This document shows, in pieces, positions 1 through 64,000 of a stretch of DNA of 64,000 nt; the stretch's first letter is position 1; every line of letters starts with the position of its first letter. A program made the position numbers and the translations under genes. A model generated the notes under the pieces. That model saw nothing but the letters and a program-made list of their open reading frames with translations. It ran no database searches and had not been told where the DNA came from. The stretch is taken from contig OY740814.1 of the NCBI GenBank assembly GCA_963514005.1, positions 18,538,001 to 18,602,000 on the forward strand, given 5' to 3'. The DNA comes from Raja brachyura. Taxonomy: Eukaryota.

Positions 1-385
1 GCATAGATTTTCGTTTCTTCCTTTTTCATGGGTGAAATACCAGAATATTGGAGTGTGACTAATATTATACCTTTAAGTAGAGCAGCTAGAAAGATCCAGT
101 ATACGATAGACCAGTGAATCTACCATCAAGAATGACTGTTACTGGCGGGGTTTCTGAGGATTTGTTTGTGGGAGATTGTCTAAAATTTGATTTCTGACCA
201 AGAAGATTGAGGACTGAGCAGTGGACATTATGTTCTTGGAATTTAGATAGACCTTTGACAACATCCTGCATGGTAGACTAGTCCAGAAGGTTAGACTACA
301 TGGAATCCTGCTTGAGAACATTTGCTTGGTCATAGGTGACAGAGTGGGTATGCTGGGACTGTTACCTCTGGAGTGAGGTTGTCTG
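1..385 (+). mobile_element. CR1-clade LINE RT fragment (degraded)
   Basis: Remnants of EDWRVANV..YRPVSL and AVD..DFSKAFDKVPHGRLVQKVRLHGI, with stops and frameshifts. Confidence 0.8.
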
Positions 386-959
386 AGGGGTTGGCCTGTT
401 TATGTACTGTGTAACTCTATGGATCTATGTATAGTTTGACAATTAAAACCATGCCTTTAATTGTACTAGCTTGTTGGTTGTAAAATTCCTGTTGGAAGAT
501 ACATGTAAAACTTGGTTGAGGATACTGTGGCTTAACAGTAGAATAGCTTATTGGCTCACCACTTGTACAAGAGGAATGATCATTTGAATGAGGAACCTGA
601 AGGAGTGTCGGTAACTGTGGGGCTTTTGTCTTAAACTTGCCCAAAATGGTGGAAACATATTTAAGAACTTAGTGCGAGAGATGATTTTTTTTAAATTCTC
701 AATTGCTGCTGTTTTCCCTCGAGCTGTTATTTAATGCAGATTATGAGCTGCAGATGCGTTCTCAACATAAATAATTCTTGAAGTGTGCCATTTGATCAGA
801 TTTGTGTGTAATACGTTGGCCTCACTGTAGTTTAAGACTTTAGTTTCCAAATTGGGGGTTGATTGCAGCACATTTCACCGTGTAAAGAAAAAACACTTTG
901 CCCTAATTTTAATTTGAAACAGACTACAGCATATTCAATGTTGGTCCTTTAGCTAAATG

Positions 960-1310
960 GTAGAGAGGAAAGGCGAGGCAAGTGGCTGAAATGTCAATGA
1001 GGAGCACTTTGGGACCAGCGACCATAAATCTATTAAATTAATTATGGAAAAGGATAGGACTAGGCCGCACGTTAAAGTCCTGAATCGGGGAAAGGTTAAT
1101 TTTGATAGCATTGACAGATGCTTGCAAAAGTTCATTAAGAGAGGGTGTTATCGGGTAATGGGGCATCTGGCTAGTGGGAGGTTTTTAAAAATGAGATGGG
1201 AAGAGTTCAGCGTTTTTTATTTTTGGTAGTGAAGAGCAAGATTAGGGAACCGCCGCTGACAAGGGACACTGAAGCTCTGGCCAGGAAAATTGTGGTATAT
1301 GTTTGCCACA
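960..1310 (+). mobile_element. CR1 LINE ORF2 fragment (end of endonuclease/linker)
   Basis: EHFGTSDH..IMEKDRTRPHVKVLN.GKVNFDSI. Confidence 0.75.
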
Positions 1311-1340
1311 GGCAGCTGGACTTGAGCACATCCCTCTTAA

Positions 1341-2100
1341 GTTCATAAGTCATAGGAGCAGAAATAGGCCATTTGGCCCATCGAGTCTTCTCTGCCATTC
1401 GATCTATTTTTCCCTCTCAACCCCATTCTCCTGCCTTCACCCCATAACCTTTGACGTGCTTACCAATCAAGAACCTATTAATCTTTAAAATCTAAATGCT
1501 TTAAAAATACCCAATGGTTTGGCCTTCACAGCCATCTGTGGTAACAAATTAAAAAGATTCACCACTCTCTGGCTAAAGAAATTCCTCCTCATCGCCATTA
1601 TGAAGGTGCGCCCTTTTATTCTGAGGCTGTGCCGTCTGGTCCTAGACTCTCCCTTTACTGGAAATGTCCTCTCCATATCAATTCCATCTATGCCTTTCAT
1701 TATTTTGTAGGTTTCAACGAGACACCCTCCTCTATACCCCAGAAAGTACAGGCACAGAGCGCCTCGTATGTTAACCCAGTCATCCCCAGGATCATTCTGG
1801 TAAACATCCTCTGGACCCTCTCCAATACCAGCACATTCTTCCTCAGATATGGGACCCAAAACTGCTGTCAAGATTCCAAATGTAGCCTGACCAGCACCTT
1901 AGGAAACCCTTGCTTTTATATTCTATAATCCTCTCGAAGTGAATGGTAACATTGCATTTGAATTCCTTATTGCCAACTCAACCTGCAAATTAACCTTTTG
2001 TGAATCCTGCACCAGCATTCGTAAATTCCATTATATCTTCGATTTCAAAATCCTCTTCCCATTTAAAAAATAGTCTGCCTTTATTTCTCTATCAAAGTGC
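1341..2100 (-). mobile_element. CR1/HER1-like LINE 3' end
   Basis: The minus strand encodes LVETYKIMKGID..FPVKGESRTRRHSLRIKG..MRRNFFSQRVVNL, followed by the tail GGGCCAAATGGCCTATTTCTGCTCCTATGACTTATGAAC. Confidence 0.9.
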
Positions 2101-4599
2101 AAGACCTTACAAGGAGTGCAGTTCTTTTGATAAAAGCTGCACAATGTGGATAGGCAGAGACGAGTGTATAATCCTATTTGTACTGGATGATGCTGTTGAT
2201 AGATAGCTTTTGTGGGTGTAGAGAGAATCTACTACGCTACACATTGTCGTGTTGCTTTTGTATCTATTTAAGCATTAGGGCTCTGTTTCTAGCACTTTGT
2301 TTTAAACACAAGGAAGATACTGCCAATGTTGGAGTAACTCAGTGGGTCAGGCAGCATCTCTGGAGAACATGGACAGACAACACTTTGGGTCGGGACCCTT
2401 TAGACTGATCTTATGCTTCAGATTACAAGCTTTAAAAATAATTAAAGGTGTATTGATTTTTTAAAAATCTAATAGTCTGGAAAAGTCTGTTAGTTCAACA
2501 GCTCGGGTGATCTGAGGTTGCTGAATTGTCAAAATGTAACTATAATTAAAAGTTGCACAAAAAAGTCACATCTGCCATAATTTTTCCATAAGGCATTAGG
2601 GGAGCTATATTTGCTTTTATCTGAAGATACCAGATAGTGCTCATAAAAATAGAAACCGGGCCCCTGTTATTTTAAAGGGGGCACATGAAACAAAAGATGG
2701 TGAGCCAGATGCCGATCCATCTGGCTTTCCAGACAATTGGATATTGAATGATTGCCGTTTTACTATCTTGCAGTACAGTTTTGAACATTTATCGTTTGGG
2801 GAAAGTCAAAACATTCTGTTTCTGAACCCTATCCAGCATTGGCAAAAAGACAATGCACAAGTACAAGGACTTGGGGGAAGGGCGGCACCCTGTCAAGTTG
2901 TCTTGGATCCTAGACAAGGAATGAGTGTCCATAAGGCACAACAGATTGACTGCAGAACTTTTGTCCAACCTGGCGTTGGAACTTCGCAAAAAGAGTGGAC
3001 TGCTGAGAGCATGTGATATGGAAGAATTTAGAAAAAGAGTAACCTTTTTCTAATTATCTTTACATAGTGGAAGTTAGAACATTGCATGCATTAATTACTT
3101 GTATATTAGTATGCTTTCAATCTTGGATTCCAGTTTCTAGACGAGAAGGGTAAAATGAGCCTAGCTGCTCAATTTTGTGCTCAACTGCAGTCAAATGATT
3201 CCAGCTGGGCATGAAACCTGCAGTCTTCCAAGGTTTATGGAAATTTGCAGTGCAGTTTCCTGAAAAAGATCTTTAAAATTGCAACATTGTCTGACTATGT
3301 TTGGATCAGTGTCTAAGATAAACAGTTTGGATAGGGTCTAAGCAATCTAGTGCGTCCTAACCATACTGAAGAATCTTTAAGAATATAGTGTATGAGGCAG
3401 GAAGTTGCAACAAGAATGTTCACTCATAAACATTTACAAATTTGGCTCGGAAAACAAAATAGAAGTATAGAATGATTTTTTTTTTAAAGGAACCAAGGGG
3501 CATAATTTTTTAATTTGTTACTTCTAAAGGTTCAACAATAAAATTGGAAGGAATTAGGCAATCACAATTGCAAGTATTATTGTTACTCTGCCATTAGAGG
3601 GCTTCTGACACTAGAATGAATAAACTTAAGTGGCCTGGCAAATCTATTTCTAAACTTTCACCTACCCATTTGTGTGGTATGCTGGGTGGTATTTACATGT
3701 TATTTTGGAGCAGGGAATTTTTGGATGCATTTTTATGCCATTATCCAAACTGCACATAAATAATGGTAAGGACTTCATTGCTACTGCAAAATCTGTCCAA
3801 TATTTAATTTGTTTACAGTAATTGAATTGTTCCAGAACTTGGAAATGTTATTTTATCTTTGTAATTCAACAAGAAATGTGAGATGATGTGGGAGGGAAAT
3901 TCACATACCTTTCTTTCACATAATACTTTACGATGAAATGCTGGGTAAACCCAAATTTGGACAAAAGTGTGCATATCAAAAGTACAGCATTTTGAAATTA
4001 TTATTGAGAATGGATGATTGTGCTGTGCTGCTTTCCAATTTTTGACCCACCGAGCATTTAGTTTTATAATTGTTCCTGATTACCCTATAATTTTCCGGCC
4101 ATGAGCTCCTTACCAGTTTCCATTTTCTTTTATGATTCCAGTTATCCGCAGGTTTGCCTGAAGTTACCAGTTACGGGTGGAATAAAATTGATTTGTGTTG
4201 TCCACCTTGTGTTTCCTTGGAAATCCAAAATAATTGCTTCCAAGCCCTCAATTGTAACAGTAGGAGGATGATTAGCTTATAGATTTCAAACTAATTCTAA
4301 GACCAGTGCACACTGCTGCAATCATCCCCACCTCACACCCTGTGGCCTTGCAATTTTTCCCTTTCAGGTTGTTCTATAGCTGTCTTTATCAAAGTGATTT
4401 GATAGTGACCTGACAGTGCATTCCAAATGCTAACAACTCAGTTTTGAAAGAAAATGTACTTGTCTCACCGTCAGTTATTTCACCATTCGCCTTCGTTCTC
4501 GATCAAGGTCCCCAATCTTGATCTGTTTATAAGTGGAAACAGTTACTGTATCAGATGCCTTTGCAACTTCCTTGTTTGGGGAGAACAAACCTATCCAGT

Positions 4600-5900
4600 T
4601 AACCAAAGACCTTCTGTTCCCTTCATAGTTCACCATGCCTCCAAATTCTGTCTGCAAATATGAAAATCATATTCTGTGCAACTAAATACAAATTATTTAT
4701 ACAGGTGGCTCCTGCAATACATCTGGAAATTTGTCCCTACAGAATTCACATATCAGTACCCAAAAATTTGAGATGCGGAATAAAATGCTCATGGAATTTA
4801 TGTAGGAAGAAGTAAAGGATCAGCACAATTTGTTTTTCAACTTTTGTTGATACACGAGGAAGTAATGTGATCACTTTACAGAAAAGTTGCAGTGTGTCTT
4901 GATTTATAGGAATGCCACCCCCCTGTAAAATAGGGATTTTCTGTATATATTTCAAAAATTGGAGGCCTTGTGTTTAAATTATTAGCACAAAAATCCTGTC
5001 TGGTTTCTCCACTGTCCTCAGTTCAAGAACAATCTTTCACTCCATTACACCTCTCTTTAGATTCCCTTTTTGTTTACTGCCGGTCTTTTTTTCATACTTG
5101 GTGTCTCGTCCTGTCAGTCATCTTGTTTTAATTCCTATCAGAACTTCCTGCAATCAGCTTCGTTCTCACTAAGGTTAGTAACCTGATGCATTTCATATGC
5201 CTTTTCTTCCTGCCCTTTCCTATTGTAAATTGCTCTCTTGTTTTCATCGTCCATTGAGCTCTGGCATTAATTTCCATATCCTACTTCTTTATGGGTATGT
5301 ACCAAAACTGTAGCTGAAGTGTTTCCAGCTACAAAACCTTCCATTGTTCAGTTATGTCTGACAATTTGACTCTACCCATGACAGATCATTTCACATCCCA
5401 TTGTAAAGGACCCTTTTTAGATGAACTGTTTTTACTTTGGAATTGTCTGTCAGAATCCATTATCATTTTACTTTGGACAATAATGGATGCTTCCAATGTG
5501 AAGGGAATTGTGTCAATTTAGGCACACTGCGTGTTGCCTTTTCCTCCAAATCTGTTCTTTTGATCTTTCCCTCATGGGTTGCCCAGTCAGTGTTCCTCTG
5601 GGACCCAACAGAGGTATTGTTGGCGTCTTGCAATATTGGCACAACATTAAATTTCTTCACCGTGTGCTTATTTTCTTTGCCAATAGACCAGATGAATGGA
5701 CAATGCAGCAAACATATTAACATCAGCGTAAAATTAATGCAATTTTTTTGTATTTTCTGTAATTTACATCATCTCAGAATATGCTGGAATGACACAGCCA
5801 GTCAGCATTTGAAAAAATAAAATTGGTCAGTTATTGGGCCTTTTTAAATCCCAGCAAGTTCACTAGCAGTTTTAACCTAAGCATATCAAAATACTAAAAT
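4600..5900 (-). mobile_element. Old, highly degraded CR1-like LINE
   Basis: Faint remnants (TKLGG.VN.E-like and FF.EVTSRV-like segments); boundaries approximate. Confidence 0.45.
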
Positions 5901-6537
5901 GGGATAGTTTAAGGTTGACAAGTGATGTTAGTTGTTTGAGAGAATCCACATGATAAATTGCTCAATCGGTTGAGAAATTGTGGTAGGACTCGCATAGCAA
6001 CCAACCCAAGTATTGCCAGTTTTTCTGTTATCATTTTAATGAAAAACTCTGCATCTTTTAAATATTGTGTTTAATAATTTCAAAAGCAGTCTTCCCATTT
6101 TCTCTCCCTGCAACAGCTGCTTATCATTGTCCTGCCATTCCTAATTACATCCCCCAAATCCACCTTTTTGTACCATGTCCCATCATTACCATCCCTGCTG
6201 TTTGGCTTTCTGCATCATCCCTTTTATCATTTAATCTTCTCTGTTTTCGATCACTGAACCCTGCCGTACCATGCTGTCTTCTAACTTTTCTAGTTCCCGT
6301 CCAAAATGTTAATTCCCTCCTCTCCCATGTGCCCACTTGGAGTAATAGTTCTAATATTCTGAACAGATTCACTTCCGATTCCTAGGTTTGTTCAATTGGA
6401 CTATCACTTTTTGTCTATTCCAAGTATTTCTGAATTATATAACTATCGGTGGCCTCGTGCTGTTCGATGCAAGTGTGGGTGAATTCCTGTGCCCTGTCAT
6501 CCTTTTTCATATAAGTTCTTTGCAAGATCTCTATGTA

Positions 6538-6753
6538 GAAACAAGGAACTGCAGATGCTGGTTTACCAAGGAAATGCACAAGATGCTGGATGTATCTCAG
6601 TGGGTCAGGCAGCATCACTGGAGAACATGCAATAGTTGACCTTTCAGGTCGGGACCCTTCCTCAGACTGAAAATGTGCCAGGACCCAAAACGTCACCAAT
6701 CCATGTTCACCAGCGATGCTGCCTTACCAACGGAGTTACCAAAGCATTTTGTC
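6538..6753. mobile_element. PLE-derived short repeat, inverted pair with degenerate hammerhead motif
   Basis: GGAACTGCAGATGCTGG...GGCAGCATC...GGGACCCTTCCTCAGAC followed by its reverse-complement copy. Confidence 0.75.
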
Positions 6754-7404
6754 TTTCCTAATCCAACTCTAATTCCATCCACCATGCCTGTCACTTTAGC
6801 CTGCAGGTTTTTCTCCATGATATCTATTCAACTTCTTGGAGACCACAACTCAATTTACATGCATCACATCTACAGTCAGTGGGTTCCAGATGCTTCTCCT
6901 CTAGTTCCTCATAATTCTATTTTCCCCATTACTTCCTACTGGCACCTGTACTTTGATGCCTCCAAAACGAACAGCTGCAAAGTCCCGAATTGTGCATGCT
7001 TTAAACTGTTTTCCCAACCTGCTCTTTCATTTATTTGTGTATTCGTATTACATTCCTTTATATTCTGTACTCTATTGCCTCTTATGCATATTTCAAATTT
7101 CTCTGCTTTAAACCTTGTCCATTACACCAGCCTTTTTGTCCAGCTACAATCAAAATATCCTCTTGAACAATACTCTGCACTCCGTATCTTTCCCTTTGCT
7201 CTGCCTACTGTACGGAAGTTTGACTTTCATATTTCCACCTCTCTGGGAACAGAACTCCTTGCCAACAGCACTAGCGAACTTGCCAACAGGTTCGCTCAGA
7301 TTTGTTTCTCTCCTTCTGTCCCTTACCCCTCCCTTCATCTGTGGCCCGGCAATGTATTCTGTCGCGTGCATATGAACCTCTAGTTCTTTTGCCGTTGACA
7401 ATCC

Positions 7405-7580
7405 TAGGGTTTAATCTGCCAGTGCCTCTTTTGTACGTGGACAGAAACCAGACTTCCTGGCAGAAATCCACAGAGCATGGGGAGAATGTGCAGACTCCTC
7501 ACAAGCAACTTTGGGGATCAGGATTGAAGCTGGACCCTGGAGCTCTGAGACAGCAGATCCGAGCACTGCACCGTATCACT
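7405..7580 (-). mobile_element. Degraded V-SINE (HE1-like)
   Basis: Reverse complement of the V-domain (GGGGAGAATGTGCAGACTCC) and the tRNA head. Confidence 0.65.
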
Positions 7581-8869
7581 CCAAAGCAACTGTCCTCCTT
7601 CCTGCCCTCCCTTCCTGTGCTCCATATTACAAATGTTAAAGTCTTAATTTAATGCACAGCTCTACCATGTATATTTTATTTAACTACATGACTTACAATT
7701 GAAGTCTTGAATGCTCAACTCAACTTACTACTTGAGTGTGAAGTAATGTAGCTTTGTCAGACTTCAAAGGTTTAAAGGCAATTCAAATTGTGAATATCTT
7801 GTAAGAATACTTAGGTATTATGTTGTGTTACATTGAATAATGCGAGTTTAGCAGGAGATGTCTTCAGTAATTCTAGATTTATTTTCTTTTACCGTGCATT
7901 CTCGCAAATATTTTTCCACTTTGTTTCCTTTCAAGAAAGCCACGAGATATTCAAATAAAGTTCTGAATAGATTTACTTCTAGGTTACGACTTCATCCTTC
8001 CACTGGTCACTTTGATTTCCAAATCTGTCTCATTTTGGAGTCGGGCTATCACTAGCTCTATTACATATTCAAGAATTTGGAAACTTTTCCTATAGCATCT
8101 TCCATATGGTTAAACAAAGGCATCAATTCTTCATGCCTTTATAACTGTAAACTTAAATTCTTGGCATTGTTTAACTGAATCCTTCCATGGCTCTAACTTC
8201 CTTCCTGTTGCATGATGCCAAAACTACACACAATGCTCCAACTGTGGCTTATTGAGTGGGAAACTATCCAAAATAATCAAAGTCCAACGGTGACCTTTTG
8301 ATGCCCTAAACATGCCATTTGTGAACGGTGATATTCTTGCACATGTGAGTGAGAGGTCGCCTGCGTGTTGTTGCACCTGTCTTCAGCTTCTGCTACGGGT
8401 TGTGACTGCAGTTTAGTTTAACTTGAAAGTGCTTGAATAGATTTTGACACCGGCCCTTAAATATTTCACTTCCTTTGTGTGGAGATTCAGCCAGAATGAT
8501 GCTTTCCATTCCAGTGCAATCTCGCAAATGTATAAAATTTCAAACAGTCAAACAAACGTCTAGTTTCAGGACCTCATTCTTTTTCATTCATTCATTCTGT
8601 CTGTTTGAAAGATTTCTGAGGCCCCAAGAGATAGATGGATGTTCAGGATTCCATGACATTATTTGAAGAGCAGGTTCGTGTTCTGTGTCAGAAAAACACG
8701 AGTCTTGTTCAGTGTTCATTCCACAGTGAACATCTTTAAACGATTGGTTGCTTTGCTCCAGGCCGTCGCACAACCTGCTCAAACGTGGTCCATAGAATTT
8801 ATTCCAGTGAAAAAAATAAGAGTAGCTCCTTGCTGTGGAGGCAGAATTTGGATGACTTGCAGTAAGGAT

Positions 8870-10470
8870 TCTGACACTACCTTCTGTAGATTTGGGGGCC
8901 AAACACTTCAATGGTTGGAATCCTACCTCGCACAAGAGAAATTAGTGTAGTCGTTGAAAGCCAAACACAGCAACCCAAGAACATCACTACAGAAGTACCT
9001 CAGAAATATCCTAGTTTTGTACTGTTTCATTAGTGACCTTCTTTCCATAATGACCCATTAAGCACAAGCGGTGGGAAGGTTCACTAAACAATGTTTAGTG
9101 GCATCTGCGCCACTCGAGCAAGTGAAACAATCCATGCTCGAGTACAACAAGACCTAGACAACATTCGGGCATGGACTGACAATTGGCAAATAGCATTCAC
9201 ACCAAAACGTGACAGAAAAATGTACACCTTTCACAAAAAGTGAGTCTGTGGAATTCTCTGCCTCGGAGGGCGGTGGAGGCCGGTTCTCCGGATACTTTCA
9301 AGAGAGAGCTAGATAGGGCTCTTAAAGATGGCGGAGTCAGGGTATATGGGGAGAAGGCAGGAACGGGTTACTGATTGGGGATGATCAGCCATGATCACAT
9401 TGAATGGCGGTGCTGGCTCGAAGGGCCGAATGGCCTACTGCACCTATTGTCTATTGTCTAAAAGTCTAATTCACAAGTTTTGACATTGATTGACATTACC
9501 ATCGCTGAGTCCACCACCATCAACATCTTAAAAATCTCACCAGCAACTTAGCTGGACCAGCAACAAACACTGTGGTTACAAAAACAGATCAGAAATTGTA
9601 TATCTAGAGGCGGGTGAGTCGCATAATAACACTCAAACACTTCCACAGTTTAAGGGCACAAATCAGGAGTGTGATGTAATGTACTTTGATAGTCTGGATG
9701 AGGTGTAGCTCTAGCAACATTCATATTCATCACAATCCAGGTCAAATCATCATGATTGATTGCTACCCTATCTGGCACTTTATTCATTCCCTATATCCCA
9801 GTGGCTGCAGCAACAGCATTTGTAAAATGCTCTGCCCAATGTAGTCTGACAACTCTAGTCCCAAGAAAGACAAGGGTAGCACCACCACCTGGAGTTTGCA
9901 CATCATGTTGGCTTAGAAGGAAGAGAGACACAAAATGCTGGAGTAACTCAGCCAGTCTGGTAGCATATCCGGAGAAAAGGAATCGATGACGTTTTGGGTG
10001 CTGACGTGCTTAATCCAACATTTTGTGTCTATCTCCAGAGTTGAAATATTTGTGTTGAGGTAGAAACCTGGTTTCTGGCATTGTAGGGTGGTGTGTCTAC
10101 CAGCTCCACTGTGGTGCTGTCCTATTAACCTGCACAGAGCCACGATGGAAGGAAATACTCAGAGCCAAGTCCCTCCAGGATATGTCACATATTCCTTTCC
10201 TCCAGAGAGGCTGCCTGACTCACTGTGTTACTCCAGCATTTTGTGGCTATCTTCGGCATAAACCGGCATCTGCAGTTCCTTCCTATACGTATTAGCTTAG
10301 AAGGATATCGCTCTTTCATTCATTGTTTCATCTAAATCCCAGGTCTCCATCTCCCAACAACAATTATGAGTACCTTCATGAGAAGGATTGTGGTAACGTG
10401 AAGACAACACCACAAAGGATGGATTAATAAAATGCTCACCTTCCCAGCAACATCTATATCCTGAAAAATA
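8870..10470 (+). mobile_element. CR1-like LINE 3' portion with nested younger insertions
   Basis: GQTLQWLESYLAQ..VVV..QP..IT..VPQ RT motif; tail ...AATAAAATGCTCACCTTCCCAGCAAC; interrupted by a CR1 tail (9228-9460) and PLE repeats (9915-10040, 10180-10290). Confidence 0.7.
9228..9460 (+). mobile_element. Young CR1 LINE 3' tail
   Basis: GAATTCTCTGCCTC...GGCTCGAAGGGCCGAATGGCCTAC...(CTATTGT)n; CpG-rich. Confidence 0.9.
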
Positions 10471-11852
10471 TTTATTTCATTGTTTAAAAAAAAAAGTTAA
10501 AATTCTATCTATGCTAACAATCATTAAGTTACAAAATGATTACTTTTATCATTACAATTTTCCAGCTGAAGAAATTGATGTTGTGCATAAGGTGTTTGCC
10601 AGTATACTCCTGGCAATCTGAGCAAAAATCAGTGAGAAACTTCCTATTTCTTTCCCATGGGAGGAAGTGTTTTACTGCTCTACAGTGTTTGCAGGTCAGT
10701 GCTCATACTGGCGATTTAAGTGGGGGAATCATTCATGTTTGCTAGCAATTCCAGTTGCTTTATACCCCTCATCTTTTGCAGTGACCTGTCTATCTGAAAT
10801 TGGTACGGGGTGCCATAAAATTTTATCATCATGGGAGAGAATGGGGATCTAAACGTAACCCTGGTCTGACCTTCCCTATATTAATATTTTTTAACAAGCT
10901 TTAGTGAGACCTGGTAGATCAAGAATAGAACCGGTGCTATTTTTGTCCCTTGTGGCTCAGAGTTTTGTCCAATGTTACACTTTCCCACCACAGTATTTGA
11001 GCAGTTCTAAAGGAGAAGCTTTGATTAAAGTGGTGTATGGTGATGACAAGGGGGAGACTTTGAACTTTTGCCAGGTCTATTCATTGGAGTCACTTTTGTT
11101 GTTTTAATAATGCATTTTTTGGCCACCAGGTTTGAGAAGTTCCCAGTTGCTAGTTGTACTTGTTGCTCTCGTGTGATCAGCCTTGACCAGAATAATACAG
11201 CTCTAATGTTTTTTTAGCTATGAACGTGCAATTAAGTTTATTGAGAAGAAAAAAGACCTAAGTGATAGCAGAATTTTTAGCTTGGCTGCTTGAGAATTTG
11301 AAATGTATACATTTTAAAAAAATCAAGTGTGCACTAAATAGTAATGTAATTTTTTTTTTAAAGAGATGGGGGTAACGCTTAGTTTTGCAAGTCAGTTCTC
11401 CCATTCAGTATCACATCTATACCCTTCTGCTCCTATACCCAATCCATTTGAATATTTTGTATTTGAAAATCCATCGTTTGGTGTTGAATTGACTGAGTGA
11501 GCAACTACATCTCTCTGGGATGAAGAATTCCAGACATTTGTCCTTGTTTGAATGAACAAATCTCTCATGAATCTTTAATGGTCAATCGTTCGTTCTAGAC
11601 TTGGCTGTGAAAATATTCAGCAATTATCCTCAAAATTTCCTTTTTAATTTTGTTTCAATGAAATTGCCTCATTCTTTAAACTCGTTTGAAATGTAATTTG
11701 AAAATAAAACATTGTAGTTGCTGGAAATTAAAGCAGGAAGAAGTGGAGTTTTTCAGTTTAGGCAGCATCTGTGGAGTGAAACAGTTGATGTATAAGGTTA
11801 ATGGTCATTCATCAGAAACGTCTTGTGCTTTTTGGCATTGTCTAAATGAACT

Positions 11853-12132
11853 TTTAGTTTGTTTAGTTTAGAGGTACAGCGCGAAAGCAGGCCCTTTGGC
11901 CCACAGAGAGTGCACTGACCAGCGATCCCCGCACACTTACACTATCCTACACCCACTGAGGACAATTTACAATTGTACCAGGCTGATTAACCTACAAATC
12001 TGTATGTCTTTGGAGAGTGGGAGGAAACCGGTGATCCTGGAGAAAACCCACACAGGTCATGGGGAGAATGTACAAGCTCCAGTCTCTGGCTCTGTAAGGC
12101 AGAAGCTCTACCGCTGCGCCAGAGTACCGCCC
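11853..12132 (-). mobile_element. HE1-like V-SINE
   Basis: (TAAAC)n tail, V-domain and tRNA-derived head on the minus strand. Confidence 0.9.
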
Positions 12133-13598
12133 ATTTGGACAATCGCACAGTATCTGAACCACTAATGAACGTTCATCTTATTCTTGCAAAGGGAAATATG
12201 TTCTTCAATCCGTTCTTGAGCTTTCATAGTACTCCCTGAACGTCAAGTATATGCTCTTCCTGTGTAGGCTTTCGCCCTGACCCTGGCCCTGTATAATTAA
12301 AGCAATATTACTTTAATGTTCGAATCCGTAACACGAGGCAAACAATTTGCAATCCTAATTCCTAATTTTGGTTATTTTTTGCTCCACACCTACCTAATGT
12401 CTAAGCAAGCTCCAGAAGGATCCTCTGGATCATATTGTGAGATCGAGCACATTTAAGTAAATGGGTTAATTGAAATATGGTTTCGCTTTTGAATACCTGT
12501 GTGAAATAAATTGGCTAAGATCTGTATTGATTGTTTCAATAAACCGTCCCAAAAGTGAAATTGGGGCAGTGAATATTATGCACAATGATTTTTTAAGATG
12601 TTTCTGAAAATCAAAATTGTAACTCTTTCTCTTTGCTGCCTGATCTAGCTAGTCTTTTCTTTTCAATTTGTTCAGATTTCCAGTACCTGCAGTTCTTTGA
12701 TTTTGTTCCGTCTTAGATGACATGTGTCCTGGATCTAAATTTTTATTAGCTTCACTGCTGACATATGACGAAATTCAAAGAATCTGATACTTGCTATTTT
12801 CAGTAACAAAATTAAATGATCTGACTTTGACCTGTGCCAAGTCCGTCTGAAGTGTGCTTGACATTGACTGGAAAGCTTGTAACGTATCTTGTTAATCGTC
12901 ACTGTCACACATACACACTCATCTGTTCTATCTTCCACCCAGCCAAGACACAGCTTAAAATAGCAGGGCACCTAATTGAAGAATTCTCTAAGGGCTGCAA
13001 ATATCCTGCAGCTATTGCAGTGATACAAAATTGAATTTATTGTACTTTGATATTCAACAATAAATTCCATGTCTTCATTTGGCTTGGGTATTATTTCTGA
13101 CCATCTGTGGATGATTGGAAAATTCATTGCTAATTAATGTATATAATAACATCCCCAATACAGGTCTTCCCTAGGTAATGACAAAATTCTGTTCTTGTGA
13201 GCTGTTCGTAAGCTGGACAGTTTATGGGTCGCAATTGCGAGTTTAAAAAAAAAAGGGTTCGCAGGCAGCAAAAGATACTGCAGTTGCGCAGCAGCTAGCG
13301 AATCCACCCAATCTGTCTCCCAAATGCTTGCACGTACATACAGGGTGTATACAAGTTAGGCCTGCCTCACCTGTCCTCAGAGGAGGACTGGCAATGGAAA
13401 CTGATGTCTTAAAGTGAACTGACACTGAATACTGTAATTCATTTAAGTGATGGAGATGTAGTTGGTAGGACCAGTAGTTATTATCTATAGTCATTACCTC
13501 TTCACTTGTGTTGTTGGAATAGTCCTAGTGCAGTAAGGGGGGGGGGTCTAAGATTTTGACCTAGCAATTAAGAAGGAAATGCAACATATGTAAGATAA

Positions 13599-14196
13599 TT
13601 TAGTTTAGAGACACAGCATGAAATAGGCCGTTCAGCCCACTAAATCCACAATGAATAAAGATCACTGATAGACTATTTCTGTTATCCCACTTTCACATCA
13701 TACACACGTGGCAATTTACAGAAACCTGCAAATCTACACTTCATGCAGGAGGAAACTAGAGCACCAGGAGAAAATCCATGTGGTTACATGGTGATCAGCA
13801 ACGCATGGTGGCGCAGCTGGTGGTAGAGTTGCTGCCTTACAGCGCTTGATCCCAGCTACAGGCGCTGTCTGTACAGAGTTTGTATGTTTTCCCTGTGACC
13901 TTGTAGGTTTTCTCCGAGATCTTCGGTTTCCTCCCACACTCAAAGATGTACAGGTTTGTAAGTTAATTGGCTTGTGTTTGTGTACTTGGTGTAAGTGTAA
14001 ATTGTTCCCAGTGTGTGTAGGCTTGTGTTAATGTGCTGGTCGGTGCGGACTCGATGGGCCGAAGGACCTGTTTCCGCACTCTATCTCTAAGCTAAGCAAA
14101 ACACAGAGTGAATATACAAACATGAGCAGCACAATGGTCAGGATGGCACCCGGGTCCCTCTTGCTGTGAGGCAGTAGCTGTACCACTGTGCCACTG
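13599..14196 (-). mobile_element. HE1-like V-SINE split by a nested opposite-strand SINE
   Basis: Tail half at 13599-13790 and head half at 14100-14196. Confidence 0.8.
13807..14098 (+). mobile_element. HE1-like V-SINE (nested)
   Basis: GGTGGCGCAG head, V-domain CGGTTTCCTCCCACACTC, tail GGGCCGAAGGACCTGTTTCC...CTCTAAGCTAAG. Confidence 0.9.
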
Positions 14197-15257
14197 GTGT
14201 TAGCACAAAAACTTAAATGAGTTGTTCTTAGTACTGGGGTGAAAATAACTTAAATTCTTTGCTGCTGTGCCAATGTATAATTTGCCAATTTGTCTCCTTT
14301 GTATTGATCGGGAACTTTTTCTCACTGGTGACTTTCATCTGTCATGTGCTCACTGCACAACTGTCTGGGTATTGTAAGTATTTTTGGTTTGGGAGATGCT
14401 GGCAAAGTAGCCTTGGTCAGCTCAATGGCGCAGCAGTAACTTTGCTACCTTACAAAGCCAGAACTGGGTTCGATCCTAACTACAGGTGCTGTCTGTATGG
14501 TATTTGTATGTTCTGCCTGTGATTGCTGAGGGGGGGGGGGGGGCGGGGCGCGAGGCTGGGGGGGCAGCATGGACTCGACATGTGTGGTGGGGGTGGGAAC
14601 AGCATAGGAGGAAAGTTCTGGAATTTTTGTAAAACAGCAATCAATCTTTGAGTCAATGAATAGATTCGACTTGACCCCTCCCCGTCACACACTTCCCCCC
14701 CCCCGTCACAAACTCTGAAGGGAACCTGATTATGGTGTGGAAGGGAAAAATGTGAGTAAGAATGTGGAACATTTTCAGCGCTACCGCGAGCGTTTTGACA
14801 AAGATTAAAAACAATACGTACACACATTGCTTACAAGATGCACACATGCATACAAGGTGAGATTTTTATAAGTATATATAGATAACCTATATAGATTTGG
14901 AACCAAGTTTGGGAGATAATTGAGAAGGATAGAGGTGAATTGTGCAGAACTGCATTGCTCTGGTTCACAAGTTCTAAAACCCATTTACCACGCGGTAGGT
15001 GCAGGGGAGCATGAACTTTGCAAAGATTGAAATACAACAAGTGGAACGTTCCTGGGATTGTCAATCCCCTTCAACTACAAATTCATGTTTTGCTGATTTA
15101 TTTCACAATCCAACATGTGAGCCTTTGAATGGGAACAATTGAGTTTAAAAAAAACCTAAGATCACCATATGCTGTATTTATCAAAACCCATAAAATGCCC
15201 AGGTTTAAAAACAACACACTGACTGTGAACCTGACCTTTTTTTTAAATCTATTTAAG

Positions 15258-15342
15258 CTTCGGATAATGGCCAGCGATTTCAGGAGACTTGTTTTGCGTT
15301 CGCACTGACACCACAACAAGTTCAACAGATTAGTAATTCAAT
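15258..15342 (+). CDS. PIAS1: PIAS1 exon (human exon 3 equivalent), PINIT domain
   Basis: AG acceptor 15256-57, GTAAGT donor; encodes (A)SDNGQRFQETCFAFALTPQQVQQISNS(M), matching recalled human ASDNSQRFRETCFAFALTPQQVQQISSSM; 85 bp. Confidence 0.96.
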
Positions 15343-17254
15343 GTAAGTAATCATTCTTCTTCTTACATAGTTTTGATTGTTGGAATGGAAAAACTTGAGT
15401 CACTGAAGTAAATATTGGGAACTAAGGTGATAGACCAAACATTCAAAATATCAGTTTTAATATCTTGACTGCTATTATTCTAGGACTACATTTGGCCATG
15501 GTCTCCTTGGAATTTGGGGGGGGGGGGAATGCATTTACGTTCCAGTTGAATGTAATTTTGACTAAGAATAAATTTAAGTGGCAAGTTATTTTAGACTGTT
15601 TTAATTCAACTATTTAAGTTTTAAATTGTCAGTTTATGAATGATTTGCCATGTTTTAAATATCCCCAGACGACAAAAGTTTGTATGCACTTAGTTAAGTT
15701 AGGATCCTCTCATTGTAGGAATAGGAGAACCCAGTTAGCTCCTCCTGCCTGTTGCTCTAATTAGTGAGGATAATTTCTATCTTATATTTAAAATGCACCA
15801 TCTACCTAACATCAACATTGCTTGCAAGAGTTCCCAAATTTCTACCGTCCTCTGCACATAATGGTTTCCCAACTCCTGAGAGGTTTGGTTGCAGTTTTTT
15901 GATGCATTGTCGACTGAGAATAGTTGCAGCAAGAATCGTTTCTTTTCATTTGCCCTTCATAAGTCTCTTGTAGCTTGAAAGCTCTAATTAACTTGCTCTA
16001 AACTTTCTAAATGTTAGGTTACACAACCATAGTTTGTGTGATCACTTCTCTTGATTTAAACCCTGGGAACGTTATCATTTTGGAAACATTATACTACATC
16101 GATTCCCAAGTTGCGATGCTCAGAATTATTTTTCTCTTCAACTGTAGTCTAACAAAAGCTTTGTATGGATGTGTCGCATATCATTTCTTGGAGTCCACCA
16201 GCTTACATTTAAAAAGGCTCGATTTCCAATTAAATTTTTTTTTTTTACACCCATTTGACATTTTAATGATCCATGTGCATAGAACCCAAAGTCTCCTTGA
16301 AACGACATCACTTCCAGATTTTCACAATTTAATATACTTTCAAAGTCCAAAAATATGAGCACTCTAATAAAAAATTGAAATGCATTCACTGCCCTTTTTG
16401 TCTTTCACAAACTAATATCTCAGAATTTAATATTTCAATCCATGTTGCTTGTAACCACCCATATTATATCATTGGCAAACTTTGAAACTTGTATTCATCA
16501 TATCTCTGCTATACCGTTCTCCTCCTTGTGTTCTCATTATCAATCCCCCTCTCACTTTTAATTGCTGGTTTGTTTTTTATGTGTGTAATTTCTGTGTGTA
16601 ATAACCCTCATCTTGCAAGGAAAAAAAAACATTCATAACTTCATTTTTAATTCTCCAGTTTGTCAGCATCTTGGTCGGCAGGTTATTTAGCCACAGTTTA
16701 CCCATTTGCCATTTCAGTCTCTTTGTAAAAATATTTTTTTGGGTGAATTATTGCTGGAATTCAGCCAAGGGCTACATATAAACATCTGCCATGGAGTCCT
16801 GAGCCATAGTAGCAAATGAGGCTTGACTGACCCTCAGTACATAACAGTAGTAGTACTTTGTCTGCTTTTGATTTCTAAGTGAAAGCCAAAACAATCTTTA
16901 TGTTGCAAAAATACTGATGTTTTTGATTTCATGGATCTGAAATCACTTCTGGAGTCAAACAATAGTCAAGTGATATATTGCCTTGGATTCAGTTGCTAGC
17001 TTTGAGTCCTAAATGTTTGCGTTTCTCCCATAACACACTCGGACGGCTAGCTATGTTAAGTTTTGTGCACTAACCAAGATGTTACGACATACTTGTATCA
17101 CACTCCAACCATCTCTGCTAATTATAGTTTCTGTAATGCAAGAAAAGTTGAGAAGTTTTCCAACACAGAATTCAAAGTGAGTGCAGTTTTTTAATCTGTT
17201 GAAAACTATTTGATTTAATCCCAATTTTGAAATTTATAGATTAATACAGATTAT

Positions 17255-17600
17255 GGTGGGATAGTGGTTAAATTACTAGACTAGCGTCTAAAGTTCTGGA
17301 TTATTCATCCAGGGTCAGGAGTTCAAATTCTCGGCGGCACATGTGGATTTTAAATTTAAGTAATTAAATCTGGAATTTAAAATAAACTATAATCAAGAAA
17401 GTAGCAGATTTGTTTTTTTAATTATTCTGATTAAAGTCCTTCAAATAAAGAAATTGGCCGTCCTTGCCACCCATGTGTGGCCTCCACATGACTGCAGTGT
17501 CACCAATGCGGTTGACAAATGCCTTCATTCAGGAGTAAACAGTGATGAATAATAAATACTGGCATTGCCAGCAACAGCCACATTTGGTGAACAAATAGAC
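17255..17600 (+). mobile_element. Old tRNA-derived SINE (second family)
   Basis: A-box-like GGTGGGATAGTGG, B-box GAGTTCAAATTC, tail AATAAATACTGGCATTGCCAGC resembling the LINE tail at about 10430; related copies at about 18035-18540 and 44330-44620. Confidence 0.65.
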
Positions 17601-17749
17601 TGTTATTGTCATCTGTTTAATTGCTCAGTTTAAAAATAGTTTGGCTTACAAAAAGTCTGTGCTTTTAGGATCTAGGTTATGTAAATTGTTACTATCAATT
17701 TAAGTTATAATGTAAAGTTGTAAGTGAAATATGTTTCATTCTTACTCAG

Positions 17750-17797
17750 GGACATATCGGGGACCAAGTGTGACTTCACAGTTCAGGTTCAGTTAAG
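17750..17797 (+). CDS. PIAS1: PIAS1 exon 4 equivalent
   Basis: cag|G...AG|gtaatg; encodes (M)DISGTKCDFTVQVQL(R); 48 bp; phase matches the neighbouring exons. Confidence 0.96.
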
Positions 17798-18739
17798 GTA
17801 ATGCATATTATTAGTTTCACTTGCTATTCTGTTTGCTCTCTCTCCTTCCCTGTTTTGGCTTTCCCTCTTTTTTTATGTGACGTGCATAAAATGTTTAAGT
17901 AATTTGATAAATGAAATTGGGGGAAAAAACAGCCATGTTAGAAAAATACTTTTTGATTGTTTTCTGTAAGCTGTTTATTTAAAATACTCAACGCAACAGT
18001 TTTGGTTCAAAGCATATCATTAGTCCACGGGCTTGGTGGCATTGTAAAATTACTGGATGGAGTAAATGGTAGGCCTTGATTGAGCCAAGAGTTCAAACCC
18101 AGGTCTGCAACTGGGGAAGTTATTCATTTAGTTAAATCTGTATACAACTTGGTTGGTACAAGAGTTTGCAGATGCTGGCATCTTGAGCCCAAAACAACTA
18201 ATAAACTGCTAGAGGAGTAGGAATCACAGAGGAGGAATAGTAGTGAAAGAGTCACAGAACTCCCATTGGAGTGAGGAGACCTTTTTCAAAGTGTGCAGAC
18301 TGAGGAGATTTGGAAACACTAAGGGGGAGTGCCGTGACAGGGTCTCACAAAACCTCTGTTGGAGAGAAGGAGAACTTCTTCCAAGTGGACATACTTTGAA
18401 GAAATTAGCAGTGTGTTTTTTGCCCTTGGTTTCTGTCGTAGTGGCATGGAATTACTGGATAATTGTAACAATCCATCTAGTTCCTTGATCACTTCAGGAA
18501 GATAATCTACAATCTTTACCTGGCTTGCTTATGACAACTGAAATTGGAGAATATATTAATGGTGTCATTGTACAAGTTTGTACTTAAATATTATTTAATC
18601 TTACCTATTTAACATTATCCATGTGGAGAATACATTAATAATGCAAACTGTATCCATTGTTGGTTAAAGAATGGATTTTCAAAATTATGGATTACTGGAG
18701 ATAATTTGATAGTTATAACATTGGTTACATTTTTTACAG

Positions 18740-18830
18740 GTTTTGTTTATCAGAAACCAGTTGTCCACAGGAAGATCATTTCCCCCCAAATCTATGTGCG
18801 AAAGTTAATGGAAAAACTTGTAATCTTCCA
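18740..18830 (+). CDS. PIAS1: PIAS1 exon 5 equivalent
   Basis: tttttacag|G...CCA|gtaagt; encodes (R)FCLSETSCPQEDHFPPNLCAKVNGKTCNLP; 91 bp. Confidence 0.97.
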
Positions 18831-18913
18831 GTAAGTATTGATGCTGTCGGTCTAATGGAGCTTTTCTTGGTTTGCTGTTTTGGGAACACTTAGCAATTTT
18901 GTTTCCACCCTAG

Positions 18914-19048
18914 GGCTATCTACCACCAACCAAAAATGGTGTTGAACCAAAGCGACCCAGCCGACCAATCAACATTACCTCACTAGTCCGATTGTCCACG
19001 ACGGTGCCGAACACGATTGTGGTTTCGTGGTCAGCGGAAATCGGCAGA
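18914..19048 (+). CDS. PIAS1: PIAS1 exon 6 equivalent (PINIT motif)
   Basis: ccctag|GGC...AGA|gtaagc; encodes [45 protein letters not shown]; 135 bp. Confidence 0.98.
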
Positions 19049-19229
19049 GTAAGCTTTGCATAATACATCTTTACAAAGCTGTTAATTAAAGCAGTATAAT
19101 GCATGTGGTCCAAATGCTGGGTTTAATATCAGTCAAAGGCAAGTTTCAGAAGCTTTGTTCAACTATAATTAATCTGGCCCGAGTGCATTTCAGTCACATG
19201 TTCTTTGGCATCGAATGCTAATCCCAATC

Positions 19230-19443
19230 AGTATCTCTGCCACAGAAGGTAGTTGAGGCCAGTTCATTGGCTATATTTAAGAGGGAGTTAGATGTGGCCC
19301 TTGTGGCTAAAGGGATCAGGGGGTGTGGAGAGAAGGCAGGTACAGGATACTGAATTGGATGATCAGCCTTGGATCATATTGAATGGCGGTGCAGGCTCGA
19401 AGGGCCGAATGACCTACTCCTGCACCTATTTTCTATGTTTCTA
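19230..19443 (+). mobile_element. CR1 LINE 3' tail
   Basis: ...GGCTCGAAGGGCCGAATGACCTACTCCTGCACCTATTTTCTATGTTTCTA. Confidence 0.9.
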
Positions 19444-21341
19444 AGTATCATTCTACAATTTAACAAATCAATTAAGTGAAAACATTTCATACCATGTATG
19501 TGTTAAAATCATCCCACAATTGTATTAAAATCATCTAGTAATGCTATTTATATGTCTTGACTTCTCAGAGTTGTGACTTGAAGATTGCTTTAATCTGAAA
19601 AACAGTGAAGTACTAATGGCCCCTCAGTTGTCTTGCTTTCTGGGGCAATTTGAGAGTTCAATCAAAGGAATTAAAGTGTTTGCTTTTCTTTTTTCCCTTC
19701 CTTTCAGTAATGTGAGACACTGTAAAATATTCCAGCTAAATTCCCTGCACTAAATATCCTTACAGAAATATTAAAAAAACTGAAGGAATGAAGTGCCTGA
19801 AAATGCAAGCAATAAAAAATCATTGTTATTTCACGCTGCTGTATTCTGTAGGGGTTGTAGAAAGCTGATTTACGTGATGGACTGACCTTCAGCCACACTA
19901 ATTTCTTGGCCATGGGCTGAGCAGTTGCCATACCATGCTGCGATGCATCCAGATAAGTGCTTTCCATGGTGCATCTGTAGAAATTGGTAAGAATCATTGG
20001 ACACTTCATGAACAAGTGATTAGCCAAGTGTGGTTGGAGCAGGACAAATTGTTTCACCTGGGAACTATAAGTGCTCAACCATCTCTACTTTGATACCATT
20101 GATACATATAGGCATACATATGTGCTTTACTGTGCTCCTTCATTTTGCAGACACTGAGTGAGAGATTATTGTCCAGGCACGATGTAACTAAGCCCCCTAT
20201 CTCGTCTATACTCTATTTCATTGTTTGTGTTGTGGTCCCCTACTTGTAAATTGAGTTATATAGAACTTGGCGGCATAGTAAGTCCACAGAGTGTATGATA
20301 AGGGGCTGAGTATGCAGTCTTGCTTGATACAGATGTTGAGAATTATCGTGGAGGATGTTTTGTCACCTTTATGATTGCAGTCTGTGGGTTAAGAAGAATG
20401 AGGTCTCGGTCCCAGGAATTTTGAGACAAGTGGTTCGAATTATGGTGTTATAAGGCAGCGCTATAGTCAATAAATAGTAGTCTGACATTGTTATCCAGGT
20501 ATTCCAGGGATGAATTTAGGGACAGGGGAATGGAGCCTGCCATGGACCTATTGTAGCAGTAGGCAAATTGCTGTGGATCAAGAGCTGGAGCTGATGTGTG
20601 CCATGGTCAGCCTCTGAAAGCACTTCATTGTTGGATATCACAGCTACTGGACGGTCATCATTAAGGCACATTATCTTGTTTTTCTTTGGCACAGGGATTT
20701 TGGTGATCCTTGTAGAATAGTTGGGATCCTCAGAATAGCATAGAGGGGCTGTTAAAGATGTCCATGAGTGCTCTTGCCAGCAGGTCTGTGCAGCTTTTGA
20801 GGACATGGCCGAGGACTTCAACTAGGTATCGTGCAGGTTCAATCTCAGGATGGCTGATCTGACATCTGCAATGGTACTGTTGCATGTGAGGCTGTTGGGG
20901 CAGGTGATGTCATTTCCCTGATCCTCTGTCCAAAACGAGTATAGAATGTGTTGAGCTTGTTGCAGTGATGCCTTGTTGCCAGCAATTCTGCCTGACTTTG
21001 CTTTGAATTCCATTATAATATGCCAGCCTTGCGGTAATAAACAGATGACTGCGTGGTTAGTCAGGGACTTGAGAGATCTGGTATTGTCTCTTGGCGAGCC
21101 TGATGGCTTTGCAAAAGTAGTATCTAGATTTCCTGTACCGGCCAGGGTCACCCGACTTGAATGTGAATCACATGGCTCATCCATGGTTTCCAGTTGGGGT
21201 GCACTTAAATTGACTTTGACATAAAGTCCTCGATACACTTACGGATAAAGCCTGTGATGGAAGTGGAATATCCATTTAGATTGGCCACTGGGTCCTTCAA
21301 TGTGGACCAGTCCACCAACTCAAAGCAGTCACATAGGAGCC

Positions 21342-21375
21342 GGTCTGACGAAGGGTCTCGATCCGAAACGTCACC
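21342..21375 (+). ncRNA. Minimal type I hammerhead ribozyme motif
   Basis: GGT-CTGACGA-A-GGGT(CTCG)ATCC-GAAA-CGTC^-ACC: intact core, stem I GGU/ACC, palindromic ACGU; predicted cleavage after C21372. Confidence 0.75.
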
Positions 21376-21817
21376 CAAGATATGGACTCTTATACATCGG
21401 CGAGACCAAATGCAGATTGGGCGATCGTTTCGCGGAACACCTTCGCTCAGCCCGCGTGAACCAACCTAATCTCCTGGTTGCTGGACAGTTTAACTCTCCT
21501 TCCCATTCCTACACGGACCTTTCTGTCCTCGGTCTCCTCCATTGTCAGAGTGAGGCCAAACGCAAATTGGAGGAACGGCATCTCATATTTCACTTGGGCA
21601 GCTTACAGCCCAGTGGTATGAATATTGCTTTCTCTCACTTCAAGTAGCCCCGGCATTCCCTGTCTCTCCTCCCTCCCCAACGTTGCACTAGTTTCTAATT
21701 TTCACCCTACAAACAGCTTACAATGAATGGCCTGTTTCGTTTATCTTCGTTACTTTTTTGCAAATCTTTCATTCATTGTTCTTTACCTCTCCACATCATC
21801 GTCTATATCCCAAACTA

Positions 21818-21850
21818 GTCTGAAGAAGAGTCTCAACCCGAAATGTCACC
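21818..21850 (+). ncRNA. Minimal hammerhead motif (stem II partly mutated)
   Basis: GT-CTGAAGA-A-GAGT(CTCA)ACCC-GAAA-TGTC^-ACC. Confidence 0.55.
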
Positions 21851-23025
21851 CATTCCTTCTCTCTAGAGATGCTGCCTGTCCCGCTGAGTTACTCCAGCTT
21901 TTTGTGTCTATCTATTAGTAGCAATGTGCTGTTCATCCAGCGCAAGCTTCACATCCACACGGGCTGGGATATAAACTGTTGGGTAATAGTGTTACAAAAT
22001 CAACGGAGCTTTTTTGATGCAGGCAGCTTGCAAGTTGCTAATTACTTTTCAGGGACTCCCAAGTTCTATTTACAGTTAATGTTTGTCATATGTATTTCTT
22101 TATTTTGTTAAACATTTTCTGTTGTAGAGTTAGCCCAGAATACTTAAGGGAATTGCAGGTAAGTGTGGTTTTATGGTGTGAATCCACCTCTTGGGATGCA
22201 GCGTCTCTCGGAACTTTGTGGTTATTTTTGTGAGACCGTTCAGGGTTGTTCAGTGTGCTAAATGTCCTTTTTTTGGAACCACCTTTCCACTTTGAAACGT
22301 GTAATGTTTGTGGCACTTCCGTTACAATCCAGCACAACGATGGAAGATCAACGATAATTTCATTAACTGTAGGCAGCGGGAAGTCATACCTGGATTGCTT
22401 TGACTTAATCTTGTAATTGTTTCTGTTAGAAAACAAGTCCAAACAGGAACAGCATACTTTCTAACTAACTGCACCATCTGTTAGAATTCTCAGATCGAAA
22501 CTTTGTTGACAGATGTTGTAGTAATTTTTGGCAAGTTCTGTCTATTTAAATGCATAATAGGGTAGAGCTTTAATAGTAAATTCTAATTGTATCACGTAGG
22601 GCAATTTCAGTGGAAATCAAAGGGTATGTTTAACCATTCCCACAATGGTCTTTAGCTTGATCTCCTACTGCAGATCTTAATTCAGATGGGTTAGACTGCA
22701 GTGGTCTTTAATATTTTTAGGGAGATGAAATGGTCGGAGAGAAATCTAAAATTTGGTTTGAGAGTAAGACAAAGTAGTTCAGAGATATTCAAACACGCTG
22801 CTTCAAGGTCTATTTATATACTTTGATACGAAAGATACAGTTGATCGGCCAAATGGCCTAATTCTACTCTTATTCCTTATGACCGTATGACCTTACCTGG
22901 CAAAAGCAAATCAATGCCTGATAACTTATAGTACAAGTTTTTCTAATTTATTATACATCAATGACTTGATGTTGTGTTGCTTTTAATTTGCGATCTTTGA
23001 GAAACTGATATTCCTTTCCTCTGTA

Positions 23026-23221
23026 GACAGAAAATGCTGGAGAAACTCAGCGGGTGAGGCAGCATCCAAGGAGGGAAGGAATAGGCGATGTTTCGGGTTG
23101 AAACCTTTCTTCAGTCGAAGTAGAAGAAGGATCTCGACCCAAAACGTCACTTGTTCCTTCTCTCCATGGATGCTGCCTCACCCGCTGAGTTTCTCCAGCA
23201 TTTTTTGTCTACCTCTGATTT
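23026..23221. mobile_element. Inverted pair of PLE pseudo-LTR repeats with 15-bp flanking direct repeat
   Basis: Near-perfect outer inverted arms of about 44 bp; TTCCTTTCCTCTGTA at 23011-23025 and 23222-23236. Confidence 0.85.
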
Positions 23222-23373
23222 TTCCTTTCCTCTGTAAATTGTGATTAAGCATTTTACTAGGTGAACTAATACTCTATGGTTTTTAAGATGCATCTGTGAA
23301 TAAGTTCACATTTGAAGTAAATAACACGTACAGATTTAACAACTATGATATAGTCGCACAACATGAAAACTGA

Positions 23374-23491
23374 AAGCCCCCCTCCCCCGACATCAGTCTG
23401 AAGAAGGGTTTGAACTTGAAACGTCGCCAATTCCTTCTCTCCATAGATGCTGCCTCACCCGCTGAGTTTCTCCAGCATTTTTTATCTACCT
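23374..23491 (+). mobile_element. Solo 118-bp PLE-derived hammerhead repeat with 11-bp TSD
   Basis: GTCTGAAGAAGGGTTTGAACTTGAAACGTCGCC...; ATGAAAACTGA at 23363-73 and 23492-502. Confidence 0.85.
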
Positions 23492-23639
23492 ATGAAAACT
23501 GACAAGTCATCGTTCCAGAGTGTGCCAGCAATCACGTTCCTACTGTCACTAATCCTGTCACTATTCTCCCCACATTTCCCTCAACTCTAGTTTTCCCTCC
23601 CTTCCTTCGCTCCCTCCCCCCTCTTCGGATTCTGCCACT

Positions 23640-23828
23640 CACTTGCACATTATGAGCAATTTACTATGGCCAATGAATCTCCCTACCAGCCCATCTTTGC
23701 AACGTGGCAGGAAATGGGACTACCCGGTGGAAACCCACGTGGTCACAATGGAACATGCAAACTCCGTACAGGTGGCGACAGAGGTCGGGATCGAACCTGG
23801 ATTGTGGCTCTACCAGTTGCGCCACTGA
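23640..23828 (-). mobile_element. Degraded V-SINE
   Basis: Reverse complement of the V-domain and B-box (GGGATCGAACC). Confidence 0.7.
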
Positions 23829-25025
23829 ATATTCTTATTGGCCAAGAGAGGTCATGTATATCCACTTCAGACAAAGTTGCAGTTTCTGCATCTTACTGTA
23901 ACAATTCAAACAAAGATGTTGTCTATGCTGAGTGTGTTCAACATTTTCTGCTTCCTTTTCCAAGAAATAGTCCTTTGAGCCCTCTGTCCAATGAAATAGT
24001 TTACGTCTACAGCATTCTTTAAACACTAATATATTTTATCAATGCAGATACAGTTTAAAAATAAACTCCCCTGCTTTGTTATTCTAAATCTTGATTTTTG
24101 CCAACTGCAGACCGTGCATGGATTAAAATTTCAAGGGTAGTCGCGATATCGCATTCTGTTTGGCCTGGAGCAATGAATGTGGTGTGCTACAAATGTGGAC
24201 TCAAGTCGTTGACCTGCTAATATTTATGTTTCAAATGGCAGTTCAAGCAGCTAATGCACTTTTAACAGGCAATAAGTTGAGACAATGAATCCTAGGCATA
24301 GTGTCGTTATTTGTTGCGGTGCCCACACATGCGTTTCAAACCACGTTTCCAAATTGAGTGGTCTTAACTAAACAATTATTAAATCGCAGTGGGATGCTAA
24401 TTTGATGTGGTCTTGGCTTTTGGGTTTACTATCTTGGTATAGGAGCCTATACGATCAATTGTGCCCTTGTTTTATCAATACACATTTTTTTCCAAAATAC
24501 ATGAATGAGATATTCCAGCTTCTTTCAAGAAGTAGACAACTCTGGAGTTTAGTGCCTAGTTGTAATTAACCATTTTTTAAAAATTAGAATGCTGGTAGGT
24601 GATCTCAATGTTGGTTATTATAGTCAAGTCCAACCCGTTTCCCTTCTGTCTGACGAGAGTGCAATAACAGCTTGAAGTCGAGATCAAGTCTGTTATTTCC
24701 ATCTTCCCCCACCACCTATCAGGCATAATAAAGATACTTTATAGTCTGACAGCTAATATAAAATCAAAGACTAAAATAAAGTTCAGCTAAGTATTGTGGC
24801 ATAATGACATTTTAAATAACCAAAAATCTTCAATGTTCTTACCCCCCACAAGAATGTTTTCACATTTTAGAAAGGTATTCTGAAATTTCATTGTATACTT
24901 TATACATGATGTGCAAAATCCAAATTTAAATCAGTACAAATATATTCTGATGCAAGCTTTGAAATCAATAAAATATTTATATAGCTAGGTTGTGGTTGAT
25001 GATCATGCATATTTTCTTTCACCAG

Positions 25026-25131
25026 AGCTACTCCATGGCAGTTTACCTTGTAAAACAGTTGACTTCTGCTGTGTTGCTTCAACGACTACGAGCAAAAGGA
25101 ATAAGGAACCCAGACCATTCCAGAGCATTAA
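25026..25131 (+). CDS. PIAS1: PIAS1 exon 7 equivalent
   Basis: accag|AGC...TTA A|gtaagc; encodes SYSMAVYLVKQLTSAVLLQRLRAKGIRNPDHSRAL(I); 106 bp. Confidence 0.97.
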
Positions 25132-27074
25132 GTAAGCACAAAGATTGACAAGTAAAATATTTGCATGAGTAACCTGGCAGTGTCTTTGTGTTATTTAAAA
25201 ACAAATCCTATCTGGTTAGTATTTTTTCTATTGGCAACAGAATTTAATGTGAGTACAGCTAAAAACTAACCATGAGTTAATTATATGCTGAAAGCATCTG
25301 CTGTTTCCATGTACATGGGACCTGTGTGTCTTAGCATTTTATCTCTCACTTCCCCAGTGAGTGTATTCTTTCCTTACCCATCCTGAAAGTATGATGGAGG
25401 ATATCTTTATAGGTTACAGCAGCAAACAATTGTCATTGATTTTCCTCTATGACTTGAACAATGAGTACAAGCATGGCGTTTGACAGCAAAGGGGTGGATG
25501 GCGCTGCTGAAACCAATTCTGTTCATGACTATGGTAGTCATGTATGCCTTCTACCACAGTTCATTGTTCATGCATTTGAGAGCCCTAATTAGTCTTCTCG
25601 ACCTTAAATGATGTCTCTGAGAAGGGCAACAAATTATTTGCAAACAGTGCAGCTAAGCTTTCATGATGACAGCTCATTAGAGATGTAATCACTCATTAGC
25701 ATCTAAGCCTTGGGCTGCTGTGAGCTATGTGATGCTCTGTCACACAATTTGAACCATTTTATAAGGTATCACCAAAGATGGTTTCCGGACAGCAACCCAT
25801 AGAATGATCCCATGTTGCTTGGCTTGCAGAATGATACTTCAAATGGTAGAGTTCACCATCTTACCCAGATTACAGCAGGGTTCTGTTTCTGAGAACTATT
25901 TGTAACCTGAGCTGTTCACAAGTTGGAAATGTGGCCACGATCTTAGTTCCCACATGACAGAAGATGCTTGCAGCCTCGAAGCAGCTGACAACTCCATGGC
26001 ATTGTTTGTCCCAAACCTTCATCTGCATGTTCGGCTGCACATAGGTCAGACGATTGTAAACCTGGGAGGACCTGTATGGAAGACGTTGAATTATAAGCAT
26101 GCGGTAAAATGCTTTTTGAATAGCTTTAAAATGTTAACCTTTGACGTCAGTTTTCTTCCCTTTGAGCTTCCCAATTGATTCTACATTTGCCAGCTTTTGA
26201 GAGTTTTGCCAAATTTTTCACATGTAATTACCACAGCTGAACTCGATTCAGCCCTTTTCCAATATTTTGAAATGCATTCACAGTTGATTAATAATCGAAA
26301 GCTGACTGATTTTTCTCCCGCTATGCGAAAGAGTCACGTTGAGATTGATTGACCAGTGCAGCATCTGGGACCTTTTGTGATCTGAATTTTGCCTTCACTG
26401 AGCTAGCGGACAGATTGGGTAAACTCTTGGTTGAAATCTTTCAGGAGTTAAATCTGGAAATTGGTATTACTTTTTCTAGAAGCATGCTAATTTGAACATT
26501 TTGTTTTTGTAGAAACATATTCTAAATGCAAACTGCTATTTAATTTTTTTGAAGTGTGTGTGCTAGAATATGCCAAAATTGTATTTGTTCTTCAGCATTT
26601 AATTGGTGTGCTGACTTTACAGTTGATGTTCTATTTAAAATGTAGCTGCAGCAATTTTGGCCAAGTGCCTATGCAGCCACTAATTGACTGATCAGGCTAA
26701 GTGATTTCTGTTTACAATGCAATTCAGCTTTTGAAGAGCTCAAAGCATTGCGAGATTAACGTTGAAAATGAGCAACTAAAAGTAGCAACAACAACAAAAA
26801 AACCACCATTCTAAGTTTTGCTTTGGGGGTAGGAGGGCCCTAAGCATTTGTTTATAACCAAATTAAAAATGACTGGTTCTCAAAATAAAAATGAAGATTC
26901 TAGTAGACCTAACCAGTGGGAACTCATAATTAACTAATTAACATAAATAATTTAAAAGCTGCAGTTTTTAAAGTTTTTGATCTCAACATTCTTGGCTCAT
27001 CACAAAGCAGATTCCACTCTAATGTCAGTTTTTAATTTCAAAAGAAAAGTTAGGAGCCTTGTTATTCAACAGTG

Positions 27075-27257
27075 CTTACTTATCATGTCACTCTCAAAAT
27101 GTTTCAAGTTCTTTAAAAACTTAGCATGTTACTTTTGATGTGTAGTCACGATTGTAATTTGGTAAACGCGGCATCGAATTAGCACATGGCAAGCATCACA
27201 TCCAGCAATGTGATATTGGCCAGGTTATTTGAGAGAGAAATATTGGCAAGAACACCG
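27075..27257 (-). mobile_element. Deu-domain SINE fragment (SacSINE1/AmnSINE1-like)
   Basis: ACTTTTGATGTGTAGTCACGATTGTAAT...AAACGCGGCA...CAGCAATGTGAT...AATATTGGCAAGAACACC resembles the recalled reverse-complemented Deu core. Confidence 0.7.
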
Positions 27258-27798
27258 ATCAGAGGGTAGTCAAGTTATGCAGGGTTGCCAGTAAACTTAA
27301 CCCTAAACACCTTATTCTGTGAATTGGTGAATTCACAACTTCAATTACAAACATTAGTTTCTGCATTGAATGAACGTAGCTAGTGGCGCTCAACTTGATA
27401 ATCTGGCAACAATTATGTGACCAGCTTCTTTCAAAATGTGTTTTGCAATTTCAATACATTTATTGGAAGTAGCTTTCCAATCAAGCTCATTGCCACGAAG
27501 AAGCGATCAGGAAAGCAACAGATTCTGGGATCAAAAATAAGTAACATTCTTTAGTATTAAATTACTTTCCTCATGAATGTGCTGGCTGATTGCTCACAAT
27601 TTGTTAATGGCTTTTGTGAGCCATGTGATACTTTGCCACACAATTTCAGCCATTTTTTGAGCATTACTTGTGAAAAGCTGCCCAGGGGGCTCTTCTTGAC
27701 ATCTGAACCCCAATAGCCAGTGCTCAAAGGCAGATCGGTTTCCATGATTTCTGGTCGAGCAGGGGTTAGTGAATGGTGATTATGAATGGGATCCCTTA

Positions 27799-28053
27799 AG
27801 GGCCTGTCCCACTTATGCGACCTTTATAAGAGACCTTTCACGACCAGGCTGTATGGTCGTGAGAGGTCACCCGCGATATGTCGCCAGGGGTGGCCTGTAT
27901 GGTCGTGAGAGGTCTCCTATGGTCGTGAGAGGTCTCCAAAGAGTCGTAGCGTCTTTCTGGTCGCCGCTGAATTTTCAACATGTTGAAAATTTTGGCGCCC
28001 TTTCACGGGTGCCAGCAGTCGCCTATAAAGGTCGCGTAAGTGGGACAGACCCT
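27799..28053. mobile_element. PIF/Harbinger-type MITE, 255 bp
   Basis: 30-bp TIRs AGGGCCTGTCCCACTTATGCGACCTTTATA; TTA target duplication on both sides; internal TATGGTCGTGAGAGGTC three times. Confidence 0.9.
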
Positions 28054-30150
28054 TTACTTTAATTTTGCTAACACCAGGCTAAGCAAATTTTAGTTTAATG
28101 TTTTCCAAACCGAATGGGAAAGCACTGACATGTCTCACTGAATCTTGACCGTTTACCTCAGCCAATGTCAACCCACTTGGTTTTGGAGAACCGTGGTACA
28201 TTTTAAAAGTTAATCAGGGATACAATCCTTAAATCCTTTCACAAAGTTTTACAATATTTTGTTGAATATTATCTGAAATTCATTCTCTAAAGTCATTTCC
28301 CTCTCATGAGAACTCACTACCTCGTTCTATATTTTTATTCCTATTTATTTATGGAATATAGGGATTGCGAACAAACCGAGTATTCATCCCCATCCCTCGT
28401 CGCATTCAAGTAGGTGGTTGTGAATTACCACCTTCCATTGCAGGAGGTTCTGAACTGACAATCTCAGTTGACCATGTGGGCAACAAAACCCCCTGGTGAA
28501 CTCGATGACCTGAATAAATACCAGTAAGTTTGCTTTAGGAATTCATGAACCATTACCACTAGCAGGAGTCCAAGCACAGTACAAAACAAGCTGGTGCAAT
28601 TCTAGCTTGTGAAAGACATTTGGATCGATTTATGGATAGAAAGGGTGTAAAGTATGGGCCAAATCAGGGGAAATGGGACGAGCCCAGAATGCCAACTTGG
28701 TCGACATTGACCATAGGTCCTCTTTCCATGCTGTATCACTAGTACTCGAAGCTTAAAGTACTCTGACAACATCAAGTAGTCTATATTCAGCAGTAATTTT
28801 TAATCCTCCCTCTTATTATAGTAAATGAAAGCCGATATAACCCATAATTAGTCTGCCATTTGTCGCTATAAATGGTGATTTTATTTTTCAGCACAAGCTT
28901 TCAGAAGACCTACATTTCTGGATGGAGTCCAGAAGTGAAAGGTCCTGTGTTGGTGCTTTTAGTTAACTGGAGGGCCAGTGCCAAAAGTGGCTTTGACCCA
29001 ATAAATATGATCTGGGAGCACAGTGGATATTGACGCTGCCGCAACAGCTCAAATAGAAATCAAACCCAGCTAATGAAATATTTTTGCCCTTGGGCCAATT
29101 TGTTTAAAGAATGAGCTGGCGGATCTCTGCCTGTGCCTCTCTCCCTTTCCCTGCCTCTGATCTCCCTTGTGGATGGTAGGAATGATTTACAACTGTGATA
29201 TATTTGACAGAAAATATTTTGTCATGGTCTTGGCAGCTAGGTCTGGAATGCTGGGTGTGAAAGAATTGAGACAATGGCTTTCATGTACATACCCAACCTG
29301 GTAGCTATGCTTTTATTTTCCCCTTCTGTCTCTTAGGGTGTGGTTGTCTTTGCACTGTGTTAGGTGTTTTTTTTAAAGTCTGGTAAGGAAAAACGAGAGA
29401 GCAGGCAAAGAGTAGATATTGTTCCAAGAGCTATAGTGTGTAGAAATGCTCTGTTAGAAGCAGAATTGCCCGCCACTTAGATCACTCCTAGCCAGAAACT
29501 TCCTATTTCCTTTCAGCCCCATGGTGTTTATCCTGTGTAGGCCTATCATGCACAGTGCTTTTTTGGTGTCTTGATTTTTAACAGGAAGGGACAATTGAGG
29601 AAATGTGGGCTAGATTCAGACATTAAATAAATGTTTGTGTTCACACTTTCAGGCTGTAGTGAAACAAAACAGTAAGTCGGCCTCTTTGCCTGTCAAAGTG
29701 AGTAACCCCATTCACGGCTGCATAATGGATGTTTCAGATTGTATTAAGATAGTCTGTTTCCGTCACTGCCAGATCAGAAAGTTACTTTGTTATGTGATCT
29801 CAGATAATATGGCAGTGGGGTTATTACAATTGGCCACTGCGCTGCAGACTTAGGATATAAAATACAATTTTCAACATGATTATATTTACTCTGCAATAGC
29901 TCCCATTGTGAAGTTTGTGTACATACACGCGGATGGTATAGAATGGGGATTGGCTGGATTATCACAGAGGTTAAAAAGCCTACAGCTACAGTTCACTACT
30001 GACTTGTATATGAGGAATGACTTCTGAGGGTGGGATGCCTATGGATATAAGGCGAGGGGGGTTGGGGGGCAGTGTGGCTTGTACAGTGTTTTGTATTAGA
30101 ATAAAATCTCGTCATCTTAAGTAATTTGGAAAATATTCTTCCACATGCAG

Positions 30151-30224
30151 TCAAAGAGAAATTAACAGCCGATCCCGACAGTGAAATCGCCACAACCAGT
30201 TTGCGGGTGTCTCTGTTGTGTCCT
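30151..30224 (+). CDS. PIAS1: PIAS1 exon 8 equivalent (start of SP-RING)
   Basis: tgcag|TC...CCT|gtgagt; encodes (I)KEKLTADPDSEIATTSLRVSLLCP; 74 bp; visible within ORF 30126..30329. Confidence 0.98.
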
Positions 30225-30419
30225 GTGAGTACAACCACATCTGAATTATTAATGATTACATTACCTTCTCTTCCTCTTGCAGTGTTTATTAACTGTTTGG
30301 TATCTAAACCACAAATTGAATTTTATTGATTAACAGCACCAAACGGATGTAATTCATAGACTTAACAACTTGCTTGTGGTGCTGCATGGATCCTGATTAT
30401 TGTGCTTTGCTCTGAAAAG

Positions 30420-30698
30420 TTTAGCTTGGAGATACAAGCGCGGAAACAGGCCCTTCGGCTCACCTAGTCCACACCGACCAATGATGCACTAACACAATCC
30501 TACACACACTTGGGACAATTTACAATTATACCAAGCCAATTAACCTTCAAACCTGTACGTCTTTGGAGTGTGGGAGGAAACCGGAGCAAACCTGCACAGG
30601 TCATGGGGAGAACATACAAACTCTGTACAGACAACACCAGTAGTCGGGATCGATGGCGCTGTTAGTCAGTAACTGCTGCTGCGCCACCATCCCGCCCG
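30420..30698 (-). mobile_element. HE1-like V-SINE
   Basis: Tail, V-domain and head on the minus strand. Confidence 0.9.
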
Positions 30699-32814
30699 GG
30701 TTGTTAAAGTTAAAATAAAATTCACTGTAGCAGCTAAAACTGTGAATCCAATTTATCTATCTTCTAAGTGCAAAGGAAGCACAGAAAATGCAGATTCTGG
30801 TTAGGTGGTAGTGTTTCTCTTCTATTCATGTTAACTGAAACAAGTTTTCAATGTACCTATTATGCAAACGAGTTATAAAAATAGCTCATTTTTATTCAAT
30901 CAGCTAACACTTGGTGTCATTTAAATGATCTGACCCACTCAGTTATTGCCGCACTTTGTGTTTTGCCGGAGATTCCAGCATCTGCAGTACCTTGTGTCTC
31001 TCTAATTTATCTTGTTCTGGGGTCCCGTGACTTCCCCCAAATAATGTTTTTTTAAATTCTTATCAAGTGTCCTCCCTGAAGTGGGTGGTTTATTCCAGGC
31101 CAAACTGTATGATTGCAGGAAGCCCAAAGAACCATTATTCAGGTGTTGGTGTGTTCACAGCTAATCCAGCACTTGCCTCTTATATTATTAATGTACACTC
31201 TCCAGCGGGTATCACTCTATTGTGGTTGGGAGTAGGAATTCACAGCGAGAGAAATGAGATGGCAGTTGGGAAAGGAAAATAAGTCAAAGGAGCAGATAGT
31301 TGTCAGAGGACGAATATGTGCTGAGGAACGGAGAATGTGGGTCCACTGATTCCCGAGGAGAGCCTGCACATAGACAAGCTATCTGAGATACTTTCCTTTA
31401 TTAGCTGAAATGTAGAAGACTAATACACAACTATCATGCTTTAATTGGATAAAACTTCATTTGGATAAACCTCTGGTCACCACATTGGAGAACATTTTCC
31501 AGAAAGGGCATAGGGATTGTGGATATCGTCAGAGCTAATGAAGTTTATTTAATAGGCTGGGATTGTTTTATTTGGAATAAAGGATGGTGGGGGTGGGGTA
31601 GGGGGGGTTCAAAGAAGCTGAGTGGCATAGGCAGACTGTATAGACAAACTTGTTTTTCCTTTATCACTTTGCTTTGGTAAAGGGGGGGGGGGTGGGATGA
31701 GAAGAACAGGAGATGCACATTCTAAATATTAATATTAGTAACTATAAACTAAATATAATAAATGATTGGGGGAAGTTAGGAAGGATATTTTCACACAGAG
31801 CAGTTCTCTGCAACTTGCTGTCCAAAAGCCTGGTACAGGCAGAAAGCTTTGTCACACTTCAGAAGTACTTGGATAAGCACTGGATTGACAATAGCCTGCA
31901 ATGATACCAGCTGTTAAACTTGCTCTGAACATAGAACAAGCATGGATATAATGGGCCAAATGTCTTTCCCTAACATAGATTTATAATAGGAATTGCATTT
32001 ATTCTTAAGATTTTAAAATTAACGATAGACACGTGTTTAACATCTACGTTGATTTACTTATCCAATGGTAATTGTTTGAGATACCTCCATATGTATGATG
32101 TACTTGGAAACTGTTTGGCTTTGTGTTTCTGAACCTGGATGCAAGTACAAATGTGGACATGCAGCAGATGAGTTCACTCCAGAGAGATAAACTGATATAT
32201 TAGAGTGTTTTCAGATTATCGTATAACAATATTGATAATTAACAATTTAAAAACATCTTGCCTTCAGAAAACCAGTGTACTCTCAGCCTTCCAGCATCCA
32301 CAGGAATGAGGATTGCTAACTGCCGAATTTGCTGGTTGTAAGAGACCTACTCAATTACTGTACGTCACACTAGTATTCTGTACATAAACCTTTATTGAAA
32401 TTGCCTAATGATATGACATCACCTTACCCTTTTCAGTAGCTATCTTTTATACTATTTAATGTTTTGAGACTAAATAATATTAATGTAAAACGGAGCAAAT
32501 ATAAATGAATAACTCCATCCACCATCACATGATGCCACGGCTTCAGGGAATGTTGTTGCTGATCCATCTACAACTGCCCTGCCCTTATGAATAAATGTAA
32601 ATAAAGTAAAAAGACCTCTTATGATGCTAACTTTGCACCATATTTGAAATAGGATTCTGATCTGAAATAGTGGATAGATGAGAGAAAGACGGTACAATTT
32701 ATGAAAACTTGAACAAACTGCCCATGTGTAAACATTTGCGGGGCCAAGGCCAAGCTACGGTGCTGGAGGCTGAACAAAGTTGCATCGGAGTGAACAAGGC
32801 AACATTCATATTTA

Positions 32815-33088
32815 GGGCGGCACAGTGGCGCAGCAGTAAAGCTGCTGCTTTACAGTGCCAGAGGCCCGGGTTCAATCCGGACTGCGGGTGCTGTCCGTAC
32901 GGAGTTTGTACGTTCTCCTGTGACCACATGGGTTTCCTTCGGTTTCCTCCCACATTCCAAAGAAGTGCAGGTTTGTAGATTAATTGGCTTCTGTAAATTG
33001 TTCCTCGTGTGTATGGATGATCGCTGGTTGGCAAGGACTCTGGGCCGAAGGGCCTGTTTCCCCGCTGTTTCTCTACACTACACTAAAC
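32815..33088 (+). mobile_element. HE1-like V-SINE (full length)
   Basis: GGCACAGTGGCGCAG A-box, GGTTCAATCC B-box, V-domain and tail. Confidence 0.92.
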
Positions 33089-33244
33089 ATTGAAAACAAT
33101 TTTATGAAATCGCAAAATCTTTACATTTTGGCTAGTTGCATTAGAATTCTGTACGTATAAATAAAGGACAAGTGGAAAATTACCTAATATGACCGTTACA
33201 TGTCTTTTGTTGCATTTTATAAAATAGACAATATTTAAGATGTC

Positions 33245-33436
33245 AAGCCAGAGTAACTCGGCAGGTCAGGCAACATCTCTGGAAAACTTGTATTGGGTCG
33301 AGACTCATCGACAGTATAAGGGTTCGACCCAAAACGTCACCTATCCATAATCCTCATGGATGCTGCCTGACCTATTGAGTTATTCCAGCACTTTGTCCTT
33401 TTTTGTAAACCAGCATTTGCAGTTCTTTGTTTCTAC
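33245..33436. mobile_element. Degraded inverted PLE repeat pair
   Basis: GAGTAACTC..GGCAACATCTCTGG / GACCCAAAACGTCACC..GATGCTGCC..CAGCATTTGCAGTTC. Confidence 0.75.
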
Positions 33437-33609
33437 TAGGCAATATTAACGTTGATTTTTTATTCATTCATTATTATAGCCTGCATAAAATGTTTATTTC
33501 ACTGGGCTTCATGAAATTGGAAGCTAGCTTTTGTTAATTGAAGTGTGACGAGTGATAGTACTGGTGGTCTGGATTAGTTGATCGTGAATGCATTTATTTA
33601 TTTTTACAG

Positions 33610-33770
33610 CTGGGCAAAATGCGATTGACGATCCCATGTCGTGCTATAACCTGCTCACATCTCCAGTGCTTTGATGCAACTCTTTACATTCAGATGAACG
33701 AGAAAAAACCTACGTGGGTTTGTCCAGTGTGTGATAAAAAGGGCCCTTATGAACATCTAATTATTGATGG
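33610..33770 (+). CDS. PIAS1: PIAS1 exon 9 equivalent (SP-RING/MIZ zinc finger)
   Basis: tttttacag|CTG...GG|gtgagc; encodes [53 protein letters not shown](G); 161 bp. Confidence 0.98.
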
Positions 33771-34860
33771 GTGAGCAAATGATCCTATGTTCAAATAAAA
33801 ATTCATGTTTTGCTTAACCACTTTCATTGTGTGATTTTTGAGCAGTATTCATACTAAATACACCATTATGTGAATGTATTTACCATTTAAATTGAGTGCC
33901 TTGGTATGGAGAAAGTTTAGAGACTATGACCTTGTTAGGTGGTACATTTAGCAACTTCTCTACATTTTCAAATATTGTATATAGCACCTTGATTAAACAG
34001 ACTCTTGGTATATTTCCAACCTTGATCAAGAAAGGTAAAAATATTATTTGCAAGAGGAAGCCTGTTTCCTTTGCAGGTTTGAGTGACAGCAAAGAAAATA
34101 TTTAATGTGGCACAGTTAGCATTGAGGATGAATACTAAGGCTGCTTACTCACCCAGTGGTAAATGTACTGCATGAGTGAGGTGAAGAAATGAGACCAGAA
34201 TCTGTGATTGTTCTTCTGTTTCTAGTTGATCTCGACCAGTTGTGAAATGGCATACCTTCTGCTCCTATGTGAGGAAGAGAGAAGAATAATAATTTAGGAT
34301 CCCCATGCCAATAAGTCCTCTTGGAAAGCAGCTTTTCTGACATTGAAATAGTCATGCTTGGCTGCAATACAACCCACACTTCCTGTGTGTCTGCCACTTA
34401 GTCTCGAACAATAACAAGAGTTGGATCTTCTTTCAGGGGAGACAAATTAGAAACTGATTGAAAAATTGTGCTGGTGGAGGAAATTCTTTAAATGTTGAGG
34501 TGGAATCTTAAGCAGTTGATCAGATTGAGTGGTGTCCGTCTGTTTATCCATCCCAGGCCCATTTGCTTTAAATGCTCTGTTTTTACCTGAGCTCTATTTG
34601 GGCCTTCTGCACTCATCCTTACCTTAAACACTATCTCCAGCTATTTTATGTTATTACACTACTTCAAGCGCAATTGACTCATATTTAAAATCCTGGTGAC
34701 ATCTGGTGTTAGATACACTATTTTGCAAAATATTTTTCCATTGCCCTTTTTCTACGCCTGCGGTGGTGGGTCTGATGTTTTGATTAAATCATTTTTCTAA
34801 CAGTCCCACTAAAGATTTTGTTTATTCAGAGGCATGCTTGGGGTGTAGTTCTTGGCTGCT

Positions 34861-34998
34861 AGTGGAGTCAAGGGTTATGGGGAGAAGGCAGGCACGGGTT
34901 ATTGATAGCGGACGATCAGCCATGATCATATGGAATGGCGGAGCTGGCTCGAAGGGCCGAAGGGCCGAATGGCCTCCTCCTGCACCTATTTTCTATGA
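34861..34998 (+). mobile_element. CR1 LINE 3' tail
   Basis: Same tail family as 9228 and 19230. Confidence 0.85.
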
Positions 34999-35555
34999 TC
35001 TTGACGTGTGACTTTGGTGAATGTTACAATTGGCATATGCTTGAAGCTCTTTGTGCCTATTTAGTGATCATCCCTTTAAATATAAAGTGTGGTCACAATG
35101 AGCATTGAAGAGGCAAGAACATTGGGGCAAGGGTAAAGATTGTGTGGGGTACAGGCTGAAAAGATTCAAAAATAAAATCATTTGTCAGTATTTGATAGAT
35201 TAGAAAGACCTGATGTTTGCTATACCTGATATTTTGGCAAACCTTGGTACTACAGTCTGAATCGTCCATAACTTGCTTTTCTCATTGGATGTTAGCGCAC
35301 AGAAATAGAATGTTTTCTATCTTTACACTAATGAAGTTAGGATGCTGTACATTTTTCACTGCTTGAGGTGGGTTTGATAAAAGTCACAGATGTATTCCTG
35401 CAGCAAAATGCTGAGGTTCCCTAATGTCTTCCGAGTTTTGATAGTATTCAATCCCAAGGTGAAATGATGAAGACTTGCTTTTTTTTTTAAATCGGAAATG
35501 AGGGAGATTTTTTTAAGTGATTGTGTTGGGCTTGGAAGTTTTTTTAAAAAAAAGG

Positions 35556-36503
35556 GAGTGCTGGAGTAACCCAGTGGATCAGGCAGCATCTCTGGAGAAC
35601 ATGGATAGGTGACATTTCGAGTCGGGACCCTTCTTCAGACTGTTTGTGGTTGAGGATAGAGTGAGGTAGAAACCTGGACGAGGGTCAGGTCAGGTCAAAG
35701 CAACTCTACCGCAGCGCCACCGTGCCGCCCTAAGTGCCGGGTGGATATGGGTGAGGGGGCTTTTATATAGTCAGATGGTTGGGAAAAGGCCAGACATAAA
35801 AAGACTAAAGGGCCTGTCCCACCAGCATGCGTTTAGCTCGACCAAACGTGGTCGCTTGAGGCGTACGGCCTCGCAGGGCTGGTCCCAATTCGAACCGTGG
35901 AGGCGTATGGAGTTGTGCGGGGCTGGTCCCGACATCATACTCGCCAATCAGCTGGGCAGGAGGCGGGCCGACTGAATTTGGACGTCGCACGGCGTCGAGC
36001 GGTGACGTCATCCTGCAACAGCATGTCGGGCGGTGACGTCATTGCGCAACGCCACGCGCCAGGCGTCAGACATCAAGGCACTGCATACAACCTCGAGACG
36101 CTGCGTAAGTCCTCAATGCGGCTGCGAACCGACAGGCCGTTGGCGCGCGGAATGTTTGGACAGTGTCAGTTTTTCGGAGCCCCGCACGATGTCGGGACCA
36201 GCCCCACACAACTCCATACGCTTCCAGCGATCGAAGTGGGACTGGCCCCGCGAGTCCGTACGGCTCAAGCGACCACGTTAGGTCGCGCTAGCCGCATGCT
36301 GGTGGGACAGGCCCTTGTGTGAGAGGATAGAGTGGGAATTGTCAAGCCAGAGGAAGGAATGTAGATGGTGGGGGAGGGGAGGACTGGGTGCGGCCAGCTG
36401 TGGCACTGCGAAGGGGGGTAGGGGGTTGGTAACTTGCCTAAAATTGGAGAATTCAAAGTTCATTCTGTTGTGTTATAAGCTACCCAAGCAAAATATAAGG
36501 CAC
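35556..36503 (-). mobile_element. Penelope-like element 3' end, split by a MITE
   Basis: Minus strand 36435-36503 reads LIFCLGSL*HNRMNFEFSNFR (GIY-YIG C-terminus); hammerhead pseudo-LTR at 35556-35641. Confidence 0.75.
35809..36315. mobile_element. Harbinger-type MITE, 507 bp, CpG-rich, TIRs of about 128 bp
   Basis: Ends AGGGCCTGTCCCACCAGCATGCG / CGCATGCTGGTGGGACAGGCCCT; the left flank is TAA and the right is TGT, so the TSD is not intact. Confidence 0.88.
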
Positions 36504-37319
36504 TTAGTCTTGGAAATGTTGGAAATGGGTATATTTTGTAATTATGTGGGGGGAAAAAAAGCTTATTGGGAAAGAGGCTTTGTGATGTTTGTTGCAAATG
36601 TATATCTGAAACATTATATAACTAAAACTAAACATTAAATTTCCAGACTGCTCATGTGGTCCACATTAACCAAATTAACTGCCTGCAGCCAAAGTATTTT
36701 ACATTCTATGAGATCAGTAGAATCCCAGTGCAATGTTTTTCTGATTTGTGTATAATTTAGATGACTTCTGCATTTCAGCTTCCAAATCTATATTACACAG
36801 CATGAAGATCATTATGTGTAACACAATTAAATCAGAAAAAATAAGTTTTGCCATTAATTTGGTGGTTAGTATACAGTACTAATTCTATTCAGCGCACTGT
36901 TTTGTCATTTGTGCAAGTTTTTCAGTGTTGGCTGCTAGAGATTGCCTTGAGGTCTGCTTCACTTCTCAAGCTGGCTATGAATTGGGAGAATGAGCCCCAT
37001 TTAGCTTATTGCCACATTTGAGTTTTTTGTCCAGCAGGTTGAAATCTTTTTTTGCTTTGTATTTTGCTCTTAAATTCAACCATTATCTAGGCTATGAGCA
37101 GAATTCATTCGCGGACAATGGACAGAGTAGCAAAAAGTGTTGCTTTTGGATTTGTATCACTTAACAGCATCGGTGTCTGCTTATTCTATGGAGTAATTTG
37201 TTGCCGTTTGTAATGGTTTTATAACGGTCTTCATCTATTGAACATCGCGGGAGTCCTAGGTGACTGTAAAATGCCTCACTGCTACATTATTGAGTGATGA
37301 AAGTGGAAAGTAAGATGTG

Positions 37320-37572
37320 CATGAGGGAGGGGAGGGGATCGGGATGATAGGGGGGAGGTGGGGGGGACTTGACATTTGGAGAATTCTTGCCATTATGTTG
37401 CAGCCTACCCAAGTGGAATATGATGTGTTGTTCGTCCAGTCTGTGCGTGGCCCAACTCTGGCAGTGTAGGAGGCCAAGAACAGACTGTCGGTATGGGAAA
37501 GTGAAAAGGAATTAAAATAGCGAGCAACCAGGATCTACAGCTGTCCTTGGCAGATGAAGAGCAAGTGTTGCT
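37320..37572 (-). mobile_element. Degraded PLE GIY-YIG C-terminal fragment
   Basis: Frameshifted VARYFNSFSLSHTD...; nucleotide similarity to 21470-21650. Confidence 0.7.
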
Positions 37573-38209
37573 GGTCAATAAAATTGAAAACACATCAGAT
37601 ATAATCCAATTCAATGGGCAAAACAAGGTCGAAAGACCTTTCTATCCATATGCTTGAAATCTTGTGCTTTATAGCTGGATTCAGAGATGATACATGCTTT
37701 GTGAAGCATGCTTTCTAGGACCATTCTATTTGCAAAGAAAAACTATTTTGGTTCTGTAGATGAAGGTGCAGTTCAGATACACTTCCACAAGCTGTTGCCA
37801 CATTGCATCTTTAAGATAAACTTCACCAATTTGCGGATGATACAAAACTTGGAAGCATTTGAGGTGGTTAGTATAAAGACTTCACCAATTAGGTGAAAAT
37901 CAGGCTGATTCCAGAAAACGCAATGAAAGTAAAAATAAATGAGGCAGCGATATGGCCATTAGATAAATGATTAAGTTTCAGCTTGTCAAAACAGGCATGG
38001 TTTGCATGAGTTACTGCATCCTCACAGAGGAGATTAATCAGCTTCTGACTATTTTTTATCATCGTTAGCAACTGATATTCTGCACCAAAGTTGAGGAAAG
38101 TCACAGAATCTCTTGGTTTACAAATTTTGCAAATGGAAAGATCAAATAGTTTTAATATAATTTGTGATTTAACAAACACAGAACATCTTAGACTCCTTCA
38201 AACGCAATA

Positions 38210-38963
38210 GTACAAGACATCGGCCTCACTTGGAGTATTGTGTTCAGTTTTGAGTGATACTTATTATCACATGTGACTTGTTTTGGCCGACCTGTTCTAA
38301 GAAGGAGTACAGAGATGGTTTACACAAGGTTGCCATGACTTGAGGGCCTATGCTATAAGAGTTTGGGCAGGTTAGGTCTTTATTCCTTGGTGCACAGTTC
38401 GCTGAGGGGTGATCTTATAGAGGTGTATAAAATCATGAGGGAAATTGACAGAGTGAATGCACAGCCATTTTCTCAGGCTCGGGGGAATTAAGGACTAGGT
38501 GGCATATGTACAAGGTGAGACGGGAAAGGGTCAACACTAACCTGAGAGGCATCCTTTTCACACAGAGGGTGGTGGGCATGTGGAACAAGCTGCCCATGGA
38601 AGGATTTTGGAAAGAACTGCAGATGCTGATTTAAATCGAAGGTAGACACAAAATGCTGGAGTAACTCAGCGGGACAGGCAGCATCTCTGGAGGGAAGGAA
38701 TCAGTCTGAAGGAGGGTCTCGACCCGAAACGTCACCCATTCCTTCTCTCCAGAGATGCTGCCTGTCTCGCAGAGTTACTCCAGCATTTTGTGTCTGCCCA
38801 AGGAAGTAGTTGAGGCAGGCACAATAACATTCAAAACATTTGGACAGGTTGGACAGGAAGTCTTTTGAGGGATATGACCCATACATGTTCAAATGAGATG
38901 AGCTTAGATAGGGCATCTTGGTCGGCAAGAAGGCCTTGTTACTGTATTCTGACTCTATGCCAC
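38210..38963 (+). mobile_element. HER1/CR1 LINE 3' end with nested PLE hairpin
   Basis: RPHLEYCVQF, LRGDLIEVYKIMR and tail CTGTATTCTGACTCTATG; insertion at about 38603-38795. Confidence 0.85.
38610..38795. mobile_element. PLE-derived fold-back element: 58-bp arms enclosing a hammerhead-like motif
   Basis: Arms at 38644-38701 and 38738-38795; flanking CTGCCCA(T/A)GGAAG duplication. Confidence 0.88.
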
Positions 38964-40789
38964 TAAGACTCAATGATATTAAGACACGAGTCTTCCACTT
39001 TTACTCCGGGTCTGTGAAAAACCCATCGTAATGTTTTAAAATGTGAAGTGAGCTTTGTAAACCGCAATATAACATATAATTTAATCAATATTGGTGGGCA
39101 TCCTATTTTTTTTTTAGTGTTGCAACTGAGCCTTCTGCTGACAATGTGGAATGCTTTGTTAAATCCACTGCCGATAATAAGCAGAGAGATTTGATCTCTA
39201 CATGATGCAGGAGAAATATCACATTTCATTGATCGAGCAGACCTACATGCACACTACTTCAGGGGCGATGCTACTCACTCGCTGATATGGATGTGCCAGG
39301 TTAACTCTTGGGTTATGCCTGTCTTGTGGTAGCTCATCCTCAATCTAGTATTTAAGTAGGAGGTGAGGGCATTATGGTAGTAGATGTCCTTTGCCACATT
39401 TGAGGATTTCCATTATATTCAATTTGATGCAGTAATTTTGCCACCTGCATTGAGCCTGTCTCTTTCGTTTATCTTTCCCACAGTAGGGTTGATAACTCTG
39501 GCGTGACTCACAGAGTTGATAATTAGTTCAGTGATTAGCGGGTGGTGATTCTTTTTGAGTTTAGCCTTTTGTCTCTGCACGTTCTGGCTTTCATCACCAA
39601 TGGCATCAAAACCATTCAATGAACTAGTTTGTAGAAAACGTGGAACTATTATCTCCCCTCGGGAACATTGCCTACCTGGTGCATTCAAAAAGGAAGCCAG
39701 CGGAGAGGATGAAAGCAATGCTTTAATTAGCTAAAGCAAATGCTGCACCAATCAGTTTTCGATCAGTCTTTGTGATGCACTAACACAAACCGCCTCGGGC
39801 CCCACTATCTGAAGCTTACGCCTCTCAAATGGAGCATTGGTGAAGTCATCACAGCAGATTAATTTGGAGAAAAAAAATTCTATTATATAGGCAAATGGAT
39901 TTATTGTTCAGCAATGACCAATTTGTTGTTTTACTACTGCAGGCTCTGCAATAACTATTGTAGAAAGCTGTGAGAAGGTAGGTAGACAGGTTGCCAACTA
40001 ATGTGTTTAATGTTTTGAAAAGAAGCACACCAGAACGCAAGTCCTGTAATTCCATCATCACTATCATTCTAATTATGGCAGGAACATGCACCATTTTCCA
40101 TTTGAGCTATCTCCACAAATCTGTTTACTTCAACCACGAAGGTTGGCATGAAATGTGAACATCTGGCCCATTCCACCAGGTGCCATAATTCAGGACTGAT
40201 GCCGTTTCAATATTTACATGAGCTTAATTTAATTTTTAACTTGTATTATTTAATTCTTCCAGAAAATGCTTAGAGGCCAGTGATGATGTGAATTCCGCTT
40301 TTTACAACCAAATCCCAAAATGCCAGCAGTTTGTTTGAGTAACCTGGCAGGTATTTATTTGCTGGAGGCACGAGGGAATATCTCTTCCCAAAGGAGGCCT
40401 TTCTAATCAATTGTTTATGCTAACGCCTGTGCCATAAAGCAAAGGACTTGATGAATAATCTACAAGGTGACTCCATTTACAAAATTGTGCCAAAATATTT
40501 TCCGATCTATTTTGAATTTTCTATAATGATAGGATTGATTCAATGATTTTAATTGGAGAGTCTGAGTATTCCGGTGGGATAAAGAAATCAATGCACTTAA
40601 GCCACTTAGTTGCAGAAGTAAATTTGCATCCTTTTTCTTCTGCCAGTTTGTCGACCGGTTTATTAGCTTGCTAAAAATCAGTTCACAGTGTACTTGGAAC
40701 ATGCAGAAAAGTGAATATTACCAAATAGTAGCAGCATTACCTAATTTTGCATGGGACAGTGAAAAGTATTTTGTAGCATTTAAAATGTA

Positions 40790-42200
40790 GCATTGAGGCT
40801 GATAAAATGTGAAGACGGTAATGGAGTATACTGTTGATGTGAGGGGAGTTGACTATGATTCATTGACAAATGTAAGGCAGTAGACAGGCAGTGGTTAGCA
40901 CTTAAAGAAAAAGCATATGAATTGTAAAAGAAATATGTTCCTTCAAGGGCCAAAAACCCATAAGGGAAAGTGGTTCTTCCATACCGCATGGGTTAAATTA
41001 GAGTACTAAATCAAAAGAGACTTGTGAAGTCACCTGAAATTTCAGTACATCTGAGATTGGGAGCATTTTAGAACTTGGCAAAAGAAATAAAGGCATATAG
41101 AATGCAAGATAGATTAGTGAGAAGCATAATAACACTCAATGAGGTTTTATGGGTACGTAAAAAAAAACCCACATTTAAAATAAAGAAGGATAAAGTGAGG
41201 CTAGGTAGAGCAAATATGGCCCCCTTGTAGACAGGACAATTTATAATGAGAAATAAAGAAATGGTAAAGGCATTAAAAGAGATGAGATAATCTACATCCC
41301 ATAGCTATTTCACTAAAGTCACCCCATTCAGTGGATGTCTCAATTGTCAACTTTCAGTGTTCAATAGATTCTGGAATTGTTCCTGCGGGTTGGAGAGTAG
41401 CAAACGTGACCCCCAATATTTGAAAGAAGCATGAAGCAAATAGCTACTGACCTTGTTTGCCCAAAATCTTTGGGTGGGAAAGTACTTGAAATCTATAATA
41501 AAAGATAAAAACTACAGAACACCTTGAAAGTGATAAAGAGGTTAACGCAGGGTTAGCATGGATTTACAAATAGAAAATTGTGTTTGATTAATCTTTTGGA
41601 TTCTTTGAAGATGTGACCAGTGAAGCAGATATAAAGGAAACAGTGGATGGAGCATGCATAGAGCTTTGGGTGAACAAGGTTAGAGCATGTGGAGGAGAGA
41701 GAAATAAACAGGTTATCAGGCAGAGAGCAAAGTGGAAATAGATCTTTATTGGGTTCACAGGCTGTGACCAATGAGATTCTGAGGGGATTGTGGTTGGGCC
41801 CCAGCTATTTGTAATCTATATCAGTCACTTGTATTTCCAAGTTTGCGGCTACTTCTAAACTAGGCATGATAGTCAGTATGTAAGTAGGCTTTGGAGGAAA
41901 TGGTCAAACTGGGTAGGTGGGTGCACACATGGAAGATGGTATATAATGTGGGGAAAAAGTGAGCACAGCCATATTGAACAACTTCAAACAGTATTTGTCA
42001 ATGCTGACAGATTGTGTGGGACTGTGTTTCAAAGCCATTGCATGTAGGTACAGTAGGAGATTGGAAAGACAAACGGCATATTAACTTTTATAGCAGGAGG
42101 ATTTAGTTATAGGAGTAAGTTGCACCGGGCCTTGGTGAGACTGCGATGAGAATATTGCCTGTTTTTTTGTATTCTTCCCTTTGAAAGGATTGAATGGAAT
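40790..42200 (+). mobile_element. Degraded CR1 LINE ORF2
   Basis: RLGRANMAPL..FIMRNKEMV, FQCSIDSGIVPAGWRVANVTP and QHGF-like motifs. Confidence 0.8.
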
Positions 42201-42251
42201 GAAACTGTGGACTTGAGGTCAGTAGGCCAGGGGAATTGAGGGATGTGAATT

Positions 42252-42342
42252 CAGACTGAAGAAGGGTCTCAACCCGAAACGTCTCCCCTTCCTTCTCTCC
42301 AGAGATGCTGCCTGTACCGCTGAGTTACTCCAGCACTTTGTA
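42252..42342 (+). ncRNA. Minimal hammerhead motif in a PLE repeat
   Basis: GA-CTGAAGA-A-GGGT(CTCA)ACCC-GAAA-CGTC^-TC; core intact. Confidence 0.7.
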
Positions 42343-42359
42343 CCCAACTTCGAACCAAG

Positions 42360-42552
42360 CATACCAAATGTCTATCTACTTGTGCTGCCACTTTCAAGGA
42401 GTTATAGACTTGGACTAAAAGATCCCTCTGTACGTCAATGCTTTTAAGAGCCTTGCCATTAATTATGTATTTTCCCTTTACATTTGACCTCTCAAAGTGC
42501 AACACCTCACACCTATTCGGGTAAAACTCCATCTGCCCTTTCTCAGCCATTT
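42360..42552 (-). mobile_element. CR1/HER1 RT fragment
   Basis: QMEFYPNRCEVLHFERSN...QRDL.VQV..SLKVAAQVD. Confidence 0.85.
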
Positions 42553-44963
42553 GTCTGTTCCAACTTTTATTTAAAAAGTAATTTGAACTAAAATGTTAAC
42601 TCCTCTTCACAGATGCTGCCTGACATGCTGAGTATCTCCAGTATTTTCTGATTTTGAGTTCCAGCATCTGCAGCTTTCAGTACAATATAATGATGTCCTC
42701 TTTGCTCAACGCTGATGTGTGGCGTACCTTGAAGTATCTTTTGTTAGATTGAATCAATGCAGTTCACACTTAAACTTTAGAACTACTCTTGAGTATAGGA
42801 GAACAGAAGGCAAAATTACACATCAGTATTCAAGCAATAATAAGAAAGAACGTTATTGAAAATTCGAATGTAAAAATAAAATTGTGGAATTGGTATGTGA
42901 CAGACAGTTGGCTTGCTTAGTTATAGAATTTATTGCTGAATACTGACCTGTTTCAGTTTCCCATCTGTATGGAACTGTTAAGTGTGAGGTTATTTTTAAA
43001 TCTATGGTTCCTGCTGCACTACAGTTAAAAGAATGGTATTCAAGTTGGAAATGCCATTGTAATTTTAATCTTGCCCTTTGCACCTTTCTCACAAACGTTT
43101 GCTCTTGGTTACTTGCCAGTTTGGCTTGGGATTTGATTCATGAAGTGACTGCAACTCTTGTACGCTGCAACAGTGAAGACTGCCATTGGGATGCTTAATG
43201 TTGCAGCAAGGGTATTGCAGTGACGTGTTCCTTTGATTATCTTGAATTACCATTGATATTCAGCGAATATCAATCATAAGAGCCCATTACTGATTGTCCC
43301 TTTCTGCATTATTGTTTGGCTGATTTAATTGTCCTAAAACCACCAAAGTAATATAGCATATTAGATTGGAGTTGAGTCTAATGCATTTTTTCTAAAGAAA
43401 GATGCTTGATTGTAGTAAATGAAAACTAAATTGGCAGGCATGCTGACTACTTTAGTTTGAGGTTTACATTGGAGGTTGGGGATTATTGAGGAAGCTAAAT
43501 TTTTGCAGCGCCAAAATTAACAAGCAACATTATGATGAATACAATAATGGCAGCTAAAGGTGGTGGATCCCAGAGTTGTAAAGGACTTAGATAGAGCATA
43601 TGAGATGCTTCAACTACAATCTTATCAAACTCTTGAACCAAGATCTATTCCTATTCATATTAGACAATTGTAGTAATTCAGCAAGAAAGATATTGGTTGT
43701 GTGGGGGGGGGGGGGGGGGAGGGGAAGGGAAGGGAAGAGAACCAAGAAGTTATAGACATGTTGCCCCAAAATCTTTTGTCAATAAATTAAAGTCTCGAGA
43801 TGCACCTTAAAGATCTTCTAGTCATCAAATTTTAATAAAAGTGTGGAATTGTAAAACGAAAGTCTGACATTTTAAAAATGAAATGGGGAATGTCCACAGA
43901 TATAATTTGTGTTGACTTCTAGATTGCCTTGGATAAAGTCCCTGGTACAAGAATGTTTGCTGTAACTCATCAACAATAGCAATGTATAGTTTACTGATAA
44001 CTAACATTTTAGAGTTTAGAAAAAATTGAGTTTGGGAACAGAAACAACATGATTTATTGCATGGCAAAATGGGCTTGAAGGTTTAAGTAGCCAACGTTGC
44101 AAACTTAGGAATGAAACTGAAACTTTTCTCAACTGTGATTTATTTCTGTCCCGTATGCGATGATTGGCTGCAACTGGACCATTGGTTTTTGTCTATGTAA
44201 ACATTAGAAGTACAAGATCAAGTACAGAAAGTGCTTCACAATTTGCAGTTGGCAGAATTAGAGATATGATAGTTTGTAGTTATAAATACTGAAGTAGTAT
44301 TCTAGAAAACTGAATTCATGATACAGCAGTGAATCACATCCAACCATGGCAGCTGTGAAGATTATATTTCATGCATCTGGAATGAGCTAGTTTCAGTAAT
44401 GTCGACCTTTATCATACATGGTTGTGTAGGACAATGGTAAGTTCAGCTTAATAGTAAGTAACCAGTATATCCTGCTATATATCCGGATTGTCATAAAAAT
44501 GTCTGATAATTTCCTGTTCTCAACTGTCCCGTAATAGCTCTCCGAGGCACTCTCTTTAAGGACAATTTAAGTGGAGAGCAAATGTTAGCTTCACCAATGT
44601 CTTGTAAATGAATAATTAATTTTTGGGGTGTTTATGGCAATATTAAGCTTATTGGATTTTTTTAAAATTAAAATGTATCCTGTTGTATAATTCTGCTTAT
44701 TAAATTCTTCACATAGCTCATTGTATAAATTGCTCATTGTATAAATGTAGAGAAGTAAGTGATATTAAGACCAAAGATGGCCCAGCTTGCATTGAACGAT
44801 TCTTCATTGCAGGTTAAAGTTTAGAAATGGCCGTGATCTGGCAAATTCCTAGAAATTCAAATATTGCTAATAGTTGAGTAGCTTCTAGATAGTTCCAAAC
44901 GGGTTAGTAATGATAGTTGGAGGGAATAACTTCATTGATCTGTGAATTATTTTCATAAAACAG

Positions 44964-45094
44964 ATTATTCATGGAAATCCTCAGTTGTTGCACGGACTGC
45001 GATGAGATTCAGTTTAAGGAAGACGGGGCGTGGTCACCGATGAGAACGAAGAAAGAAGTTCAGGAAGTGAATTCTTCTTATAATGGAGTGGATG
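44964..45094 (+). CDS. PIAS1: PIAS1 exon 10 equivalent
   Basis: aaacag|A...GAT G|gtacgt; encodes (G)LFMEILSCCTDCDEIQFKEDGAWSPMRTKKEVQEVNSSYNGVD; 131 bp. Confidence 0.97.
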
Positions 45095-45911
45095 GTACGT
45101 ACTTTAGGTGAACAAATATGCAGACGTAGATACAAAGAACAAAGGAGGAGCCGGGGGGGGGGAGGAGAGAGGACAAAGGAGGACCTTGGGTATGGAAACA
45201 TAGAATTTCACTGACGTGGCAATAAAGTAAATAAAGTATCCATTCATTCATATCAAGGAGTGAAGGTAAATTATAAAATAATAATGACATTAAATCTTAT
45301 GCTGGAGAAGGATTCTGTTGTCTAAATCACGTGGGATGATAACTAAAGTGAAAGGCACCCCATCTTACATTCCTGCAGATGAACAAAAACTGCTATAATA
45401 ATCCACCCAGGAAACAAGCTAAATGTTAAGCCAGCCTTGGATTGAAATGAAACAAAATGCAGGGAATATTAAAGTGCAGAAGACACTTATAACAAATTAT
45501 AGTGAAGCCAACTGTGGCTGATATATCGTGCACTTCAATAATTTACAGCAATGTTTGTGAAACTGCATCCCAGAATGAGTGCAAACACAAAAAATAAAAG
45601 TGATTACCTGATAAAGATTGTGTTCCTCAATCTCTGATTTTCATTGCAGTTTCAAATCGTAGAAGAGTTTGTTATTATTACATGAGATTCAAATAACAAT
45701 CATATTGTGTTTTGGAAGTTCATTACATTTTGTTTGAGAGCCAGATCTGTTGTTGGAGAAAGCCCACAACGGGAATAGACCTGCCCAAAGATGAAAGTGG
45801 CATATATACCGGGAAAAGTGAATATTTATCAAAATCATCGGTGCCTATTTGCCGACAATTAAATATCTTTGTTTCAACAAAAAATATGGACTGTTTTAAT
45901 TTATTTGTTAG

Positions 45912-46074
45912 GTGCATGCCCAAGCTTATCCGACCAGAGACATTCGTCACAAAATAGTAGGAAAGTTGAAGTGATTGATCTGACACTCGACAGTTCATCA
46001 GAAGAAGAAGATGATGAGCCACCGGCAAAGAGATACCCAGCAATTTCTTCTCCGTCACCGCCCATTAACAAAGG
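45912..46074 (+). CDS. PIAS1: PIAS1 exon 11 equivalent (SUMO-interacting motif and acidic tract)
   Basis: ttgttag|GT...GG|gtaagc; encodes (G)ACPSLSDQRHSSQNSRKVEVIDLTLDSSSEEEDDEPPAKRYPAISSPSPPINK(G); 163 bp. Confidence 0.95.
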
Positions 46075-46984
46075 GTAAGCTTTGGGAGGGATCTCCGCCT
46101 TGTGATGCTTTTTATAGATTTGAAATGAGTTTGTACTGTGGGGAAAAAAACTCCATTGCAAATTGAAAGCTGGAAATGCATGCAAAAAAAATATTTTTTT
46201 CCTTTTCAAATACGGATTGCTGCTGCATGCAGTGTTCATTATCCCCCTCCACACAGGGATTCTCTTCCACTTGGTTTTATTAGTCTTTCCAAAGCTTAAG
46301 GACTTTGTTCCTGTATGCATTTGTCATTCCTATTTAGAGCATCTTGGAACACTTTACTGTATATATGTCAATTGCAGTCTGCTGTTTCTGTAATTAAAGT
46401 GATTGCAGCAAAATTATCCGCGTGTTAAGCTTAACTGCTGATAATTAGGGGTTTTCTTTCTCCACTCAAACTCCAAGGCACTGACATTTGGTGTTAACCA
46501 TTACTAACTTGATTTTCCTAAAATGTGTCCTTAATTTTCCCTCGTCTCCTCCCAGCAGGGTACTTTGCTGTGACATAACTCCATGCTATCTGTTCAAATG
46601 AGTTGTGTAAATCCAGGCAATAATTGCATGACGTTTATAAAAGAAGGCTCTTTGATTTTTTTAAATCTAACTGCAGTGAAAATGTTTAAACATATGCATA
46701 TATGTAATGTTGTTTAAATTAAAGATGATCAAACAATCCGGCTGCATCTTTAGTCATCTAATTTAACCTTTGCTGAAAGCACTTGAAAAAAATCAAAAGC
46801 TTTCCAAAAGAAGGCTCTAATCAGTTACGTCAGCCATAAAGATTATACTTGTAGGACAACTTCATAGCCACGACTGAAGCACACACAGTAACATTTTTTT
46901 GCTCCTGGTTTTCGGAAAATAGAATCACACAGCAATACAGCACAGAAATAAGTCCGAATAGTCCAAATAGAAATAAGTCCGAAT

Positions 46985-47111
46985 GTCTGAAGAAGGGTTT
47001 CGGCCCGAACCGTTGCCTATTTCCTTCGCTCCATAGATACTGCTGCACCCGCTGAGTTTCTCCAGCACTTTTGCCTACCTTCGATTTTCCAGCATCTGCA
47101 GTTCCTTCTTA
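46985..47111 (+). mobile_element. PLE hammerhead repeat inserted into a minus-strand HER1 tail (about 46925-47400)
   Basis: GTCTGAAGAAGGGTTTCGGCCCGAACCGTTGCC...CAGCATCTGCAGTTCCTTC. Confidence 0.8.
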
Positions 47112-47609
47112 AACGGAAATGAGTCCCTCAGCCCATCTTATATGTGCCAACCAAGTTGCTTACTAGTCTAGTGTTATTTGTCTGCTTTTGACCCATATCC
47201 CTCAGAACCGTTTCTATCAGTATGCCCGTTCAAGCATATTTATCCATTGTAAAACGATTGTACCCATCTTTACTACTTCCTCTGGCAGTTCATCCCACAT
47301 ACCCACCACCCTCTGTGTTGGGATGAAGGTTTTGCCTCGAGTCCCCTTAACTCTCCCTCTCTCCACCCCCTGCACCCCCACCTTCACCTTAAATCTATAT
47401 GGTCTTCACCACTGTACAGGAACCTTCTCTGCTGGAACTACCACCCTATTGGTGTTCTTTCAGAGGCACCACTGGGTCCTTTGACACCATGATCAAGTGA
47501 CCTCTCATACACTGACTGGATAGTTGTGTTTATGGTCAGACTAACTTTCAAGTTTATATAGTTGAACAGAGGTCACTAATAGACTACAGAAAGCCAAAGT
47601 GCTGATATT

Positions 47610-48520
47610 AGTATGGTATTAGCTGGTATTATATAAATGACTTGGATATAAATGTAAATGAACTGGTGAGTAAATTTGCTGACGACATCAAAATTGGACG
47701 AGTTGCAGTCAGTGAGGAAGTCTGTCAGAAGATACAGTGGGATATAGATCAGCTGCAGAAGTGGACAGAGAAGCGGTAAATGGAGTTTAACCCAAACAAG
47801 GGCAAGGTAGCGCACTTTGAGGTTGAATGTAAGGGGAAAGTACATAGTCAATGGCAAGACCCTTAACACCCTTGATGTGCAGAGGGATCTTGGAGTTCCA
47901 AGTTCATAACTCACAGCACAAGGAGATAGCTGATATAGAAGGCAATTGTTATGTTTGCCTTCATTGCTAGGGGCATTGAAATTAAGAGTAAGGAAGTTAT
48001 GATGCAGTCTATAGGACTTTGGATTGGCTGCATTTGGAATATTGCATGCAGTCCTGGTATCCCATTAGATGTGGAGATTTGGAGAGGCTGTAGAGGTGCT
48101 TTATCAGAATGCTGCTTGGATTAGATGGTTTCATCTGCAGTTTTGGATTGTTTTCTCTGGAGATTGAGGCTAGACGATAGAATTATATAAAGTTATGAGG
48201 CCAGAACCCTTTTCCCCATGATGGAAATGTCCAACACTGGAGGATATAGCTACAAGGTGAGAGGGGGAAAGTTTAATAGAGATGTGCAGAGCAAGTTTTT
48301 TGGGGGGTTTTTTTACATCGTGGAACGCATTGCCTGGGGTAGTGGTGGAGGCAGACATGAGAGTGGTATTTAAGAGGCTTTTAGCTAGGCACTTGGAAGT
48401 GCAGGGAATAGTGGGATTTGGATTGTGTACATGCAGATGAGATCAGTTTAACATGGAATCATATTCGCCATAAACATTGTGGGTTAATGGTCCCGTTCCT
48501 GTACTGTTCAGTGTTTGTTC
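47610..48520 (+). mobile_element. HER1/CR1 LINE 3' about 900 bp
   Basis: VSKFADDIKIG..QWDIDQLQKW..MEFNPNK, then the tail. Confidence 0.88.
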
Positions 48521-48595
48521 TTTAATCTATTTCATCAGTCTTGTTTGTTGTCTTTTGTATAAATTGACCTTGGTTTTCGGCTTTCTTTCATGTAG

Positions 48596-48735
48596 GGTTT
48601 TAAATCTGCACCATCAGACATCACCAGTCACGAGAACTCCCAGCATACCTACTCTGGACACAAACTTTATTTCTGCTCCTTTTCAAGACTACCGTCATTC
48701 TTACCATTTACCGACGCTGCCGTATGAATTACAAG
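48596..48735 (+). CDS. PIAS1: PIAS1 exon 12 equivalent
   Basis: tgtag|G...CAA G|gtaagc; encodes (G)VLNLHHQTSPVTRTPSIPTLDTNFISAPFQDYRHSYHLPTLPYELQ; 140 bp. Confidence 0.95.
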
Positions 48736-49099
48736 GTAAGCTGCTTGTGGCAAGGTGTGATTGCTGTTGAACAAATGAACACCATTTAATGAAAAGTCAA
48801 TAATGGAATGAATGTCTGCTCAGAACGTGCTCCATTTTATTGACGTCTCTGTGCAACTTCAATTTTGTTTTTCATTGAAGCCAACAAAGGAGCAAAATCA
48901 TTTTTGTTTGCACGTTGGTGTGATTCTTTGAAATATTTTGTTTGAAGTCATAAAATGGAGGTGTCCGATTTCTCCCTCCCCTAAAGCCATTAGCTTGGCG
49001 CAATGATTGGTCATATGGACATTCATCTATGACTATGGCCTGCACCCGAAAAATGACCCAATCCCTTTCCCAGATGCTGTATTGTTAACCAACACCATA

Positions 49100-49380
49100 T
49101 TTAGTTTAGTTTAGAGATACAGCACGGAAACGGGCCCTTCAACCCACCAAGCCCGCACCAATCAGTGATCCCCGGACACCAACGCCATCCTATAATTTTA
49201 CAATTATATCGCCAATTAACCTCAAACCTGTACGTCTCTGGAGTGTGGGAGGAAACTGGAGTTTCCTGGAGAAAACCCATGCAGGTCATGAGGAGAAGGT
49301 GCAAACTCTACAGATAAGCAACCATAGTCAGGTCTCTGGCGCTGTAAGGTAGCCACTCTATCACTGTGCAGGCCATGCCA
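49100..49380 (-). mobile_element. HE1-like V-SINE
   Basis: (TAAAC)n tail, V-domain and head. Confidence 0.9.
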
Positions 49381-49407
49381 ACAATATATTGTGTATAGTA
49401 TTACTGA

Positions 49408-49910
49408 TACATAGAACAGTACAGCACAAGAGCAGGCCGTTCGGCCCAGTAATGTCTGCTGAACATGATGCATCTCTTATCTACCTACACATAACCCATA
49501 TCCCTCTATTCCCTGCATATCCATAGTCCTATCCAAAAGTCTCTTAAATACCCAAACAACGTATCTGCCTCGACCACACTCCTAGCAGCGCAACCAGGTA
49601 CTCCACACCCTCTATAAAAATAAAAAAAAATGTGCCCCACACATCTTTAAACTTAGTTCCTCTCACCTTAAAGATATGACCTCCAGTATATATATTTTCC
49701 ATCCTGGGAAAAAGGTTCTGATTGTCTACCCTATCTATGCCTCTCGTAATGGTATATACCTCTATCAGGTCTCCCTGCAAACTGGCATACCAGAGAAAAC
49801 AGTCATTATGGTCAGCATACAAAGACTTTGCATCCTTCCTGTATTGGGGCAACCAGAACCTCACGCAATACTCCAAATGTGGCCTAGCCAAAGTCCTATC
49901 AATCTGCATC
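49408..49910 (-). mobile_element. HER1/CR1 LINE 3' end
   Basis: RTLARPHLEYCVRFWLPQYRKD..LQGDLIEVY..RGIDRVD..LFP. Confidence 0.9.
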
Positions 49911-50067
49911 GAGTTACATAAATGCTAAACCTTGTAATTTTCAAACTACTTAGTAAATAACTATTGTATATTTTCCAATATGGTTTTGTTCTCTCACTTC
50001 AATTTAAATTGTCAACCTGTTCCAAAATGTTGTTGCCAAAAACCATCTCGTAATCTCTGATCCCTAA

Positions 50068-50200
50068 CTAGTCTGAAGAAGGGTCTCGACCTGAAACATC
50101 ACCCATTCCTTCTCTCCAGAGATGCTGCCTGTCCCACTGAGTTTACTCCTGCTTTTTGTGTCTTTCTTCAGTTTAAACCAGCAACTGCCGTTCCTTCCCA
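50068..50200 (+). mobile_element. PLE hammerhead repeat
   Basis: GT-CTGAAGA-AGGGTCTCGACCT-GAAA-CATC-ACC followed by the family 3' segment. Confidence 0.82.
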
Positions 50201-50411
50201 CTCATAACCCCAGTAACAAGAGCACAGTAAACATGTGGCTGTGTTTTGTGGGTTGCTCTCTTGCAATTGGACCTAAACCTCATAGTTACTTGATCACGTT
50301 CTCTGATTAATGGTGATGGCGTTTGATTACCAATGAAACCTGGAGTCCACATTTATTCGAGTTTGTGCACATTTGACTTGTTTTTTCTAATATTTTCCTT
50401 TCTTTGAACAG

Positions 50412-50449
50412 GTTTAGATCTATTTCCCTTCCTGCAAGGGGACAATCAG
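50412..50449 (+). CDS. PIAS1: PIAS1 exon 13 equivalent (38-bp exon)
   Basis: Polypyrimidine tract, then aacag|GT...CAG|gtatgt; encodes (G)LDLFPFLQGDNQ versus recalled human GLDFFPFLSGDNQ. Confidence 0.94.
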
Positions 50450-50719
50450 GTATGTAACATGCCAAGAAGCACTTTTGCCATTGAAACCTTATTTTAATCA
50501 TAAATGTATCAATGATTTCTCAGAGGCTTCAGCAGATTTTGATTTGTTTAAGTTTATCTTAGACAATTTGTTAATGATATATTTTATAAGGACATCTCAG
50601 TATAAATCTAGGCACTTCCATATGCAGCCCAACATTTCAAAACAAGAGTTAGATTCAAATAATTTTGCACTATGTTTGAAGTAAGTAGAAACAAATGTTG
50701 ATTGGGAGACCTGACTAAC

Positions 50720-50846
50720 CTGGAGAACATGGATAGGTGGCGTTTTGGTTCGGGGGACTGATGAAGGGTCGTGGCCTGAAATGTCACCTATCCATGTTCT
50801 ACAGATGCTGCCTGACCTGCTGAGTTACTCCTGCATTTTGTGTCTC
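50720..50846. mobile_element. Inverted PLE repeat pair with a CTGATGA hammerhead motif
   Basis: GAACATGGATAGGTG / CACCTATCCATGTTC arms around CTGATGAAGGGTCGTGGCCTGAAATGTC. Confidence 0.78.
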
Positions 50847-50962
50847 TTTCTGAGAAGATGGTGTTGGGCTGGCTCCTTAAAGCAGCAGCAGCTCTTCTGG
50901 GGGAGGTTCTCCCCTAATGGAGAGAGTTGATTATGTAGACCCTCTGGTAGAGAATGAAAAAT

Positions 50963-51218
50963 GAGTTTAGTTTAGAGATACAGCGTGGAAACGGGCCATT
51001 CTGTCCACGGTGACCGGTGATTACTCGTTCTATCCGATACAAAAGGGACAATTCACAGAAGCCAATTAACCTACAAACTTGCGCGTCTTTGGAATGTGGG
51101 AGGAAACTGGACCCATGCGAACAGGGGGGATCGTACAAACTTTGTACAGACCATAGTCAGGATCGAATCTGGGTCTCTGGCGCTGTTAGGCTGCAACTCC
51201 ATTGCTGCGCCTCCGTGC
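50963..51218 (-). mobile_element. HE1-like V-SINE
   Basis: Tail, V-domain and head on the minus strand. Confidence 0.88.
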
Positions 51219-51545
51219 TTGGGCTTGGGAATTACTTTTGGCGTATGGTTGTTGAGTGATGGGAATGCATTTTGTAGATTGTACCACATATGGATGGTAG
51301 AAAGGCCTTGAAGTGTCAGGAATCTGGTTACTGGATACCTAACTGCCAACCTGCACTTGTAGCCACAGTATGAAGCTATCGAACCCTAGGTTATAGGTAA
51401 TGATAATGTCATTGAACATTGAGGTTAGATGACAGTTTTTGGAGATGGTTATTTCTGGCTCTTTTATGTCACAGTTATTATTTGCCTCTTCTCAAAGCAT
51501 GCCTACATATTGCCTGGGGTCATGCATGCAGGCATAGATGGGGTT

Positions 51546-51893
51546 TTTTTAGTTGAGTTCATTGTCACGTCTACTGAGGTATAGTGAAAAACGTTTTAGT
51601 TGTGTGTTATCCAGTCAGTGTAAAGACTATACATGGTTACAGTCAAGATGTCCACAGGGTACTGCCACAGGATAAAGATAATCATGTTTAGTACAAGATA
51701 AAGTCCAATTAAAGATAGTCCGAGGGTCTCCAATGAGGTAGATGGTAGGTCAGGACCGCTTTCTTGTTGTTTCTGGGATGGTTCAGTTGCCTGGTAACAG
51801 CTGGGACAAACTGTCCCTGCATCTGGAGGTGTGTGTTTTCACACTTCAGTACCTCTTGAATGATGGGGAGGGAAGAAGAGGGAATGACCGGGG
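51546..51893 (-). mobile_element. Rex1/Babar-type LINE 3' end
   Basis: The reverse complement has RDSF.PAV.RQLN-like coding and the tail TTTCACTATACCTCAGTAGACGTGACAATGAAC. Confidence 0.7.
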
Positions 51894-52703
51894 CTTAATC
51901 GCTGAGGATTTGTGTATAGAATCTAATGTTGTCTCATGACCAATTTTGAATTGATGTATAGAGGGTTTATTGATTAGGGACTGATGATGGTCAGCCCTGT
52001 GAAGCATCTCTGAGAAACTCCTTCAGCAGTCTCCAGGGCTGTAATGGTTGGTCTCCAATGGCCACCATAACCATCTTCCTTTTCTTTCACTGATCAGATC
52101 CCCTTCAAAACCTCTCTGTGGGTCACTCAGGTCACTGTGGGTCACTGTCCTAAATCTGGCTGGCATGGACACTCAATTGAAACCGGATCTCCCTTGGTGT
52201 CTGTGGCTCAGTACATAGTGTACTGAAAGAACCCGTTATAGACTTGGGTGGTACACCAGCCCAAGTCAAACCAGTGCTGATTCACAGTAATGATGTCCAA
52301 ATATTGAATTCCGGGGTCAGCCTACATCGTTAAAAGCCACCTCCAGTGATATTAAGAAAATGATGATAGCCGACATCACTTATCCTGAGAGGTCAATGAG
52401 GTTTGAAGAACACTTGTAAATCCAATCGTAAACAGTTGCAGAGCAAAATTGAAAGCCAATCTGCAACAGATGCAAGTTTCATTTTAAGTTAAATAACTGG
52501 TTCATTAATCTTTTGGATGCGTTCAAGATATTTAATCAGCTTCATTTAACTAAGCTGCCTTTTTATGCAGATGTCAAAATTATGTCAATATTTTGAATAG
52601 TTTTGCATGTTAATTAATTGTGGCGAGTATGATGACCGAGTGAATTAATCAACCGATAGTCTGGCGTTAATGTTCCACCCTTGTGTTCTTGCCTCCGCTG
52701 CAG

Positions 52704-53009
52704 CATTACAGCACCTCCCTCCTTGCCGCCGCAGCCGCAGCAGCGAGCGCTTCAGAGGATCAGGACCTCATACACTCCTCGCTCAATCGATTCTTTCCGT
52801 ACAGCTCTTCGCAAATGTTCCTGGAACAACCAAACTCAGCGCCTGCCAACACGCTGGCGGTGACCAACGGCAGCAGCAGCGGGAGCAACAGCAGCCTCGT
52901 CTCCTCCAGCAGCTTGCGGGAAAATCTCGGACATCCCGGGGCGACCCGGAGCAGTGTGGAAAATGGCACCATTTTTGGCACCATACCAGATGTTATTTCA
53001 TTGGACTGA
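52704..53009 (+). CDS. PIAS1: PIAS1 last coding exon (exon 14 equivalent), ends at TGA
   Basis: ctgcag|CAT; encodes HYSTSLLAAAAAAASASEDQDL...TNGSSSGSNSSLVSS...IFGTIPDVISLD*, the PIAS1-type C-terminus. Confidence 0.97.
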   Translation, partial: HYSTSLLAAAAAAASASEDQDLIHSSLNRFFPYSSSQMFLEQPNSAPANTLAVTNGSSSGSNSSLVSSSSLRENLGHPGATRSSVENGTIFGTIPDVISLD

Positions 53010-55860
53010 CATTTGAAATAATGGCTAACTTTTTTTTGTGGTGGGTCTGGGATGGAGAAATAAAGAAGGAAAAAGTCTGGTTTGTTTCACCTTTTAAAAT
53101 AAATTTAGAAGTGTAGAGACCCTTTTTTAAATAAACAAAAAAAAATGTAAAAAAAGACACCATGTACAGAGAACAAAATACTATATTTTCAGTTAACTTT
53201 TGTATATAAATTCAAGACTGTCTGTCTTTTAAGGTTATTTCAGTTTACTTTGTGAAAGCAGAGTTTTTACGATGTATTTGTCTGTTTCGTGATATTCCTT
53301 TTTGTATTGTTCGATGGCATTACTTCCACAGTTGACATTATTTGACTTAGACATTTTTCGTTGTACTTCACTGTAGAATATTTCTTTTGGAAAGAACTGA
53401 AATGTCAATGATTGACAGCGATATTTCCCATTTTTTGTGCAAATAATTTTATTATTCTTTTAAGTTATGTAAAGTATCTTGACTGTTCCTCATATCATTC
53501 CCTCTGCGTTTGCAGGAAGTAGCTTTGGGGAATGCTCAGTACCGTACAGTTTTTCACCTTTGGGGAGGGTGGTGGTGAAGTTTGTGGACGACCCCTTCAC
53601 AAATTCCACATCTTCCGTTTTATAAAGTAGCATTTTTCAAGCATTAAGGAATTGTAATAAGGGAGAAAATGTATCCTTTTGTTGAACTTCTTATTTTCCT
53701 GTTTCCCTGAAAAGCTCTAACTGTAGAATGCATCCAGTTTGTATACTTGTTATTTTTCTCTTTTTAAAAAAAAAAAAAAAAAACCTCATTTCATACACGT
53801 GCACTGTTTGCTCACTGGGCATTGTCATATTACAGCCAGCTTGCTAAGAAAATACCAGATTGGGTGTGGAATTTATCCCTGTATTTCAAGTGCCCTGTTT
53901 GGCAAAGCACCAGTTTCCACTGCATGCTCCCAGTTGAAACAGGGATGCCAGAATTTGGGTACTTTTGGTGTACTGATACATCGCCCCAACTAACCACACT
54001 GCCACTCATGTGACCCTCAGCTTTGTTTTCATTCACGTTTCTTTAGTTGTCTGTTGCTTGTTCAGTGCATTATGATCTTTGCCAAGCGTGGAAGCAACCA
54101 ACCAAATTGGGGGTTTTCCCCCCCCCCCCTCAATGAATGGTCCACAATCTCTGTTTGGAGTGTGACTGTCTCTCAGATCTTTGAATCAAACAGAATTCTC
54201 AAACAAATAGTTGGTGTGTGCACAGTTTAGTGTACTAAAGAAAGTAAATATTTTTCACAGCCTTCACCTGTTTTGCTGTTATATATTGGTCCACAAGTTA
54301 AATTCCAAGTGCACTGGGAGGTTTTATGCAGTTCTTCCACTAGTTTGAAAGTAATGTTTGCAAGATGGTGAAAACTACCCAGTGCTAATTTGACCCATGA
54401 ACTTCGAAAATATCGCATTCTGAATTTTCTGTCTGCCCTATCAGCTGATCTCAACCTGGCGTTGTGGGCAGTTATAATTGGACAGAGCATCTCATGAAGT
54501 CTTCTCTCGTGTCCATCTTCCATGTTTCAGATGCTGACATCGCTGTCATCGTCCGTCTTGAAAAGGACGCAAGCTTCCGGCGACAATCAATGGCAGCCAT
54601 CACTTGTCGCAATAGATGATGGTGGTAGCAGAATTAGCTCGGGATACTTCCAGTTTCCAGCCCCGCGACATGGACGCTTCTGCTATGGGTCCATCTCATT
54701 GAAGTGAACGGGACACTATTGTTGGCGTTGCTCGTCCTGATGAAAGTCCATTGGCTTGTATGTGAAGTGGACAAGTCAGCATTGCGTTCATTTACAACAT
54801 CTTACTTCCACTCACCCCTATATCCAACAAACTGTAGCCTATTCAAAAGAAGATCTAGGAAAGACTGGTGGCCGCTGGAAGGTGATGAGCTTTGTGCAAT
54901 CATGTAACAGCAAGTGGGAGAGCAAGGATGGTATAGAACAAGCTATAACCAAAATGAGCAAACGTTGGGTAATGAAAGAGTTCTAGAAAACCTTGCAGAG
55001 AACAGCAGCAATTGGCCTATCTCAGCTGTTTTTTTGCAAAATCTTTAGATGATAAAATTGCAAATCTTCAGGTTTTCAGCATCTGCTCCCTTGTCCTCAG
55101 ACTACTTGTTTTACAACTCATTGAAAATTATAGTTTGGGGGGGGGGGGGGGGGGGGGAGGAATTGACTGGTTTATTGAAAGTAGGTCACTAAATGGCTTG
55201 GGGCTCACAGGCTGTTTAGCCATTGGGGAGATGTTTCATGCTTTCATCGGGATTTTGTCCACCGTATTTTCCATGTTTTGTGAACGTTCTCAAATAGGGT
55301 TGAATTGAGCATTCATTGGAAATCAATACCTGGATTTGAGTGGTGCTTGTGTCAATGGCAAAGTTATCTATGTCTGAACACAGCTGGATCTTTCACACTA
55401 TTGGTTGCATTTTGACAAGTGAAGAGAATTTTAAAGAGTAAGCCAGCTTGTACACATTGCTCACCTACTGTTTGGTATAGTAGGTTGTTCTAGAATTTGC
55501 AGTATTGAGAGTCTATTTCATTTGCACAAAGTGTCATTGTAAACCAGATTCTCCAAGCATGGAAACTCCCCTCTTCTGCAAATTTGTAAATTCTGTTCAT
55601 CACTTCTTTGAGGGTGTCAAAGATAATTCTGATACTTTTACTGCCTTAAATCTTTCAGAGTGCTGGCTTCTGCGACCGCATGCCAAACCAGAGAAATGGC
55701 TTTTTAAAAAATAATTGAGTATAGTAGACCAGTGTCAGTTTGTATAAAGTACCACGTGAAAATATTTATTTCATGCATTGGAAAAGAATTGTTTACTTAA
55801 TGAATGTTACCTGTTAATGTAGAGATCTTTTAGATGTAATAAAGCAGCAGAAAGTTCCCA
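53010..55860 (+). other. PIAS1: Probable PIAS1 3' UTR (end approximate)
   Basis: Follows the stop codon; U-rich; no recognisable TEs for about 2.85 kb; AATAAA at 53059, 53098, 53130 and 55838. Confidence 0.6.
55838..55843 (+). terminator. Candidate distal polyadenylation signal AATAAA
   Basis: TGTA motifs upstream, a U/GU-rich stretch downstream, and a position near the end of the TE-free block. Confidence 0.5.
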
Positions 55861-58786
55861 GTAGTGGAGTTGGCTCGTTTCCTTTCCAACCTCCTTGTTT
55901 TGCTCTTATTTTCAAGCTCCATCAAAAACATCTTGAACCAGTTGATGATTCCTGGAATCTTATGCCGAGGGAGAAGACCACTAGGGGAAAATAGGTGATT
56001 TAAGGTTATCTTACCCTTTGCTATCTGGCCTTAAATATTTAAGAATAAACCTAGTGATGTCACTGGTAGTGTTGATAGGCCCCAGCTAACAGGCCTTGCA
56101 GAAACTGGAAAGGAAGTTGACTCATCTTGGCTTGATACCAGTGAGGTTTATTAACATGTGGTTTTCTTTGCATGAAGTGAGCCGAAATGTTTTGTGTTTC
56201 TCATTGGCCTTAAATGAAGCTGTAAAATGGAAAGCATCAACAATTAGTAGAATTATCTGTGTGGCTTAGTCACTGGGGAAATGCATTGACGTGATTCCTT
56301 GTGTCTTCTGTTGCTATCGTGCACAATTATAGTTATATCCAGCCTTGTTATACTGTTCATGTATTGTTTCTCCAATCACATAATGCATATTTTACTTGAC
56401 TAGATTTCATTTTAAATCATGCTAAGCTTCCCACTTTATTCAAGTTGGAAAGCCTGGTTATTTCTTCAGTGTGATCAAGGTTTTGATCATGGTATTAAGG
56501 TGTAACCCTTGTGCGCTAATCTTCAAGACTCCTCTTTTATTTATTGATGACATTGATGAAATGAGAGGCATCCAAGGGGCACATGGATATGCAAGCAATG
56601 GAGGGATATGGATTACATGCAAGCAGAGGAGATTAGTTGAACTTGGCAGCGTGTTCACACAGACATTGTGGGCTGAAGAGCCTGCTGTGCTGATCGATGT
56701 TCTATGAGTCTTCGTCAATCGCACCTTGTGACCAAAGGAAGTGTAATTTCATGGACTCAAGGAAGTGGAAGATTGGTCTTCGAACCTTTACTGGATGGTG
56801 TGGTTTGCTTTAAATTTGTTTTGCCTGGTAAGGGATTAGAGGAATCTCCAACCAATTCAATAATTTGTTTAAAGTTGTGATAATACTTTGAGGAATAGGT
56901 CATCCCAAGATACCATGGTGTGTAGGGCGTAGAGGAGTTGTTCCACAGAGCCAGGCCTTTCAGAAGTAGCTGGGGAAAACACTTGCTCACAGTGGGAGGA
57001 ATTTGGACACAGTTTCACAAATGTTTTCTTGCTGGCTCAGTTGTTAATTTGACGTGCAATTGATTTTTGGGTGGGGGAGGGGGTTATTGAGGGGTTTGAC
57101 ACAAAGGGTCGATAGCTTACAGGTAAAAGCAGCTAAAAACATGTTCCTGAATGTGGTTTGTAATGTTTTGATTGCAGTCAGACTTGCATGCAAATGTGAT
57201 GCACACTCAGAGGCAAGAGTTCCAAGCCATTATTGAATAGAGTAAATGCTCACCGTTTTCCCCAGAGTTGAGTCTGAAACAAGATGGCATTAGCTTAAGA
57301 TGAGAGCTTTATAAGGAGCCTTTGGCAACCGTTTCACTCGGAGGGTTGTTCATATCTGCAATGAGTTGCCAGATTCAATAACAATTTTAAAAAGGTAACA
57401 GGGTTTGGGGGGCTGTGGGCCAAAATGCACACAAATGGGACTAGCCCAGTATGACAGCTTGGTTGACATGGCCAAGGTGGACCTAAGGGCTTGATTCTGT
57501 GCTGTATAGATCTGTGACTCTAAAATCTAACCTTCCAGGCTAGCTTGCCATTGTGGACTTTGCCAAAGCCTTTCTAAAGGCAATGTTGACTTGGTCTACC
57601 TTCTTGCCCATGTCACTTGTTTTTGTCACTTGTTCAAAAAATTCAAGGTAAGATTATTCCTTGCAGAAAATATTTGAATACTGGAAACTAGCAAGATAAT
57701 CCTCGGATTCATCAACAACCCCACGTCTACATGGCATGATCCCGTTTCCAGGGAATGTTTTTCGGTCATAGTAGTCTTCAGGAGGAATGTTGGTTGAAAC
57801 AATATACATCATAAACCCTGGCAATCCAGCCCAATGGACCCAATACTGGTGTTCATGCTTCACGTGAGCCTTCTGTCAACGTGTTAGTCTTCATCTCCTT
57901 CAAATCCTGGCTCCCTGTGTTTATCCAGCTTTCTGGATATCATAGTCATCCCCCAACCATTCCAATTACTTTCTGTCTGAGGGCGTTTCTCCTGAATTCC
58001 ACACTGCTGGATTTAATTGTGATCATTTAATTACATAATAGCAAGAGTTGCTTAAAAGTTCAGATGCGTGTTGGCCAACCTTTTAACTAAATTGCAGCTT
58101 TGCGTACAGTTTACCATGATATCGTACCTTGTTGGTTTTGAGAATTCGGTACACTCAGCTGTGCCCAAGTGCTGCTGTCAGCCATGGTTTTGCACTAGCA
58201 GTGGTTACTTTATGAGACGGGGATCAGGAGTAACTGCATTACAGGCAATGGTCTCATTGACCACCTCAAACCCCATTAAACCAACCGTGAGGGGCTGTCT
58301 CAAGAAGATGAGTGATTGCCCAACCCTTTTGAGAACAGATCTCAAATTTATGATCAGTAGAAAGGTCAAAGTGATCAGTCTGAGTTGCAACTGCTGTCGT
58401 TCAGCAAGGTTCCTGGCAGGAGGTGAGACTGGCATTAATAGCAAGGGAAGAGGAGCCTCTGATGGATCTGTGCAACACAGCTGGTACATCTCACAGCAGT
58501 GTATTGCAGAGGCCCCAGCGCTGTGCATGCAAACATTCAGTGCTTAAAATAGCTGACTCTTGCCTTCTGGTCCCTTGTCTATTTTTAGAGCAGGAGAAAG
58601 AACATCTCATCCCTTGCTCCACCCAATGGCCTGCTTCTTATGCAGGATGTTGGGTCAAAGACAGGACTGCCACCTTTTGCCATCTCACGGAAGCACATAG
58701 ACTAGGAGTGGTCAAATTCTCCAGTCTTTTGCTGATAATTTTTTGATTTAATTAGAATTGGGGTGAATTAATTTTGGCTCAGAAGA

Positions 58787-59047
58787 GTGAAAGCAAGTTG
58801 GTTTTTAGTTGCAGTGGGTCGAGGCAACTGAGTAGGACAAAGGGAATCGCTGATAGGGAGAGGCCGTGGTTGCCATGGTGATAAACTGTCGATGACATTA
58901 AACTGAAGAAGTTAGCTGGTTTCTCAACCTGATAACGTCATCAATAGTTTATCACCACAGCAACCTTGTCCTACCCCCATCGGAGATACCCTTTATCCTA
59001 TTCAACTTCCCCCGCCCGCTGTAATTGGAAGCAAACTTGTTTTCTCT
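58787..59047. repeat. Imperfect palindrome of about 260 bp (probably inverted PLE 3' segments)
   Basis: GGTTGCCATGGTGATAAACTGTCGATGACATTA versus TAACGTCATCAATAGTTTATCACCACAGCAACC; outer arms also pair. Confidence 0.75.
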
Positions 59048-59089
59048 CCCAGTTCTGTCCAAGGGCCTACAGTCTGAAATATTCCCACA

Positions 59090-59436
59090 CGTGTATAAAA
59101 CCACGGGAGGAATAGATCAGGTGGACGCACAGAATCTCTTGCCCCCAGTTGGGGAATCGAGAACCAGAAGGGCATAGGTTTAAGGTGAAGGGGGAAAGAT
59201 TTGATAGGAATCTAAGCGGTAACCTTTTCCACATAAAGGGTAGTGGATGTGTGGAACGAGCTGCCGGAGGAGGTAGTTGAGGCAGGTGCTTCAGAAGCTA
59301 TTAGACAGGTACATGGATAGGACAAGTTTGGGGGGGATATGGGCCAAATGCAGGCATGTGGGACTAGTGTAGGCAGGACATGTTGGTTGGTGTTGGCAAG
59401 TTGAGCCGAAGGGCCTGTTTCCACAGTATGACTCTT
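59090..59436 (+). mobile_element. HER1/CR1 LINE 3' tail
   Basis: GIDQVDAQNL..VGESRTR..RFKVKGERF; tail GCCGAAGGGCCTGTTTCC. Confidence 0.88.
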
Positions 59437-60539
59437 AACACTGCCTTACCCGCTTCCTGCATTTACTGCGATAATGAAGCATTACCGGCATCTGCAATTT
59501 TTGTTTTTGATTTACGAACATAACCTCAGTGCCTTGGTAATTTGTACGCACCCATAACAAATTCAAATCAACTTCCTTGCCAACGTGCCCATGACATCTT
59601 AAATATTTTGGGGTCTGGAGTCTTTAAAACTAAGTAGCAACTCTCGGTTGCTAAGCATCTCATTTATCCTCTACAAGCAAAGTACGCGGGCAACAAGCGG
59701 ACGGCAAACTGAATAACATTCCCATAACCCCATCGTGACTTCTCCATACATTATGGCTCCCAGAGGAATATTCTGCACTGTATATAGGGCTACAATGTGA
59801 CCGAGCGTCGGAGAGAGCTCTCATGAAAATCAATGTGATATGACTGGATCATTAGTAATTGGTTGAAGAATAAATGTTGGAAAGATATAAAGGATAAATC
59901 CCCCATTTTTCAAATTAGATCAGTGTTTTTCCATTCAAGCTGTGAGCCCAGAGACATTCTCAAGACTGCACGGGGGGGCTTTAGAGTCTCAGCTCAAGTA
60001 AGGCTTAATTCAGAAGTGAATGAATCTTCCATTGAGCCAACATCAACTTCCTGACTTGCTCTGCTTTCCTATGGAAGTTGGATGCAGATGAGTTGAGCAC
60101 ATTGTTCTGGCAGTGCCGACTGACTGACTGTGGAGCAAATCCAGGCGGAGGAATCCAATGTGCGACTCGAACCATTGTTTGCCTTGGGCGGGACTGTGCA
60201 GGTTTGGCCTGTTGGCACGGGGTCCGGTTGGGGCCCTCGGCTGTCAGGCAGAGACGCGACTGCTTCTTCAGGATGTGAACGCAGACCGTGGGAGAGATCA
60301 AAAATATTTCTTAGAGAGAAAACCGCAACCCTGTGGCTGGGATGTTGCCCAGTTTGCCTTGAGCTCTGCAGGTGAATGGATCTGTCAACTAATTACATTG
60401 AGCATTGAAACCTATTGCAGGAGAATGGCGGTGGCCCTCTTGCCTCCCTCCTCCACAAAGCAGCTGGTGCTAGCGTCAGGCCTCAAAGTAAATGGACCAT
60501 GCTGGAGTGGTACTGAACACAGATGCATCTGGTGGAACA

Positions 60540-61016
60540 GTTGAGCTCAGTTCAGAGATACAGCATGGGGTCACTGAGCCAACACCATTGAGTGATCACC
60601 CGTACACTAGTTCTATCCTGCACCCGAGAAACAACTTGCAGAAGCCAATTAACCTGCAAATCTGCACATCACAGAATGTCGGTGGAAATCAGAGCACCCA
60701 AAGAAAACCCACGCAGTCACGGGGAGAATGTGCAAACTCCATACAGACAGCACCCGTAGTCAGAAACGAACCCGGGTCTCCGGCGCTGTGAAGGGCCTGT
60801 CCTAATTCACAACCTTTTTTTCTTGTGGACATTTTTCATCAGGCTAGAAAAACGCCCCGACCTACTTGATGCCACGAGTACCTACGACTAGCATCACGAC
60901 CTACCTACAACCTCCTACGACCTTGTGTCGACCATGCTGCGAGTATGAGTCGAGGGCAAACTCGGCAGAGATCGTGAGAGTGGGACAGGCCCTTAAGAGG
61001 CTGCACTGTGCTGCCC
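60540..61016 (-). mobile_element. HE1-like V-SINE with a nested MITE
   Basis: The head is split at GGCGCTGTGA|GAGG by a MITE. Confidence 0.85.
60792..60993. mobile_element. Harbinger-type MITE, 202 bp
   Basis: AGGGCCTGTCC... / ...GTGGGACAGGCCCT; flanks TGA and TAA; internal CTACGAC repeats. Confidence 0.82.
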
Positions 61017-61186
61017 ATCCTGCAGGTGTCGAGTGGCAGAGACCCAGCACAGTTTATGCTCATGGGTGATGTTACAAATATCAACAATGCCTTCCGCTGC
61101 TTGCTCCCTCCTGACAATTCCCCTCCCTCTCGTTACAACCCTCTACTTGTCCCCCTTTATAGCTCAACTTAAAACTCATATCAAAG

Positions 61187-61425
61187 TAGAAGCAAGGAAC
61201 TGCAGATGCCGGTTTACAAAAAAAGACACAAAGTGCTGGAGTAACTCAGCGGCTCAGGCAACAACTCTGGAGAACAAGGATGGATGACATTTTGGATCGG
61301 GATCCTCCTTCAGGTACTGAAACTACCTATCCATATTCTCCAAAGATGCTGCCTGACCCACTAAGTTATTCCAACAGATAGACACAAAGTGCTGGAGCAA
61401 TTGAGTGGTTCAGGCAGCATCTCCG
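61187..61425. mobile_element. Cluster of PLE pseudo-LTR repeats in alternating orientation
   Basis: GGAACTGCAGATGCCGG..GACACAAAGTGCTGGAG twice, plus an inverted GATGCTGCCTGACCC segment. Confidence 0.75.
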
Positions 61426-61591
61426 AACCTGGTTTTTTGAAACTGGGTATCTTTGGCTAAGATTTTGGTTCCATCTTTGTGCCTTTGTAGCTCAGTTCAT
61501 AGCTGCTTCATTTAGCATCCCAGAGATATTGTACAGCATGCACAGTATCGACATCAGAATCTGATGGAAAGTTTCCCATGTGAAACTCTAA

Positions 61592-61870
61592 TGCCCCTGT
61601 CCCACTTAGGAACCCTGATCGGAATCCTCAGGAGACTTTGTGCCCCACCCAAGGTTTCCGTGCGGTTCCCGGAGGTTTTTGTCCTCCGGCAACCACCTTC
61701 AACTAGCATCGCAACTGACTTCGACTAGAAAGTTATCGATTTTTAAAACGGAAACCACTTTCGACCATTAGGGAGACTGACAAAAACCTCCGGGAACCGC
61801 ACGGAAACCTTGGGTGGTGCGCAAAGTCTTCAGAGGTTTCTGTTCAAGTTTCCTAAGTGGGACAGGGGCA
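61592..61870. mobile_element. Harbinger-type MITE, 279 bp, TIRs of about 92 bp
   Basis: TGCCCCTGTCCCACTTAGG... / ...CCTAAGTGGGACAGGGGCA; TAA TSD on both sides. Confidence 0.92.
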
Positions 61871-62374
61871 TAACTCTGTTTCTCATGTGACAGATGTTGC
61901 CCGGCCTGCTGAGTGTTTCGATCATTCTCAGTTCTAATCCAAACTTGGGTTCAATTACGTTCAGGAGGCTTCATTGCATGGCCCTCTCGCGCACCCTCTC
62001 CATTGAATTCCTGCCACAACCCTCATGCTGCTAATTATAAAGCAAACTGAGCCACAATCAACCTGCTGGAGGAAGTGAGCGGGTCCAAGCATTGAGCTTG
62101 GGGAGGGGAAAGCAACAGTCGATGCTTCAGGTCGAGAACCAATACTGCAAGGGTTTGACCTGAAACATTGACTGTTCCTCCCCACAGATGATGCTCGGCT
62201 CACTGAGTTCCTCCAGCAGATTGTCAGTTCCTTCTTTAACACTCCTCCAGCAGATTGTTGGCCGCTGCAGATTTAAACACCTGTAATCTCTTGTCTGTAA
62301 AAAGCCAACAGACCTATCCAACTGGTTAGTTAAGCTGTCAAAAAAATTCTGTCCAATTTACCGTATCATTACGA

Positions 62375-63280
62375 GCTTAACCCGAGCAAGTGTGAGGTGT
62401 CACACTTTGGGCAGTTGAATGGAGAGGGTGTATTGTTAATGGCAAGTCCGTTAACACTTGATGTGTAGAGGGATCTGCAGTCTAAGTTCATAGCTCACTG
62501 AAGGTGGCAGCATCAGTAGATAGTGTGGATATCAAAGGAATATGGGAAGTTTGCCTTCATTGCTAGGGGGCATTGAATACGTCAGGAAGTCACGGTGCCA
62601 CTTTGGTGTCACAGAGTCAGGACTTTGGTTCGATCACATTTGGAATATTGCATGCAGTTCTGGTCACCCCATTACAGGAAAGATGTGGAGACTTTGGAGA
62701 TGAAGTGGTTTTTACGAGAAGGCTGCCTGGATTATGGGTTTCAGATACAGGGAGAAGTTGTATAGACTTGGACTTTTTTTCTGGATCGTCGGAGCTTGGT
62801 GGGAGACTTGATAGACGTATATAAAATCATGAAAAGCATAAATACAGTGAACAGCCTCATTCCCAGTGGAAATGTCCAATACTAGAGGGCATTGTATGCG
62901 GGGGGGGGGGGGGGGGGGTGGGGGTGGGCCGTGAGGGGAAGAACAATGGAGGACCCGCGTGCTTTGTAATGTTGTCAGCATTGTAGGTGGCCACTATTTG
63001 GATTAATTGAGCATGGAAGCACAGAATCTCACTCTGCCTAAGACAATGAAGTAAGGTGAGAGGGGGAAAGTTTAATAGATTTTTTTGTACACACTGTGGT
63101 GGGGGCCTGGAACGCATTGCCAGGGATGGAGGCAGATACGATACGGGTGTTTGAAGGGATTTTGGGTAGACACATGAAAGTTCAAGGAACTGAGGGATAA
63201 GGATCAGGCAGATGAGATCAGTTTAATTTGGCCTTGTGTTTGCAGATGGGCCCGTTCCTGCACTGTACTGTTCTATGTTC
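62375..63280 (+). mobile_element. HER1/CR1 LINE 3' end with an internal insertion (about 62897-63053)
   Basis: [28 protein letters not shown] and tail CTGTACTGTTCTATGTTCTA. Confidence 0.85.
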
Positions 63281-63473
63281 TAACTCTGGGTCAGGCAGCA
63301 TCTGCTGAGGGGCATGGATAGATGACTTTTCAGGTCTTCAGATGCCCTTCAGTGTCAGAGTCTGAAGAAGGGCCCTGATCCGGAATGTCACCAGTCCATT
63401 CCCTGCACACACGCTGCCTGACCCATTGAGTTTCTGCAGCATTTTCATTTTTGCTCAAGATTCCACCATCTTG

Positions 63474-63757
63474 GCATGAGTGTGCCTCAGGGGCGCTGCC
63501 TCACAGCGCCAGAGACATGGTTTCGATCCTGACTACTGATGCTGTCGTTACGGAGTTTGCACGTTCTCCCTGTGACTGAGTTCTCCGGTTTCCTCCAACA
63601 CTGCAAAGACGTACGTGCAGGTTTGTAGGTTAATTGGTTTCAGTTTTTTAAAAATTGGAAGTTGTCCCTAGTGGGTAGGATAGGGCTAGTATAGGGGGAT
63701 CGTTGGTCGATGGGTGGAAGGGCCTGTTTCCCTGCTGTATCTCTAAAATAAACTAAA
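63474..63757 (+). mobile_element. HE1-like V-SINE
   Basis: B-box TTCGATCC, V-domain, tail GCTGTATCTCTAAAATAAACTAAA; preceded by an inverted PLE repeat at 63285-63470. Confidence 0.88.
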
Positions 63758-63894
63758 TCTTCAGGTCCTTGTGCCTGCCATATCTTTAACCAGAGACCTG
63801 TGGAATTTATGTCCCTGCTGCAATTAATTTTAATCCTGTTTGTGCCTCCAATTCCCAGTGGCTAATCATCATTCTTGCAGACTGCAAGATGATT

Positions 63895-64000
63895 CAATAG
63901 TGAAAGGCTTGCATAGAGGGGATGTGGAACGGATATTTCAACTAGTGGGAGAGTATAGGACTAGAGGTCATAGCCGCAGAATTAAAGAATGTTCTTTTAG
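63895..64000 (+). mobile_element. CR1 LINE fragment (runs off the window)
   Basis: IVKGLHRGDVERIFQLVGEYRTRGHS.RIK. Confidence 0.8.

Follow-up and report, generated by a model that had tools for sequence, protein, structure and literature searches.

Short repeats bearing a minimal hammerhead ribozyme motif are dispersed in and around PIAS1 of the skate Raja brachyura. They raise the question of what these repeats are, how they were inserted and whether they could cut the pre-mRNA of the gene. We addressed it on a stretch of 64,000 nucleotides, hereafter the window. We are fairly confident that the repeats are 5′-truncated terminal repeats of a very abundant, EN-bearing Penelope-like element (PLE), likely inserted from uncut RNA, and that the hammerheads in PIAS1 introns are likely inactive relics.

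A repeat family in and beyond PIAS1

A profile was built from 8 copies of the window and 10 shuffles were used as control. At a threshold of E ≤ 0.1 (64-kb window), 32 arms were matched, together 2,510 bases or 3.9% of the window, and none in any of the 10 shuffles. All 17 positions listed by an earlier reading made without database searches (the sequence-only reading) bear a profile match. That reading described copies of 90–130 bases; 9 of the 17 sites are instead head-to-head inverted pairs of 140–370 bases (Table 1). Likewise, the 32-base motif that it wrote down has no exact copy in the window and 6 copies with up to 3 mismatches (0 expected). Per-arm scoring nevertheless agreed with its description of an additional A following A9, a helix II of 4 bp and a helix III reduced to ACGU.

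The proposed high abundance is supported by the density of the window, about one arm per 2 kb, and by contig counts on one 751-base remnant, to which about 190,000–210,000 contigs per probable DNA run align, summed contig depth not being equivalent to copy number. Pattern scans for the repeat gave 0 matches in viral contigs and 0 in metagenome contigs; the 29 metagenome loci with PLE-like RT found by a protein-based scan yielded 1 descriptor match and no convincing copy of the skate repeat, and were set aside. A description of the family was not found in the literature searched, with Repbase, Dfam and subscription papers outside that search.

The repeats had been placed throughout PIAS1. The identity of the gene stands, and since residues 1–159 (N-terminal exons) fall outside the window we infer that copies upstream of 15257 are intronic. 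The sites at 61187, 62060 and 63285 do not fit this location, as they lie more than 5 kb beyond the likely poly(A) site. In two possible RNA runs, whose RNA nature is a guess, contigs end at 55819 and 55857 where DNA contigs continue, a weak hint at the same 3′ end. A CUGAUGA near 54750 (+) was rejected as a hammerhead because, as judged by eye, it has neither GAAA nor helix I. Separately, the PIAS1 3′ UTR contains an antisense repeat headed by an HDV-type ribozyme.

Table 1. Repeat copies, PLE remnants and PIAS1 features of the window.
Feature	Position	Strand	Remarks
Single decayed arm	2324..2410	-	
Head-to-head pair	6532..6757	.	centre is a self-complementary stretch just before C3; long tail on minus arm
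Head-to-head pair with spacer	9918..10283	.	within 14-base duplication; long tail on plus arm; decayed cores
PIAS1 coding exons	15257..53009	+	aa 160-652, 11 exons, stop at 53009; match to Scyliorhinus PIAS1
PLE remnant	21341..21914	+	hammerhead, GIY-YIG C-terminus, ~170 bases UTR, second hammerhead, short tail
First hammerhead of this remnant	C3 21345	+	intact core; helix I of 3 bp; cut predicted after 21372
GIY-YIG C-terminus of this remnant	21378-21647	+	joined 5 bases beyond predicted cut after 21372
Second hammerhead of this remnant	C3 21820	+	core intact; mismatch in helix II
Head-to-head pair	23023..23225	.	enclosed by target-site duplication of 15-17 bases; 12/12 core but broken helices in minus arm; loss of G12 in plus arm
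Single sense arm	23374..23486	+	extends 24 bases upstream; intact core with weak helix II; target-site duplication of 11-13 bases
Head-to-head pair	33244..33432	.	within 11-base duplication; long tail on plus arm; decayed cores
PLE remnant	35551..36499	-	last GIY-YIG codons 36499-36430, UTR, hammerhead, tail
Hammerhead of this remnant	C3 35638	-	core intact; antisense to PIAS1
Inverted-repeat element	35808-36316		interrupts UTR of the 35551..36499 remnant
Further GIY-YIG fragment	37383..37570	-	no hammerhead arm found after it
Head-to-head pair	38612..38800	.	enclosed by duplication of 13 bases; long tail confined to minus arm; A9 to G change in plus arm
Single sense arm	42253..42360	+	C3 42256; core intact; predicted cut after 42283
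Tail-only arm	42600..42680	+	absent from the sequence-only list
Weaker tail-only arms	11755, 30930, 49037, 61890		also absent from that list
Single arm	46985..47112	+	belongs to second subfamily (loop UUCG); change at A15.1; long tail; duplication of 11 bases
Single sense arm	50044..50196	+	~26 upstream bases; long tail; core 12/12; helix III palindrome lost
Head-to-head pair	50712..50851	.	plus arm core 12/12, first helix I pair broken
Probable PIAS1 3′ UTR	53010..55860	+	AATAAA at 55838 (likely poly(A) site)
Three arms (-, +, -)	61187..61424	.	downstream of PIAS1; long tail on first; decayed cores
Old head-to-head pair	62048..62236	.	downstream of PIAS1
Head-to-head pair	63282..63475	.	downstream of PIAS1; plus arm A13 changed

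A minimal hammerhead at the end of a Penelope-like element

The assignment to minimal type I hammerheads is supported, the repeat matching the published PLE hammerhead consensus base for base. Every core column (C3–A9, G12–A14, A15.1, U16.1, H17) has the expected base as its majority base, and the core is complete (12/12) in 9 of 27 aligned arms, 4 arms that lack all or part of it not being counted as intact. Six of these nine arms are sense to PIAS1. The extra base after A9 is A in 14 of 15 arms, with G10.1 present in 14 and C11.1 in 11 of the 15, the others reading T at a CpG. The ACGU palindrome of helix III has decayed at its CpG to AUGU or ACAU in many arms. Helix I has 2 bp (3 at 21345) and one compensatory copy, with a predicted pairing of about 0. 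Only 21345 and 42256 are clean sense copies, combining the core with a well-paired helix II, at least two helix I pairs and ACGU; the latter has A-U, not U-A, as its first helix I pair. The 23398 arm is marginal, with two G-U pairs.

Could this be a chance likeness within an ordinary repeat? The Rfam search, a check put forward by the sequence-only reading, returned no hammerhead family at E ≤ 10, fold z-scores of the repeats were unremarkable and covariation within the window did not exceed that of shuffles (68/500). Against this, the motif sits where PLEs carry hammerheads and agrees with their consensus. A descriptor search, proposed alongside, gave 3 minimal-hammerhead matches versus 0.01 per shuffle, although 21345 falls outside the descriptor's loop-length range. 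Chance is thus an extremely improbable explanation. Conservation of the core relative to its flanks holds across phyla, where the same core is found with different helices. It is weaker within the window, with 22/75 changes at N7 and loop II versus 9/150 in the core, and with subfamily-variable columns at 0/10 of the core versus 11/53 of the tail (p = 0.19). A conserved hairpin in the tail was considered and dropped, no two-sided change being found.

The PLE origin claimed for the repeats is supported by the observation that arms follow GIY-YIG ends on both strands. These ends adjoin the terminal repeat at 21378–21647 (+) and 36499–36430 (−), and in 21341–21914 two hammerhead copies flank 21378–21647, forming a direct repeat around the end of the ORF. 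The GIY-YIG ends of the window are 64–75% identical to skate and ray RT-GIY-YIG proteins. A GIY-YIG fragment is 64% identical over 89 aa to an RT-EN homolog, its Pfam GIY-YIG match reaching only E = 0.14. The best PLE-protein matches are from Leucoraja (72–75%), in agreement with the cartilaginous-fish host that had been suggested. PLE RT has no match in the window; RT-like sequence with YIDD is seen only in homologs, as is the CX3-4CXXC linker of the closest full homologs (P0123–P0125).

The C-terminal GIY-YIG and the linker of these homologs resemble EN+ PLEs with a Zn-finger linker (CX2-5CXXC), of Neptune/Nematis type, as do the inverted 5′-truncated copies and the one-sided tail of 30–40 bases. 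The clear 11–17-base duplications of the skate copies, and the absence of an RT and linker from the window, differ from that description as given in the portion of PMC8557442 compared.

Minimal hammerheads in the pLTRs of metazoan PLEs, according to the part of PMC4209133 compared, share with the skate repeat CUGANGA plus one extra base, G10.1-C11.1, GAAA and a palindromic helix III remnant. They share as well the location at the PLE end and a distribution mostly as single truncated copies, also as close opposite-strand pairs. The core, extra base, G10.1-C11.1 and CGUC are common to the skate repeat and to PLE hammerheads of fugu, Acropora, Schistosoma and Culex, while the helices differ. In the same source, helix I has 3–5 bp in most metazoan PLE hammerheads, D. 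virilis and Culex having only 2 bp like the skate; a helix II of 4 bp and flanks richer in G+C are distinctive of the skate copies. The latter are also far denser (one arm per 2 kb), about 4,000 motifs being counted in coelacanth and about 9,000 in Xenopus, and the portion of the published alignment compared contains no cartilaginous fish (PMC4209133). As hammerheads of minimal form are the rule at PLE ends, the motif is ordinary as a ribozyme finding.

The sequence-only reading left a choice between a SINE-sized family and 5′-truncated PLE ends. The latter fits better because the repeat runs on from the end of the GIY-YIG ORF, its copies form inverted pairs, the tail is on one side and target sites are duplicated; Rfam gave no tRNA-, 5S- or 7SL-type match on the arms. 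We consider it unlikely that the short unit stands on its own as a non-autonomous element (SINE or retrozyme), spread by hammerhead-cut, possibly circular RNA. The summed depth of tail and motif does exceed that of the ORF end, and three probable DNA runs contain 14, 11 and 17 contigs with a head-to-tail joint (21913 back to 21817), few among about 190,000 contigs. According to the part of a 2026 preprint compared (bioRxiv 10.64898/2026.07.22.740005), non-LTR retrozymes derive from PLE ends and occur as tandems in one chondrichthyan, and they share the type I hammerhead with the skate repeat. They are, however, head-to-tail tandems with a hammerhead per unit, whereas skate copies are single or head-to-head. 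No tandem array of such units was found in the window, head-to-tail joints being rare elsewhere in the genome contigs. Moreover, the units do not end at the cut site, and their variable 5′ ends, inverted pairs and ORF-linked copies correspond to ordinary PLE truncation.

Insertion signature and the shared 5′ boundary

Target-site duplications of 11–17 bases were observed at 6 of 15 loci tested, 4 of them enclosing a whole pair, while only 1 of 200 random pairs reached an 11-base duplication; the other 9 loci show no clear duplication. Of the 9 pairs, 5 carry the long tail, one-sided and 30–40 bases in length, on a single arm and none carries it on both, the tail motif being on neither arm in the remaining 4. 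Arms start upstream of the cut site in 22 of 28 cases with a strict alignment and in 26 of 28 with a lax one; their 5′ limits vary with alignment settings, and for the arm at 61317 a start precisely at the cut is one possible reading.

Inverted 5′-truncated copies and one-sided tails are described as hallmarks of PLEs in the part of PMC8557442 compared. For an anole PLE, the compared part of PMC11167929 reports cutting of two strands, two internal RT starts (one 111–118 bases past helix II) and an uncut template. Pairs enclosed as a whole by duplications, a tail confined to one side and arms that extend across the cut site together match this known insertion from uncut RNA. By analogy, the protein of the skate element would cut both target strands with a stagger of 11–17 bases, and each of the two ends would prime reverse transcription, at internal RNA sites located about 85 and 117 bases beyond the point where helix II begins. 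It would read through the uncut hammerhead, in most cases halting there or immediately ahead of it, and the resulting two cDNAs would be joined head to head. After insertion, copies would decay without selection for ribozyme activity.

Both the putative clade and this mechanism are drawn from homologs and from a lizard element of another clade, PAc (Poseidon, Anolis carolinensis). In the compared part of PMC11167929, PAc likewise has two 3′ ends separated by a tail of about 32 bases, the more distant one about 117 bases past helix II, and copies that span the cut site. It also has an ATG at helix II, where none is present in the skate copies seen. PLE insertion, for which in vitro work has so far covered one lizard element, would be recorded in the pairs and duplications, in the two 3′ ends and in the 5′ boundary that the arms share.

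The 5′ boundary just before C3 admits other origins. It could be the start of the element RNA (initiator-like YYANWYY), with short arms as run-off copies of its first 90–130 bases. Alternatively, it could be a 3′ splice site, or the place where two cDNAs anneal at the self-complementary stretch before C3. We regard an RNA start as a serious possibility, to which we give slightly less than even weight. Eleven of 28 arms begin between −4 and +2 of C3, and in 4 of 4 runs the loose ends ahead of 21817 belong to those with the best support (1,447–1,549 contigs in three probable DNA runs). Subfamilies differ upstream, however, so part of the pile-up reflects loss of homology, and four arms retain upstream sequence. 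A splice site would be consistent with the YAG before the motif in 9 of 15 core-spanning arms, with the pyrimidine-rich upstream letters, with G at 21643 in about 75% of depth, creating a donor-like site at the ORF stop, and with the D. virilis intron that ends at helix I; no spliced junction was seen among the 15 joints listed out of 758. An RNA start fits poorly with D. virilis, where it lies 46 bases plus an intron upstream. Annealing is suggested by the pair at 6665, which is centred on a palindrome.

Decay of the copies and the PIAS1 pre-mRNA

Decay of the copies was observed throughout the repeat: the core is changed at 9/150 positions and the invariant tail columns at 48/589 (p = 0.49), and G12, at a CpG, reads A in 8 arms. 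A difference between core and tail (9/150 versus 110/744, p = 0.003) was not accepted as selection on the copies because it disappeared without the subfamily-variable columns and also because spanning the core was the criterion by which the 15 arms had been selected. Depletion of sense arms was not found in the window (16 plus versus 8 minus, p = 0.15). In a folding model without the tertiary core, and with no active control, the pairing probability of helix I in local context was 0.00 in 6 of 6 core-intact sense arms, a result that does not by itself establish inactivity. Given decay of the core at the pace of the invariant tail, no depletion of sense arms and a folding model that disfavours the active fold, cleavage of PIAS1 pre-mRNA by the copies is predicted to be unlikely. 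Six core-intact arms are sense to the pre-mRNA, but the suggestion that they threaten it is weak, only two being clean, 21 kb apart, and sense arms not being depleted.

Some intronic copies might still cut PIAS1 pre-mRNA as double hammerheads, mainly 21345 and 21820 acting in cis, with intact copies that act in trans or are helped by the PLE protein as further candidates. The copies at 21345 and 21820 form a tandem, both with complete cores, both sense and 475 bases apart, for which it is possible to draw a mixed helix III (A-U, C-G, G-U, U-A) together with 3-bp and 2-bp helices I. However, helix II of 21820 has a mismatch and their double fold lies 26.6 kcal/mol above the best fold (no control); the homodimers of 21345 and 42256 lie 21 and 16 kcal/mol above it (no control). 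In the part of PMC4209133 compared, minimal PLE hammerheads cut weakly as dimers, one metazoan case having no activity as monomer and low activity as dimer. The anole hammerhead cut, but only with its protein, and no read ends were found at its cut site in anole RNA-seq, in the part of PMC11167929 compared. We therefore hold such cleavage to be very unlikely.

The same low probability applies to the genome-wide form of this idea. Skate genomes would carry about 10^5–10^6 PLE hammerhead stubs, of which a core-intact minority in sense in introns, the tandem of 21345 and 21820 in PIAS1 among them, would pair into double hammerheads in cis or in trans, perhaps with the PLE protein, and cut host pre-mRNAs. 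If true, a transposon relic would be a genome-wide source of intron cleavage in a vertebrate.

Origin, abundance and position of the repeat relative to PIAS1

A profile built from 8 window copies detected, at E<=0.1, 32 arms, that is, single copies of a minimal hammerhead motif with its tail, and gave no hit in any of 10 shuffles. They amount to 2,510 bases (3.9% of the window) and include all 17 positions at which the sequence-only reading had placed the repeat. The motif that it had written out has no exact copy in the window, but six arms carry it with <=3 mismatches, against 0 by chance. The gene was correctly named as PIAS1; it lies on the + strand, where exons between 15257 and the stop codon at 53009 align with shark PIAS1 residues 160-652. 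Its 3' end probably lies near 55860, given an AATAAA at 55838, and contigs from two possible RNA runs end near 55860, a weak hint. Copies had been described throughout PIAS1; the gene holds 14 of the 17 sites, three of them by extrapolation because the first PIAS1 exons lie outside the window, and the other three are downstream. An extra match to PIAS1 residues 189-222 (59% identity), just ahead of the true exon at 18738, could have arisen by chance or be a duplicated exon that has decayed.

Derivation from a Penelope-like element (PLE) was supported, as arms follow GIY-YIG endonuclease ends on both strands. The GIY-YIG fragment shares 64% identity with the last part of a ray RT-endonuclease protein, and the best matches of the PLE fragment are in Leucoraja, then in Hypanus and Mobula, a pattern suggesting a skate host. 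RT-endonuclease homologs have a CX3-4CXXC linker, a type described as a mark of Neptune and Nematis PLEs in the accessible text of PMC8557442. In the + strand remnant, the first hammerhead meets the GIY-YIG region 5 bases beyond its predicted cut (21372-21378), apparently at a short microhomology. This joint, which places two hammerheads within 475 bases, looks from its sequence like an internal deletion or a template switch. Several skate and ray gene models (DCC, NMUR1, RTP3-like) include the PLE GIY-YIG end.

Features annotated in the window
Feature	Position	Strand	Description
PLE remnant	21341-21914	+	arm joined to last 89 GIY-YIG codons, ~170 bases of UTR, second arm, tail
PLE remnant	36499-35551	-	same order of parts; split by another element
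Long terminal inverted repeat element	35808-36316		repeats of 129 bases
Long terminal inverted repeat element	58785-59048		repeats of 116 bases
Long terminal inverted repeat element	61591-61871		repeats of 93 bases
Second dispersed family, SINE-like	11860-12079, 30522-30659, 49103-49308, 50964-51111, 60631-60775, 63501-63757		repeat families D10, D13, D14, D17, D19, D20
Decayed LINE-like reading frames	20516-21238, 1485-1898, 42269-42595, 47576-48064, 49544-49924	-
HDV/CPEB3-like ribozyme	54500-54693	-	at 5' end of ~190-base repeat
Extra PIAS1 match	17751-17852	+

Contigs on 21250-22000 numbered 187,771, 207,551 and 211,397 in three probable DNA runs from three organisms, nearby single-copy DNA having a depth of 8.25 in the first. 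For a genome of about 2 Gb, extrapolating from the window density of one arm in 2 kb would give up to 10^6 arms. Because summed contig depth is not a copy number, our estimate is kept to 10^5-10^6 arms per genome.

Class and decay of the hammerheads

The core, the extra base after A9, G10.1-C11.1 and the palindromic helix III remnant agree with the PLE minimal hammerhead consensus in the available text of PMC4209133. As anticipated, the core is better kept than its flanks across families: fugu, Acropora, Schistosoma and Culex hammerheads share the core and CGUC and differ in their helices (PMC4209133, accessible part of the supplement). The Rfam hammerhead models, one of which had been proposed as a check, gave no match in the window at E<=10, as would be expected for a motif without helix III, and covariation in the arm alignment was not above shuffles. 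Non-LTR retrozymes form tandem units, whereas the window copies include none; head-to-tail joints of the unit are rare and were found elsewhere in the genome. By all sequence features tested, bar a firm helix I, the family belongs to the PLE minimal-hammerhead class. The available text of a 2026 preprint on retrozymes lists one chondrichthyan (bioRxiv 10.64898/2026.07.22.740005), and in the literature searched no paper described this skate family. It may be a previously undescribed example of PLE minimal hammerheads. In metagenome contig L013, a motif resembling a minimal hammerhead, with 7 bp in helix II, was also seen at position 1806 of the minus strand, close to a PLE RT match.

All 12 core bases are kept in 9 of 27 arms, six of which are sense to PIAS1. 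Several core-intact sense copies are thus present, as claimed, but only 21345 and 42256 (numbers give the position of core base C3) are clean in all helices; 23398 is marginal. G12 is changed to A in eight arms, at a CpG. In the 15 core-spanning arms, mismatches to the majority at non-CpG positions were 9/150 in the core versus 110/744 in the tail (p=0.003). With subfamily-variable columns removed, the tail gave 48/589 versus the same 9/150 (p=0.49), such columns being 0/10 in the core versus 11/53 (p=0.19). The core therefore is fixed between subfamilies and, since the core-tail difference vanishes without these columns, decays normally within copies. Of the in-gene arms, 16 are sense and 8 antisense (p=0.15), which gives no indication that sense copies are selected against.

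For each of the six intact sense arms, helix I has a predicted pairing probability of 0.00. Compared with the best fold, the predicted double hammerhead of 21345 with 21820 is less stable by 26.6 kcal/mol, and the homodimers of 21345 and 42256 by 21 and 16 kcal/mol. The predicted consensus fold of the alignment is an inactive form in which the cut site is paired with U4-A6. These folding figures, which ignore the tertiary core and come without an active control, would lower the odds of cleavage but do not settle it. Published minimal hammerheads showed no activity as monomers and low activity as dimers, according to the accessible text of PMC4209133; that of PMC11167929 reports that the anole PLE hammerhead needs protein and that RNA ends at its cut site were not found.

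Insertion structure and the shared 5' boundary

The description of the repeats as short copies of 90-130 bp fails at 9 of the 17 sites, which are head-to-head pairs of arms joined at or near the hammerhead. Target-site duplications of 11-17 bases were found at 6 of 15 loci tested and not at the other nine; among 200 random pairs, one gave a duplication of at least 11 bases. Four of the six enclose a whole pair, so these pairs each entered in one event. The tail is extended on exactly one arm in five of the nine pairs and on both in none, extension being undetected in four. Two 3' ends lie ~85 and ~117 bases past the helix II start (21913 and 47112), the first being the best-supported loose end among contigs on 21250-22000. 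The anole PLE, in the available text of PMC11167929, cuts and extends both target strands and copies templates that are for the most part uncut RNA; its reverse transcription begins at two internal sites bounding the tail, one of them 111-118 bases beyond helix II. In the window, the start lies upstream of the cut site in 22 of 28 arms under the strict alignment and in 26 of 28 under the lax one; no more than one arm, the ambiguous 61317, starts on the cut site itself. We infer that copies were inserted from uncut RNA, which would have been primed at both target ends. Once transcribed, each of the nine inverted pairs (e.g. 23023-23225, 38612-38800) is predicted to fold back into a long double-stranded hairpin (-54 to -151 kcal/mol in the 8 pairs folded), which might be open to RNA editing.

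The 5' ends of eleven of 28 arms fall between -4 and +2 of C3, and in all four runs the loose ends ahead of 21817 rank with the best supported; subfamily divergence upstream inflates this pile-up. The boundary fits an RNA start, the arms being run-off copies, and the site fits an initiator consensus. It also fits a 3' splice site: YAG precedes the motif in 9 of 15 arms, a donor-like site stands at the ORF stop in ~75% of depth and a D. virilis intron ends at helix I, although the 15 of 758 joints listed include no spliced joint. A third cause that fits is the joining of two cDNAs by annealing at the palindrome ahead of C3, as exemplified by the pair at 6665. At 21640-21647, a donor-like site overlaps the PLE stop codon in the majority of copies, and an acceptor-like YAG (21817-21819) precedes the hammerhead. 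Sense copies could supply cryptic splice sites to host genes.

Other elements and an HDV-like ribozyme

The inverted-repeat elements are probably MITE-like, and the one with 129-base repeats interrupts a PLE remnant. The + strand PLE remnant appears to be inserted into one of the decayed LINE-like frames.

The HDV-like ribozyme scored 31.1 bits against Rfam RF00622 (E=1.8e-6; gathering score 35). It has one P1 mismatch, which the majority letters of contigs restore; no damage is apparent in P2, P3, L3 or the catalytic C. Two probable DNA runs gave 3,644 and 4,061 contigs on this stretch, with nearly all depth on the repeat and loose ends clustered at 54689-54694, around the predicted cut. Relative to the probable PIAS1 3' UTR, the repeat lies in antisense orientation, and three other organisms share its 5' junction.
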